The position numbers and the translations under genes are program-made. Positions 1 to 64,000 of a stretch of 64,000 nucleotides of DNA are shown in pieces (position 1 is the stretch's first letter; each line of letters starts with the position of its first letter). The DNA comes from Cenarchaeum sp. Its GTDB lineage: Archaea; Thermoproteota; Nitrososphaeria; Nitrososphaerales; Nitrosopumilaceae. The notes beneath the pieces are model-generated. The model saw only the letters and a program-made list of their open reading frames with translations. It ran no database searches and was not told the DNA's origin. Where the stretch lies: NCBI GenBank assembly GCA_965212015.1, contig OZ243037.1, positions 1,120,001 through 1,184,000 of the forward strand, in the 5' to 3' direction.

Positions 1-721
1 TCCTCAATACTTTGGGATCATGATTTTTTGAAAAATGTAGATAATCATTTATATCAGATTTCCCAACACCAATAGGTTTAAGATCTTTTATTGCATCCTT
101 TACTGTTTTATGTTTTTGTTTTTTTAAATGTAGAAATTTTTCTAAAGAAGATATAATTTGAGGAGTTATAAATTGTTTTTGTATGGATATGGCAATAATT
201 CTATGTCTATTTTGCGGTACATTATAATCTGCAGCATTAACTATATTAAATAATGTTTTATAATCTGTTTTTTCCAATTTTTTTATATAATAATTAAAGA
301 ATTTTTGTCCAGGGCCTTTTGCCATCCAAGAAACATTTTCAAATACCACAGCTGTAGGATGCATTTCTTCAACAATAGAAGCAAATTTTTTCACATATTT
401 GCTTCTTGGATCAGATTTCGTATCCACCATAGTAGTATCAGATAATTTGCTAAACGATTGGCAGGGAGGACAGCCAACCATACAAAATTTCTCATTTTTA
501 GATATTCTGCCAGCTTCCATAATTTTTTTACCATTAATTTTCATTATATCTGCCTGAATTGGATTTATTTTCAAATTGTTTTTATATACCTCACATCTGA
601 GAGGATTGATTTCTATCGCAGCAGCGATTTCAAAACCTGCTTTTTTGAATCCCAATGACGCACACCCCATTCCTGAAAAAACGTCAATCATTTTGTATGG
701 TTTTTTCATAATATCTTTCAT
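1..721 (-). CDS. dcm: C5 DNA cytosine methyltransferase, runs off the left edge of the window
   Basis: Manual translation (absent from the ORF track): MIDVFSGMG (motif I), GCPPCQSFS (catalytic PC), FENV, VPQNRHR. Confidence 0.93.
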   Translation of the reverse strand, partial: MKDIMKKPYKMIDVFSGMGCASLGFKKAGFEIAAAIEINPLRCEVYKNNLKINPIQADIMKINGKKIMEAGRISKNEKFCMVGCPPCQSFSKLSDTTMVDTKSDPRSKYVKKFASIVEEMHPTAVVFENVSWMAKGPGQKFFNYYIKKLEKTDYKTLFNIVNAADYNVPQNRHRIIAISIQKQFITPQIISSLEKFLHLKKQKHKTVKDAIKDLKPIGVGKSDINDYLHFSKNHDPKVLR

Positions 722-854
722 TCGTGGGGTTTAATTAATTATTCATTAATGGATCACAACTCAAAAACAACAAAATCTCCTTTTCTAGTATCACCCACGC
801 TCAAAACCACCTAAAATCATCCTCTATATAGACGATGGCAGACCCGATCCATAA

Positions 855-909
855 CCAGTTAGATCCCGTGCCTGTAGATCTAAATATCCCTCTTGAACCT
901 AACCTGTTA
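855..909 (+). repeat. 55-bp element, inverted copy of 12781-12835
   Basis: Reverse complement matches 12781-12835 at 51/55 positions. Confidence 0.9.
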
Positions 910-1083
910 TCCATGTGAATTCCTTTTAAACATTTCACTCATTTACTCTGGTAAATAGGAGGGGGTTTTCACTGCGGCTGTAAAGACAGGATGTTTTTCT
1001 GGATTTGTGCAAAATCATCAGAGCAGCAAATTACAGAGATGTTGATCTGAGGCACACGGCCCCTAACGGCACTGCCAATCCCA

Positions 1084-1245
1084 TCATGTATAGTATCGCT
1101 TTTTTTCAGGCAGTTTGTCCTCGATTCTCTTGAGAATTTCTATAATCTCCTTTTTGTCTTTTCCGTTAAGAATCATACTACAGGTAAATAGAGCCATGCC
1201 TATTAAGGCCGAAGATGCCGCCGGCCAGACAATATCAAGTATCAC
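1084..1245 (-). CDS. small membrane protein (53 aa)
   Basis: GTG-started ORF MILDIVWPAASSALIGMALFTCSMILNGKDKKEIIEILKRIEDKLPEKKRYYT: one hydrophobic helix plus an amphipathic tail. Confidence 0.5.
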   Translation of the reverse strand: MILDIVWPAASSALIGMALFTCSMILNGKDKKEIIEILKRIEDKLPEKKRYYT

Positions 1246-1257
1246 GCATAACCATAT

Positions 1258-2355
1258 GTGCCTAGAAAACGAAGTTCAGATGGTACCCGGCATGGGATAA
1301 AAAATGCAAACAAACAGATTACCCCTCGAAAAAATTTGGGTGTGAAGAGGATAAAATCGCAATCCCAGATATACGTCGGGATAGATCTGCACAAGGAATT
1401 CATGCAGGTCTCTGCAATGGATGCAGGCGGTAACGAGCTGCTAAACGAAAAGGTTCCGGCCATCAAGGAATATATCCGCAAATTCTTTCGCATCTTTCCG
1501 AAAAATGCAAAATGTGTCATGGAATCCTCATCTGTATGGTATGGAATATTCAGGTACATGACAGATGAATTGAAAATGGATGTCATATTATCTAATCTGT
1601 ACCAGACAAAGGCAATCGCCGCATCAAAGAAAAAGACGGACAAGATTGATGCGCGCATACTGGCGGATCTTTACAGGGGTGGATACATAGCCACGTGTCA
1701 TGTGCCGAACAAATACATTGTGGATCTTCGGCAGCTGGTGCGTCATCGCGCAAAGTTGGTAAAGACAAGATCCAAGATGAAAAACTATATCCACGGAATA
1801 CTGCTGCAAAATGCCATAAAGATACCTGGAACACCATTCTCATCCTATTTCATAGGGCAGCTGATGACCCTTGACGACTATAGAATAGATGAATATGTCA
1901 GAACCATACAGTTTTTCAATGATCGCATAATACAGGCGGATTTGAGAATAAAAGAGGCAGTACAAAAAAACCGGAATGCCCAGCTTTTGGAATCCATTAC
2001 GGGTGTGGGCAAGTTTAGCGCACTGGTAATTGCAGCAGAGATAGACGACATTAACCTGTTTTATGACTCGCACAAGCTTGCAGCATTTGCAGGTCTGGTC
2101 CCGTCCGTGAGAAACTCTGCAAATACAATACGTCACGGAAGGATAATCAGACGCGGCAGCCCCATGATGAGATGGGTACTGGCAGAGGCCATTCACTCCC
2201 ATGTTAGATTTGCAAAGGATTCTCCCATCTCAAAGTTTTATCTGTGCCTTGCAAAAAAGAAAAGTGCCTCCAAGGCCAAGATGGCAGCTGCTGCAAAGCT
2301 GTTGCGCATGATCTACTGGATGATGAAAAAAGGCATTACTTTTCAAGAGCTGTAA
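1258..2355 (+). mobile_element. IS110-family transposase (true start possibly GTG near 1342)
   Basis: RuvC-like DEDD residues in YVGID, VMES and KTDKID; C-terminal ITGVG and FAGLVPSVRNS motifs. Confidence 0.93.
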
Positions 2356-2575
2356 TCATGGTTAGAACTTTTATCCGCGATAAGGCTGTGAGGGAGATCC
2401 TCGGACGCATAAATGCGGCACGGTTCTAATGAATGGATGAAGAATGATACTGAGGGAGATCCTCGAATAGATACGTATCCGAACTTCGCTTTACGAAACA
2501 GGACATGTCCCAGTGTGAACTGTATTTTGTTATACAAAAGTGCGTGAAAAGTTTAAAAACCCTACACATAGATAC
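2356..2575 (+). ncRNA. candidate IS110 right-end bridge/seek RNA region
   Basis: Non-coding region 3' of the transposase with a TTAGAAC/GTTCTAA stem and two TGAGGGAGATCCTCG hairpins. Confidence 0.4.
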
Positions 2576-2583
2576 GGTCTAAT

Positions 2584-3280
2584 ATCTCCGAAGAGATACA
2601 GGATGCAAAAAACATCGATGAGATAAAACATTTAGTCCCGGACAGCAACGGGGGAGAGCTGTACATAGATGGCACGCACATATCCATAGAGCGGCCGTCC
2701 GATCCTGCCGCAAGTGAAGTCTACTATATCGGCAGGAAAAAAAAGCACACGCTAAACATTACCATAGTGGCCAATCGCGACAAGCTGATTATTGCGACAG
2801 GAAAACCGATGCCAGGATCTATGCCGGATCTTGATATGTTCCGCGACAACGAGATTGATCTGGAATCGTTGAGCAAGAGCATGAATGATGAGAACGTGGC
2901 AAAAAAGGACAAAGTTACGGTATACGTGGACAAGGGATACCAGGCCATCGAGGGAGATCTGCCCGGCGCCAACGTCCAAAAGCCCACCAAAAAACCGAAA
3001 AATGCCGAGCTAGACGGCGCACAAAAAAATGAAAACAAAAGGATCAGCAACATTAGAATAAAAGTAGAGCACGCCATCTGCCGGCTAAAGCAGTATAAAA
3101 TACTGGCAAAACTGTATGTCGGCACCGACGAGGACCTGCGTAGGGATTTACTAATCGTGACGGGTCTTGCAAACTTTGATCTGCTGTGGGATGCGAAACG
3201 GGAACGCCTCAAGCACGGTTTTTGATCATACAATACGGGGCGCCTGAAGCGCTGTATTTCTGCGCATGGTTTTGTGAAAC
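2584..3280 (+). pseudogene. 5'-truncated IS5-family (DDE_Tnp_4-like) element
   Basis: In-frame ELYIDGTH...YVDKGYQ...RIKVEHAI, homologous to 14983-16107; the 3' non-coding end also matches 14925-14982. Confidence 0.88.
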
Positions 3281-3360
3281 TGTGTGATCTATACGGATCA
3301 GGCATAATATACAGCACCATATTCACAATCATTTAAATTCTACGTATATGTACTACTTAT

Positions 3361-5343
3361 ATGACAAAATCATCTTACACCATGAGAATAAATCGAACCA
3401 CGGTAGACAAATTAGGAATTAAAATGTATGACAGACCTTCTGCTGTTTTGGCGGAAATAATAGCAAATTCGTATGATGCTGATGCAGAAAATGTATTAGT
3501 CAAATTACCTATGGGTAAATTGCTTGTGACAAAGACAAATGGCAACATACAAAATCAAGAATATGAAATGCAAGTTATTGACGATGGAATTGGTATGGAA
3601 CCCAATGTGATTGATAGTTTTTATCTTGTAGTTGGTTCTGACCGAAGAAAAGATTCTAGAAGAGGAAATTTAACCCCGAAAAACCGTAAGGTTATGGGTC
3701 GTAAAGGAATTGGTAAATTAGCTCCATTTGGAATATGCAAAGAAATTGAAGTAGAAACATCAGGAGGTGAAAAAACTGCCAAGGGCTATAAAATCGCTCA
3801 TTTCATTCTAAAATATGATGATATCAACAAGGAAACTAATGAGAATTACAAACCTGATAAAGGACTGCATGATGGAAAATATGCGAAGCATTCTGGAACT
3901 AAAATAACATTAAGAAGTTTTTATCGTAGGAAAACCCCTGATGCAATAACTTTTGGAAGGCAAATGGCACGTAGATTTGGTTTAGAAATGCCTAATTTTC
4001 ATGTAAAACTAATTGATCCTTATGAAGTAAAATGTTTCAAACTTAATCCACTCAATGTGGAATATGAAGATGAAACAAAAATTAGTTTAGACACCAAACC
4101 TATAATATTAGAAGACGGAAAAGAACTTCCGATCAAAGGATGGATCGCTTATGCAAAAACACCATATAAAAATCCAGATATTGCCGGTGTACGAATTTAT
4201 GCACGTGGAAAAATTGTGTCTTCAACTAGGGATTTTAACATGGATGCAGGATTTAGTGGGGAACACAACATTAGATCTTATTTGGTGGGTCAAATATTTG
4301 CGGATTGGTTAGATGATGATGAAGATTATATACGGAGTGATCGACAAGATATTTTGTGGGATGTAGATTTAGTTCGTGCATTTCAAAACTGGGGAAAAGA
4401 TCGAATCAAAGAATTAGGAAAAATATCTCTCAAACCTATGAGAGCGAAAACATGGAAATTATTCATGGAAAATTCAAATATTGAAAAAGATGCCAAAGAA
4501 AAATTCTCTGAAAAAATATTACAAGATACGGCAATTGGATTAGGAAAAACTATTGGTCAAATAGCAAATCGTGATGATTTAACAGATGAAGATTATATTA
4601 ATAGCTTAAAACAATTAATATTTACTGTAACGCCTCATAAAATGCTTGTTGATAGTTTACATGAAATAGAAAATTTAGAAGATCAAACTGATCCATTGAT
4701 ATATATTGCAAAAATTTTTGAAACTGCAAGGATTGCAGAAATTGCATCAATGGGTCAAGTAGCATTTGAACGAATACAAGTACTTAAAAAATTACAAACT
4801 ATGATAAGGGAATATCAAACCAACGAAAAACAACTTCAGGATTTGATTGAAAAATCCCCCTGGATAATTGATCCACAATGGACTACATTGTCTTCAAATA
4901 AAAGTTTCCACAATATGAGAAAAGCATTTGAAAGTTGGTATAAAAAAACATATGATGAAGAAATTGTAACTACTGCATTGTCTGGCGATGAATCAAAAAG
5001 ACCAGATTTTGTAATGCTTAATATTACATCTAAAAATATCGAAATAATAGAAATTAAAATTCCCATGCATAAATTACAAGATGATGAATTTAAACGAATA
5101 ATAATTTATTATGATAGAATGAATGAATTTTTAACTAAACATGAAGAGTTTAAAGTAGAATTTTCAAATGTACGAATTACATTAATTTGTGATGAATTAT
5201 GTTTAACTAATACTTCAAAACATGCATATGATGATTTGGATAATAAAGGAAATTTAATTAAAAAAAATTGGGAGAGAATATTAAAGGATTCAGAGAAATC
5301 ACATGAAGATTTCTTAAATATACAAAATTCTCAACAATATTAG
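3361..5343 (+). CDS. GHKL (MORC/MutL-like) ATPase fused to a C-terminal PD-(D/E)xK nuclease
   Basis: EIIANSYDA, DDGIGM, GRKGIGK and GTKI motifs; C-terminal EKQLQ..PWII and RPDF...IIEIK; AT-rich. Confidence 0.85.
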   Translation: MTKSSYTMRINRTTVDKLGIKMYDRPSAVLAEIIANSYDADAENVLVKLPMGKLLVTKTNGNIQNQEYEMQVIDDGIGMEPNVIDSFYLVVGSDRRKDSRRGNLTPKNRKVMGRKGIGKLAPFGICKEIEVETSGGEKTAKGYKIAHFILKYDDINKETNENYKPDKGLHDGKYAKHSGTKITLRSFYRRKTPDAITFGRQMARRFGLEMPNFHVKLIDPYEVKCFKLNPLNVEYEDETKISLDTKPIILEDGKELPIKGWIAYAKTPYKNPDIAGVRIYARGKIVSSTRDFNMDAGFSGEHNIRSYLVGQIFADWLDDDEDYIRSDRQDILWDVDLVRAFQNWGKDRIKELGKISLKPMRAKTWKLFMENSNIEKDAKEKFSEKILQDTAIGLGKTIGQIANRDDLTDEDYINSLKQLIFTVTPHKMLVDSLHEIENLEDQTDPLIYIAKIFETARIAEIASMGQVAFERIQVLKKLQTMIREYQTNEKQLQDLIEKSPWIIDPQWTTLSSNKSFHNMRKAFESWYKKTYDEEIVTTALSGDESKRPDFVMLNITSKNIEIIEIKIPMHKLQDDEFKRIIIYYDRMNEFLTKHEEFKVEFSNVRITLICDELCLTNTSKHAYDDLDNKGNLIKKNWERILKDSEKSHEDFLNIQNSQQY

Positions 5344-5431
5344 ATGTATCCGTCTAGGTTTTTGAAGTTAGATCTTCTAGTCTGTTATTTTTAACCAATA
5401 CCTTTTCTGATCAGATCGACAGACAGCAATC

Positions 5432-5965
5432 ATGCCTGAGAATATCCGGCATTATCGTGACAGATGTACACGAATTGAAGAGAAATATAGGATCTACAAG
5501 ACAAATACACACGTCTTGAGGACAGAGATCTGGAGCACAGTGCGGAAAACAAACAGCTCCGGACGGAAAACAAGCAGATCAAAGCCGAAAACGTAGATCT
5601 CGGGCAAAGGATATCCATAATTGAGGTGGACAAACGTATCCAAAACGCCGACATGGCCGCATTAAAAAAGACAATTTCCGCCCTTGCGGCGAAAAACATC
5701 GGCATCCGGCGTACAAAAAAACTGTCACTGGGAAATCCCGCGGAAAATCCCGCACAAAACACGGCAGAAACAGCAGAAAAAAGCCAAACTGCGTCGATGA
5801 AAAGCGCACCGTTGACGATCGCAGCTGCAAAAACTGCGGCTCTGACCTGTCCGAATCATGTAACGAATACAAGAGAACAGTTGAGGAAATTATAGTAAAA
5901 ACGGTAGTCACAGAGTATACTATCGTCAGAAGATATTGTAAAAAATGCAAGAAACAAGTATCATC
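5432..5965 (+). pseudogene. IS66-family transposase N-terminal remnant, frameshifted
   Basis: Coiled coil followed, in another frame, by CKNCGSDL...TEYTIVRRYCKKC (IS66 zinc finger). Confidence 0.72.
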
Positions 5966-6039
5966 TCTGCTATATTTAGCGTTATATTCACCTCTATAGA
6001 ATGTTTTGAGGAATTTGCATGCCGTTTCCGGTTCTTTGT

Positions 6040-6254
6040 ACGGTATAGAACTTGTCCTGTATAGTCAGAGACCATCTCATAGCGTGCTGTCCATTTTGCA
6101 ACCCAGCTTGGTGCGCGCATCATTTGAATTGCTGTCTAGCGCTCGGTTATGTTGTAGGATTTGCGCATGTGTACCGCTATTATCCGTTCACGTATGTCTG
6201 GATCTTTTTCCATGTTCGCACACGTCTTAGCTCATCAATCTGTCGTTGAGTCAT
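6040..6254 (-). pseudogene. IS630-like transposase HTH remnant
   Basis: EKDPDIRERIIAVHM...*...RAPSWVAKWTARYE with a frameshift and an internal stop. Confidence 0.6.
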
Positions 6255-6334
6255 ACAGATACTGCGTATGGGTGATCAATATAGTTTTCGGCCATATGCT
6301 TGTTTTAGATCTCGAACTTTGGATTGAGACTATA

Positions 6335-7387
6335 TTATCCCAGTAAATTTTTCATGTAATTTCTTACATCACTATATTTTTTATTCACCAAGCTGTAGTC
6401 TATGATTTTTTCTAATCCAAGGAGTTTGTTTATGATGATCAATTTAAAATCATCAGGATTAGCTTTTTCATGTTGATTTCCTCTAGGAGTTCCTTCTCCA
6501 ATATCCGAACAATAAGCATTGATTATATCCATGGAATGCGTGACAATGATGATCTGTTTACCTAATTTATTTACTGCATAGTTGAATAAATCTACAAGAA
6601 TCTCTATGCTGGTACTATGTTGGTACAATTCTGGTTCCTCTATTATTACGGTGCTGTTTTTTGGAGAAAATATCACTGCTGCGATGATTATCACTGCGTT
6701 TTGAATTCCATTACCTTGAAAATGTAGGTTTATGGCTTTAGTTGCATTGCCATCACTTCTGCGTGTGGATAGTGATGTGTTATAAGCCACTACAGGAGTT
6801 TTGAATAATTTTATTTGAGAATCAATTTTACGTAACCAGCATTCAAATAATTGTATGTCATTATCACGCATTGTAGATTTTTCAAGAAGAAATTGAATTA
6901 TATTTCTTCCATCTGGATATAGAGCTTGTATTTGTTTGGTAAAATAATTATCTGCTCTATCAGTTTGATCATTATTACGACCTGTAGGATTTTGATATTT
7001 TATAGTTTTTCTATATGATCCGATATATAAAATATTGTTTAAATTATTAATTAATGCTTCATTAGATATGGGCTTATCAATTGATATTTTTTTAGTGTCG
7101 CCAATAACATTGAGAGTAAACTCACATTTATCATTTTTTACCGTGATGTAAAAATTAGAAGATATATTATATGCCATTTCATTAAAACCGACTAGTGAAT
7201 AATAGTCAGATTTCCAATTAATGAGCTTTTTTGGTTCAATTATAGAGATTTTGGATAAATTTAATGCTTTAAAGATTGTACTTTTGCCGGAATTATTCGG
7301 GCCTACAATGACATTTAGCTTGTTAAAATATACGGAATATTCTTTATTAAAACATCCAAAATTATTTATTTTTATAAAATCAAGCAT
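6335..7387 (-). CDS. ABC/AAA_15-type ATPase (OLD/AbiEii-like) with no nuclease domain
   Basis: Walker A GPNNSGKS, degenerate signature QGNG, Walker B IIEEPE, H-loop VTHS. Confidence 0.85.
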   Translation of the reverse strand: MLDFIKINNFGCFNKEYSVYFNKLNVIVGPNNSGKSTIFKALNLSKISIIEPKKLINWKSDYYSLVGFNEMAYNISSNFYITVKNDKCEFTLNVIGDTKKISIDKPISNEALINNLNNILYIGSYRKTIKYQNPTGRNNDQTDRADNYFTKQIQALYPDGRNIIQFLLEKSTMRDNDIQLFECWLRKIDSQIKLFKTPVVAYNTSLSTRRSDGNATKAINLHFQGNGIQNAVIIIAAVIFSPKNSTVIIEEPELYQHSTSIEILVDLFNYAVNKLGKQIIIVTHSMDIINAYCSDIGEGTPRGNQHEKANPDDFKLIIINKLLGLEKIIDYSLVNKKYSDVRNYMKNLLG

Positions 7388-7580
7388 GAAAATTATAGAT
7401 ATTTCCGAAATAAATATGTAATCGATTACCCGTCTTCAGGTCTGAAAACCCCAAAACAGCCTTTTCTAGTAAAATCCACGCCCAGACAGCCCCTCAGAAT
7501 TACCCCATCTCACGCCCAAAATCACACCATTTTACGCCCAAACACACCCAATATCATTCCACAACTAACGTTAGGCCTCT

Positions 7581-7596
7581 AAAAAAAATAAAAAAA
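7581..7596 (-). terminator. oligo-T terminator of S-layer gene 1
   Basis: TTTTTTTATTTTTTTT just 3' of the stop; identical at 35333-35348. Confidence 0.7.
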
Positions 7597-7618
7597 GGGG
7601 AAATGTGTTGTTTCTAGT

Positions 7619-10600
7619 CTATACTACGTTGATGTCTATTACGGCTTTGGGTGACAGTGCAGTCGGGTTGGATACTGATTCCCAGGCAAACATTGTTACT
7701 GTGTATGCTCCAGGTGTGTCAGGTATCCATGACTGTGCTGCGTTTTGTGAACCGCCAGCTGGCATTACGCCTCCGGACCAATCAAGTTTGATGATCACTC
7801 CGTTTGCGTCTTCGATCTGTACCAAATATGCATAGTCCTGCTCCTTGTCCTGTCCGCTGGTCAGGTCCGCCTCAAAGTGCACCCGTGTATCCACGGATAT
7901 GCTAGCTAGGGGGTTTCCTTGACCGTCGACTACTCGCGGATCGGTGATTACCAGGCGCTCAAGAGGCGGTACTATTGTACCGATGAACGTTGTTCCCGTA
8001 ATCTGTACCTCATCCGTTGGTGAGTAATTCCTGTCAGGCAGGTCTGGGAGAGTATTGTCGTCATATTCAGCCTTTACCGTGTCGCCTTCAGCTACTCTGA
8101 GCCTGTGGCCAGATGAATCCTCGGTTAGCGAGAATGTCACTGTGCCCTCAAATATACCAGTTGCCTGGTTGGTCTCAGTTACAGTGAGGTCAATGCCTCC
8201 GCTGTCGCTGTCAGAGCGAACGTCAACGTCGAAGTTGTCTACCGATTCTGGATTCCAGTTCATATCCGGATCAATCACACGTACAGTGCCTGTTGATGAT
8301 GCAGCATAGCTAGCTTCTAGCCAGCTTACCTCACCGAGGTTCCATCTGATCAATGAAGAGCCGATTACGGTCTCATCCTCTGAGAACTCAAAGGATACCG
8401 TTACACCGTCGTCTTCAGTGGCAGCCAAGAGACCATCAGTTGGGCCTCTACCGTCAGACTCATAGCCGTCTGGTTGATCACCAGTGCGATCATTAATGCC
8501 ATCTCCATCGGCATCATGACGGAAACCGATGAGTATTACCTCACCCGTAAATATGCCCGTGTCGGGACCCGTCTCAGTCAGCCTGTATTGGTCAAGATCG
8601 CCCTCACCAGTGTTTACCCTTACCACGTCCTCGCTAGTTTCACCGATTTCATCAATCAGATCGCTGTCAAAGTTGTGGTCAGGTGCAAGTATGGTGATGT
8701 AGACCTTGTCAGTCCAGGTATACACCTTTTGATCAAGCTCTATCGTGGCGCCAAAGTTGGATGTGAGTACGGTAAGATTTACATCTTCGTCCTCGTCACC
8801 AACATAGTTTGCGCCAGATGGACCCCAATCGGTGTATTCTAGCTCGATTGCTTCGCCTCTGTCCAGATTACTTTGCTGTAGTGATTCAGGGATTTCAATG
8901 ACAACCTGGAAGATTCCAGTGCTGTCACCTGTCTCTCTAAATGCACTTGGTTCTGGATCGAAGTCTGCGGCAGATTCGCCTAGTTCACCCATGCTCAGTG
9001 TGGCATCGTCTGAATCCCATTCAATGAGATCCAGTGTATAGGTCTCGCGCTCGTCATTTTCAAGATCAAAGTCTGGCTCGATTAGAGTCAGAATCATGTC
9101 ACCGCCAATGATGTACGCGGACTTGTCGGATTGTAGTATGCCGTTTCTGAGGTCGAATGTAGCTGAATCAGTCACTGTGTTTGGATTACCTGATGCGTCT
9201 GTCGGATCCGTATATTCCACGGTAAGAATGTCACCTTGCAAGATACAGAAATCGTCTCCATCGGTACCATCGGTAACATTGAATCGGATATTAGAGCTTG
9301 CATTTCTTGTACCATTTTCCACATTCACAAAGCTGTCAGTGTTCGGGCAGTCGTTGCTATGCGGACCGTCAGTATACCTGACAGGCAGGTCTAGCTCGAA
9401 GATTCCAGCGTCTGGTGCAATCTCTGCAATCGGACCGAACTCGTACTGGTCGGTGGCACGTTCTGTGCCGACAGTGAGTCTGTCACCGTTGGTTTCGTTT
9501 GCACCTGCTGTTGCCAGAATTACAGTGTTAGAGCCTCTAGACACGGAAACCTGTATTGGTCCGTGTCGTGCTTCTTCTGCAATCATGTCTTCACCACTAC
9601 CAGATATGTCATAGTCTGGATCGTTGACTCTTACGTGTATTGTCAGATCACCGCGTTGGATTGTCTCGTCTGCCTGTATGCCGTTATCACGTATTCCGGC
9701 CAAATGAACCGGGAAGATGGATCGATCACCAGGGGTCGAACTAGTAGACTCATTAAAGTCTTCAATTACGCCAAAGGGTACCGGGAAGACAGTTCTATCG
9801 AAACTGACCGAACCGGTGTTTGCTCTGATTCCAGCAGAATCACCTACTTCGATGATTTCGCCGGACAGATCCCTATAGTCGACATAGTTGACCTCTAGAT
9901 CTACGCCCGTAGTGGATGTATATTCACCATTATTTTGACAATACACTGTTGGTATCTGGAATGTTCCTGTGAATATTCCGGAGGCCTTTGTGGTCTCGGC
10001 CATGGTAAATCCAGTGGCTCCAAGTCCATCGTCTGAGCCATCAGATCGATTAATATCACATGGCATATTATCATTGAAGTCATTCGCAGCGTTTGTCCAT
10101 AGTTCGTCGTTGAAGGTGATATCAAGCAGTCGTCCGAGATTTAGAGTTCGATCGTCTGTTGTACCAACCATATCCTGGTTATCTCCTGAAGACACCACAG
10201 TAAAGATATCCCTGACCTCCACATCTGTGTTCAGATCTGGATCCTCAAGGGTAACTGTTACCGTGTCGGCAATCTTGTAGTTGTTTGAGTCAAACGATAC
10301 CACGCCGGAATGAGTCGGTGCTTCTACCTGGTCTGCGACCTGTGTAGCTACGCCATCCTCGCCCAAGTCAAGATAGTTGATTCTCACTGAATCCTCGTCT
10401 GTAAGATCATTGTGGATGATCATTTCTGCATCATCGCTGATCACGTCCAGATTTGGAATGTAAGAAGCAGTATCGTTGACATTGAGCTGGTTTAGCATCA
10501 GGAACTCTAGGGAGCCTATAAAGACCCCGGTATTGTCCCCGCTCTCTTCTAGCTCCAGCCTATAGATGGCATTGTTGATCCTGTCACCAGGGGCAACACC

Positions 10601-12631
10601 GTCACCTTTTTGGCCATAGCTAAAGAAGTCGATTGCTATAGGATACATAGCTGTAGGAACGGCTGTATTAAAGCCAATTATGCTAACATCCAGATCGGGG
10701 TCAAAACTATCGTCTCGCGTAATATCGAGGTCAATTATTTCAAGTAGACCTTGATATCCCGTAGGATTATTATCGTTAGCATCCTGTAGAAGTATGTCTG
10801 TAGCAGTACCAGTGGTGTTTGAGAGAGTGAACGAGATCGCAGGGTTGGGAGGACTATTCTCAATCGTTCCGAATGAACGAAGATCATAGTTCAAGAAGTG
10901 GTGTACCGTATCGTCGGAATCTTCATCAAAGAAGTCAGTCAATACCGTGCTGTCATCATCTCTGTTGAATGTGATATCCAAAGCGTCAGAATTGCTAATC
11001 GGAGTATCAACTTCGATTATCATCCTGTCACTAAAGCTATCAACAGTAAAGCCATTGGTAACGGCACGGCCAGCGGCATCATCTACTCGTAACACTATAG
11101 TTGTGCCATCAAAGTTAACGTCATCCATATCAACACCCAGTGTTACCGGGGTTCCAATTCTAACGCTTGGAATCAGTGAAACGTTTGCGTCAAATAGATC
11201 CAGGTCCTCGTCGACCAGACTGTTTCTGTTCATGTCGCCGTCTGTGAGTGTGATCGATATCTGTTCACCAGAGTTCCACGCATCGCCTACTCCATCCTTG
11301 CCAAAGGCTATGTCACCAAAGTAATGGGTAACAAAGATTGACTTTTCTGAGAGGTTGTAATCAATGCTTGCACTGGTTCCTCTAGGTGCATTACCAACAA
11401 CAACAATGTTGGCTATGTCGCCTTCATCGGTGTTTTTGAATATGCCAGAGTTTCCCTGAGTTTCAGTCACGGTTACCGGACGTGTAAGCTCAGCTACATC
11501 AGTAGCAGTATTTTCGTCATCAATTAGAGCTGTTGCATCAATGGTGTCGCCATTTAGTACCTGATCTTCGTTGTCTTGTAGAGCAAGTAGACTATCATCG
11601 GTTGTTGCTGGATCACCATCAAACTCAACACCCTGTTTGTTCGGATACAGTATCAATGCTCCATTGTCGTCAAAGTTCAGAGAACTTAGTGGAGTCAAGT
11701 TTGGATTACTCGTTGCAGTAGAAGCCAGTGCTTCACCATTCTCATCGAATAGTTGGTATCTAGTTGTAGTACTTCCAGGTTCAGTTCCAAATGTCCAAGA
11801 GTCCTCGTCAGTTGGGTCGATGTTTAGCTGTAGATCAGTTATGGTAAAGTGAACTGATGCTCCGGGTGGATAATCCTCCCTGTCTAGTGACAGGCCGGCA
11901 TATCCATCGGCATCATCCAAGTATACCAAATCAATCTGTTGTTCTCCGCCACCCTTGTTGTACTTTACCTCGATGGTTCCATCTACGGCAAAGTTAAACA
12001 ATTGAATGGAAGGAAATTCGCCAGGTACTAGACCGACTTGTCCAAGAGTTACTGTAGCTGGTTCATCACTGGTAGGTGTTTTTTCTTCTCTGAGAACATT
12101 TTGTTTGTCAACAGCATCAGCAGCATCAGTATAACCAGCACAACTGGCAGTTGTATCCTCGAAGAATACACCGTCAGTATCAGCATAGCTAGTACCACTA
12201 GGTTCATCAACACTAAGTGCATCAGCTTGTTCTGCAGTACATTCGTCACCAAAGTCCAATGATTCACCAGGAATTGCAACCATACCATCAGCAGCTTGTG
12301 CCATACTTCTTTCTGCAAAGTACGCATACCAGTTGCCGTCAGTTGCCTGTACCATCTGTATGTCTTGTCCATTGACCGTCACGTCTGGTTCGGATTCTAG
12401 CGAGTCTACATCCTTCAAGTCAGGATCGTTGACTACAATCTCGACGACCATAGGGCCGGCAATGCTGTTGTCAAACAGTGAGTTTTCCGCAGAAACGAAC
12501 AGGTTTTCGGTAGCTGCATGTGCGACCGGCGCGCCAGGAATGGCAAACGTCAGTCCACCTGCAACCATTATCGTCATTATTATTAGACTAGTTGTTTTTC
12601 GTATTTTGTCGTTATGTATTTTGTCTTTCAT
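7619..12631 (-). CDS. slaA: S-layer protein, SlaA-like, copy 1 (1670 aa from MKDKIH)
   Basis: Signal peptide; very acidic; recurring ETGxxTGIF Ig-like motifs; WESVSNPTALSP C-terminus typical of Nitrosopumilus SlaA; start set by alignment to copy 2. Confidence 0.88.
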   Translation of the reverse strand: MKDKIHNDKIRKTTSLIIMTIMVAGGLTFAIPGAPVAHAATENLFVSAENSLFDNSIAGPMVVEIVVNDPDLKDVDSLESEPDVTVNGQDIQMVQATDGNWYAYFAERSMAQAADGMVAIPGESLDFGDECTAEQADALSVDEPSGTSYADTDGVFFEDTTASCAGYTDAADAVDKQNVLREEKTPTSDEPATVTLGQVGLVPGEFPSIQLFNFAVDGTIEVKYNKGGGEQQIDLVYLDDADGYAGLSLDREDYPPGASVHFTITDLQLNIDPTDEDSWTFGTEPGSTTTRYQLFDENGEALASTATSNPNLTPLSSLNFDDNGALILYPNKQGVEFDGDPATTDDSLLALQDNEDQVLNGDTIDATALIDDENTATDVAELTRPVTVTETQGNSGIFKNTDEGDIANIVVVGNAPRGTSASIDYNLSEKSIFVTHYFGDIAFGKDGVGDAWNSGEQISITLTDGDMNRNSLVDEDLDLFDANVSLIPSVRIGTPVTLGVDMDDVNFDGTTIVLRVDDAAGRAVTNGFTVDSFSDRMIIEVDTPISNSDALDITFNRDDDSTVLTDFFDEDSDDTVHHFLNYDLRSFGTIENSPPNPAISFTLSNTTGTATDILLQDANDNNPTGYQGLLEIIDLDITRDDSFDPDLDVSIIGFNTAVPTAMYPIAIDFFSYGQKGDGVAPGDRINNAIYRLELEESGDNTGVFIGSLEFLMLNQLNVNDTASYIPNLDVISDDAEMIIHNDLTDEDSVRINYLDLGEDGVATQVADQVEAPTHSGVVSFDSNNYKIADTVTVTLEDPDLNTDVEVRDIFTVVSSGDNQDMVGTTDDRTLNLGRLLDITFNDELWTNAANDFNDNMPCDINRSDGSDDGLGATGFTMAETTKASGIFTGTFQIPTVYCQNNGEYTSTTGVDLEVNYVDYRDLSGEIIEVGDSAGIRANTGSVSFDRTVFPVPFGVIEDFNESTSSTPGDRSIFPVHLAGIRDNGIQADETIQRGDLTIHVRVNDPDYDISGSGEDMIAEEARHGPIQVSVSRGSNTVILATAGANETNGDRLTVGTERATDQYEFGPIAEIAPDAGIFELDLPVRYTDGPHSNDCPNTDSFVNVENGTRNASSNIRFNVTDGTDGDDFCILQGDILTVEYTDPTDASGNPNTVTDSATFDLRNGILQSDKSAYIIGGDMILTLIEPDFDLENDERETYTLDLIEWDSDDATLSMGELGESAADFDPEPSAFRETGDSTGIFQVVIEIPESLQQSNLDRGEAIELEYTDWGPSGANYVGDEDEDVNLTVLTSNFGATIELDQKVYTWTDKVYITILAPDHNFDSDLIDEIGETSEDVVRVNTGEGDLDQYRLTETGPDTGIFTGEVILIGFRHDADGDGINDRTGDQPDGYESDGRGPTDGLLAATEDDGVTVSFEFSEDETVIGSSLIRWNLGEVSWLEASYAASSTGTVRVIDPDMNWNPESVDNFDVDVRSDSDSGGIDLTVTETNQATGIFEGTVTFSLTEDSSGHRLRVAEGDTVKAEYDDNTLPDLPDRNYSPTDEVQITGTTFIGTIVPPLERLVITDPRVVDGQGNPLASISVDTRVHFEADLTSGQDKEQDYAYLVQIEDANGVIIKLDWSGGVMPAGGSQNAAQSWIPDTPGAYTVTMFAWESVSNPTALSPKAVIDINVV

Positions 12632-12649
12632 GTTCTTAATTTTGGGTCT

Positions 12650-12903
12650 CAATTTTACTATATAAGGGTTCAGGACGATTGATTCATCCAAGTAGGCATG
12701 GCATCTGATGGTATGGCACAATTTTACTAGATAAGGGTTCAGAATGATTGGTTCATCCAAGTAGGCATGGTATCTGATGGTAACAGGTTAGGTTCAAGAG
12801 GGATATTTGGATCTGCAGGCACGGGACCTAACCGGATGCATCTGATGGTATGGCACAATTTTACTAGATAAAGGTTCAGAATGATTGGTTCATCCAAGTA
12901 GGC
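12650..12903 (-). repeat. ~69-bp promoter-containing repeat, 3 copies (12650, 12719, 12856)
   Basis: CAATTTTACTA(T/G)ATAAGGGTTCAG...TTCATCCAAGTAGGC repeated; the proximal copy has TTATATA on the minus strand about 30 nt upstream of the ATG. Confidence 0.88.
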
Positions 12904-13328
12904 GTACACACTGCCGGATGCGATCCAAAGTTCACGCGATCAGACGGTCCGGACAGAGTTTCCGGCCGATCAGGCTTTACGAATCGCGCGCCACGCCGGT
13001 TTATTCTGGGAATCATCCACACACAAAACGAGTCTGCGGATGTAATGCCGTCACAATCCGGATCAACTGAACACAATTCCGGAAATCTTTTGTATTTTTG
13101 GCCCGCATGACACACCGATTCCCAAGTGATGTTCTGCGCCACGCCGCCGATGCATGCTAGACTCGCCACAATTTTTCGTACACGGTCAGCACACATCAAA
13201 AGCATATTTATAAAATCACATACAGGACTGTAATATATCGTACGCCATAAATCCCACACCAGAGCCATTCCCGTCTTGCCACATAAAAACTTGACATACA
13301 TGTCACCGTGACAAAACCGGCACAATCC
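12904..13328. repeat. conserved upstream block, homologous to about 40657-41100
   Basis: Shared GCGATCCAAAGTTCACGCGATCAGACGG, GGAAATCTTTTGTATTTTTGGCCCGCATGACAC and AAAAGCATATTTATAAAATCAC. Confidence 0.88.
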
Positions 13329-14185
13329 CCGCCAATACAGCACACGGTATTCCCATCACCCCAAACTTTGGGCCACATATGGCATATTTTTATTCTCGTG
13401 CTGCTGATTTGTATTCCCGTCTAACCCAGAATATTTTGGTATTCCGGCAGGCCGGACGTTGGCTTTGGGCGGATCTTTTTGAACGGCAGAATCCCCTGTC
13501 AACGCATGCCGTAACCTTGTCTCTGGCGTTCCTGCTTTACGTTACCCCGTGTATCAATTGTTGCGGATATTGCAAGATTGTGTAATCCCGGTTGCAAGGA
13601 CCGGTCTGATGTGATCGGCTGCAGCGGTGTTCGGTGTATGGTTTTTCCCTCAGGAATGGTATTTTGTGGCAAATGCAAACTGTTGCCCTACGAACATGTG
13701 TGTTCCATGTGTGATCATTCCCGGTTTCCAGTCCAAACCAGATCATTTATCCCACATCTTGGCAATCTTGCAACCGGCAAAAATTCCATCATACGGGTAC
13801 AATTCAAAGTTCGTACGACTCGAACAGGTAGACAGAATTCCCATTGGTCAAATCAGATTTCATTGTTTTAATCCTGTACAAATTTTTTTACGTATATCCG
13901 TACCACGGTACAATCGTGCCGGCTTTTCTGGGATCATTCCGGATCCCAGGCAGGATCTGCCGGCAAGCCGTACGATCAAGGAGGGTTTGCTCCAACAAGA
14001 TTTGTTTTTCACGGATCTTTCTGGCCTCTGATGTTTTCTGTGTGTTTTTTCCAAGTCTTCCATACACAGTTTGGACTGGACTATGACACGGAAAGAATTA
14101 TGCCGTTGTTAAAAACCCGTAGCGATTCGCGAGTTTGCCGAGTCTGCACATACTGGTAATTGGGTCACTAGTCATGTGGATTGTG

Positions 14186-14548
14186 GCCGGCCAGAGCCGG
14201 CCTTGGCGTATGATCCGGCCAGAGACGCCGGTCAGAATGATGCCGAGTAGGCGGGCCGGCCAAAGCCGGCCCGACGGTGTGGTGGAACGGGGCTCCCGTC
14301 GGGGAGCCCCGAGGAAAGACGTTGAGGGACGAGTCAGAGTTCGTTGTTGGTGGATTTGTGAGGTAACTGCGAACTTGTCCTTGCAAACGTGCGTGCGTGG
14401 GGGATATCAGGCACGTCTCTTTGTGCACATTGTGCGCAACCATTGTGTATTTTGTGCACACAGAAAGTGCACTTGGTGCACCCAGTGTACGCAAGAGCTC
14501 TTTGCGCACCCTCACGTGGCTCTTTGTGCTCTTTTTACCCAAAGTTGA
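14186..14548. repeat. hairpin module plus collapsed TGTGCACA block, homologous to about 43790-44725
   Basis: Shared CCCGACGGTGTGGTGGAACGGGGCTCCCGTC, TTTGTGCACACAGAAAGTGCACTTGGTG and TTTTTACCCAAAGTTG. Confidence 0.85.
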
Positions 14549-14679
14549 TCTGCGGCAGCATGTACGAAAATCAAAGATAAATCGGAAACAGATTCCATGC
14601 TGCAAGCCAATGCTCGTTACCCGCAAATTTCCCGCGCCCCAGGAACAACCAATTCCCAAACGGGGCTGGCAGAATCCAA

Positions 14680-14768
14680 GGTATCGGCCAAGGAACGGCT
14701 CGGGGAATACTACCAGAGGTCGTAGGCCAGAAAGATTCGTGGAAAATCCCAGACAAAAACCCGGATAA
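14680..14768 (+). pseudogene. collapsed remnant of a QRPEV-repeat gene
   Basis: VSAKERLGEYYQRS*...GKSQTK matches the start and end of the repeat region of 41736-42545; the downstream GATGGCC..TGATTGGGAC is also shared. Confidence 0.6.
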
Positions 14769-14982
14769 CACCTAGTCAGATGGCCTTTGTGATTGGGACG
14801 GGGTCATCAGAAGATGTGATGCGTAATCGATCAACTCATGACGTCTTTACAGAACTGGCACATGATCAACACGCGTTAAGTTACAAAACATGACAAAGTA
14901 CGGTCTGTAACACACAAAAAACACACAATTTCACAAAATCATGCGCAAAAATACAGCGCTTCAGGCGCCCCGTATTGTATGA

Positions 14983-16107
14983 TCAAAATCCGTACTTGAG
15001 ACGTTCCCGTCGCTCATCCCACAGCAGATCAAAGTTTGCAAGACCCGTCACCACTTGTAAATCCCTGTAAAATTCCGCATCAGTGCCGACATACAGATGA
15101 ATCAATACTTTGTACAGCTTTAGAAGCCTTATGGCGTGCTCTACTTTTATTCTAATGTTGCTGATTCTTCTGTTTTCATTTTTTTGTGTGCTGTTTAGCT
15201 CGGCGCATTTTGGTTTTTTGGTGGGCTTTTGGACGTTGGCGCCGGGCAGATCTCCCTCGATGGCCTGGTATCCCTTGTCCACGTATACCGTAACTTTGTC
15301 CTTTTTTGCCGCATTCTTGTCTTTCATGCTCTTGCTCAACGGTCCGAGATTGATGTTGTTATATTGGAACATCTTGAGATCTTGCATCGATCCCGGCACA
15401 GGTTTTCCTGTCGTAATAACCAGCTTGTCGCGATTAGCCACTATGGTGGTGTTTAGCGTGTGCTTTTTTTTATTGCCGGAATAGTAATCCTTGCTGGCAT
15501 CAGGATCTGACGGCCGCTCTATGGGCGTGTGCGTGCCGTCTATGTACAGCTCGCCCCCGTTGCTGCCCGGAACCAGATGTTTTATCTCCTCGATACTTTT
15601 TGCATTCTGTATCTTTTTGGCGATTTTTTCTGCAGTCGGAAGAATCTCCAACAATATTGTTCTGGCAAATTCTAGATATCGCGATATCGTGCTCTGATCC
15701 ACCCCGAATATCGGCATGAGCTCGTACTGGGATATGCCAAGCTTTTCTTTCATCATTATCAACAGCAGTACGTGCCGAATGTGCAGCTTGCACCTGTTTC
15801 CGGGATAGAATCTGTCATCTGAAAACAAGGGGGCGTCCGGATCGGCCTTGACCTTGCGCGTGAATTTTTCCAGGATGTAATTGAACTGTTTGGGATTCTT
15901 TTTTGTAGTGTGATATAGCATGGTCGGATTGGCGATAAACTCGTCAAGCAACTCGCACCTGTGCATGATTTTTGACTTTTTCGGCTTGTTACGCCTGTCC
16001 GCATTCTCGTCAGCATACCACAGATCGTCTTCCTTGTAGAGTTTTTTCTCCAGACTTTTGATCACTTGCTGTTGCCTGTATATGATCTGATCCTTGGATT
16101 CTGTCAT
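14983..16107 (-). mobile_element. IS5-family (DDE_Tnp_4/ISL2-like) transposase, full length
   Basis: HTH (FGVDQSTISR) and DDE triad in YIDGT, VDKGY and RIKVEH. Confidence 0.9.
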
Positions 16108-16169
16108 CAGATATGTGCGGCATACACGTGCGATCTAAAGTTGTTGGTTGAATATAGTCTTAAATTTAG

Positions 16170-16418
16170 TCAATTATGCATCACCTCTAGAGCATATTCT
16201 GCCCCCGGATGGAATAATCCGGACTCGTCTCGTCCTCGGCAGTCCTGCCCCGTCCTTTTAGGGGCCCGTCTCAGGCGCTTTTGGAACACCTCGCCGGGTA
16301 TGGCCCTGAGAAACTCGGCAAGATTACGCCCGTAGGCCCTCTGCGTCTCGGTGCTTTTTACCGACTCTATAAAGTTCGAATATGCGCTGTTTTGCATGTC
16401 TGCCATCTCTATGTTCAT
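16170..16418 (-). pseudogene. probable N-terminal fragment of a tyrosine integrase, truncated at the IS5 element
   Basis: AYSNFIESVKSTETQRAYGRNLAEFL resembles integrase N-terminal domains; starts about 40 bp from the att copy in the same orientation as the intact integrase. Confidence 0.55.
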
Positions 16419-16460
16419 GTATAGTGTACGGATCCTAGGCTATATTTGTCACTAAAAACA

Positions 16461-16477
16461 GGCGGGTCTAAGGGGAT
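16461..16477 (-). mobile_element. att-like site: 17-bp copy of the tRNA-Lys 3' end
   Basis: GGCGGGTCTAAGGGGAT, identical to 46581-46597. Confidence 0.85.
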
Positions 16478-16758
16478 GGGTTAGTTTTTAGTGAAATTTC
16501 GTGCGTGGGTCCGAACACGGATTTGGCCACCTGATCGCTTTTGGGCCTGTTTCTGAGCCATTTTGACTGTAAATTTGGAAAGATCCGGGTTGAAAAGGTG
16601 ATTGGATGGAATCTTGGGCTACCGTGACTGGATCGTCCTGATTTTTCCCAAGTTTTGTGTTTGATTTTGAATCACAGAGATCGTGCCTAGGCCTAGATAA
16701 CTTTGCAGAATCGTCATAACTAAAGTATATTAATACACGCCGTAATATACTGTATAAC

Positions 16759-16914
16759 ATGAAAAACCCGGCTTTTGGTAATTGGAGTGAAGAGGAGACA
16801 AACTGGTCAGAAAAAGATACCGCCTTTATAACCCGTACTATGGACAAGAAAAACAAGGGCATTCGTACCAGTCTGAAAGAGATAATAGACAAGCACGAAT
16901 CATTACCATACTAG
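16759..16914 (+). CDS. small protein (51 aa), possible antitoxin
   Basis: MKNPAFGNWSEEETNW...HESLPY; stop directly abuts the next ATG. Confidence 0.45.
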   Translation: MKNPAFGNWSEEETNWSEKDTAFITRTMDKKNKGIRTSLKEIIDKHESLPY

Positions 16915-17178
16915 ATGATCATAGAAATAGATCCTGATTTTGACCAGAATCTGGAATATCAATTTTATAGTAGAAGACATATTGTCATAAATCTGATTAA
17001 AAAGATAATTAATGCATCAAATCTTGATGAACTGGAACATGTCTCGCCGTGTGTCAATATGAAAAACACCTATTTTATCCATGACAACATATGCAAGCTG
17101 TATTTTGAATATTTTCCCCAAGAGGATCGAATAAAAATATGGAATTTTACATTTACGACTATATCTACAAGCGTATAG
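16915..17178 (+). CDS. 87-aa protein, possibly RelE/ParE-like
   Basis: Size and predicted beta-alpha-alpha-beta-beta-beta pattern; translationally coupled to the upstream small ORF. Confidence 0.4.
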   Translation: MIIEIDPDFDQNLEYQFYSRRHIVINLIKKIINASNLDELEHVSPCVNMKNTYFIHDNICKLYFEYFPQEDRIKIWNFTFTTISTSV

Positions 17179-17420
17179 AATCTCATAAAATGAGATCTCA
17201 TTTTGCATGTTTATAGCTTGATTTTCTGCCATGTCACAGGCTAAAATATCGTGAAACCATCCGTATCAATTCGCCGTTTTTCCCTTGATGTCTGATGTTC
17301 AGCTCCGCCATCCGTTGCTCAAACTCTGAACACCCTTTTCGCTTGAGCTCTGCCGCATTTGCATAAAATGTGATCAGCATTGCGGTCGGTTTTCATGGTT
17401 CTTTATGACTTCATCGTAGG

Positions 17421-20400
17421 TTATGCCAGCCCCAGCCATCTCAGCAGTCCGGCAAACCAGTCAGAGGATTCCTCAACGGGCACGCATGTGCCATCAACAC
17501 TGTGCGTTCCAGAGCCGCATACAATCTCCGGCTTGGGATCAATTACGGGTTCCGGATCCACCTGTACAGGTGCGTCTGCAGGTAATGATTCGGCCTCTGC
17601 GGGTTCTGTCTCTGCCGGTTTTGGCGCTTCCTCTACAGGTTCGGGGATCTCGACTATAACCTCCGGTACGGGATCATCCCGTATTGGTGCGGGCTCTGGT
17701 ATCGCCTGGCATATGCCGCCGACACTGTGGGTTCCCGGCCCGCATGCCGGCTCTATTATACCGGGTATAAAGTAGGGCTCTGCAGGTGGTATAATTTTTA
17801 CAAAGTCGTGCGGCGATACGTCATAACCGGAGCACGGTGTGGCGTCTATGTCCTGGCCTGCAGATACTGAGAGGCCCTCGATGGATACGGATACGCTTAT
17901 CGTATCATGTGATGGAACGCCTACAGCATCAAATATTCCAAACGTCCTGCCCCCGGGCTCTGCCACATATCTTGATATGTCCTCATCAGACGTGACATCT
18001 TTTGCAGTTATTACGCTGCTGCCGGCCTGTATGGTGATGTCCATCTGTCTGCCGGAATATACCGAAGAGGCAACAACCCTGACGTTTCCTGTATCACCGC
18101 ACAGGTCATAGACTGTAAGGTGCGGCGCCAGTATGTGCGGAAATTCAGTCGTACCGGAATCCCTGGACGTATCGTCCCGTATTATGGACTGGCCCGTATC
18201 CACGTTTGTACGGCCGCCGCCCCCGCCTCCGCCGCCGCCCCTGGAGACAGAAGAGCTGCTGGGTGCGGGATTTGTATCAGGTGCGGTGCTAAACGTGCCA
18301 AAGGTGGTAAAGTGCCTGGTCAGTATTATCATGGAATCAGCATCCCTGAAAAAGCACTGGCCGTCCTGGCCTATCGGGGTGCCGCCTATTGCGGCATCGG
18401 TCGCACCGTCACACCGCGCGGTAATCTCGGTTCGTATCTGTCCCTGCTCTGCCCCAAAGTACGCCGTGTTGCCCTGCTCGCCCTGGAGCGATATGGATGC
18501 CGGCCTGTCAAGGGACAGCGTACCGTTTGTAATGCCGATCTCTATGCAGCTCTGGACGGTCTCCCTAGAGTTGAATGTAGGCGCGCACGTCTGGCGCGAT
18601 GCGGGAAGGCCAAATGTCCCGTCAAACTCGTCCTGCGCGCCCTCTATCATGGTAGAGCCGGCAAGGTTTAGCACCACGTCGTTCGTGCCCCTCTCCAGGG
18701 TCGCCGTAATCGGCAGGTTTGTAGTCACGTTTGTGATCCCGTTTATGGTCTGCGCAACCGGTTCATAGTCAAGCGTGCCGTTTATTCCCTGTGAAATGAG
18801 AATCTCGCTGATCTGTGCTTCATTCTCCGTAACAGGAAGATTCGATGACGTATCGTCCAGCTGTACGGGCACCTCAAAGGCGAGGGTTATCTGGCGCGAT
18901 ACCGGTGTGATCGGGTTTCCTGCCAAATCAGTCAGCGTATCGTCAATAGAGACCGATACCGGCAGGATATTATCGGTGGCAAGGCCCGGCAGCGTCAGCG
19001 GATTTGCAGATACGTCAAGTGTGAGGTATACCGGGTTTGTGGCAGGATGTTGTATGGGCGGGCCTGCAAAGTTGACTTCGGCTGTAACGCTAGAGTCAAG
19101 GTTTCCAGATACCGGCTCGCTGAACTCTAGCACTATAATATTGGGGGATGTGGCCCGTACCGTGAGCAATTCCGGCGCCGCAAGATCGCTTATTTGCACC
19201 TGCCGGGTGGCATCAACGGCTGCGTTTCCCGCCGCATCTGCCGGCGCTGAATATGTTATGGTATAGTCGCCCTCCGTATCGACGTCTACGTCGTGTGTGG
19301 CAGTGACCGTCCCATCATATGACGGGTCGTTATCGGTCACCTCGGCCCCGGGATCCGTAAATACGCCGCCAATGTTTACCTGTAACGGATTTTGTCCCGT
19401 AATGGTGATCTGCGGCGTCATTGTGTCATAAAACACAGAGTATGTGCCCGATGCCGCGTTGTTTTGCAGGCCGGAATCGACGTTCTCGCGCGGAATCGAC
19501 ACAGTTACGGTCCCGTCTGCCGACGGCGTGGCCGTAAACGTATACTCGAGACTATTTGACGGGTTTACCTCCGGTTCTGATACGACCGCATTGGTTGCCT
19601 CAATATCGCCTGCGACAAAGGCATCCGGTACGTCTTCAAACAGTACAGTAAACGGGACAGGCGATATACTGGTGGAATTGCCGTCGGGCACATCAGACGT
19701 TATGGTGACTGCAAAGGATGCGCTGTCTATCACCCGTACCGTACGCATGACGGGATCGGGTGTGTTCCCCGATGCGTCGGCAGGTGCGGAATACGTAACG
19801 GTATACTCGCCTGCCGTATTTGTATCGACATTGCCGGAGGCGGTGACCATACCGGTATAATCCGGATCATTGTCAGTCACCTCGGCTCCGGGATCTGTAA
19901 ACGGCAGGTTGATGCTGGTGATGAACGGATCGTCCTCGTTGATTGCAATTACCGGCCTTGTGGTGTCCTGTATGGTTACGGTCTCTGTTATGCTGTGCGA
20001 GTTTGGTGGAACTGATGCATCAGTCACGGTATATGTCACGGCAAACGTGCCAAGGCCCGAGACGTCAACGCCGCCCGTATCCGTCTCCTCGACGGTGGTG
20101 GTGGCATCGTCTATATCGGATATCGCAAGCGCCGCATACTCGTCTCCGAGCTCCACGGCGGTCTCAAAGTCACCCGAGTTGCCGCCCACCGTAAATGCGG
20201 GCGGGGTGGTATCAAATATTGCAATGTGCGGCTCGGAGGGGGCTATGAATGCGTTGCCTGCCAGATCCGTCAGCGTGTTATTGTGTAGGGTCAGCATGAC
20301 GGTTCCATCGGATGAGCCACGATCCACATGGGTGCTTATGCTGCCGCCAAGACCAGTCCTTATAACTGTGATTGTTGGGTCTCCGTCATTTGCAGTACCG

Positions 20401-30497: not shown

Positions 30498-32528
30498 CTA
30501 TTTTTTTAAAGTTTTATTAATTTGTTTGAATAATTCTTCAAATTTCTTACACGTATCATGTGAGATCTTCTTTTCAGTAGATTGTTTTGTAATCCAATCC
30601 ACGATAACGCGATCTATTTTCCATTTTTCTAATTTTCCATATCCATTTCGTCGAAATATAGATTCAATTTTATCTACAATCGGAATAATTTTTTCTTCAT
30701 CTTCATTGAATTCAATATCATGTGTGGGATAAACAGTTTTTACAGCTTTTATATAAAGAGAATCTTCGAAAAAATCTTCAATTTCAGATTTATCTTTGCC
30801 AGTAAATGAATCTATTATTATTCCATTAATCAATAATTTCTTTTTTAATGTTTTTTCTTTTTGTAATCCCTGTTCATCCCCATCAAGCAATATGACAATT
30901 TGAATATCATTAGCAATTAGCATGCTTGCTAACGGCATCATGTTTTTTGTCCCTCCAGCCGGAGAAATTACAATATCACTGTTTAATGTAGACATTTTTT
31001 GTAAAGATAAGAGTTCACTCATTGATTTCAGAATAAGATAATCAGTCAAGCCTTCAACGACAAGTTGATATTTTGAATAAAATAATGTTTGGGCCAAGGA
31101 ATATCCCAATCCAGCCTGTAATGCAAATAATGAATCATTGTCTTTAGGCCAAATATTATCAGATACTTTAGTTGTGCCAAAATCATCTACATCTTCAAAA
31201 ACTATTTTGACATTTTCAAGGTGATCTCCATCTATCATAAATGGTGAATGAGTTGTATATAACAATTGATTATCTTTTGAAATTTTCTTTAAAAATTCAA
31301 CTGTTTTTTGTTGAGCAGTACCATGAAATTGTAATCCTGGTTCATCTAACAACAAAATAGAATTCGTATGTTTAATATTTGCTTCTACTAGGAATACTAA
31401 ATAGAATGAAAAGAAATATTGCATTCCTGCACTTCTTTGATCTAATTCTATTTCACTAGGGTCTAGATCATCAGAAACCCAAACTCTAAAATTTTTCCCG
31501 TCAATTTGGTATCTGAAATTATGTTTTCTTTGTTCCCACCAAGAAGTAAATTTCTGAGTCATAGCTTGTGATGCAGCAGACATTTTAATTGCTCGCTCAT
31601 CTGCCATTCGTTCTAAATTTTGTCTAGTTTTTTGATCATCATTTAGATCTAACTTGCTAATTTCATTAAGATCTAATCCTACATGTTCAAATAGACATTT
31701 GGTAATTCGTAATTTAGAATCATCAGGATGTTCTTTCATATTACGTATAAAATCATCAATATGAATTGCACTATCTAGAATATCATATCTGTCAAAATAA
31801 ATAAATTTTGGCATATTTTTAAAAAACCAATCATTTGCAGAATCAAGTTCTGCGTTAATTTTAAATTTTTCTAATAAATCACATATTTCCTGAAGAAGTT
31901 TTTTAAAAATAGGTTCTTGCCAATCTTCAGATATTTGGGAATTTATTTTAGAAAAGATCTCAGAAATTAATTCTTTTGATATAAATTCTAAATCTGTGAT
32001 AGATTTAATTTGTTGATCAATAATTGAAATTAAATTTGTTTTTATTGGTTTTAATATTTCTCCTTTACCCTCTGGTGCTCTAGATTTTTCAATAAAATCC
32101 TTCCAATTTTCTAATGTTGTGTTATATATATTAGTTGGAAGTTCAAATTCAGAAATTTCAGGATTAAAATTCCAATTATATTTATTATTATAATATTTTG
32201 TTACTACAATAGTTTCAGTGTTTTTTAAAGATGCAGATATATCAGATAATACAGATTTTTCATCATCATTAAGTTCAAATTCTGCAGAGCTTACTGGATA
32301 GTTTTTCTCTGAGAATTCATCGGTGTATCTTCTTCGTGGAAATTCTTTTAATCCATCATATGTTGATTTATCAGAAGGATTTAATTTTGATAATCCTCTA
32401 AAAAGTGCTGATTTGCCTGATTCATTTTTTCCCACAAATGTGGTAAAATCTTTAATATTAATCCAGCCACTATCATTAATTTTTTTATAATTTTGAACTC
32501 GAAATTTACACATTTTCATAATTAACAT
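30498..32528 (-). CDS. OLD-family ATP-dependent nuclease (ABC ATPase plus TOPRIM)
   Basis: GKNESGKS, RSAG, LLDEPG, TTHSP; TOPRIM VEGLTD and LLDGD. Confidence 0.9.
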   Translation of the reverse strand: MLIMKMCKFRVQNYKKINDSGWINIKDFTTFVGKNESGKSALFRGLSKLNPSDKSTYDGLKEFPRRRYTDEFSEKNYPVSSAEFELNDDEKSVLSDISASLKNTETIVVTKYYNNKYNWNFNPEISEFELPTNIYNTTLENWKDFIEKSRAPEGKGEILKPIKTNLISIIDQQIKSITDLEFISKELISEIFSKINSQISEDWQEPIFKKLLQEICDLLEKFKINAELDSANDWFFKNMPKFIYFDRYDILDSAIHIDDFIRNMKEHPDDSKLRITKCLFEHVGLDLNEISKLDLNDDQKTRQNLERMADERAIKMSAASQAMTQKFTSWWEQRKHNFRYQIDGKNFRVWVSDDLDPSEIELDQRSAGMQYFFSFYLVFLVEANIKHTNSILLLDEPGLQFHGTAQQKTVEFLKKISKDNQLLYTTHSPFMIDGDHLENVKIVFEDVDDFGTTKVSDNIWPKDNDSLFALQAGLGYSLAQTLFYSKYQLVVEGLTDYLILKSMSELLSLQKMSTLNSDIVISPAGGTKNMMPLASMLIANDIQIVILLDGDEQGLQKEKTLKKKLLINGIIIDSFTGKDKSEIEDFFEDSLYIKAVKTVYPTHDIEFNEDEEKIIPIVDKIESIFRRNGYGKLEKWKIDRVIVDWITKQSTEKKISHDTCKKFEELFKQINKTLKK

Positions 32529-32584
32529 TATTATTGTTTAAATTTAAATGTTTCACCAAAAATTATATAATCGATTAAGTTTCC

Positions 32585-33300
32585 CTAGCAATTCCCGCAG
32601 CTTTTCTGCCCTATTCAGGCCTGTTTGCACCAGCTCAGAAAGCACGTCATCAGTACACCAAACATACTCATGCCACTTGCCGTGGCAATCCTCATCCGTA
32701 TCTTCCGGTGGATCACCACTCTGCGTATCATCCTTTCAGATTCGTTATTTGTCGGCTCCATCCCGGGATGCCGTATGAACGTGAACAGATCATCTGCCGC
32801 ATTATCCAGCGTGGTGCCGAATTTTGATCCAGATACATCTGTGCGATGCTTCTGGCCCAGATGATCATAGAGTCATATTCGACATTCCCAATATCCGGCG
32901 GCACAAGTTTGCCTCATGGAATAATCACTACAGTTTTTGGTGCAGTATCTGTATTTACGGATCGTCATCCCCAAGATTGTCTAATTCGTGCAGTATGTGC
33001 GACCAGCACTTCTACTGGATGCAGAACGAATTATACCAGGAATATCCGTCACGCATTATCGGGATATTCCAGTGTAGATAATATTCGTACAGTAGGCCTG
33101 TGCCTTTGTTCTGGCAACCGTTATTGATACGGCATCGTCCACTATGCACGCTCAGGCATATCCCAGTTTGTTTTTTATAGGACGGGGTTTAATCCATCTT
33201 TGGATACGTTGATTCCAACATGGATTCGCGTGTGCAATCTGCCTCCGGTGCAAGCTCTTTATCGCATACGGATCATGGCTTGGGCTGATCGCAAAATTAT
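32585..33300 (-). pseudogene. IS66-family transposase C-terminal remnant
   Basis: MRDGYSWY...Q*KCWSHIL and DLFTFIRHPGMEPTNNESERMIRRVVIHRKIR, with stops and frameshifts. Confidence 0.85.
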
Positions 33301-33401
33301 TGAAGACAGATGTTGGAGGAAATTGTCCTTGTACTCAACCTAATCTATTACACCTAAATGATCCAAATAAATAATAAGGACATATTATTGATAATATTAG
33401 T

Positions 33402-34013
33402 TTGCTAAATAAATGGAATTGCCACATAACTTTCAAGAATCGATATGTATGTTCTGGAATAACAAAACATATTCTCAAATATTCAGACGATCCGAATAAG
33501 AAATTACGAATATTAGATGTCGGTTGTTCTACAGGCAAAGCTATAGCAAAATGTAAATCAGTCTTATTTCATGAAAATAATCTTGAATTAGTTATAATTG
33601 GTATTGATGATTTCTCATGGCCATCACGAATTCCCAGATATATATCACGATTAGTATCAAAAGCAAATTCAAATCTAGATGTGTTTATTCGGAAAGATAT
33701 ATTGGATGTTGATAATAAAGAATTAGATGAATGTGATATTATTATTTGTGCAAATATTTTTGTCGGAGTAAATAATGATGTTAAACAAGAGATATTAAAC
33801 AAATGTGTACAATTTCTCAAATCAGATGGAATTCTAATTACAAATGGAATAGATTCATCATTAAAAGATCAATTACTTAGTTTAGACGATTCAATCGGAA
33901 ATGAAAATAGAAAGAAATATTTTTATAAATGGTACTGTGATTATATTGGCCTTAAAAACTTCATATCTATTAATAAATCTGATTTGGAACAATATGTTAA
34001 AATGAAAATTTAA
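33402..34013 (+). CDS. class I SAM-dependent methyltransferase
   Basis: ILDVGCSTG, IGID, DIIICANI and LKSDGILI motifs. Confidence 0.8.
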   Translation: MLNKWNCHITFKNRYVCSGITKHILKYSDDPNKKLRILDVGCSTGKAIAKCKSVLFHENNLELVIIGIDDFSWPSRIPRYISRLVSKANSNLDVFIRKDILDVDNKELDECDIIICANIFVGVNNDVKQEILNKCVQFLKSDGILITNGIDSSLKDQLLSLDDSIGNENRKKYFYKWYCDYIGLKNFISINKSDLEQYVKMKI

Positions 34014-34052
34014 TAATATTCAATTATTCATAGATATTACAAGCCTGAGAAT

Positions 34053-34460
34053 ATGCTGGAAAACCATGACAAAAGTACGGATGATCCCATACACATGCAT
34101 ATCATAGAGTCATTTGACAACATGATAATAACGGAAAAATCCCTCTTTGGCAAGACAGGCTTTAATTCTATCAAATTCAACCATGCCCTAAGATTATTCT
34201 CAAAGATGGTAAGAAAAGATGAGTACAAAAGACTGTTCTGAGAGTTCAAAGACTAGTCATGATCCTGGAAACAGGTGCAAGCTGCACATCCGACATGTTT
34301 TGCTCTTAGGTTTAGAGCACAAAAGACACAGTACAACACAGGAATGCCTTGTGGCAAATTATGGCATCGATCAGAGCATGATATCTGACTATCTTGTATT
34401 TGCCGACGGCATATTCCAGATGATATTTCTCACTTCATCCGTACTGGCCAGGAAAAAAAG
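34053..34460 (+). pseudogene. IS5-family transposase N-terminal remnant
   Basis: PGNRCKLHIRHVLLL identical to the 14983-16107 protein, plus YGIDQSMIS; frameshifted and truncated. Confidence 0.8.
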
Positions 34461-34544
34461 ATCCAAGGCGGATGACGAGATACTGATGATACCCACAATG
34501 ATACTCTGATAGAAACACAAATTAGTCTTGTATTTGGATTAATA

Positions 34545-34997
34545 TTGGATATGATCGATGCCGCTCTCAATTTATTGAATATGATCGATACTGCTCTCAT
34601 TTTGTCAGGAACTATAGGATGTATCGCCTTAATTTTTGCTCGGCTGCAGCATGTTCATCAGAAAAAAACAACTTCAGTCAACATATCAATGGAAATGTTA
34701 AAGCGTTTTAGAGAGGATGATTTCAGAAAAACTGTGCGCTTTTTAAATACAAATGAGTTGCCAAATGATAAGTGGGACAAAAATAAAGAATTATTGAAAT
34801 TATTGAATCATTTTGAGGAGATGGGCTTGTTTGAAAAAGACAAATTACTTTCGACGGATCACATAGTACATCTACATGGTCATGTCTTAAAATTGATTAA
34901 AAATAATGAATGTGCAAAAAAACTGATCCGAGATTGGAAGTCAAAAAGGCCAGATTTTTATTTCATTCATTTGTCAAGACTATTGCGGAAAATCTAA
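34545..34997 (+). CDS. membrane-anchored hypothetical protein (DUF4760-like)
   Basis: N-terminal TM helix and LLNHFEEMG motif. Confidence 0.6.
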   Translation: MDMIDAALNLLNMIDTALILSGTIGCIALIFARLQHVHQKKTTSVNISMEMLKRFREDDFRKTVRFLNTNELPNDKWDKNKELLKLLNHFEEMGLFEKDKLLSTDHIVHLHGHVLKLIKNNECAKKLIRDWKSKRPDFYFIHLSRLLRKI

Positions 34998-35332
34998 TAA
35001 TCGCCAGTAGTGCCTTTTGTCGCCTTAAATGCCTCGCCTTCTTTTTTACAATAAGGACAGGGATATTTGTCTATTTTTCGACCACAATTTGAACATTGCA
35101 TAGATCATGTCATATGAATTCAGGTTTAAACTTTACGATCAGGTCAGCATCTCCACAAATCCCACTCCCAGAACCCTCCCAGAGGCCCAGCTCTCGGAAA
35201 CAGATATGCAAGCCGAACCGCCCAAGCCAGAAAACAAACACTCAACCTCCAAAAACGACCATTCCAGCCTCTCACGCTCAAAAATCACCCAAAATCACCA
35301 TACCAATACTCTACAACTAACGTTAGGCCTCT

Positions 35333-35348
35333 AAAAAAAATAAAAAAA
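35333..35348 (-). terminator. oligo-T terminator of S-layer gene 2
   Basis: Identical to 7581-7596. Confidence 0.7.
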
Positions 35349-35370
35349 GGGGAAATGTGTTGTTTCTAGT

Positions 35371-38300
35371 CTATACTACGTTGATGTCTATTACGGCTTT
35401 GGGTGACAGTGCAGTCGGGTTGGATACTGATTCCCAGGCAAACATTGTTACTGTGTATGCTCCAGGTGTGTCAGGTATCCATGACTGTGCTGCGTTTTGT
35501 GAACCGCCAGCTGGCATTACGCCTCCGGACCAATCAAGTTTGATGATCACTCCGTTTGCGTCTTCGATCTGTACCAAATATGCATAGTCCTGCTCCTTGT
35601 CCTGTCCGCTGATCAAGTCCGCCTCAAAGTGCACCCGTGTATCCACGGATATGCTAGCTAGGGGGTTTCCTTGGCCGTCGACTACTCGCGGATCGTTGAT
35701 TACCAGGCGCTCAAGAGGCGGTACTATTGTACCGATGAACGTTGTTCCCGTAATCTGTACCTCATCCGAAGGTGAGTAAGTCCTGTCAGGCAGGTCTGGG
35801 AGAGTATTGTCGTCATATTCAGCCTTTACCGTGTCGCCTTCAGCTACTCTGAGCCTGTGGCCAGATGAGTCCTCGGTTAGCGAGAATGTCACCGTGCCCT
35901 CAAATATACCAGTTGCCTGGTTGGTCTCAGTTACAGTGAGGTCAATGCCTCCGCTGTCACTATCAGAGCGAACGTCAATGTCGAAGTTGTCTACCGATTC
36001 TGGATTCCAGTTCATGTCCGGATCAATCACACGTACAGTGCCTGTTGATGATGCAGCATAGCTAGCTTCTAGCCAGCTTACCTCACCTAGGTTCCATCTG
36101 ATCAATGAAGAGCCGATTACGGTCTCATCCTCTGAGAACTCAAAGGACACCGTTACACCGTCGTCTTCAGTGGCAGACAAGAGACCATTAGTCGGGCCCT
36201 GACCGTCAGACTCGTAGTTTGCCGGTATGGCAAATCCAACGTCCTGTCCTAGGTCGTTGCCCGTAGTCGTGTCGCCGTCAGCATCGTGCAAGAAACCGGT
36301 GAGTATTACCTCTCCGGTAAATATGCCCGTGTCGGGACCCGTCTCAGTCAGCCTGTATTGGTCAAGATCGCCCTCACCAGTGTTTACCCTTACCACGTCC
36401 TCTCTCGTTTCTCCGATTTCATCAATCAGATCGCTGTCAAAGTTGTGGTCAGGTGCAAGTATGGTGATATACACCTTGTCAGTCCAGGTATACACCTTTT
36501 GATCGAGCTCTATCGTGGCACCAAAGTTGGATGTGAGTACTGTAAGATTTACATCTTCGTCCTCGTCACCAACATAGTTTGCGCCAGATGGACCCCAATC
36601 GGTGTATTCTAGCTCGATTGCCTCGCCTCTGTCCAGATTGCTTTCGCTTAGTGCTTCAGGGATTTCAATGACAACCTGGAAGATTCCAGTGCTGTCACCT
36701 GTCTCTCTAAATGCACTTGGTTCTGGATCGAATGCTGTGTCTTGACCACCTAGTATACCCATGGTCAGTGCGGCATCGTCTGAATCCCATTCAATGAGAT
36801 CCAGTGTATAGGTCTCGCGCTCGTCATTTTCAAGGTCAAGATCTGGCTCGATTAGAGTCAGAATCATGTCCCCTCCAATAATGTACGCGGACTTGTCGGA
36901 TTGTAGTATGCCGTTTCTGAGGTCGAATGTAGCTGAATCAGTCACTGTGTTTTCTTCACCTGATGCGTCTGTTGGATCCGTGTATATCACTGTGAGAATG
37001 TCGCCTTGCAGGATACAATAGTTGCGCTCTGTATCACCGTTGAATCGGACAGTAGAGTTGCCTCTTGAACCGTCTGCTACATTCTCAAAGTTGTCAGTGT
37101 TCGGACAGTTGTTGCTAGACGGGCCGTCAGTATACCTGACAGGCAGATCCAGCTCGAATATTCCGGCATCCGGTGCAATCTCTGCAATCGGGCCGAATTC
37201 GTACTGGTTGTCTTCAGGTTCTGTGCCTACTGTGAGGTGGGTACCGCTACTTGCTTCTCCACCTGCAGTTGCCAGGATTACAGTCTCAGAGCCTCTAGAC
37301 ACGGAAACTTCTATCGGTCCTCGTGCTCCGTCTGCAATCATGTCCTCACCACTGCCAGATATGTCATAGTCCGGATCGTTGACCCTTACGTGTATGGTCA
37401 GATCACCGTTTTGGATTGTCTCGTCTGGCTGTATGCCGTCACTGCCTATACTGGCTACATGAACCGGGAATATGGCTCTTCCACTAGGGCCAGAACCACT
37501 CTCGGGATCAAAGTCGGCAACTCCGTCAGTCTCACCAACAGTACCGAATGGTACCGGGTAGACAGTTTTGTCAAAGCTGACCGAACCAGTGTTTGCGCGG
37601 ATTCCAGCAGAATCACCTACTTCGATGATTTCGCCGGACAGATCTCTATAGTCGACATAGTTTACCTCCAAGTCTACACCAGTAGTGGATACATATCCAG
37701 GAATTTCTTCAGTTCCAGATGTGTCTGCTGGACAGTACACTGTAGGTATCTGGAATGTTCCTGTGAATATTCCTGAAGCCTTTGTGGTCTCGGCCATGGT
37801 AAATCCAGTGGCTCCAAGTCCATCGTCTGCAGGATTATCTCCGAAGCATCCATTACGCTCAGCACTTGTCCATAGTTCGTCGTCGAAGGTGATATCAAGC
37901 AGTCGTCCAAGATTGTCAGCTGGATTATCATCGGTTCCAACCACATCAACATTAAAGGATGTGGTACCGCTAGTATTACGTACCACAGTAAAGATATCCC
38001 TTACCTCCACATCTGTGTTCAGATCCGGATCCTCAAGGGTAACTGTTACCGTGTCGGCAATCTTGTAGTTGTTTGAGTCAAACGATACTACGCCTGAATG
38101 AGTCGGTGCTTCTACCTGGTCTGCGACCTGTGTAGCCACGCCATCCTCGCCAAAGTCAAGATAGTTGATTCTCACTGAATCCTCGTCTGTAAGATCATTG
38201 TGGATGATCATTTCTGCATCATCGCTGATCACGTCCAGATTCGGAATGTAAGAATTAGGATCGTTGACATTGAGCTGGTTTAGCATCAGGAACTCTAGGG

Positions 38301-40374
38301 AGCCTATAAAGACTCCGGTATTGTCCCCGCTCTCTTCTAGCTCCAGCCTATAGATGGCATTGTTGACCCTGTCACCAGGAGCAACACCGTCGCCTATTTG
38401 GCCATAGCTAAAGAAGTCGATTGCTATAGGATACGTGGCTGCAGGAATGTCCTCACCAAAGTCAACAATCTCTACAGTTAGATCTTCACCCAGGAATCCT
38501 CTTTCTACAATAGTCAAGTCGGTTTCATCTAGTAGAACCAAGCCCTGAAGTCCTTCAGATGTGGCAATATCAACCTCAGTGCCGTTATTAACACTAAATG
38601 TTAGAGTGCCAATATCACTGTCAACATCTCCAAATGATCGTAGATCATAGTTCAGGAAGTGATGTACCGTATCGTTGGATGCTCCATCAAAGAAGTCCCT
38701 CAATACCGTGCCATCACCTTTGTCGAATGTGAGTGTTAGAGGAGCGGTTACAGTGATAGAGCTATTAACTACGATCAACATCCTGTCACTAAAGGCTTGA
38801 ACTTCAGAGCTTCCAATATTAGCAGCATTACCGCCTTCAATTGTAACTCCAGTCGTACCGGCCAGTGTCACTGGGCTTCCAATTCTAACGCTTGGAATCA
38901 GTGGGACGTTTGAATCAAATAGATCCAGGTCTTCGTCGACCAGGCTGTTTCTGTTGATGTCGCCGTCTGTGAGTGTGATTGATATCTGTTCACCAGAGTT
39001 CCATGCATCACCTACTCCGTCTTTGCCAAATTCTATGCTACCAAAGTAATTGGTAACAAAGATTGACTTTTCTGAGAGGTTGTAATCGATGCTTGCACTG
39101 ACTCCTCTAGGCGCATCAGCATGAACAACAATGTTGGCTATATCGCCTTCATCGGTGTTTTTGAATATGCCAGAGTTTGACTGAGTTTCAGTTATGGTCA
39201 CTGGAGCAGCACCTGCATCAATGTCTGTTATGGCTGTACCATCATCTAGTGTGACTGTCGCCGTTGCAAGTTCAGCTATACCATTTTCTACATCACTGCT
39301 CAGTACCTGTTCTGTATTGTCTTGTAGCTGAAGTAGATCACCAAATTCATGGTTCTCCTTGTTCGGATACAGTATCAAAGCTCCATTGTCGTCAAAGTTC
39401 AGGGTACTAAGAGGTATGTCTGGATGATCACCTGCACCTCCTTGTGATTCGCCATTCTCATCAAATACTTGGTATCTGGTTTCAGTGGCGCCAAAGGGTG
39501 TCGAAAATGTCCAAGAGTCTTCGTCAGTTGGGTCGATGTTTAGCTGTAGATCAGTTATGGTAAAATGAACTGATGCTCCAGGTGGATAGTCCTCCCTGTC
39601 TAGTGACAGGCCGGCATATCCATCGGCATCATCCAAGTATACCAAATCAATCTGTTGTTCTCCGCCACCCTTGTTGTACTTTACCTCGATGGTTCCATCT
39701 ACGGCAAAGTTAAACACTTGAATGGCAGGAAATTCGTTGGGAGCTAGACCGACTTGTCCAAGAGTTACTCCACCATTTCCTTCGGCGGTAGGTGTTTTTT
39801 GTTCTCTGAGAACATTTTGGTTGTCATTTCTGTCATCAGGTAATGATCCAGTTGGAGTACCAGTAGCTTCGTTACCACATGTTGCATCTTCAAAGTATAC
39901 ACCATCGGTATCAGAATAACTGGTAAGACTAACAGCAGCATCAGTGGCATCATCATCAGTGGCAGCATCAGCAGATCCTTCAGTACAGAATGTACCAAAG
40001 TCCAATGATTCACCATTAATACCAATAAGATCAGCAGCTTCTGCCATACTTGCTTCTGCAAAGTACGCATACCAGTTGCCGTCAGTTGCCTGTACCATCT
40101 GTATGTCTTGTCCATTGACCGTCACGTCTGGTTCGGATTCTAGCGAGTCCACATCCTTCAAGTCAGGATCGTTGACTACAATCTCGACGACCATAGGGCC
40201 GGCAATGCTGTTGTCAAACAGTGAGTTTTCCGCAGAAACGAACAGGTTTTCGGTAGCTGCATGTGCGACCGGCGTGCCAGGAATGGCAAACGTCAGTCCA
40301 CCTGCAACCATTATCGTCATTATTATTAGACTAGTTGTTTTTCGTATTTTGTCGTTATCTATTTTGTTTTTCAT
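35371..40374 (-). CDS. slaA: S-layer protein, SlaA-like, copy 2 (1667 aa)
   Basis: Paralogue of 7619-12631 with the same motifs; TTTTATA about 30 nt upstream. Confidence 0.9.
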   Translation of the reverse strand: MKNKIDNDKIRKTTSLIIMTIMVAGGLTFAIPGTPVAHAATENLFVSAENSLFDNSIAGPMVVEIVVNDPDLKDVDSLESEPDVTVNGQDIQMVQATDGNWYAYFAEASMAEAADLIGINGESLDFGTFCTEGSADAATDDDATDAAVSLTSYSDTDGVYFEDATCGNEATGTPTGSLPDDRNDNQNVLREQKTPTAEGNGGVTLGQVGLAPNEFPAIQVFNFAVDGTIEVKYNKGGGEQQIDLVYLDDADGYAGLSLDREDYPPGASVHFTITDLQLNIDPTDEDSWTFSTPFGATETRYQVFDENGESQGGAGDHPDIPLSTLNFDDNGALILYPNKENHEFGDLLQLQDNTEQVLSSDVENGIAELATATVTLDDGTAITDIDAGAAPVTITETQSNSGIFKNTDEGDIANIVVHADAPRGVSASIDYNLSEKSIFVTNYFGSIEFGKDGVGDAWNSGEQISITLTDGDINRNSLVDEDLDLFDSNVPLIPSVRIGSPVTLAGTTGVTIEGGNAANIGSSEVQAFSDRMLIVVNSSITVTAPLTLTFDKGDGTVLRDFFDGASNDTVHHFLNYDLRSFGDVDSDIGTLTFSVNNGTEVDIATSEGLQGLVLLDETDLTIVERGFLGEDLTVEIVDFGEDIPAATYPIAIDFFSYGQIGDGVAPGDRVNNAIYRLELEESGDNTGVFIGSLEFLMLNQLNVNDPNSYIPNLDVISDDAEMIIHNDLTDEDSVRINYLDFGEDGVATQVADQVEAPTHSGVVSFDSNNYKIADTVTVTLEDPDLNTDVEVRDIFTVVRNTSGTTSFNVDVVGTDDNPADNLGRLLDITFDDELWTSAERNGCFGDNPADDGLGATGFTMAETTKASGIFTGTFQIPTVYCPADTSGTEEIPGYVSTTGVDLEVNYVDYRDLSGEIIEVGDSAGIRANTGSVSFDKTVYPVPFGTVGETDGVADFDPESGSGPSGRAIFPVHVASIGSDGIQPDETIQNGDLTIHVRVNDPDYDISGSGEDMIADGARGPIEVSVSRGSETVILATAGGEASSGTHLTVGTEPEDNQYEFGPIAEIAPDAGIFELDLPVRYTDGPSSNNCPNTDNFENVADGSRGNSTVRFNGDTERNYCILQGDILTVIYTDPTDASGEENTVTDSATFDLRNGILQSDKSAYIIGGDMILTLIEPDLDLENDERETYTLDLIEWDSDDAALTMGILGGQDTAFDPEPSAFRETGDSTGIFQVVIEIPEALSESNLDRGEAIELEYTDWGPSGANYVGDEDEDVNLTVLTSNFGATIELDQKVYTWTDKVYITILAPDHNFDSDLIDEIGETREDVVRVNTGEGDLDQYRLTETGPDTGIFTGEVILTGFLHDADGDTTTGNDLGQDVGFAIPANYESDGQGPTNGLLSATEDDGVTVSFEFSEDETVIGSSLIRWNLGEVSWLEASYAASSTGTVRVIDPDMNWNPESVDNFDIDVRSDSDSGGIDLTVTETNQATGIFEGTVTFSLTEDSSGHRLRVAEGDTVKAEYDDNTLPDLPDRTYSPSDEVQITGTTFIGTIVPPLERLVINDPRVVDGQGNPLASISVDTRVHFEADLISGQDKEQDYAYLVQIEDANGVIIKLDWSGGVMPAGGSQNAAQSWIPDTPGAYTVTMFAWESVSNPTALSPKAVIDINVV

Positions 40375-41068
40375 GTTCTTACGATTTTTTAGAAAAAAAT
40401 ACTATAAAAGGGTAATGAACGAGTCGTTCATTGCAAAACGAGGGAATTCCCATGAAACGTGCCTAACCACACAGTTTGCCCATGGCAGATCAGATCGCCC
40501 CAGTCAGGGCCGAATTTACTGCAAAATGACAGATCGGCCGGCCGCATCACCCGGTACCCAAGCCGCCGCTTTTGCCCCCAAGCCGGAATGGCGCACATTT
40601 GCACCACACTTGTACAGGTCCGTGCCAGAACGGGGTTTATGATGTCAACGGATCACCGTACACATCATGCGATCCAAAGTTCACGCGATCAGACGGTTTA
40701 GATAAAATTCCCAGCCGGCCGATCAGGCTTTATGAACTTTCACGCACCACATCGGTTTATTCTGGAATCATCCACACGTGAAACGGATCTGCAAGATCAG
40801 GATGTGTTTTGACGTCATGCCGGCAGTCCGGATCAACTGCACACAATCCTGGAAATCTTTTGTATTTTTGGCCCGCATGACACACAGATTCCCAACGTAT
40901 GGTGTTCTGCCCCACACGTACTAGACTCACGACAACTTTACGTACACGGTCAATGCGCATCAAATCCAAAAAGCATATTTATAAAATCACGTGCAGGACT
41001 GCAACGTCTCGTACGCCATAAAGCCCGCACCAGAGCCATTCTCGTCTTGCGGCAGAAAAATTTGACGC

Positions 41069-41626
41069 ATGTATTACCGTGACAAAACCGGAATAATCCT
41101 CGACAATGCCTTGGCATACGGCATGCATTTTATGCATTGTTTGGCCTTTGTAAATCGGAATTATACACATGCAGCCAAAGATCCAACCCTAGACTTTGAT
41201 CATGCCGCTACAACCCGCAAATCCGCAAGCATCCCGCCCCAAAATACAAGGCTCATCCTGTCTGACGCTGCCAAGGAACGACTTCGAATATACCGCGCAA
41301 AATACTATAAGGCAAACAAGGAAACGATCTTGGCTCAAAACAGAAAATATCAAGCAAAATTAAAGACCGGTAGAAAACCCAAGGGAAAACCCGGCAGACC
41401 CAAAAGAAAGCCGGGTAGAAAACCAGGTAGAAAGTCCCAAACAAAGACGAGGAAAACCGTGGGAAATCCAGTGCAAGATCCAAGGGACCTACCAAGGCAC
41501 AGCTCAGGAAATACCATCGGGAATATGCGAGGAAATACTATAAAGCAAACAGGGCAAAGATTCTCTCCAAAAATAGAAAACGAAAACGTTAAAGCTAAAG
41601 GTAAAACCAAAAATAAGACACTGTAG
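41069..41626 (+). CDS. basic low-complexity protein, probably frameshifted, related to the QRPEV proteins
   Basis: AKERLRIYRAKYYKANKETILAQNRK and KPGR repeats; a second YYKANRAKIL motif lies in another frame. Confidence 0.5.
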   Translation: MYYRDKTGIILDNALAYGMHFMHCLAFVNRNYTHAAKDPTLDFDHAATTRKSASIPPQNTRLILSDAAKERLRIYRAKYYKANKETILAQNRKYQAKLKTGRKPKGKPGRPKRKPGRKPGRKSQTKTRKTVGNPVQDPRDLPRHSSGNTIGNMRGNTIKQTGQRFSPKIENENVKAKGKTKNKTL

Positions 41627-41735
41627 GAAATGATATTGTCGTGAGGTATTATGAGGTCAAATCAATACTCATTATGTACAAAACTTTTGTGCACAAAGAA
41701 CAACCCATAATAATTACCAAACAAGACATCACACA

Positions 41736-42545
41736 TTGGCAAAATCTATAGAATCGGCCAAGAAAAGGCTGGAGAGGCTAAGGCGCCAGAGGGAGTACTA
41801 TCGGGAAAAGATACTGGCCAAAAACAGGAAAAGCCCGGCAAAATCGGGGGCAAAAAATACCCGTAAAAAATCCAAGACAAAATCCGGCGTATCGGCCAAG
41901 GAAAGGCTCAGAAAATACCAGAAGGAATACTATTGGGAAAATCGGGAAAAAATCCAGGCCCGACGACAAAGATATCGGAAACAACGGAAGGAATACACCC
42001 AGAGGCCGGAGGTAAAGAAAAAATTCCAGAAATACCGGCTAGAATATTATCAGAGGCCGGAGGTGAGGGAGCGGCGAAAGGAATACATGAGAAAATACAA
42101 CCGGCGGCCGGAGGCAAGGGAGCGGCAGAAAGAATACGACCAGAGGCCGGAGGTGAGGAAGCATAAAAGAGAATACCAACAGAGGCCGGAGGTGAGGAAG
42201 CATAAAAGAGAATACCAACAGAGGCCGGAAATAAAGAGAAAACAGAAGGAATACACCCAGAGGCCGGAGGTAAGGGAGCGGCGAAAGGAATACCGTCAGA
42301 GGCCGGAGGTAAAGAAAAAATTCCAGAAATACCGGCTAGAATATTATCAGAGGCCGGAGGTAAAGGAGCGGCAAAAGGAATACAGCCAGAGGCCGGAAAT
42401 AAAGAGAAAACAGAAGGAATACACCCAGAGGCCGGAGGTGAGGGCGCGTAAAAGAAGATACGATCAGAGGTCGAAGGTAAAGGTACGTAAAAGACATTTA
42501 GCAAAGACCAGTGGGAAATCCAAGACAAAGGCCGATAGGAAATAA
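41736..42545 (+). CDS. basic repeat protein (about 12 KEYxQRPEV units)
   Basis: 269-aa ORF, paralogue of 25946-27334. Confidence 0.75.
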   Translation: MAKSIESAKKRLERLRRQREYYREKILAKNRKSPAKSGAKNTRKKSKTKSGVSAKERLRKYQKEYYWENREKIQARRQRYRKQRKEYTQRPEVKKKFQKYRLEYYQRPEVRERRKEYMRKYNRRPEARERQKEYDQRPEVRKHKREYQQRPEVRKHKREYQQRPEIKRKQKEYTQRPEVRERRKEYRQRPEVKKKFQKYRLEYYQRPEVKERQKEYSQRPEIKRKQKEYTQRPEVRARKRRYDQRSKVKVRKRHLAKTSGKSKTKADRK

Positions 42546-42592
42546 TACCAGTCGGATGGCCCTTATGATTGGGACATGCCCCCTTTGATCAT

Positions 42593-42708
42593 GTGACCTG
42601 TACGGGCTTACGGGCCTTGGTGACCTGTACGGGCTTACGGGCCTTGGTGACCTGTACGGGCTTACGGGCCTTGGTGACCTGTACGGGCTTACGGGCCTTG
42701 GTGACCTG
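42593..42708. repeat. 27-bp tandem repeat, about 4.3 copies
   Basis: Exact copies of GTGACCTGTACGGGCTTACGGGCCTTG. Confidence 0.95.
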
Positions 42709-42920
42709 GGAGTTGTGTATGTGATTTGTATCCTGTCCGGGCCGGGACTCCGGCCCGGGATGGTTCTGGGCAAGAGGGCCGGCCCTGCCGGCCCGATGAT
42801 GTGATGGGATAGGGCTCCCGTCAGGGAGCCTTGGGCGATGACCTTGAAGTCCGAATGAGTTCGTCGTTGTGGGGATTGTGAGGTAACTGCGAGCTGGAAA
42901 TCCGCGCGCGGGGCTTGAAA
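42701..42920. repeat. ~220-bp hairpin-rich module, duplicated at 43358-43578
   Basis: Near-identical direct copy with three GC-rich hairpins. Confidence 0.92.
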
Positions 42921-42923
42921 AAT

Positions 42924-43120
42924 GGCACTTTTGCAGTCAAAAAAATGCAGTCAAAAGCATTTTTGCAGTCAATTTTTGGCATTTTTGCAGTCAGTAAAAA
43001 GATGCCAAAAGCATTTTTGCAGTCAAAAAAATGCAGTCAAAAGCATTTTTGCAGTCAGTAAAAAGATGCCAAAAGCATTTTTGCAGTCAAAAAAATGCAG
43101 TCAAAAGCGCTTTTGCGGTC
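42924..43120. repeat. degenerate TTTTGCAGTCAAAA repeat tract
   Basis: Repeated GCAGTCA motifs between A and T runs. Confidence 0.85.
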
Positions 43121-43214
43121 GAAATGGATCCGGATGACAGGACGGCTCAAAAGCCAGAGCAGATAACACAGAGTCGGCTGGCCATCAAGATTGAGAGACT
43201 CCTCTTGGTGATGT

Positions 43215-43366
43215 GGGACCTGTACGGGCTTACGGGCCTTGGTGACCTGTACTGGCCTGTGGGGGCCTTGGTGACCTGTACTGGCCTGTGGGGGCCTTGG
43301 TGACCTGTACTGGCCTGTGGGGGCCTTGGTGACCTGTACTGGCCTGTGGGGGCCTTGGTGACCTGT
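43215..43366. repeat. 29-bp tandem repeat (4 copies) preceded by one 27-bp unit
   Basis: GTGACCTGTACTGGCCTGTGGGGGCCTTG. Confidence 0.95.
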
Positions 43367-44061
43367 GGGGTTGTGTATGTGATTTGTATCCTGTCCGGGC
43401 CGGGACTCCGGCCCGGGATGGTTCTGGGCAAGAGGGCCGGCTCTGCCGGCCCGATGATGTGATGGGATAGGGCTCCCGTCAGGGAGCCTTGGGCGATGAC
43501 CTTGAAGTCCGAATGAGTTCGTCGTTGTGGGGATTGTGAGGTAACTGCGAGCTGGAAATCCGCGCGCGGGGCTTGAAAAACGACCCTTTTGTGGTCGGTA
43601 ATCGACCTCTTTGTGATCGAAACAGGCTGGGATGACGGAACGGCTCAGGAGTCGGAGTAGATAACAGAGTGGGCTGGCCTTCAAGATTGAGAGACTCTCC
43701 TTGGTCATGTGGCCTGTGGCCCTTGGTGGCTTGTGGCCGGCCTTGGTGACTTGTGGGAGTCTAGACTTTGTCCCAGATGGTTTTGGGAGAGGGCCGGCTC
43801 TGCCGGCCTTGGTGTATGGTTCGGCCGGAGACTCTGGCCTATATGATTCCGGGCAAGAGGGCCGAACCTGTGACCCGGGATGGTCCTTGGCTAGTCGGGC
43901 TGGCCTACAGCCCGACGGTGTGGTGGAACGGGGCTCCCGTCAGGGAGCCCCGGGGAAAGACGTTGAGATTACTGAATCGTGGTTCGTTGTTGGGGATTTA
44001 TGAGGTAATGCGAACTCGTCTGTCGTAAATGCGCATACGTGAGGGATATCAGTCATATTTC

Positions 44062-44222
44062 TTTGTGCACATTGTGCACAACCATTGTGCTCTTTGTGCA
44101 CAAAAAAATGTGCATATTGTGCACATTGTGCACAACCATTGTGCATTTTGTGCACAAAAAAAGTGCTTTTTGTGCTCTTTGTGCACATTGTGCATTTTGT
44201 GCACACAGAAAGTGCACTTGGT
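44062..44222. repeat. cluster of TGTGCACA palindromes
   Basis: About 8 TGTGCACA copies plus variants. Confidence 0.9.
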
Positions 44223-44227
44223 GTACC

Positions 44228-44460
44228 CAGTGTACGCAAAAAGGTGTATTGCGTACACTCAGTGTACCGTCACGTAGCACTCAGTGTACGCAAAAAGGTG
44301 TATTGCGTACACTCAGTGTACCGTCACGTAGCACTCAGTGTACGCAAAAAGGTGTATTGCGTACACTCAGTGTACCGTCACGTAGCACTCAGTGTACGCA
44401 AAAAGGTGTATTGCGTACACTCAGTGTACCGTCACGTAGCACTCAGTGTACGCAAAAAGG
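44228..44460. repeat. 54-bp tandem repeat (4.3 copies) with an internal 11-bp inverted repeat
   Basis: Units start at 44228, 44282, 44336, 44390 and 44444; AGTGTACGCAA-N9-TTGCGTACACT. Confidence 0.95.
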
Positions 44461-44578
44461 GTACACTTGGTACATTTGGTGTACCCATACGTAGCACTTG
44501 GTGCACTCAGTGTACGCAAAATGGGTGCACTTGGTGCACTTGGTGTACCCATACGTAGCACTTGGTGCACTTTGTGTT

Positions 44579-44704
44579 ACCTCACGTAGCTCTTTGAGCT
44601 ATCCCCACGTAGCTCTTTATGCTCTTTATGCTACCTCACGTAGCTCTTTGAGCTATCCCCACGTAGCTCTTTATGCTCTTTATGCTACCTCACGTAGCTC
44701 TTTG
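44579..44704. repeat. second 54-bp tandem repeat (2.3 copies)
   Basis: ACCTCACGTAGCTCTTTG... at 44579, 44633 and 44687. Confidence 0.9.
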
Positions 44705-44946
44705 TGCTTTTTTACCCAAAGTTGGACTGTGGCATTTGGGCATGACAATCAAAGACCCAAATTAGAAGCAGATTCCATGCGATCAAACCAACGTCTGCCT
44801 GATCTCAAAGAACGACTCAATAATTCCCAAAGCCCCATATTGGCAAGATCCAAGATATTGACCAAGGAAAGACTCGGAAAATACCGCTAGAGGCTCATGT
44901 GGGAATTGTGCTTTTTCTGCAATTTGCGCTAGCAGACCCTCTGACA

Positions 44947-46359
44947 TTAGGATTCCACCTTTTGTGTGATTGGCCGGCGCACAAGGAATCTGCCGTCGGA
45001 GAGCTCCTTGTCCATATCCCACCCCCGGGCCGAATGCTCCAGCAGGCTCTGCTCATCCTTTACAATCTTGCTCTCAAAGGGGTTACGGCCGACAGGCTCT
45101 TCCTGCTTTATCCTGTCTGGGGTCTGCTCTGATTTTGGGTCCTGAGCAAGCACGGGCGGGTCCACCCCGTACATTGTCGCCTGCTGGCGCCACATCTCGA
45201 GCAGCATCTCCTTTTTGTCCATGCCCGCACCAGAGGAGTCGGTGGCCAGAAACATCTGGCTTTGTGTGTATGCGCGCCTCATATCCTCCATCATCTGCTC
45301 TGTCAGCATTCCCTTGTTGGTCGTATATCGCGCCTCCATGTCGCCCTTGTGGCCCATAAAGAACTGCCTGTATGCGTGCGTCATGCACCCGTGGCTTTCG
45401 GCCATGAGCATCTGCGTGTCAAAGTACGCCCTCAGGGCGTACGGCCGGATCTTCATCACGCTCCAGATAATCGGCCGTATGCTAGACGATATGTTTGTCG
45501 TGGTCAGATACAGGTTTGAGTCGTCCTTGCGCCTTCCCTTTATCCTGTATCCATGTCCAACCGCAATCAGTGCAGAGTCCGGCTTCAATATCTCCCCGCG
45601 CGCTATGCGCGCTTGAAGATATCCCAGGACATACTTGCAACCCTGCTCGCTCAGAAACGTCATGTACTTGTTGCGCGTCTTGCTCAGATTCGCCCGTACT
45701 ATTATTCTGGCAGGCATTTTTTCAAATCTAACCCTATCGCCGTCGATTACAAGCTCTGGCATGTCACCAAGGCACAGACCGTCGTCCCTCTCTACGGTGC
45801 CCATAACCTGCGGACGTATTCCGGAGAACGCCATCAGGCTGATTATGACCCTGTCACGCGGGGCTCCGGCATCAAGAATTTGCCGCAGCTGATCCTGATC
45901 CGGAACCTTTTCGTCCTGGATTCTTACCGGCACGTCCTCGTTTCTGATCTTTATCTTGCGCTTTATCTCTATATGGTTGTACTCTAGCCAAGACTTTATC
46001 GCCTTTATCATGCCGCCGATGTATCCCGGCGCATATTTCTGTCCCTCCATCCACGAGACGTGATCAAGCAGTATGTTTTCTACTTGCATTGGATCCTCCC
46101 GTCCAGTCTTTACAAGCTGTTCGGGTGATACTTTGATCCTGTCGCAGAAAAGATTCAGTCGCCGCAACTTTACGCCTGCGCTTAACACGCTTGAGCGGCG
46201 AATGTTATCATACCATCTGCGTATGTCATCATTATTCAATAATAGTTTAGGGGGTTCGGTCGCCATTCTGTTCCAGCTTCGGATCTTTGATTTGGATGTA
46301 ATCGTATTTGTACTTGGCGCATTTTGATCAACGTTGATACCTCTATGTTGTTGCATCAT
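44947..46359 (-). CDS. tyrosine recombinase/integrase
   Basis: SGIRP (R), SKT (K), YALR, FMGH and ARY catalytic residues; adjacent to the tRNA 3' end. Confidence 0.92.
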   Translation of the reverse strand: MMQQHRGINVDQNAPSTNTITSKSKIRSWNRMATEPPKLLLNNDDIRRWYDNIRRSSVLSAGVKLRRLNLFCDRIKVSPEQLVKTGREDPMQVENILLDHVSWMEGQKYAPGYIGGMIKAIKSWLEYNHIEIKRKIKIRNEDVPVRIQDEKVPDQDQLRQILDAGAPRDRVIISLMAFSGIRPQVMGTVERDDGLCLGDMPELVIDGDRVRFEKMPARIIVRANLSKTRNKYMTFLSEQGCKYVLGYLQARIARGEILKPDSALIAVGHGYRIKGRRKDDSNLYLTTTNISSSIRPIIWSVMKIRPYALRAYFDTQMLMAESHGCMTHAYRQFFMGHKGDMEARYTTNKGMLTEQMMEDMRRAYTQSQMFLATDSSGAGMDKKEMLLEMWRQQATMYGVDPPVLAQDPKSEQTPDRIKQEEPVGRNPFESKIVKDEQSLLEHSARGWDMDKELSDGRFLVRRPITQKVES

Positions 46360-46579
46360 CGTTGATACCTCAACTTTGACATTCTTTCATTAGGAATTAT
46401 ATATGGGATGTTTTTATATTGTGAAATAATACGGCGCCCTTCCAATTCTGCCCTTGATTTGAATAATACAATTTTTAAAATCATTTTTTGGAAATGAAAT
46501 TTGTTTACAATTCTAAAATCCAGAATATTTTTTTTGCTCGATTCTGAAAACATTATATCATATAGTTGTGTTAAAAAAA

Positions 46580-46656
46580 TGGCGGGTCTAAGGGGATTCG
46601 AACCCCTGACAGCCGGATTAAGAGTCCGGTGCTCTACCTGGCTGAGCCATAGACCC
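46580..46656 (-). tRNA. tRNA-Lys(CTT)
   Basis: Full cloverleaf GGGTCTA...CCGGA-CTCTTAA-TCCGG...TAGACCCG-CCA. Confidence 0.96.
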
Positions 46657-46704
46657 GCACACTGATCCAGCTTCAAAGTTGTTATTAACGTTAAGGTGTG
46701 AAAC

Positions 46705-47307
46705 CTAGCTTGCCACTTTGGAGTCTAGCTGCTCATACTTTTCAAGAATCGCAGAAAGGACGGTGGACACTGGTATGTCGTTCATCTTTTTCTTTTCAGA
46801 GAGGAGCTTTTGATAGGCATCAAGCGTAATGTATACCGGAATCGAGCCGTTGCCCTCTAGCAGTCCCCTCACCTTGAACAGGGCAGTCTCCATCCCGCGC
46901 CTGGCGGATTTTTCAAATTTCGCCTTGTTCATGATGGCGCCTAGCGGGCCAAACGGCATCTGATAGTCCACTGTCATGGTGACGCTAGTCAGGTTGTCGC
47001 CTAGCGCCTTGAACTCGTTTGTTATATTCCACCTCTTAAACGGCCCATTGATCTGTTTTGCCGAGATTCTCTCTTCCCTGTCAAATTCCGTAGTCTCGCA
47101 GTCCCATTCGAGCCTTTTTCCGCTAAAGTCGCTGATTATCCTAAAGGTGGTGCCTACGCCCATTCCCTCCTTTATGTCCATGGGAATGACAGTCATGCCC
47201 ACTCCGTTGTCAGTCATTTGGTCAGAGACGTGCTCTGGCCTTGCAAAATACGTAAAGACCGTGCTGACGGGGGCCTTGATATCGATGGACTTGCTCACTA
47301 TCGTCAA
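46705..47307 (-). CDS. SRPBCC (cyclase/dehydrase) family protein
   Basis: SIDIKAPVSTVF and GPFKRW...VDY motifs; TTG start inferred. Confidence 0.85.
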   Translation of the reverse strand: MTIVSKSIDIKAPVSTVFTYFARPEHVSDQMTDNGVGMTVIPMDIKEGMGVGTTFRIISDFSGKRLEWDCETTEFDREERISAKQINGPFKRWNITNEFKALGDNLTSVTMTVDYQMPFGPLGAIMNKAKFEKSARRGMETALFKVRGLLEGNGSIPVYITLDAYQKLLSEKKKMNDIPVSTVLSAILEKYEQLDSKVAS

Positions 47308-47405
47308 TAATTGCCTCTCTTGGCAATCTTGATTTAAAGGTTTTGACAATATTTTGCAAAAAAATCCCTTACAATATATTCGCCATAATACGCATCCTGA
47401 GCGGA

Positions 47406-47921
47406 ATGGGGGTGTGCGTATTTGGGGCATGCATTGTGCTTTTGGTTTTTCTGACACTCCAGGCGGCCCCGGTCCAGGGCCACTCCCTTTTTAATTCGGC
47501 CGAGGAGTTCATCGGGGGATACAGGGTTCAGATCGCAACGCTGCCCGAGTTCCCGCAGATCGGCGAGGATTCCCAGATTCTGCTGAGGGTGACAGACGCC
47601 GAGTTCGCAGAGGTGGACGATTTTACGGTGGGAACCAGGTTCACCTACAACGGGGATCAGATACTGGCCACAAGCCCGACACCCGTCGAGGGAAGCCACT
47701 GGGAGATGAGCTTTGTCTTTGAGAGGCCCGGCAACCACATCGTATATGTGGACCTGTACGACACTGCACCAGGCAAGATCCTGACGTACACGTTTAACAT
47801 CGGCACGCAGAGCCCGTTTGGATACATCTTTTTTATCGCCATTACAATCGGTGCGGTGACGTTTGCAATTGTAGTCGGCTATATCTATCTGCCAAGGATA
47901 CTCGCAGTGCTCAGGCGCTAG
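47406..47921 (+). CDS. conserved exported membrane-anchored protein
   Basis: Signal peptide, beta-rich domain, C-terminal TM helix. Confidence 0.7.
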   Translation: MGVCVFGACIVLLVFLTLQAAPVQGHSLFNSAEEFIGGYRVQIATLPEFPQIGEDSQILLRVTDAEFAEVDDFTVGTRFTYNGDQILATSPTPVEGSHWEMSFVFERPGNHIVYVDLYDTAPGKILTYTFNIGTQSPFGYIFFIAITIGAVTFAIVVGYIYLPRILAVLRR

Positions 47922-48354
47922 CCTTTAGCGGTTTTCTGTCTATTCGAAACGCAAACAGGGTGGTCAGGAGGCTCATTGAGAACAGCAGGATTCCTATTCC
48001 CAGGTGTATTGCAACTAGCACAGAGTGCAGCTTTGTGTCTATTACGAGTGCGCCCAGGGTAATCTGCACCACCACCAATACTGCAGCAAGGATGCTCGTC
48101 ACTTTGATCTGTACTGTGGCGTTTTTGTTCATGCAGCATCCTACTGCGGTGGCAACTATCAGTACGCCGGCGCTTGCGGCCACCAGCCTGTGGACCCACT
48201 CGATAAAATAGCCGTCACCCGGCGCAAGGCCGTCGGGGCACAGCGGCCAGTCCGGACATGTAAGGCCGAGTCCGGCGGCAGACACGTATCCCCCCACAAA
48301 CATCAGGGAGTACAAAACCACAAGGGACGTCAGCGCAAGGTATTTGATCGCCAA
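47911..48354 (-). CDS. ctaA: heme A synthase, short COX15/CtaA form
   Basis: GLTCPDWPLC, EWVHR and AIHL motifs. Confidence 0.88.
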   Translation of the reverse strand: MAIKYLALTSLVVLYSLMFVGGYVSAAGLGLTCPDWPLCPDGLAPGDGYFIEWVHRLVAASAGVLIVATAVGCCMNKNATVQIKVTSILAAVLVVVQITLGALVIDTKLHSVLVAIHLGIGILLFSMSLLTTLFAFRIDRKPLKASA

Positions 48355-48360
48355 GGGTTT

Positions 48361-49302
48361 CTACCTTACAGTCACAATCCCGGTCATGTGCGGATGCACG
48401 GCGCAATAATACGGGTATTCGCCCGCATTCTCAAACGTATAGGAAAACTCGCTTCCCGCCTCAAACGGATAACCCGTGTCAAAGTTTCCATCCGAGCCGT
48501 CGCTGAAAATTCCGCTAGTTACGGTATGCGCCACGGTGTCGTCATTTGACCACGTGACAGTGTCCCCCGCAGAAACTAGCGCATTGGCAGGCAGATAGCA
48601 CGTATTGTCAGCCTTGCATGCAAATGCAGAGGATCCCGGAGTAGTAGAGATGCTTCCGACAAGCTCTGTGAGTTCTGCCTTTACCTCCTGCGGCTCCTCG
48701 GTTTGCGGTTCAGGTTTCGGCTCTGCGGGTTTTGGCGGCTCGGCCTCACCCACTATTATCGTGCCCACCATTCCCAGCTCGCGGTGTCCTGCAACCGTAC
48801 AGATATAGTAGAATATTCCCTCCTCTGGCGCGATAAACTCGGACTGGCCGCCCTCGTTTGCATTCAGGGGATTATTTGGGTGTGCCACCTCCGTTCCCGG
48901 AATTATCCCTGCTGCCCCCTCTTCTGCACCGGTGACTCCAAACGAGTGAAACGACTTGCCGGCATTTATCACGTCAAATACTATCTTGTCTCCCACGTCT
49001 GCCGTTATGGTGGGATTGTGCCCGGGATCGCCGGGCAGCGCGTTGAAGGCCAGATTGCGAAGGTCGCCGGACTCTACAAACGACAGCGATACTGGGATCT
49101 CCTCTCCGGTGAACTCTATTTTGTCATACGTTTTTTGCTCGCCTGCCAGTATGGCGACAATGGGGGGCGGTGCGGATATCCAATAGTCCCACATTGCAAA
49201 GAATATCACGCCTCCGGCTATGCAGATTCCAAGCATGATTACCATCATCTTTATGGTCCTCTCCGGGGAGGTTCTGTATATTGGATCGTTGTTCTGGCTC
49301 AT
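48361..49302 (-). CDS. membrane-anchored blue copper protein with two cupredoxin domains
   Basis: H...CTVAGHRELGM and H...CAVHPHM. Confidence 0.88.
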   Translation of the reverse strand: MSQNNDPIYRTSPERTIKMMVIMLGICIAGGVIFFAMWDYWISAPPPIVAILAGEQKTYDKIEFTGEEIPVSLSFVESGDLRNLAFNALPGDPGHNPTITADVGDKIVFDVINAGKSFHSFGVTGAEEGAAGIIPGTEVAHPNNPLNANEGGQSEFIAPEEGIFYYICTVAGHRELGMVGTIIVGEAEPPKPAEPKPEPQTEEPQEVKAELTELVGSISTTPGSSAFACKADNTCYLPANALVSAGDTVTWSNDDTVAHTVTSGIFSDGSDGNFDTGYPFEAGSEFSYTFENAGEYPYYCAVHPHMTGIVTVR

Positions 49303-49313
49303 CTTTATATCAT

Positions 49314-50840
49314 CTAGTGTTGCGGGTTCTTGTTTTTGTACGGATAATAGTATTTTCCCCCCAGTCCCCACGGATCATCCATGTTGGCGGGCCTGCCCTT
49401 GGCAGCAGAATGAATCATGTTGCCAAGGAATATGGCCATGCTTATGCCGATCAGCATTGCGCCCACAGTGGCGATCTGATTCATCGCAATCCATTCGGGA
49501 ATCGGCGGATAGTCGTATATCCTTCTTGGCATGCCAAACAGTCCTAATACGTGTTGAGTGAAAAACACCAGTACGGCGCCTATAAACGACATTATAAAGT
49601 GGACCTGGCCCAGTTTCTCGTGGTACATCCGTCCCGTGACATACGGGAACATGTAGTACAGGTATCCTATGGAGCCAAAGGCGATCGTTCCCATGACAAA
49701 GAGGTGAAAGTGCCCCACCACCCAGTAGGAATCGTGCGTGACAAAGTCCAGCGGCATCGCGCTATTGACCACGCCGCCGGCTCCCGCAGAAAAGAACAGC
49801 GCAATTCCCCCGACTGCCCACATCATCGGGGTCGCAAACTTTATCCTGCCGTTCCACATTGTGGCCAGAAAGTTAAAGACGTGCATTGCAGAGGCGGGGA
49901 CTGCGGCCAGCGTGCCCACCATAAAGACGGTCTTTTCGGTAAAGGACATTCCCGTCGCATACATGTGGTGCGCCCACGAAGAAAAGCTGACGATTGCAAG
50001 CAGGACAAACGCAAAGATGCCAGAGCTGTGGCTGAATATGGGCTTTCTGGAAAACCTGGGGATTATCTCGTACATCATTCCGATTGCAGGTATTACAAGC
50101 ACGTACACCTCCGGGTGGAAGGTAAACCAGAACAGATGCGCGTACGCTATGGGATCGCCGCCCAGTGCCGGGTTGAAAAAGCCGCTCACCCCGAGCCTGT
50201 CTGTAAGCAGCATGAGAAGCGCGGCAGCAAACGTGGGAATCGCGACAAGCACTATCAATGATGACGACAGGAATGACCATGCCAGAAGCGGGACCTGCCC
50301 TATCGACATGTCCGGATGCTTGCACTTCATTATGGTGACTACAAAGTTGATTGCGCCAAGAATCGACGAGATGCCCAGTATCTTTAGCCCAAAGATCCAC
50401 ATGTCAGCCGCCGGGCCCGGCGCGCTGATTATGGAATACGGCGGGGTTGCATACCAGGTAAAGTCCGCAAAGCCCAGCCATATGAGCGCGCCCGCAGGCG
50501 GGATCATCCAGAACGCAATTGCGTTTAGCTTTGGATACGCCATGTCCCTGTACCGGACCATTATCGGGACAAAATAGTTGCCCACCGCAGACGCAAACGG
50601 CAGTATGAACAAAAAGATCAGCGTGGTGCCGTGTACTGTAAATATCCTGTTAAACGTCATGGAATCGGCGATAAACTGCGAGCCGGGCAGGAACAGCTCC
50701 AGGCGTATGGCCAGCGCAAGCGCGCCGCCCATGAACAGGAATCCAAGGGACGTAATAAGATAGAGCAGGCCCACGTCGGTGTGGTGGGTGGAGAACATTA
50801 TCTGCCAGATTGGACGCGGTTTTTGCAGTTCCAGGACCAT
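49314..50840 (-). CDS. coxA: heme-copper oxidase subunit I
   Basis: HPEVY, WAHH and HFH motifs. Confidence 0.97.
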   Translation of the reverse strand: MVLELQKPRPIWQIMFSTHHTDVGLLYLITSLGFLFMGGALALAIRLELFLPGSQFIADSMTFNRIFTVHGTTLIFLFILPFASAVGNYFVPIMVRYRDMAYPKLNAIAFWMIPPAGALIWLGFADFTWYATPPYSIISAPGPAADMWIFGLKILGISSILGAINFVVTIMKCKHPDMSIGQVPLLAWSFLSSSLIVLVAIPTFAAALLMLLTDRLGVSGFFNPALGGDPIAYAHLFWFTFHPEVYVLVIPAIGMMYEIIPRFSRKPIFSHSSGIFAFVLLAIVSFSSWAHHMYATGMSFTEKTVFMVGTLAAVPASAMHVFNFLATMWNGRIKFATPMMWAVGGIALFFSAGAGGVVNSAMPLDFVTHDSYWVVGHFHLFVMGTIAFGSIGYLYYMFPYVTGRMYHEKLGQVHFIMSFIGAVLVFFTQHVLGLFGMPRRIYDYPPIPEWIAMNQIATVGAMLIGISMAIFLGNMIHSAAKGRPANMDDPWGLGGKYYYPYKNKNPQH

Positions 50841-50890
50841 CTAGCAGCACACCCTCTCAAAGGAATCCAATGCAATCATTAAAAGCGTTA

Positions 50891-51322
50891 TCATGCGGAC
50901 GGATCCTCCACGTACAGCGTTCCGCGCATGTTGTAGTGGATCAGCCCGCAGTACTCCCTGCACTGTATGTCGTGTACGCCTGCCTCCATCGGTGCAAACC
51001 ACACCGTGTTGACCCTGCCGGGGACCGCATCCAACAGTACGACATAGTCGTGTATGTTAAACGAGTGAATCACGTCAGTCGACGTTATCTCAAACTTGTA
51101 GGCCTTGCCCACCTCCACGTGAAGCTCACCTATTTCTTTTGTCCCGTCGGCGTGCTCAAAGGTCCAGAACCACTGCTGGCCTGTCACCTTTATGACCTCG
51201 GCGTCCTCCGGAATGTGCTCCACAATTCTCTCGACGTTCCACGCCTCTGCCCCGACCCAGACTAGCAGTGCTATGACCACGCCGATATAGACCCATTCTG
51301 GCCAGTTTGAGTGCTTGCCCAA
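50891..51322 (-). CDS. coxB: heme-copper oxidase subunit II
   Basis: DVIHSF and CuA site CREYCGLIHYNM. Confidence 0.95.
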   Translation of the reverse strand: MGKHSNWPEWVYIGVVIALLVWVGAEAWNVERIVEHIPEDAEVIKVTGQQWFWTFEHADGTKEIGELHVEVGKAYKFEITSTDVIHSFNIHDYVVLLDAVPGRVNTVWFAPMEAGVHDIQCREYCGLIHYNMRGTLYVEDPSA

Positions 51323-51586
51323 CTACCATTCACCCTTGCCCTCGTATTCCGTGGGCTTTGCATTCGGGTTGGACTCCCTGAACCGCCAGACCTGCCAGAC
51401 TATCGTACCGGACACTATCGCCCCGATGGTAAAGGCCACCACCATCATTCTAAAAAACAGGTTCCAGATCTCGACTCTGCGATCAAGATACTGGCCCGGC
51501 TCGTCTGCTGCCGCATGGACGTATCCGGCAGCCGGTATGATGACAAGTATTGAAAACACCAAGAATAACCCGATTATTTTCCTCAT
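51323..51586 (-). CDS. oxidase subunit II N-terminal TM-like small subunit
   Basis: Two hydrophobic segments, VWRFRE motif, abuts coxB. Confidence 0.7.
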   Translation of the reverse strand: MRKIIGLFLVFSILVIIPAAGYVHAAADEPGQYLDRRVEIWNLFFRMMVVAFTIGAIVSGTIVWQVWRFRESNPNAKPTEYEGKGEW

Positions 51587-51643
51587 GACCGAATGGTTGT
51601 GATGCCCTGAAAATTCTATTTAAGGGTTTTGAAGATAATCGGC

Positions 51644-52267
51644 CTACCATTGCTGATCGAATCGCGCGGGATCCATTACATTGATGGCCTTTAGCGAAAG
51701 ATCCCCCTCATACTCGTCAAAGACCGTCAGTGACGCATTGGCCACTATAAGCTCAAAGAGGAACTGCGGCTTTAAGTCGATCACCGTGGACAGCATGGCC
51801 TTGATGGGATCCATGTGGGTCACAAACAGGATGTTTTGGCCCTTGTGCTGCGTGATTGCCTCCCCGACCATACCGGACATGCGCTTTTTGACCTCGGCGA
51901 ACGTCTCTACGCCGTTGTGTGCAAGCTCCAGATCGCCTGAATAGAATTTCAAAAACACATTGCCGTGGGCGGACATTATATCATCATACTTCATGCCGGT
52001 AAACTTGCCCATGTCAAGCTCGATCAGCCTGTCGTCTGCGACCACGTCAGCAGAGTTGCATTCTGCGACAATCTCTGCTGTGTGCCTTGCCCTGTCTATG
52101 GGACTGGTATAGATTTTCGAGACGTTCATGCCCCGGACCAGCTCTGCTGCCTTTTTGGCCTGCTCTATCCCGTTCTGGGTCAGCGGAACACCCGGCGTCC
52201 TGCCGGACAGTATGCGCTTTACGTTGTTTTGTGCCTGACCGTGTCTTAGAAAAATTACCAGGGCCAT
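51644..52267 (-). CDS. histidine phosphatase / phosphoglycerate mutase family
   Basis: RHGQ, TSP..RA..TA and VTH motifs. Confidence 0.92.
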   Translation of the reverse strand: MALVIFLRHGQAQNNVKRILSGRTPGVPLTQNGIEQAKKAAELVRGMNVSKIYTSPIDRARHTAEIVAECNSADVVADDRLIELDMGKFTGMKYDDIMSAHGNVFLKFYSGDLELAHNGVETFAEVKKRMSGMVGEAITQHKGQNILFVTHMDPIKAMLSTVIDLKPQFLFELIVANASLTVFDEYEGDLSLKAINVMDPARFDQQW

Positions 52268-52317
52268 GTTTCATTCGATTTAAAAGAGATAATAATAACA
52301 TTGCCAGCCAAGGACAC

Positions 52318-52986
52318 ATGAGGATTGGAATTATCGGCGGCACCGGCGGAATGGGAAAGGGGTTTGCCATCAGGTGGTGCAGGAACAACGAGATAATAAT
52401 CGGCTCGAGGGACGCAACAAAGGCCGCAGACGCGGCAAAAAAATACGGCGAGCTTGCCAAAACGTACGGCCTGATGGACGGCGGCATAACCGGGGGTGAC
52501 AACATACGCGTCGCAGAGAAAAGCGACGTCCTGGTCCTGTCAATACCGTACGAGAACATCGACTCTGTATGCCCGGAGATTCTTCCGGAGATCAAAGACG
52601 ACTGCGTGGTGATATCGCCGATCGTCCCCATGGTCAAGACCGACGTGGGATTCGAGTTTGTCCCGCTGAGGGACAAAAAGCCGTTCTCGCACGAGCTTGT
52701 CTCAAAATACATGAAAAACAGCGACAACCTGGTCTCTGCATTCCATGTAATCTCTGAGAAAAAGCTGGTCAACCCGAGCCTGGATCTGGATTACGACATT
52801 TTTGTGTGCGGCGATGGCGCAGACGCCATAAAGACTGTCAACTCGCTGATAAACGAGATCAGGGGGCTGCGCCCCGTTTATCTTGGCCCCGGCGCGCTCT
52901 CATACATGGCCGAGATTGCAACCCCGCTGCTGCTAAACGCAATGATAAGAAACAAGCTGAAAAACCCCGGAATAAAGATCGTCTAA
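52318..52986 (+). CDS. npdG: F420H2:NADP+ oxidoreductase
   Basis: MRIGIIGGTGGMG, IGSR and VSAFH motifs. Confidence 0.9.
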   Translation: MRIGIIGGTGGMGKGFAIRWCRNNEIIIGSRDATKAADAAKKYGELAKTYGLMDGGITGGDNIRVAEKSDVLVLSIPYENIDSVCPEILPEIKDDCVVISPIVPMVKTDVGFEFVPLRDKKPFSHELVSKYMKNSDNLVSAFHVISEKKLVNPSLDLDYDIFVCGDGADAIKTVNSLINEIRGLRPVYLGPGALSYMAEIATPLLLNAMIRNKLKNPGIKIV

Positions 52987-53220
52987 ATGTGCGCACAATA
53001 CTATCGCCGCGGCAGGAACTGGCTTACTGCGATGGGAATACTGTTTATAGTCTCTGCCGGTATAGTCCTCGTCAGGCAGGTAATCCTGTGGACGCCGGAT
53101 TTTGTTGCGGATTTTTTGCTCGACTCGAACGTTACAAGCGAAAAGATATCAGTGGCAATGATTGCGTTTGGCGGCATACTGCTGGCGCTGGGGTTCAGAA
53201 GGCATGATCGGCCAGACTAG
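52987..53220 (+). CDS. small two-TM membrane protein
   Basis: Two hydrophobic helices, within an operon. Confidence 0.6.
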   Translation: MCAQYYRRGRNWLTAMGILFIVSAGIVLVRQVILWTPDFVADFLLDSNVTSEKISVAMIAFGGILLALGFRRHDRPD

Positions 53221-53605
53221 GTTTCTAAAGTCACAAAAGGTGCTCAGGCTGGCGACTCTGGGCGCGGGGGGGCGCCTGCACATTACCCCCGTGTGGTATT
53301 TGTTTCGCGAGGGCAGGTTCTATGTGGGAACCAACACCGGCACGAAAAAGGCAAGAAACATACGCAGGAAAAAACAGGTCGCCTTTTGCGTCGATGTGGG
53401 GGTCAACTCGCCTGACATTACAGGCGTAACGGGGCAGGGACGCGCAAGGCTGATTCTTGAAAGACTCGAGGTGGCAAGGATTGCCAGGGCCATACTGAAA
53501 AGGTACTACAAATCGCTGCAAGACGAGTCCGCAAAAAAGCTTCTGGCCGATACGGACTGCATAATAGAGATAACACCGGACGGCTATGCTAGCTGGAGCT
53601 ATTAA
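53204..53605 (+). CDS. pyridoxamine 5'-phosphate oxidase-like (flavin/F420-binding) protein
   Basis: LRLAT, HITPVWY and KKARNI..VAFCVD motifs. Confidence 0.88.
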   Translation: MIGQTRFLKSQKVLRLATLGAGGRLHITPVWYLFREGRFYVGTNTGTKKARNIRRKKQVAFCVDVGVNSPDITGVTGQGRARLILERLEVARIARAILKRYYKSLQDESAKKLLADTDCIIEITPDGYASWSY

Positions 53606-54770
53606 CAAAGCGCTCAATTCTGTCCATGGCGGAGCTCAGCACTGCCGGCTCTGGCAGGTACACGATTCTGAAATGACTGCTGCCGTACTTTGTTCCGAAT
53701 CCCGAGCCGTGTACGGTGAGCACCCCCTCATCCTCCAGTAGCTTGAGGACAAACTCCCTGTCTGAGGAAAAACGGTTCTCGATAATCCTCGGAAACGCGT
53801 AAAACGCGCCCCTGGGATTGGTGCACGAGAGTCCCGGCATGGAGTCCAGCCGCCCCATCACCAGATCCCTGCGTTTTTTTACCTCAGAGACAAACTTTGC
53901 GATATAGTCCTGCGGTCCGCGCAATGATTCCAGTGCGGCGTGCTGGAAGGGGAGGTTTGTGGATATTCTGACGCGCGCAAGCTTGGGCAGATGCTCCCGT
54001 ATTGCCTCAAGCCGGGGCGAGTTGTTAAACCCCACATAGCCGACACGCCATCCCGACATCAGGTGCACCTTGGAGAAGCCGTTGAGCAGTATCACCGGCG
54101 AGTCGCCCGCCACGCTTCCGATTCCGGCGAACTTTTCATCAAAGACTATCTGATCGTATATCTCGTCGCAGATTATGTACAGGTCGTTTTCGTTTGCCAC
54201 ATCAACTAGCCGCTTGAGGGAGGCGGCATCAAACACGGCGCCGGTCGGATTGTTGGGGCTGATCAGGCAGACTGCTATAGTCCTCGGGGTGATCTTTGAT
54301 CGTATGTCCTCAATGTCCGGCGCAGAGTTTTCCAGATCGACTGCAAACTCTACTGGCGTTCCGCCGTGCAGCCGGACGTACGACGCGTACGGCGGGTAAT
54401 ACGGGCCGGGCAGCAGCACCTCGTCGCCCTGCTCCACTATAGAGGAGAGCACCATGTCTAGCGCCTCAGACACCCCGTTGGTCACAAGAATGTCGTCACC
54501 GGACACGTCCAGCCCCTTTCTTTTTTCCTTGATTGCAATCTCGTCTCGAAGCTCCGGCAGTCCTTCGGATGGCGAGTAAAAGTTCTGGTCCCCCCGGACT
54601 GCCTCGATCAGGGCGCGCTTTACGTTCTCAGGCGGCTGGAATCCAAACTGCACCGGATCGCCAATGTTGAGATAGTCCACCGACCGTCCCTGCCGCTCCA
54701 GCGCCCTTGCGGCAACCACAATGTCCCGTATTGCATACTCTACGCCCTTTACTTTTTTTGATATTTTCAA
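53589..54770 (-). CDS. class I/II PLP aminotransferase (alanine aminotransferase-like)
   Basis: LNIGDP, PNNPTG, DEIY and FSKVHLMSGWRVG motifs. Confidence 0.93.
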   Translation of the reverse strand: MKISKKVKGVEYAIRDIVVAARALERQGRSVDYLNIGDPVQFGFQPPENVKRALIEAVRGDQNFYSPSEGLPELRDEIAIKEKRKGLDVSGDDILVTNGVSEALDMVLSSIVEQGDEVLLPGPYYPPYASYVRLHGGTPVEFAVDLENSAPDIEDIRSKITPRTIAVCLISPNNPTGAVFDAASLKRLVDVANENDLYIICDEIYDQIVFDEKFAGIGSVAGDSPVILLNGFSKVHLMSGWRVGYVGFNNSPRLEAIREHLPKLARVRISTNLPFQHAALESLRGPQDYIAKFVSEVKKRRDLVMGRLDSMPGLSCTNPRGAFYAFPRIIENRFSSDREFVLKLLEDEGVLTVHGSGFGTKYGSSHFRIVYLPEPAVLSSAMDRIERFVNSSS

Positions 54771-54881
54771 GGAATTACACAGGCCCGTACCATACTATAA
54801 CATATCGCTTTGTTGCGGCGCGCGAATCCGGGTCGGGCCCGCATTTGTTAGATTTTTAGAGCGGTGCGGTTTTGTAGTGTT

Positions 54882-54956
54882 GGACTCGTAGCACAGTCAG
54901 GACAGTGCGGGCGGCTTCGGACCGCCAGGTCGAGGGATCGAAGCCCTCCGAGCCCT
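54882..54956 (+). tRNA. tRNA-Arg(TCG)
   Basis: Cloverleaf with GGCGG-CTTCGGA-CCGCC anticodon arm; A3-C70 mismatch. Confidence 0.88.
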
Positions 54957-55079
54957 TTCCATAAATCCGCAGGCCGGCGCCGGCCTTTTTGCAGACATGC
55001 AAAAATTCCGCAGCCGGCAAAATGACGGGTGCGGGACTGCCCCAGCCAACTATATTAGGCATCATAGCCAATTGCACGC

Positions 55080-55319
55080 ATGAGCCCCGGAATCGGACTG
55101 ATGAGGCGAAGGCTGGAAAAGAAACAGGATGCAGTATCGCTTGCCACCTCCGGGGTTGCAAAAAAATACGGCGTCGGGGCGGCCGCAATCAAGACCCTGG
55201 AGACAAAGTACGACGACGATGCCGGGGACTGGTATGTCGCACTGGGCTGGGCCGAAAAGCGGGCCGTAATAAGGATGGATTCCGTCCAGGCCACAATTAC
55301 GGAAATTAAAGAGATTTAA
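55080..55319 (+). CDS. small hypothetical protein
   Basis: ORF with a PepSY-like helix-strand pattern; start uncertain. Confidence 0.6.
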   Translation: MSPGIGLMRRRLEKKQDAVSLATSGVAKKYGVGAAAIKTLETKYDDDAGDWYVALGWAEKRAVIRMDSVQATITEIKEI

Positions 55320-55343
55320 TCATCTTGTACAGCATACCATCCA

Positions 55344-55991
55344 GTGACTGACGCAATAGTAATCGGGGGTTCCAGGGGAATTGGAAAGGCAATCGCCGAC
55401 GCCCTCAGATTAATTGACTGTACGGTGACTGCCACCTCAAAGTCGCAGGTTGACACCTCGAATCCGGACAGTGTCAGACAATTCGCACAAAAAAACCCCC
55501 AGACCGATGTCCTGGTGTTAAACACGGGCGGGCCGCCGCCAATAGAGTTTCATTCCGTAACACAGGAGGACTGGGAGAAATACCACAACCAGCTGTTTTT
55601 GGGGTTTTGCATACTGTTACAGAACATTACGATCAGAGACGGCGGATACGTATTTCTCATAAGCTCAAGTGTGATCAAGGAACCCAGTCCAAGGCTGGTC
55701 ATATCGGGGGCGTACCGCTCTGCGTTTAGCAGCGTCTTTAAGGTTCTCAGCAAGGATCTTGCCGCAAGGGACGTCAGCTGCGTCAACATCGCCCCCGGCC
55801 CGATAAACACCGACAGGACGCGCGAGCTTGTGGAGGACGTGGAAAAGTTCCGGTCCGGACTCCCGATGAAAAGGCTCGGCGAGCCCGCAGAGATTGGGGA
55901 CTTTGTAAGGTGTATAGTACAGAACAGGATAAAATATCTGTCCGGTGTGACGATTAATTTTGACGGCGCAAGCTCGGCGCATCTGTTCTAG
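55344..55991 (+). CDS. SDR-family oxidoreductase
   Basis: GGSRGIG, LNTGGP and IAPGPINT motifs. Confidence 0.92.
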   Translation: MTDAIVIGGSRGIGKAIADALRLIDCTVTATSKSQVDTSNPDSVRQFAQKNPQTDVLVLNTGGPPPIEFHSVTQEDWEKYHNQLFLGFCILLQNITIRDGGYVFLISSSVIKEPSPRLVISGAYRSAFSSVFKVLSKDLAARDVSCVNIAPGPINTDRTRELVEDVEKFRSGLPMKRLGEPAEIGDFVRCIVQNRIKYLSGVTINFDGASSAHLF

Positions 55992-56626
55992 GATTTCTTG
56001 AACTCTATGTTTGGCGCATCGGTATTGCCTGCAACGACTAGCAGTCCGCCGTCGGTGAGCTGCTTTACTAGCTGCATTACCTCCTTTTCCACCTGGCCCC
56101 TCTGCAGTCCGGTCTGCTGTGCAAAGATATCCACAAGCTCCGTCATTTTCCGCTCTCCGTTACACGACTTCCAAAAGTCAATGATTGCCTGGTTTACCAT
56201 GAATCCCTGCTCGTGCTCGTTTGCAAGAACCATAGAGCCGTCCTCCTGCTTTACCAGCTTTCCCACGCCCTGCGGCATGGCAGTCTCGTAGTTTATCGGC
56301 GCCGGAGTCGCCATTCCCGTTCCCATGCTCTTGAGCGTGGCCCTTGCATCGTCTGATAGCTTGTCCATCGTCCATGGCGGATCCCACACGATGTCAATGT
56401 TGACATTGTTTACGCCGGGGACTTTTTTTGCATACCTGGTCACGTCGGATACCAGCGTCTCGTGCAGCGGGCACCCCTGGGTGGTCATGGTCATCTTTAT
56501 GTTGACATTGTCGTTTTTTACGTCAATGCCGTATATCAGGCCCATGTCGACTATATTTATCGGAACCTCGGGATCCATGCACTGCTTGAGGGAGGTCCTT
56601 ACGGCCTCCGGCGTCACGACACTCAT
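55988..56626 (-). CDS. DUF59/SufT-like Fe-S assembly protein with a C-terminal PqqD-like domain
   Basis: DPEVPINIVDMGLIY, TTQGCP and VWDPPW motifs. Confidence 0.88.
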   Translation of the reverse strand: MSVVTPEAVRTSLKQCMDPEVPINIVDMGLIYGIDVKNDNVNIKMTMTTQGCPLHETLVSDVTRYAKKVPGVNNVNIDIVWDPPWTMDKLSDDARATLKSMGTGMATPAPINYETAMPQGVGKLVKQEDGSMVLANEHEQGFMVNQAIIDFWKSCNGERKMTELVDIFAQQTGLQRGQVEKEVMQLVKQLTDGGLLVVAGNTDAPNIEFKKS

Positions 56627-56665
56627 GTTTATACCAAAAAATGGGAAAACAATAAAAACTTTCTA

Positions 56666-57712
56666 TTAGTTAGCTTTGAATAATTTTCCGATGGATTCCC
56701 CGTACGGGGGCCTTGCTATGGCCTTTTCGGTGATTATTCCCGAGACTAGCTCCGGCGGGGTCACGTCAAATGCGGGATTGATCACGCCGATTCCGTCTGG
56801 CGCGGTTTTTTTGCCCCCCATTCCGGTGACCTCGCTTGCCTTTCTCTGCTCGATTACAATGTCATCCGTGCCGCTCTCCAGGTCAAACGTCGAAAGCGGC
56901 GCTGCCACGTAAAACGGGATTTCGTGCCGCTTTGCCATGATTGCAATCTGGTAGGTGCCAATCTTGTTGTAAACGTGTCCGGTGCGCAGGATTCTGTCCG
57001 CGCCCACTATTATCCTGTCGACTAGGCCTGCGGCCATCGAGTATCCCACCGCGGTGTCAGGTATCAGGCTGACATCAATGCCGTCGTGCTTTAGCTCAAA
57101 CGCAGTAAGCCGGGAGCCCTGCTGTACGGGCCTGGTCTCAGTAGCTATCACCCTGATGCTTTTTCCGCTGTCCCTTACGGCCCTGATGACGCCCAGCGCG
57201 GTGCCGTATGCGACGGTTGCAAGCGCGCCTGCGTTGCAGTGCGTCAGTATTGTGTCATTGTCCTCAAAGAGCGCCGAGCCGTTCCTGCCCATCTCCATGT
57301 TGATTCGTATGTCGTCTTGGGCCATCTGTTTTGCAGAATCAACTATCTCTGACTTTATTTCACGTATGGCAGTCCCCCTGTTTGCCACGCCCATTATCCT
57401 GTCCAGGCCCCACTTGAGGTTTACCGCAGTGGGCCTGGTATTATACAGGACGTCCCTTGCCTCGTTCAGGTCCGCTAGCAGCTCGTCTTTTGAGGCGGCG
57501 CGGCTTTGCAGGCAGGCAAGGGCCAGGCCGAACGCGCCGGACACCCCTATCGCCGGCGCCCCCCTTATGACAAGGGTCCTGATTGCGTCGGCCACCTGGT
57601 GATAGTCGTCATACGTCACAAAGACCAGCTCGTTTGGAAGCCTGGTCTGATCAATCATTATTACCTTGCCGTCCTTCCACTCGATGGTCTTCAGGGGGCC
57701 CGAATCATTCAT
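56666..57712 (-). CDS. mtnA: methylthioribose-1-phosphate isomerase
   Basis: IRGAPAIG, RPTAVNL, THCNAGALAT and ETRP motifs. Confidence 0.93.
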   Translation of the reverse strand: MNDSGPLKTIEWKDGKVIMIDQTRLPNELVFVTYDDYHQVADAIRTLVIRGAPAIGVSGAFGLALACLQSRAASKDELLADLNEARDVLYNTRPTAVNLKWGLDRIMGVANRGTAIREIKSEIVDSAKQMAQDDIRINMEMGRNGSALFEDNDTILTHCNAGALATVAYGTALGVIRAVRDSGKSIRVIATETRPVQQGSRLTAFELKHDGIDVSLIPDTAVGYSMAAGLVDRIIVGADRILRTGHVYNKIGTYQIAIMAKRHEIPFYVAAPLSTFDLESGTDDIVIEQRKASEVTGMGGKKTAPDGIGVINPAFDVTPPELVSGIITEKAIARPPYGESIGKLFKAN

Positions 57713-57780
57713 TTCATCAAAGCTTTTTGAACCATATTTAAAATGGATCGGGCGTGGTTAACCGTTATATTTTCAGCCGC

Positions 57781-58803
57781 ATGCACAAAGGACACTTGGA
57801 CCTGAAAACGCTTGAAAAAATCGACTCTGGAAACATGCATTCCGTATACGACAGGTGGCCTGAAATCGCCAGGGAGCAGTTCGGGGCGGATTTTGAGCCG
57901 TTTGACTGCGGGGATCGCAGGCACATAGTCTTTGCCGGCATGGGCGGCTCGGGGGCAATCAACAATGTGTTTTCATCCATACTATCAAAGACCGGCGTTC
58001 ACGTCGACGTGGTAAAGGGGTACCTGCTGCCCAGGACTGCCGATTCGGACTCGCTTGTGGTGGCCACTAGCATATCTGGCAACACCGCAGAGACGCTCAC
58101 CGTGCTGAGGCAGGCAAAAAAGACCGGATGCAAGACAGTCGCGTTCTCAAGCGGCGGCATTATGCGGGACTATTGCGGGAAAAACGGCGTCGGGTTTTGG
58201 GAGATCCCGTCCCACCACTCCCCGAGGGCCTCCTTTACGTCGTTTCTCTACTCGATGCTAAAGATCCTGCATCCCGTCTTGCCCATAGACGGCTCAGACA
58301 TTGCCGAATCGCTGACGCTCATGGAAAAGCTGCGCGACAAGATACATTCCGGGAACCTTTCCGGGTGTAATAGCGCGCTGGATCTTGCCGCATGGCTGCC
58401 CCGAATTCCGGTGATTTATTATCCGTGGGGGCTGGAATCTGCCGCAATACGCTTCAAGAACTCGCTGCAGGAGAACTCAAAGATGCACGCAATGGCAGAG
58501 GACGTCATAGAGGCGTGCCACAACGGAATAGTGTCCCTCCGGGAGGGCGGCGAGGTAAGACCCGTACTGGTCAGGGGGGCGCAGGACTATGAAAAGACGC
58601 AGCAGAGATGGGAGATACTCAAGGAGCTCTTTGAGAAAAAGGGCATAAAATACAAAGAGGTCTTTTCGCCGCCAGGCAGCATACTTGCAAAGCTAATCGG
58701 CCTCATCTATCTGTTTGACTATTGCTCAATCTACAGGGCCGCCCTTGACGGGACGGATCCCACCCCTGTTGAGGCGATAAACTTTGTAAAAAAGAGGCTG
58801 TAA
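57781..58803 (+). CDS. bifunctional phosphoglucose/phosphomannose isomerase (SIS)
   Basis: GMGGSG, SISGNTAET, ENSK and EACHN motifs. Confidence 0.9.
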   Translation: MHKGHLDLKTLEKIDSGNMHSVYDRWPEIAREQFGADFEPFDCGDRRHIVFAGMGGSGAINNVFSSILSKTGVHVDVVKGYLLPRTADSDSLVVATSISGNTAETLTVLRQAKKTGCKTVAFSSGGIMRDYCGKNGVGFWEIPSHHSPRASFTSFLYSMLKILHPVLPIDGSDIAESLTLMEKLRDKIHSGNLSGCNSALDLAAWLPRIPVIYYPWGLESAAIRFKNSLQENSKMHAMAEDVIEACHNGIVSLREGGEVRPVLVRGAQDYEKTQQRWEILKELFEKKGIKYKEVFSPPGSILAKLIGLIYLFDYCSIYRAALDGTDPTPVEAINFVKKRL

Positions 58804-58839
58804 GGTTTGGATTTCCGCTAGCACGGATCCCGGAAAAAA

Positions 58840-59205
58840 CTAGTCTAGCTTTTTGTCAATGTCGGCCATTTTGTCCTGGAATTTCTTGTATTTTTTGGTC
58901 CAGCGATTCAGCGAGACTAGCTGCATTACTCCCAGCCCCATTACAATTGCAACAAGGGCTATAAAGCCGATTACTACTGCCGTCACAATGTCAAACACGC
59001 CTGCCAGCGACTGCAACTCCTCGTCGGCTGCGCTGGTCTGCAAGTCGTGATGCACGGTTACGACTATTAACAGTATGGCAATCATGGCCACTGCCAGCGG
59101 AACTATTATCAGCCCTATGAGTATCGCAAATATCCTGCTTGTCTTTTTTATCTGATCTGCAACGCCGTCCATTATACCAGAGATGCCGCCCTGATCCTCG
59201 CTCAT
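58840..59205 (-). CDS. two-TM hypothetical protein
   Basis: Two hydrophobic helices; overlaps the HTH gene stop. Confidence 0.7.
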   Translation of the reverse strand: MSEDQGGISGIMDGVADQIKKTSRIFAILIGLIIVPLAVAMIAILLIVVTVHHDLQTSAADEELQSLAGVFDIVTAVVIGFIALVAIVMGLGVMQLVSLNRWTKKYKKFQDKMADIDKKLD

Positions 59206-59501
59206 GTATGATCACCTTTGTGGTCCCTGGGAAACATCTCCTCGTAGGGCTCGAGGATCATCCTGCCGAACTCTTGTCCCTTCGGGGTCATCCTGTATTT
59301 TACTATGGTCTTGCTTCCCCACGGCTCCCTGCTTGCAGTAAGCAGCCCTTTTTTCTCCATGTCCTCGATGATTTCCTTGTGCTTTTTCATGTTCAGGCCG
59401 CAGTAGCTTATCAGCTTTGTCTGGTTGAGCTCGCCGTGCTCTGTGAGCATCAGTATTATGTCCCTCCGAATGTATGTTCTGTCCCTAGGATCTGCGACCA
59501 G
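59202..59501 (-). CDS. winged-helix transcriptional regulator (CTG start inferred)
   Basis: RDRTYI..DII, LISYCGLN and YRMTPKG motifs. Confidence 0.8.
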   Translation of the reverse strand: MVADPRDRTYIRRDIILMLTEHGELNQTKLISYCGLNMKKHKEIIEDMEKKGLLTASREPWGSKTIVKYRMTPKGQEFGRMILEPYEEMFPRDHKGDHT

Positions 59502-59654
59502 CGTGTCTCACCAACTGTTTTTATCCCGTCTTTATTTACACATATCCCGGTATTCACTCCCAACAGCTCAAATTAATTGATTTAAGTCTAGCTTAACCTC
59601 GTTAATTAATCGGGTTGAACAAGCCCTTTTATCTGATATGCGTATCATACACCA

Positions 59655-60017
59655 ATGACAGAAAAAAGATCTCTGGTGGCAAAGGACAGGGTAAGCCTGA
59701 AATGGCAGGCGCTGTTTTCGGTGATCGGCCTGCTTGACATCTGGGCGTTTTACAGGATTCAAAAGCTGCGCAGGGCCATGCTGCTTGTTGTGGTTCCCGG
59801 AATCATGGTGTGGTTTGTGGTGCCGGGACTGGTTTTGGGCGCCGGGCACGATATCGAGGGCTATGCAGAGATGGAGGAATATGACGAAGAGATTCACGAG
59901 CAGTATCTGCCGCCGTCTGTCCCGGTTTTGGGCACGGTAATTACCGTGGGATTCGCAGCGTGGTCGATATATCTGATCGTCAGATGGTCCAAGGAATGGA
60001 ACAGGCAGTTTGCGTGA
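59655..60017 (+). CDS. membrane hypothetical protein
   Basis: Three hydrophobic segments. Confidence 0.7.
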   Translation: MTEKRSLVAKDRVSLKWQALFSVIGLLDIWAFYRIQKLRRAMLLVVVPGIMVWFVVPGLVLGAGHDIEGYAEMEEYDEEIHEQYLPPSVPVLGTVITVGFAAWSIYLIVRWSKEWNRQFA

Positions 60018-60177
60018 ATCATCCAGTCCTGTATGAGCGCCAGCCCGTGCAGGCAATCCCTTTTTTATGCCCGCAGACGCAGGGGTGCGTCATGCGCACA
60101 TTTGGCAGATGCGCGCGAATCGGCCTCGCGACTGGTACAGGCATAAAAAATATTAGTACAGGTCTGCAAAAAAACCC

Positions 60178-60651
60178 GTGAACAAGGCCGCACCTGCAAT
60201 AATCATACCGTCAGTCGCCATAGCAATCATTGCCATAGTCTTTGTGCTTCCCAGCCCCGAATGCGACGCGCAGGCGGATCCAGGCTGCGATCCCAAGGAA
60301 CACGACAGCGTGTGGTCAGGCCCCATCGGGGTGACAAAATACGAGCACAAGCTTGGCGATAACATTTATTTTTTGATCAGGAACCTGCAGCCGCACGAGA
60401 GCGGCGTCATGGGGGTGTTTACCCCAAACGGGATCCTGTACAAGACCATAGAGTATGACGGATCAAAAAAGTCCGACTTTAACCAGTTCTTCTTTCCGGA
60501 TACGACAAAGACGCTGGGCATCTGCACCCCCGAGGAGCTAGTCGGAATCTGGAAGGTCGTGTTTGCAAACGGGGCATACGCCCCGCTCGAGTTTGAGATG
60601 AGCGACCAGTACATCGGCGGCGGCGAAAAAATCGTAAATACCGTCTGCTAG
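60178..60651 (+). CDS. exported hypothetical protein
   Basis: Signal anchor and beta-rich domain. Confidence 0.7.
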
Positions 60652-60977
60652 CCGCCCAAGGAGTTGTGAAAGCAGGTGCGCTCGCCGGTGTGGCATGCGG
60701 GACCGGACGGCTCCACCACATAGATGATTGCATCAGAATCGCAGTCGACTAGGATCTCTTTGATTTTTTGTACATTGCCGGATTCCTCGCCCTTCATCCA
60801 CAGTTTTTTCCTTGATCTGCTGTAAAACCAAGAGTTGCCGGTTTTTTTTGCAAGCCTGAGGGACTCTTCGTTTGCGTACGCCAGAGTCAGAATCTCCCCG
60901 GTGGCGGCATCCTGCACTATAACGGGAACCAGGCCGCCGCTCTTTGCAAAGTCGACGTCACCGATTGTTCTTTCCAT
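60648..60977 (-). CDS. hisI: phosphoribosyl-AMP cyclohydrolase
   Basis: [18 protein letters not shown] and ACHTG motifs. Confidence 0.95.
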
Positions 60978-60999
60978 ATGGTTCCTGCCGAATGGTATC

Positions 61000-61800
61000 T
61001 TATAACCGTACAGGGATTTTTCTCTCCCGCAGCAGCCGCTTTGTCGCCGCAATCCCGTGCGAGTCATAGTGAAATATGGATGCGGCAAGGGCGGCATCCA
61101 CGCCGGAGCGCTCGAAAATCTCCGCCATGTGCTCCGGGCTGCCGCATCCGCCTGACGCAATCACCGGAACCGACACCGACCTTACAATCTCGGAGGTCAG
61201 CAGCGTGTCATAGCCGTCCTTTGTGCCGTCCCTGTCTATGCTGGTAAGCAGGATCTCACCTGCGCCCAGATCCTGCGCCCTTTTGGCCCACTCTATCGCA
61301 TCAAGGGACGTGGCAGTCCTGCCGCCGTATGAAAAGACCTCAAACCAGAATTTTTCGCCGTCCCGCCCAAAGGTGTTTTTGCCCCCCGCCGCGCGGTTTT
61401 TTTTGGCGTCAATTGCGACTACGATGCACTGCCTGCCGAACTGCGCCGACAGATCCGTGACGATTTGCGGGTTTTTGATGGCGCCCGTATTGATTGCCAC
61501 CTTGTCTGCCCCGCTTAGCAGAATGTCGCGCGCATGCTGCGGCGAGCTAATGCCGCCGCCGACGGTAAACGGAATGTCGATAACTTTTGCAATTTTTTTT
61601 ACAAGCTCAGTCATTGTCTTGCGGCCCTGCTGCGAGGCGGTGATATCCAGAAATACCAGCTCGTCTGCCCCCTCGTCGCTGTACTTTTTGGCCAGCGACA
61701 CGGGATCGCCTGCGTCCCTGATGGACTCAAAGTGCAGCCCCTTGACTACCCGCCCGTCTGCCACATCAAGGCACGGAATTATCCTCCTAGTCAGGGTCAT
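61000..61800 (-). CDS. hisF: imidazole glycerol phosphate synthase cyclase subunit
   Basis: RIIPCLDV and [13 protein letters not shown] motifs. Confidence 0.97.
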
Positions 61801-62504
61801 GCTATCTTTTTTGCCTCCTCTATTGTGATCTTGTTCTCGTATAATGCCCTGCCCAGAATCACCCCGGATGCGTTGCAGTCCCGGACCGGCGCCAGATCAC
61901 CGATGCCTGATATTCCGCCGCTGGCGATCACATTGGCGCCGGCAATGGCACACGCGTCTTTGAGGCATGCCAGATCCGGCCCGCACATGGCCCCGTCCCG
62001 GTCCACGTTGGTAAGCAGAAACTCTGTAAATCCCGCCTTCAAAAAGCCCCGCATGCCCTCAAATAGATTCACGCCCGTGTCCCTTTGCCATCCATTAACC
62101 ATTATGCTTTTGCCCACGTGATCCACAGAGATGACTATTCTGTCGTGGCCGTATCTGGCTGCGATTTTTTTGAGCGTATCGCAGTCATCAAAGGCCATCG
62201 TGCCCAGGACAATCCTTTCAGAGCATCCCATGGCCTCGTCTGCCAGCGATTCGGTCCTCAGGCCGCCTGCAACTTGTACTGGAATGACAGTTTCCGCCGA
62301 TATCCTTTTGATCATTGAAAGGTTGGAGCCCCGTCCCAGCGTCGCGTCCAGATCCACCACGTGCAAAAAGTCGGCGCCTGCCTCCTCCCATTTTTTTGCG
62401 ACCAGTACAGGCTCGCTGCTGTATACGGTCCTGTCTTGCGGCCTGCCCCGGAGCAGCCTGACTACCTTGCCGTCCATCAGATCAATTGCCGCAATGACCT
62501 TCAT
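61797..62504 (-). CDS. hisA: ProFAR isomerase
   Basis: AIDLMDGKVVRL and LHVVDLD motifs. Confidence 0.95.
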   Translation of the reverse strand: MKVIAAIDLMDGKVVRLLRGRPQDRTVYSSEPVLVAKKWEEAGADFLHVVDLDATLGRGSNLSMIKRISAETVIPVQVAGGLRTESLADEAMGCSERIVLGTMAFDDCDTLKKIAARYGHDRIVISVDHVGKSIMVNGWQRDTGVNLFEGMRGFLKAGFTEFLLTNVDRDGAMCGPDLACLKDACAIAGANVIASGGISGIGDLAPVRDCNASGVILGRALYENKITIEEAKKIA

Positions 62505-63103
62505 TTCGAGCACTCTCTGAGAAAATTCTCCAGTATTATCCTGCCGGCCTTGCCGGATTTTTCCGGGTGAAACTGTGTGCCAAAAAAGCTGCCCATTTCC
62601 ACCACTGCGGGTATCCTGATTCCATAGTCCGAATCGGCCACCACTATGCCGTCGTCATCCGGCCTTGCGCTGTACGAATGGACAAAGTACGCCCACGCGC
62701 CGTCATCGACTCCGTCAAGAAGCCTGCCGGGACGCCTTAGCTCGAGATTGTTCCATCCCATGTGTGGGACCTTCATAGAGTCGGGAAGCACGACTATCTC
62801 GCCTTTGATTATTCCCAGTCCCCTCTCCTGGCCCTCCTGGCTCCTCTCAAAGAACATCTCCATTCCCAGGCATATTCCAAGTACCGGGGTCCTGCCGACA
62901 CACTCCCGGATTGCAGTAACCGAGTTTTTGATGCTCTTTATCGCGGGATCAAAGTTTCCCACGCCCGGAAGCAGGATTCCAGAGTGCCCGTGGCCGTCCT
63001 CAAGGCTTGTAACTATTGTGACCTGGGCACCTGCCCTTTCCAGCGAGTTTTTAAGCGAAAAAATGTTTCCCGCCCCGTAATCAAAGACTGCTACCTTGAC
63101 CAT
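62501..63103 (-). CDS. hisH: imidazole glycerol phosphate synthase glutaminase subunit
   Basis: LPGVG, GICLG and QFHPEKS motifs. Confidence 0.97.
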   Translation of the reverse strand: MVKVAVFDYGAGNIFSLKNSLERAGAQVTIVTSLEDGHGHSGILLPGVGNFDPAIKSIKNSVTAIRECVGRTPVLGICLGMEMFFERSQEGQERGLGIIKGEIVVLPDSMKVPHMGWNNLELRRPGRLLDGVDDGAWAYFVHSYSARPDDDGIVVADSDYGIRIPAVVEMGSFFGTQFHPEKSGKAGRIILENFLRECSK

Positions 63104-63690
63104 TACATCCTACCTTTTGTGCTGGGAACTCCCTGTTTTGAATCCCTGGATGCGGCGGCTCTAAACGCGACTGCAAGCGATTTCATTGCGGATTCCACCT
63201 TGTGGTGGTCGTTCTCCCCGTACTTTACTGCAAGGTGTATGCAGGCGTTCAGGTTTTGCAGCAGGGATTCAAAAAAGTGCTCCAAATCCTCGCGCGGCAT
63301 GTCCTCTATTTTTGTCCTCTTGACTGACAGGGTTATTTTACAGTACTGCCTTTTAATCAGATCGACTGAAGCTTCTGCCAGCGACTCGTCCATCGGAACT
63401 GACGCATAGCTGAACCTGGCTATTCCGGAGCGCTTCCCCAGTGCGTCATCAATCGCACGGCCCATCGCTATTGCCGTGTCCTCAATCAGGTGGTGCGAAA
63501 TGTTGTCGCTGGATTTTGCCCTCACCGTCAGATCCAGCATTGCGTGCTTTCCAAAGGTGGAGATCAGGTGGTCAAGAAAGCTTATTCCGGTGTCCACGGA
63601 GGTCTTGCCCGTCCCGTCGAGGTTTACGTCGACTGATATGTCAGTCTCCTTTGTGGTTCGCTTTACCGTGCCTTTTCTCTGTGCAGCCAT
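63103..63690 (-). CDS. hisB: imidazoleglycerol-phosphate dehydratase
   Basis: [18 protein letters not shown] and PSTKG motifs. Confidence 0.97.
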
Positions 63691-63705
63691 GTCATGCGTA
63701 TCACA

Positions 63706-64000
63706 CTACTGATTTAATACCTTTGGCAGCAGGTCGATTGAGTCTATCGCCATGACGCCGTGCTTTTCAAACAGCGCCAGTTTTTTTTGCGGATCGGCGC
63801 TTGTGCCGGTTATTCCGCAAAACGTAGTCTTTACGCCCGCATCCGTGGCGCGCCTGGCCATGAGAAGATCCTCAAAGGAATCGCCCACGTACAGGCAGTG
63901 GCCAGAGCGCATCGCAGAGACTGAGCGGATTAGCGATTCCGGGTTGGGCTTGGCAAGGCTGCGCGGGTGATCCTCAAGAAAAAACGAGCTCGCCAGGTCA
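63706..64000 (-). CDS. HAD-family hydrolase, partial at the right edge
   Basis: AKPNPESL and YVGDS motifs. Confidence 0.8.
   Translation of the reverse strand, partial: DLASSFFLEDHPRSLAKPNPESLIRSVSAMRSGHCLYVGDSFEDLLMARRATDAGVKTTFCGITGTSADPQKKLALFEKHGVMAIDSIDLLPKVLNQ

Follow-up and report, generated by a model that had tools for sequence, protein, structure and literature searches.

Cryptic integrated elements (CIE) of thaumarchaea have a reported median size of 17 kb, and in the paper that describes them the re-use of one integration site, with formation of arrays, is mentioned and 'SLP' cargo is listed in a figure legend (Krupovic et al. 2019, PMC6563490). Tycheposons and tRNA-linked islands of Prochlorococcus are likewise cargo elements located at a few tRNA genes, whose integration and excision remodel larger flexible islands with niche and defence genes (Hackl et al., bioRxiv 10.1101/2020.12.28.424599). 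For S-layer genes, highly divergent alleles swapped by homologous recombination have been described in replacement-type flexible islands, as for the S-layer cluster of Haloquadratum walsbyi (PMC4033161), and in the S-layer cassettes of Clostridioides difficile (PMC4535781). Furthermore, N. maritimus encodes the S-layer protein NmSLP (Nmar_1547) and a paralogue, Nmar_1201, which are 91% identical (von Kuegelgen et al. 2024, PMC11153153).

The locus analyzed here lies in a window of 64,000 nt from Cenarchaeum sp. (contig OZ243037.1), where an island of about 77 kb stretches from window position 46579 to beyond the window start, extending about 30 kb to its left. In lysogenic (serotype) conversion, a temperate phage brings in a gene whose product changes the surface of the cell; the present locus resembles it in being integrated DNA with a cell-surface gene, but the island has no virion genes, and the gene encodes the main lattice protein, not a modifying enzyme. 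In the accretion of ICE, cis-mobilizable elements (CIME) are flanked by att sites and have no integrase, and unit E2 of the island may be regarded as CIME-like in these two respects.

The original prediction knew of no description of such a system, but thaumarchaeal CIE at tRNA genes are in print. Like them, the locus holds a tyrosine-recombinase element at a tRNA 3' end, bounded by direct repeats and near the median size, carrying restriction-modification/defence cargo and lacking the hallmark genes of viruses, conjugative elements and casposons (PMC6563490). Unlike in the CIE, as far as the consulted parts of that paper go, the cargo is an NmSLP-type major S-layer gene, carried by two related units and present nowhere else in the genome at full length, and the island frames scanned yielded no replication gene. 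Tycheposons are bacterial and have their own defining gene set, and no such module was found in the island. The replacement islands share with the locus divergent S-layer alleles, homologous recombination and a cell surface that is a virus target; however, in the accounts consulted (PMC4033161, PMC4535781) their borders have neither integrases nor att sites and variants substitute at one locus, whereas the S-layer copies here stand in tandem inside att-bounded units. As here, there are two S-layer paralogues per genome in N. maritimus, though in the consulted part of PMC11153153 no mobile-element context is described for that 91% identical pair, while the present one is 82% identical, mosaic and located on an island. 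The island proteins are homologous to NmSLP (PDB 8c8k) over nearly the full length (1667-1670 versus 1734 aa).

Att copies and island units at tRNA-Lys(CTT)

The recurrence of the tRNA-Lys 3' end at 25544-25563 (19/20) and 16461-16477 (17/17), noted in the original prediction, was reproduced as sequence matches. With up to two mismatches, the att 17-mer is present exactly three times in the 1.76-Mb genome, always on the plus strand, within the window and no more than 30 kb from tRNA-Lys; about 0.26 matches would be expected by chance in 3.5 Mb (both strands; own arithmetic). Att copy 3 is framed by a 10-nt inverted repeat, CACTAAAAAC / GTTTTTAGTG, and no further att copy was found to its left, which leaves E3 without a distal one. 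Site-specific integration at tRNA-Lys is supported as the process that produced at least the att-bounded units (Table 1). Unit E2, in which no integrase was found, had been overlooked before.

Table 1 Features of the tRNA-Lys(CTT) island within the window
Feature	Position	Strand	Remarks
Unit E1	25564-46579		21.0 kb; complete, with recombinase, repeat zone, QRPEV, S-layer gene, defence cargo, distal att
Unit E2	16478-25543		9.1 kb; att-flanked, integrase-less
Unit E3	left of 16461		E1 relative; IS element in integrase region, distal att gone
tRNA-Lys(CTT), intact	46580..46656	minus	ARAGORN; Rfam 71.8 bits
Proximal att copy	46580-46599		3' terminal 20 nt of tRNA-Lys(CTT)
Predicted tyrosine recombinase (integrase) of E1, 470 aa	44947..46359	minus	fold and family context
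TGTGCACA / 54-nt tandem repeat zone, E1	43892..44780		
Further 27-32-nt repeat arrays, E1	42593-43378		
QRPEV 13-residue repeat protein, 269 aa	41736..42545	plus	highly basic, no known family
Conserved ~430-bp block, E1 copy	40667..41107		upstream of S-layer gene; not one open frame in E1
NmSLP-type S-layer protein, E1 copy, 1667 aa	35371..40374	minus	PDB 8c8k_A, E=0, 1521 bits
T-rich terminator region, E1	35310..35370	minus	identical to 7558-7618
OLD-family ATPase + TOPRIM nuclease, E1 cargo	30498..32528	minus	Pfam AAA_15, OLD-like_TOPRIM
DUF6884 gene and 299-aa gene	28769..30069	minus	299-aa gene: weak AGOG (N-glycosylase) match
Second QRPEV-repeat protein, 462 aa	25946..27334	minus	distal end of E1
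Att copy 2	25544..25563	plus	19/20 match; E1/E2 boundary
CAP-domain protein	24248..25003	minus	in E2
Subtilase S8 + Ig-like surface/secreted protein, 1761 aa	17421..22706	minus	in E2
Att copy 3	16461..16477	plus	17/17 match; E2/E3 boundary
82-codon open frame	16170..16418	minus	claimed truncated integrase; all searches negative
IS element	14804..16189	minus	DDE_Tnp_4 transposase at 14983-16107
Collapsed repeat zone, E3	14214..14600		
Conserved ~430-bp block, E3 copy	12918..13336		self-BLAST
NmSLP-type S-layer protein, E3 copy, 1670 aa	7619..12631	minus	length counted from the ATG that aligns with the E1 copy
AAA_15/AAA_21 ATPase (NsnB / AriA / AbiLi-like)	6335..7387	minus	directly downstream of E3 S-layer gene
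HATPase_c_3 protein matching type II restriction enzyme models	3361..5343	plus	PADLOC REase_II 1.1e-33
Degraded copy of DDE_Tnp_4 IS	2581-3286		
IS110-family transposase gene	1258-2355		
C5 cytosine DNA methyltransferase	2..721	minus	runs past window start

Units E1 and E3 have in common a block (35249-44780 and 7528-14600, respectively) composed of the terminator, the S-layer gene, the ~430-bp block and the TGTGCACA repeat zone. This order holds from the repeat zone on one side to a point 60 nt downstream of the S-layer stop codon on the other; the cargo that follows differs between the units. Both blocks start about 1.8 kb from their own att copy, in the same orientation. By self-BLAST, 7558-10659 pairs with 35310-38447 (88%), 10868-12643 with 38629-40388 (79%), 12918-13336 with 40667-41107 (78%, the '430-bp block') and 14214-14600 with 42736-44780 (collapsed repeats), so that the same block order claimed for both segments is borne out by self-BLAST and repeat mapping alike. 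The repeat zone and QRPEV genes of the original prediction were recovered too: TGTGCACA was counted 11 times where 1.3 would be expected (sites 14422-14460, 41688 and 44064-44205), and the QRPEV repeat proteins are encoded by genuine open frames, with paralogues adjoining other integrases of the same genome.

An IS element does lie in the presumed integrase region of E3, as proposed, the IS5 named there being corrected to DDE_Tnp_4 (14804-16189). It forms a 99.86% identical pair with an inverted copy 43 kb to the left, and the island contains further dispersed duplicates, namely a 1.4-kb segment (91%) and a 1.3-kb S-layer 3' fragment (93%). A truncated third S-layer copy, followed by an OLD-like gene, is located 13-16 kb left of the window. 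Within E2, the large subtilase S8 + Ig-like protein is not an S-layer homologue; its own homologues were found near the integrase family in 5 of 78 loci. The CAP-domain protein of E2 has a paralogue at genome 227 kb.

The integrase and the defence cargo

The sequence of the E1 integrase gave no match in Pfam, PHROG or PDB. A search of its AF2 model (pLDDT 75.7) with Foldseek returned 41 matches at E<=1e-3, the best being XerA, IntI and Cre, with phage integrases also present; by its predicted fold, the protein is a tyrosine recombinase. Residues R182, K227, Y307-x-x-R310, H337 and Y345 are invariant in its family. A same-strand tRNA lies within 700 nt upstream, as in E1, in 41 of the 78 integrase-family loci of other genomes, and an opposite-strand tRNA just downstream in another 9, so that 50 of 78 are tRNA-adjacent. 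Integrases of the E1 type were present in 6/18 genomes of the family and in 0/4 other species of the genus, and no relatives were found among viral contigs. A contig of run X3 from a second study (973 nt, 17 differences) joins the integrase 5' end to the tRNA. Elsewhere in the genome, at 636-654 kb, an integrase, the repeat zone, a QRPEV gene and low-GC defence cargo (GmrSD, ResIII helicase, HATPase and PLD) recur without an S-layer gene. The 82-codon frame at 16170-16418, which had been read as an integrase remnant, had no match in Pfam or PHROG and no longer homologue, and its hhalign comparison with the integrase family gave a probability of 0.07; this assignment is not confirmed.

The AT-rich cargo (GC 0.29-0.36) gave defence-type matches in Pfam and PADLOC and differs between the segments, as anticipated, the E1 and E3 S-layer blocks each adjoining different OLD/AAA_15/restriction genes. 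In PADLOC, the OLD-family protein of E1 matched Old (7.7e-25) and AriA (1.1e-24), and the DUF6884 region has a 91% duplicate about 36 kb to its left. No replication, capsid or conjugation genes were present among the frames scanned, which agrees with the original prediction.

Origin of the island

The survey of the tRNA-Lys locus in relatives revealed empty sites, where the S-layer gene does not form part of the syntenic core. In one genome (G008), conserved genes run from 22 nt beyond tRNA-Lys through to tRNA-Val(tac); in three others (G013, G006 and G009) the same neighbour genes lie within 1.2-4.9 kb of tRNA-Lys, and G001 is collinear with the window as far as tRNA-Lys and divergent after it. 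No S-layer gene, integrase or OLD was found on the island side of tRNA-Lys in any of the five.

These data make it probable, in our view, that the locus is an accretion island at tRNA-Lys made up of cryptic integrated elements, one lineage of which captured an S-layer gene. The island would have been built as elements integrated time and again, site-specifically, at the terminal 17-20 nt of the tRNA gene; decay and recombination would have followed, and the recombinase of E1 now lies beside the regenerated tRNA-Lys. E1 and E3 would derive from one element lineage in which an NmSLP-type gene had been acquired directly past the integrase-repeat-QRPEV backbone; the defence cassettes, which vary, follow the S-layer terminator. 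The truncated S-layer gene and OLD-like gene left of the window may represent a still older remnant. The S-layer copies would keep swapping segments by gene conversion. We infer the order of integrations, the S-layer capture by an element and whatever present-day mobility there is; a benefit may lie, for example, in an altered virus receptor together with defence.

The original prediction went further and proposed a family of elements that deliver S-layer genes. Its core, that is, integration at tRNA-Lys, a real integrase, and S-layer and defence genes inside att-bounded DNA, stood up to analysis, but the delivering family did not. The integrase family is not generally tied to S-layer genes: any S-layer-like match was present in only 2/78 integrase-family loci of other genomes (L086 and L072), both partial; no QRPEV gene was found among these 78 loci. 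Conversely, none of eight full-length S-layer loci in five relatives had a P0001-type or above-cut-off PF00589 integrase within 40 kb, and G001 showed one sub-threshold PF00589 match 5 kb from an S-layer cluster. The pairing of S-layer gene and integrase looks like an event of one lineage, not a general system.

The rarity of such pairing would also fit a different, doubtful though still credible origin, in which host S-layer blocks of a resident flexible cell-surface island were multiplied and diversified by segmental duplication and homologous recombination in a recombination hot spot. The integrase element would simply have inserted next to them, and the att-like copies would be traces of small, older integrations that had nothing to do with the S-layer genes. 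Several observations favour it: (i) S-layer genes of the family are commonly duplicated and dispersed in the absence of integrases (also PMC11153153), as in G016, whose two copies lie 274 kb apart and match at 99.9% over 5.5 kb, and in G001, with two clusters of convergent pairs; (ii) the single S-layer gene of G008 and that of G013 lie on the opposite side of the same tRNA-Lys, at a distance of about 5 kb; (iii) the island is rich in dispersed duplicates and IS copies, and its S-layer genes are strongly mosaic; and (iv) replacement-type flexible islands for surface structures, including S-layers, have been described (PMC4033161). However, if only the gene had been duplicated locally, the two blocks would not be expected to share both their orientation and their distance from an att copy. 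Furthermore, the shared block contains the element repeat zone, which is found again next to a paralogous integrase at another place in the genome, and there are relatives with nothing between tRNA-Lys and the conserved neighbour genes.

Mosaic S-layer genes

The surface genes, originally named SlaA, are of the NmSLP type instead (PDB 8c8k), and the two on the island are the only full-length ones in the genome; a search for a separate core S-layer gene found none. If the S-layer is essential, the location of all full-length copies on the island points to fixation and not to free mobility. The two proteins are 82% identical overall, and in 100-codon windows their amino-acid identity varies between 51% and 99% and dS between 0.015 and 0.98.

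These genes might, though we consider it unlikely, be part of programmed S-layer variation, in which two (alternately) expressed genes and a silent 3' fragment serve as gene-conversion cassettes, the lattice is altered as a reaction to viruses or to the host, and neither the integrase nor the defence genes take part; such variation is compatible with either origin of the island. It would fit windows at 96-99% identity interleaved with windows at 51-59%, and a truncated third copy that, in one 100-nt window, is 90% identical to the E1 gene and 54% to the E3 gene. It would also fit the nearly identical 5' ends (98.7% nt identity over the first 100 codons) and the 300 nt with the gene 3' end and T-rich terminator, which are 100% identical, as the original prediction had stated for the terminator. 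Against it, dN/dS exceeds 1 in no window, the maximum of 0.9 falling in a near-identical one.

Finally, a tandem joining of two strain haplotypes of one locus during assembly is very improbable: although the blocks are 78-100% identical, as strain variants can be, and the genome probably derives from a mixed sample with many variant contigs in every run, 9 kb of unique att-bounded DNA separates the blocks, the cargo of each block is unique to it, a third S-layer fragment lies further left, the genome is one contig (99.7% completeness, 0.04% contamination), and there are 0 differences between the E1 cargo and the run X1 contigs that match it.

S-layer genes in repeat-bounded units beside tRNA-Lys

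Ammonia-oxidising archaea have no cell wall other than their S-layer, and the large gene found in two of the units considered here (E1 and E3; cf. the table) encodes a protein matching the solved S-layer protein of Nitrosopumilus maritimus (NmSLP; chain 8c8k_A, E=0, 1521 bits, two stretches), with query residues 515-1666 aligned to chain residues 561-1733 in the best stretch. Since this homology extends over most of its length, we assign the predicted product to the NmSLP type. The translated sequence shows a hydrophobic segment at its N terminus; Pfam gave no family for either copy, and NmSLP was the sole solved relative found. Of the label slaA, used in the original prediction, the S-layer identity stands, whereas the protein is probably not SlaA in the Sulfolobus sense, the match being to NmSLP. 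The genome has no full-length copies besides these two, of 1667 aa (E1) and 1670 aa (E3). They share 82% identity overall in a strongly mosaic manner, 100-codon windows ranging from 51 to 99% in amino acid identity and from 0.015 to 0.98 in dS, while dN/dS never exceeded 0.9. Such a mosaic suggests that diverged S-layer alleles have undergone gene conversion repeatedly. The closest relatives of the S-layer protein (P0125 and P0126) are 80-81% identical and come from contigs of 12-20 kb.

Features of the tRNA-Lys island and of a second element in the same genome (window positions unless stated; negative positions lie left of the window start)
Feature	Position	Strand	Unit or size	Basis, identity or content
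tRNA-Lys(CTT), intact	46580-46656	-		ARAGORN, Rfam
att copy 2	25544-25563	+		19/20 match to tRNA 3' end
att copy 3	16461-16477	+		17/17 match to tRNA 3' end
E1	25564-46579		21.0 kb	
E2	16478-25543		9.1 kb	1761-aa subtilase with Ig-like domains; CAP-domain protein
E3	from 16460 leftward			no recognisable left end
Integrase, 470 aa	44947-46359	-	E1	fold and family context
Terminator and 3' part of S-layer gene	7558-10659 (E3), 35310-38447 (E1)		E3, E1	88%
5' part of S-layer gene	10868-12643 (E3), 38629-40388 (E1)		E3, E1	79%
~430-bp block	12918-13336 (E3), 40667-41107 (E1)		E3, E1	78%
Repeat zone, collapsed in E3	14214-14600 (E3), 42736-44780 (E1)		E3, E1	72-83% (pieces)
Third S-layer copy, truncated	-14106 to -12848		3' 1.3 kb	93% to E1, 91% to E3
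OLD-family ATPase-TOPRIM	30498-32528		E1	Pfam AAA_15 and OLD-like_TOPRIM; Old and AriA models
NsnB/AriA-like AAA_15	6335-7387		E3	ATPase part only
Type II restriction enzyme	beyond the AAA_15 gene		E3	model match, 1.1e-33
C5 methyltransferase	beyond the AAA_15 gene		E3	
OLD-like gene	left of the truncated S-layer copy			ATPase and TOPRIM
Cargo of the second element (L112)				GmrSD, ResIII helicase, HATPase_c_3, PLD-like and PAPS-reductase-like proteins

The predicted recurrence of the tRNA-Lys 3' end was borne out. When the 17-nt att core was searched for throughout the genome (a single contig of 1.76 Mb, 99.7% complete) with up to 2 mismatches, exactly three occurrences were found, all on the + strand; because only about 0.26 chance matches would be expected by our own arithmetic, we regard these repeats as real. 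A 20-mer search with up to 5 mismatches over 95 kb (genome 1,075,001-1,170,000) returned no further + strand copy, and a minus-strand match with 5 mismatches at window -29686 is at chance level. A distal direct repeat of the tRNA 3' end is present for the borders of E1 and E2, whereas the leftmost unit, E3, is without one. Judged by composition and further duplicates, the island reaches about genome 1,089,000-1,091,000 and totals about 77 kb.

Self-comparison of the window likewise upheld the collinear segments proposed for 25544-46656 and for the stretch running leftward from 16477, at 72 to 100% identity. In both E1 and E3 the shared block (terminator, S-layer gene, ~430-bp block and repeat zone) has one end about 1.8 kb from an att copy and the other about 60 nt beyond the large gene's stop codon, and the terminator, said to be identical behind both genes, is indeed so, with 300 nt including the gene end matching at 100%. 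The sequence TGTGCACA occurs 11 times against 1.3 expected and is confined to the repeat zones of these two units.

Two local features were also recorded. A perfect 10-nt inverted repeat, CACTAAAAAC ... GTTTTTAGTG (window 16450-16495), encloses the att copy at 16461 in its loop; the other two copies have no such repeat. ARAGORN placed a tRNA-Arg(TCG) at 54882-54956 that fell below the gathering score of the Rfam tRNA model in the whole-window scan.

The integrase and its family

The frame adjoining tRNA-Lys in E1 had no sequence match in Pfam (PF00589 included), PHROGs or PDB, and a profile of its family gave nothing meaningful against PDB sequences. A structure model (24-sequence alignment, mean pLDDT 75.7) had 41 Foldseek matches at E<=1e-3, the top of the list consisting of tyrosine recombinases only: XerA (E 7.4e-7), integron IntI, Cre and phage integrases. 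Residues invariant in the family include R182, K227, Y307-x-x-R310, H337 and Y345, which by residue pattern, not superposition, may be read as the catalytic set. By its fold, the frame is classed as a tyrosine recombinase. The family is widespread in Nitrososphaeria and Bathyarchaeia and missed by the standard Pfam and PHROG models: 1212 database relatives were found, almost all from Nitrososphaeria, and a few are named site-specific integrase by NCBI. The closest of them (P0006, on a 1.79-Mb contig) is 81% identical. None was found in IMG/VR viral contigs.

The frame starts at 46359 and the tRNA ends at 46580, on the same strand, and the target tRNA is intact. From 259 stretches of other genomes encoding a relative, 78 distinct loci were retained; in 41 of them, as in the window, a tRNA on the same strand lies upstream of the integrase at no more than 700 nt, and in nine a tRNA on the opposite strand lies just downstream. 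These 50 tRNA-adjacent loci involve at least 13 anticodons, Lys(CTT) five times. Together with the fold, this habit of the family sustains the claim of an intact integrase beside tRNA-Lys. A distal direct copy of the tRNA 3' end (at least 14 nt) lay downstream in one of 37 integrase loci (L056) and in neither control, the 10-kb flanks probably being too short for this count. The integrase is present in 0/4 other species of the genus and in 6/18 genomes of the family, and two paralogues lie elsewhere in the same genome, at 651-654 kb.

The second integrase of the original prediction, a truncated one at 16170-16418, found no support: for this 82-codon frame neither Pfam nor PHROGs, nor a search for longer homologous proteins, nor an hhalign comparison with the integrase family, gave a positive result. 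No integrase was found in E2.

Proteins built of the 13-residue repeat QRPEV(K/R)E(R/K)QKEY, which belong to no Pfam family, are encoded at window 41736-42545 and 25946-27334 and at about 326, 647 and 882 kb of the genome; they adjoin several integrases of this genome and none in the 78 loci of other genomes.

Cargo of the island and of a second element

The defence genes, of ATPase type, that follow the S-layer copies differ from one copy to the next, as had been proposed, with the OLD-TOPRIM gene in E1 and the AAA_15 gene, restriction gene and methyltransferase in E3 (cf. the table), where the cargo is broken up by IS110 and IS5-type sequences. The genes neighbouring the OLD-family genes gave no PADLOC match, GajB or AriB being the partner in the two-gene forms of this defence. 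The reported lack of capsid, conjugation and Rep genes also held: among scanned frames of at least 100 aa, Pfam, PHROGs and PADLOC revealed no capsid, conjugation, casposon or replication gene. As to the replication or mobility genes that, besides the integrase, define a tycheposon, the frames scanned in E1-E3 included neither a helicase nor a primase. PHROG structural matches were absent from the 10 frames so scanned, the remaining frames having been covered by Pfam and some by PADLOC.

A second element in the same genome (L112, 636,001-656,000) has two tandem paralogous integrases, a repeat zone holding a frame like 43055-43708, QRPEV-like genes and then low-GC cargo. It contains no S-layer gene, and Rfam found no tRNA beside it. 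Since L112 is without an S-layer gene, the backbone of integrase, repeats and QRPEV gene is separable from the S-layer block, which suggests that this block may have been taken up by the lineage of E1 and E3.

Two further observations concern the left part of the island. Insertion sequences of the DDE_Tnp_4 type at window 14804-16189 and genome 1,091,384-1,092,769 (window -28617 to -27232) are inverted, 99.86% identical and bracket 42 kb, so that inversion between the copies could occur; target-site duplications, sought at both copies as a test for IS-mediated inversion, were not clear at either. The left end (L090, genome 1,089,675-1,099,755) encodes ParB-like, DUF7002, TPR and HNH nuclease proteins, an adenylosuccinate-synthetase-like protein with a kinase-type AAA domain and an M78 peptidase with a weak Macro-domain match.

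The tRNA-Lys locus in relatives and the origin of the island

In one relative (G008) the order is S-layer gene, genes R508, R336 and R250, and tRNA-Lys, followed 22 nt later by conserved genes up to tRNA-Val(tac); the genes beyond tRNA-Lys are orthologues of those at 943-947 kb in the present genome. A second relative (G013) has the same arrangement with a 1.2-kb gap past tRNA-Lys, and in two more (G006 and G009) the same neighbour genes lie 2.6-4.9 kb beyond it. G001, a member of the same genus, remains collinear with the window between 56626 and the tRNA, past which its genes are unrelated. None of these five carries an S-layer gene, integrase or OLD gene on the integration side of tRNA-Lys. 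The site is thus empty in these relatives, which are other species or genera, the flank in the present genome also being rearranged, and the island is accordingly an addition at the tRNA 3' end. The counter-possibility that the S-layer gene is syntenic core at this position does not hold on the integration side. Because the ancestral neighbour block (genome 943,000-947,139, ending at tRNA-Val(tac)) is now 219 kb away, a large rearrangement also has one end at the island; tRNA-Lys(CTT) is a point of both island growth and chromosome rearrangement in the genus.

We consider it fairly probable that the island formed by accretion of cryptic integrated elements at tRNA-Lys and that two units come from one S-layer-carrying lineage. 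E1 and E3 would descend from a single element lineage that carried the S-layer gene, decay and gene conversion having acted after integration at tRNA-Lys. E1 resembles the cryptic integrated elements of thaumarchaea in its tyrosine recombinase (by fold), adjoining intact tRNA, distal direct repeat, empty site in relatives and lack of hallmark genes in the scanned frames. By contrast, virion or viral replication genes, a feature of serotype-converting prophages, were not seen in the scanned frames. Thaumarchaeal integrated elements at tRNA genes, same-site arrays and restriction-modification cargo are described in PMC6563490, where the Fig. 6 legend names 'SLP' cargo. In open-access text we found no published case of an NmSLP-type gene in an att-bounded element, a point on which the supplements of PMC6563490 may bear.

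The main rival, an island of resident surface genes beside which an integrase element happens to lie, is unlikely. The S-layer genes of relatives stand at non-orthologous places, the clusters of G001 being flanked by orthologues of 727-756 and 1551-1554 kb. No P0001-type integrase (the family of the E1 integrase) and no above-cut-off PF00589 match lay within 40 kb of any of eight full-length S-layer loci in five genomes, one sub-threshold PF00589 match lying 5 kb from a G001 cluster, and S-layer-like sequence occurred in just two of the 78 integrase loci, as partial matches in both. The original proposal of an element family that delivers S-layer genes was thus not upheld. The association of S-layer gene with element was observed in a single lineage, and the element's mobility is putative. 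That the S-layer gene here is a passenger of a tRNA-Lys-integrating family with exchangeable antiviral cassettes, such that gain, loss or recombination would re-tile the surface and change immunity in one step, is doubtful; a function in S-layer cassette variation, to which the mosaic alleles might relate and which can overlay either origin, is equally so.

If the passenger reading were true, archaea would have their own counterpart of lysogenic surface conversion, with a non-viral element as the carrier, and the re-tiled surface would be both a virus receptor and an ammonium-trapping lattice. S-layers have been treated as virus targets (PMC7921747), and PMC11153153 describes the trapping of ammonium. 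All full-length S-layer copies of this genome lie in att-bounded DNA, with genes of the OLD, AAA_15 and restriction types beside them; here, concretely, immunity and variation of the surface could pass on and be swapped as one.

An assembly artefact is very improbable. Five sequencing runs of three studies contain part of the stretch, all as assembled (Logan) contigs. In a second study, the tRNA and the 5' end of the integrase gene are connected by an X3 contig (973 nt, 17 differences), further X3 and X4 contigs span the E1 S-layer gene's start together with its upstream block, and the listed contig joints all fall inside the repeat arrays at 41532-46321. X3 and X4 cover S-layer gene, integrase and flank but next to nothing of the E1 cargo at 30501-32501, 33169-33835 and 34503-35169, across which no contig joins, so that the gap carries no weight here. 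One X5 contig agrees with the tRNA from 46582 onward but has dissimilar sequence ahead of that point; it was not used as an empty site, as its source may be a different species that shares this tRNA.

Duplication of S-layer genes also occurs apart from integrases, as in G016, where a pair 274 kb apart (L104, 1,205,457-1,210,977; L105, 1,479,573-1,485,093) is 99.89% identical over 5,521 bp, the homology comprising the gene, about 230 nt upstream and about 90 nt downstream. In two other genera, the sole full-length S-layer gene (L096, G008 C11:52143-60026; L098, G013 152419-160595) lies directly upstream of R508-R336-R250-tRNA-Lys(CTT), about 5 kb from the tRNA on its 5' side, a placement that may be coincidence or a trace of old linkage. 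Small frames whose products are homologous to the first ~250 residues of the S-layer protein (L099, G013 239,796-240,518; L086) were found 3-6 kb from P0001-family integrases adjoining tRNA genes.
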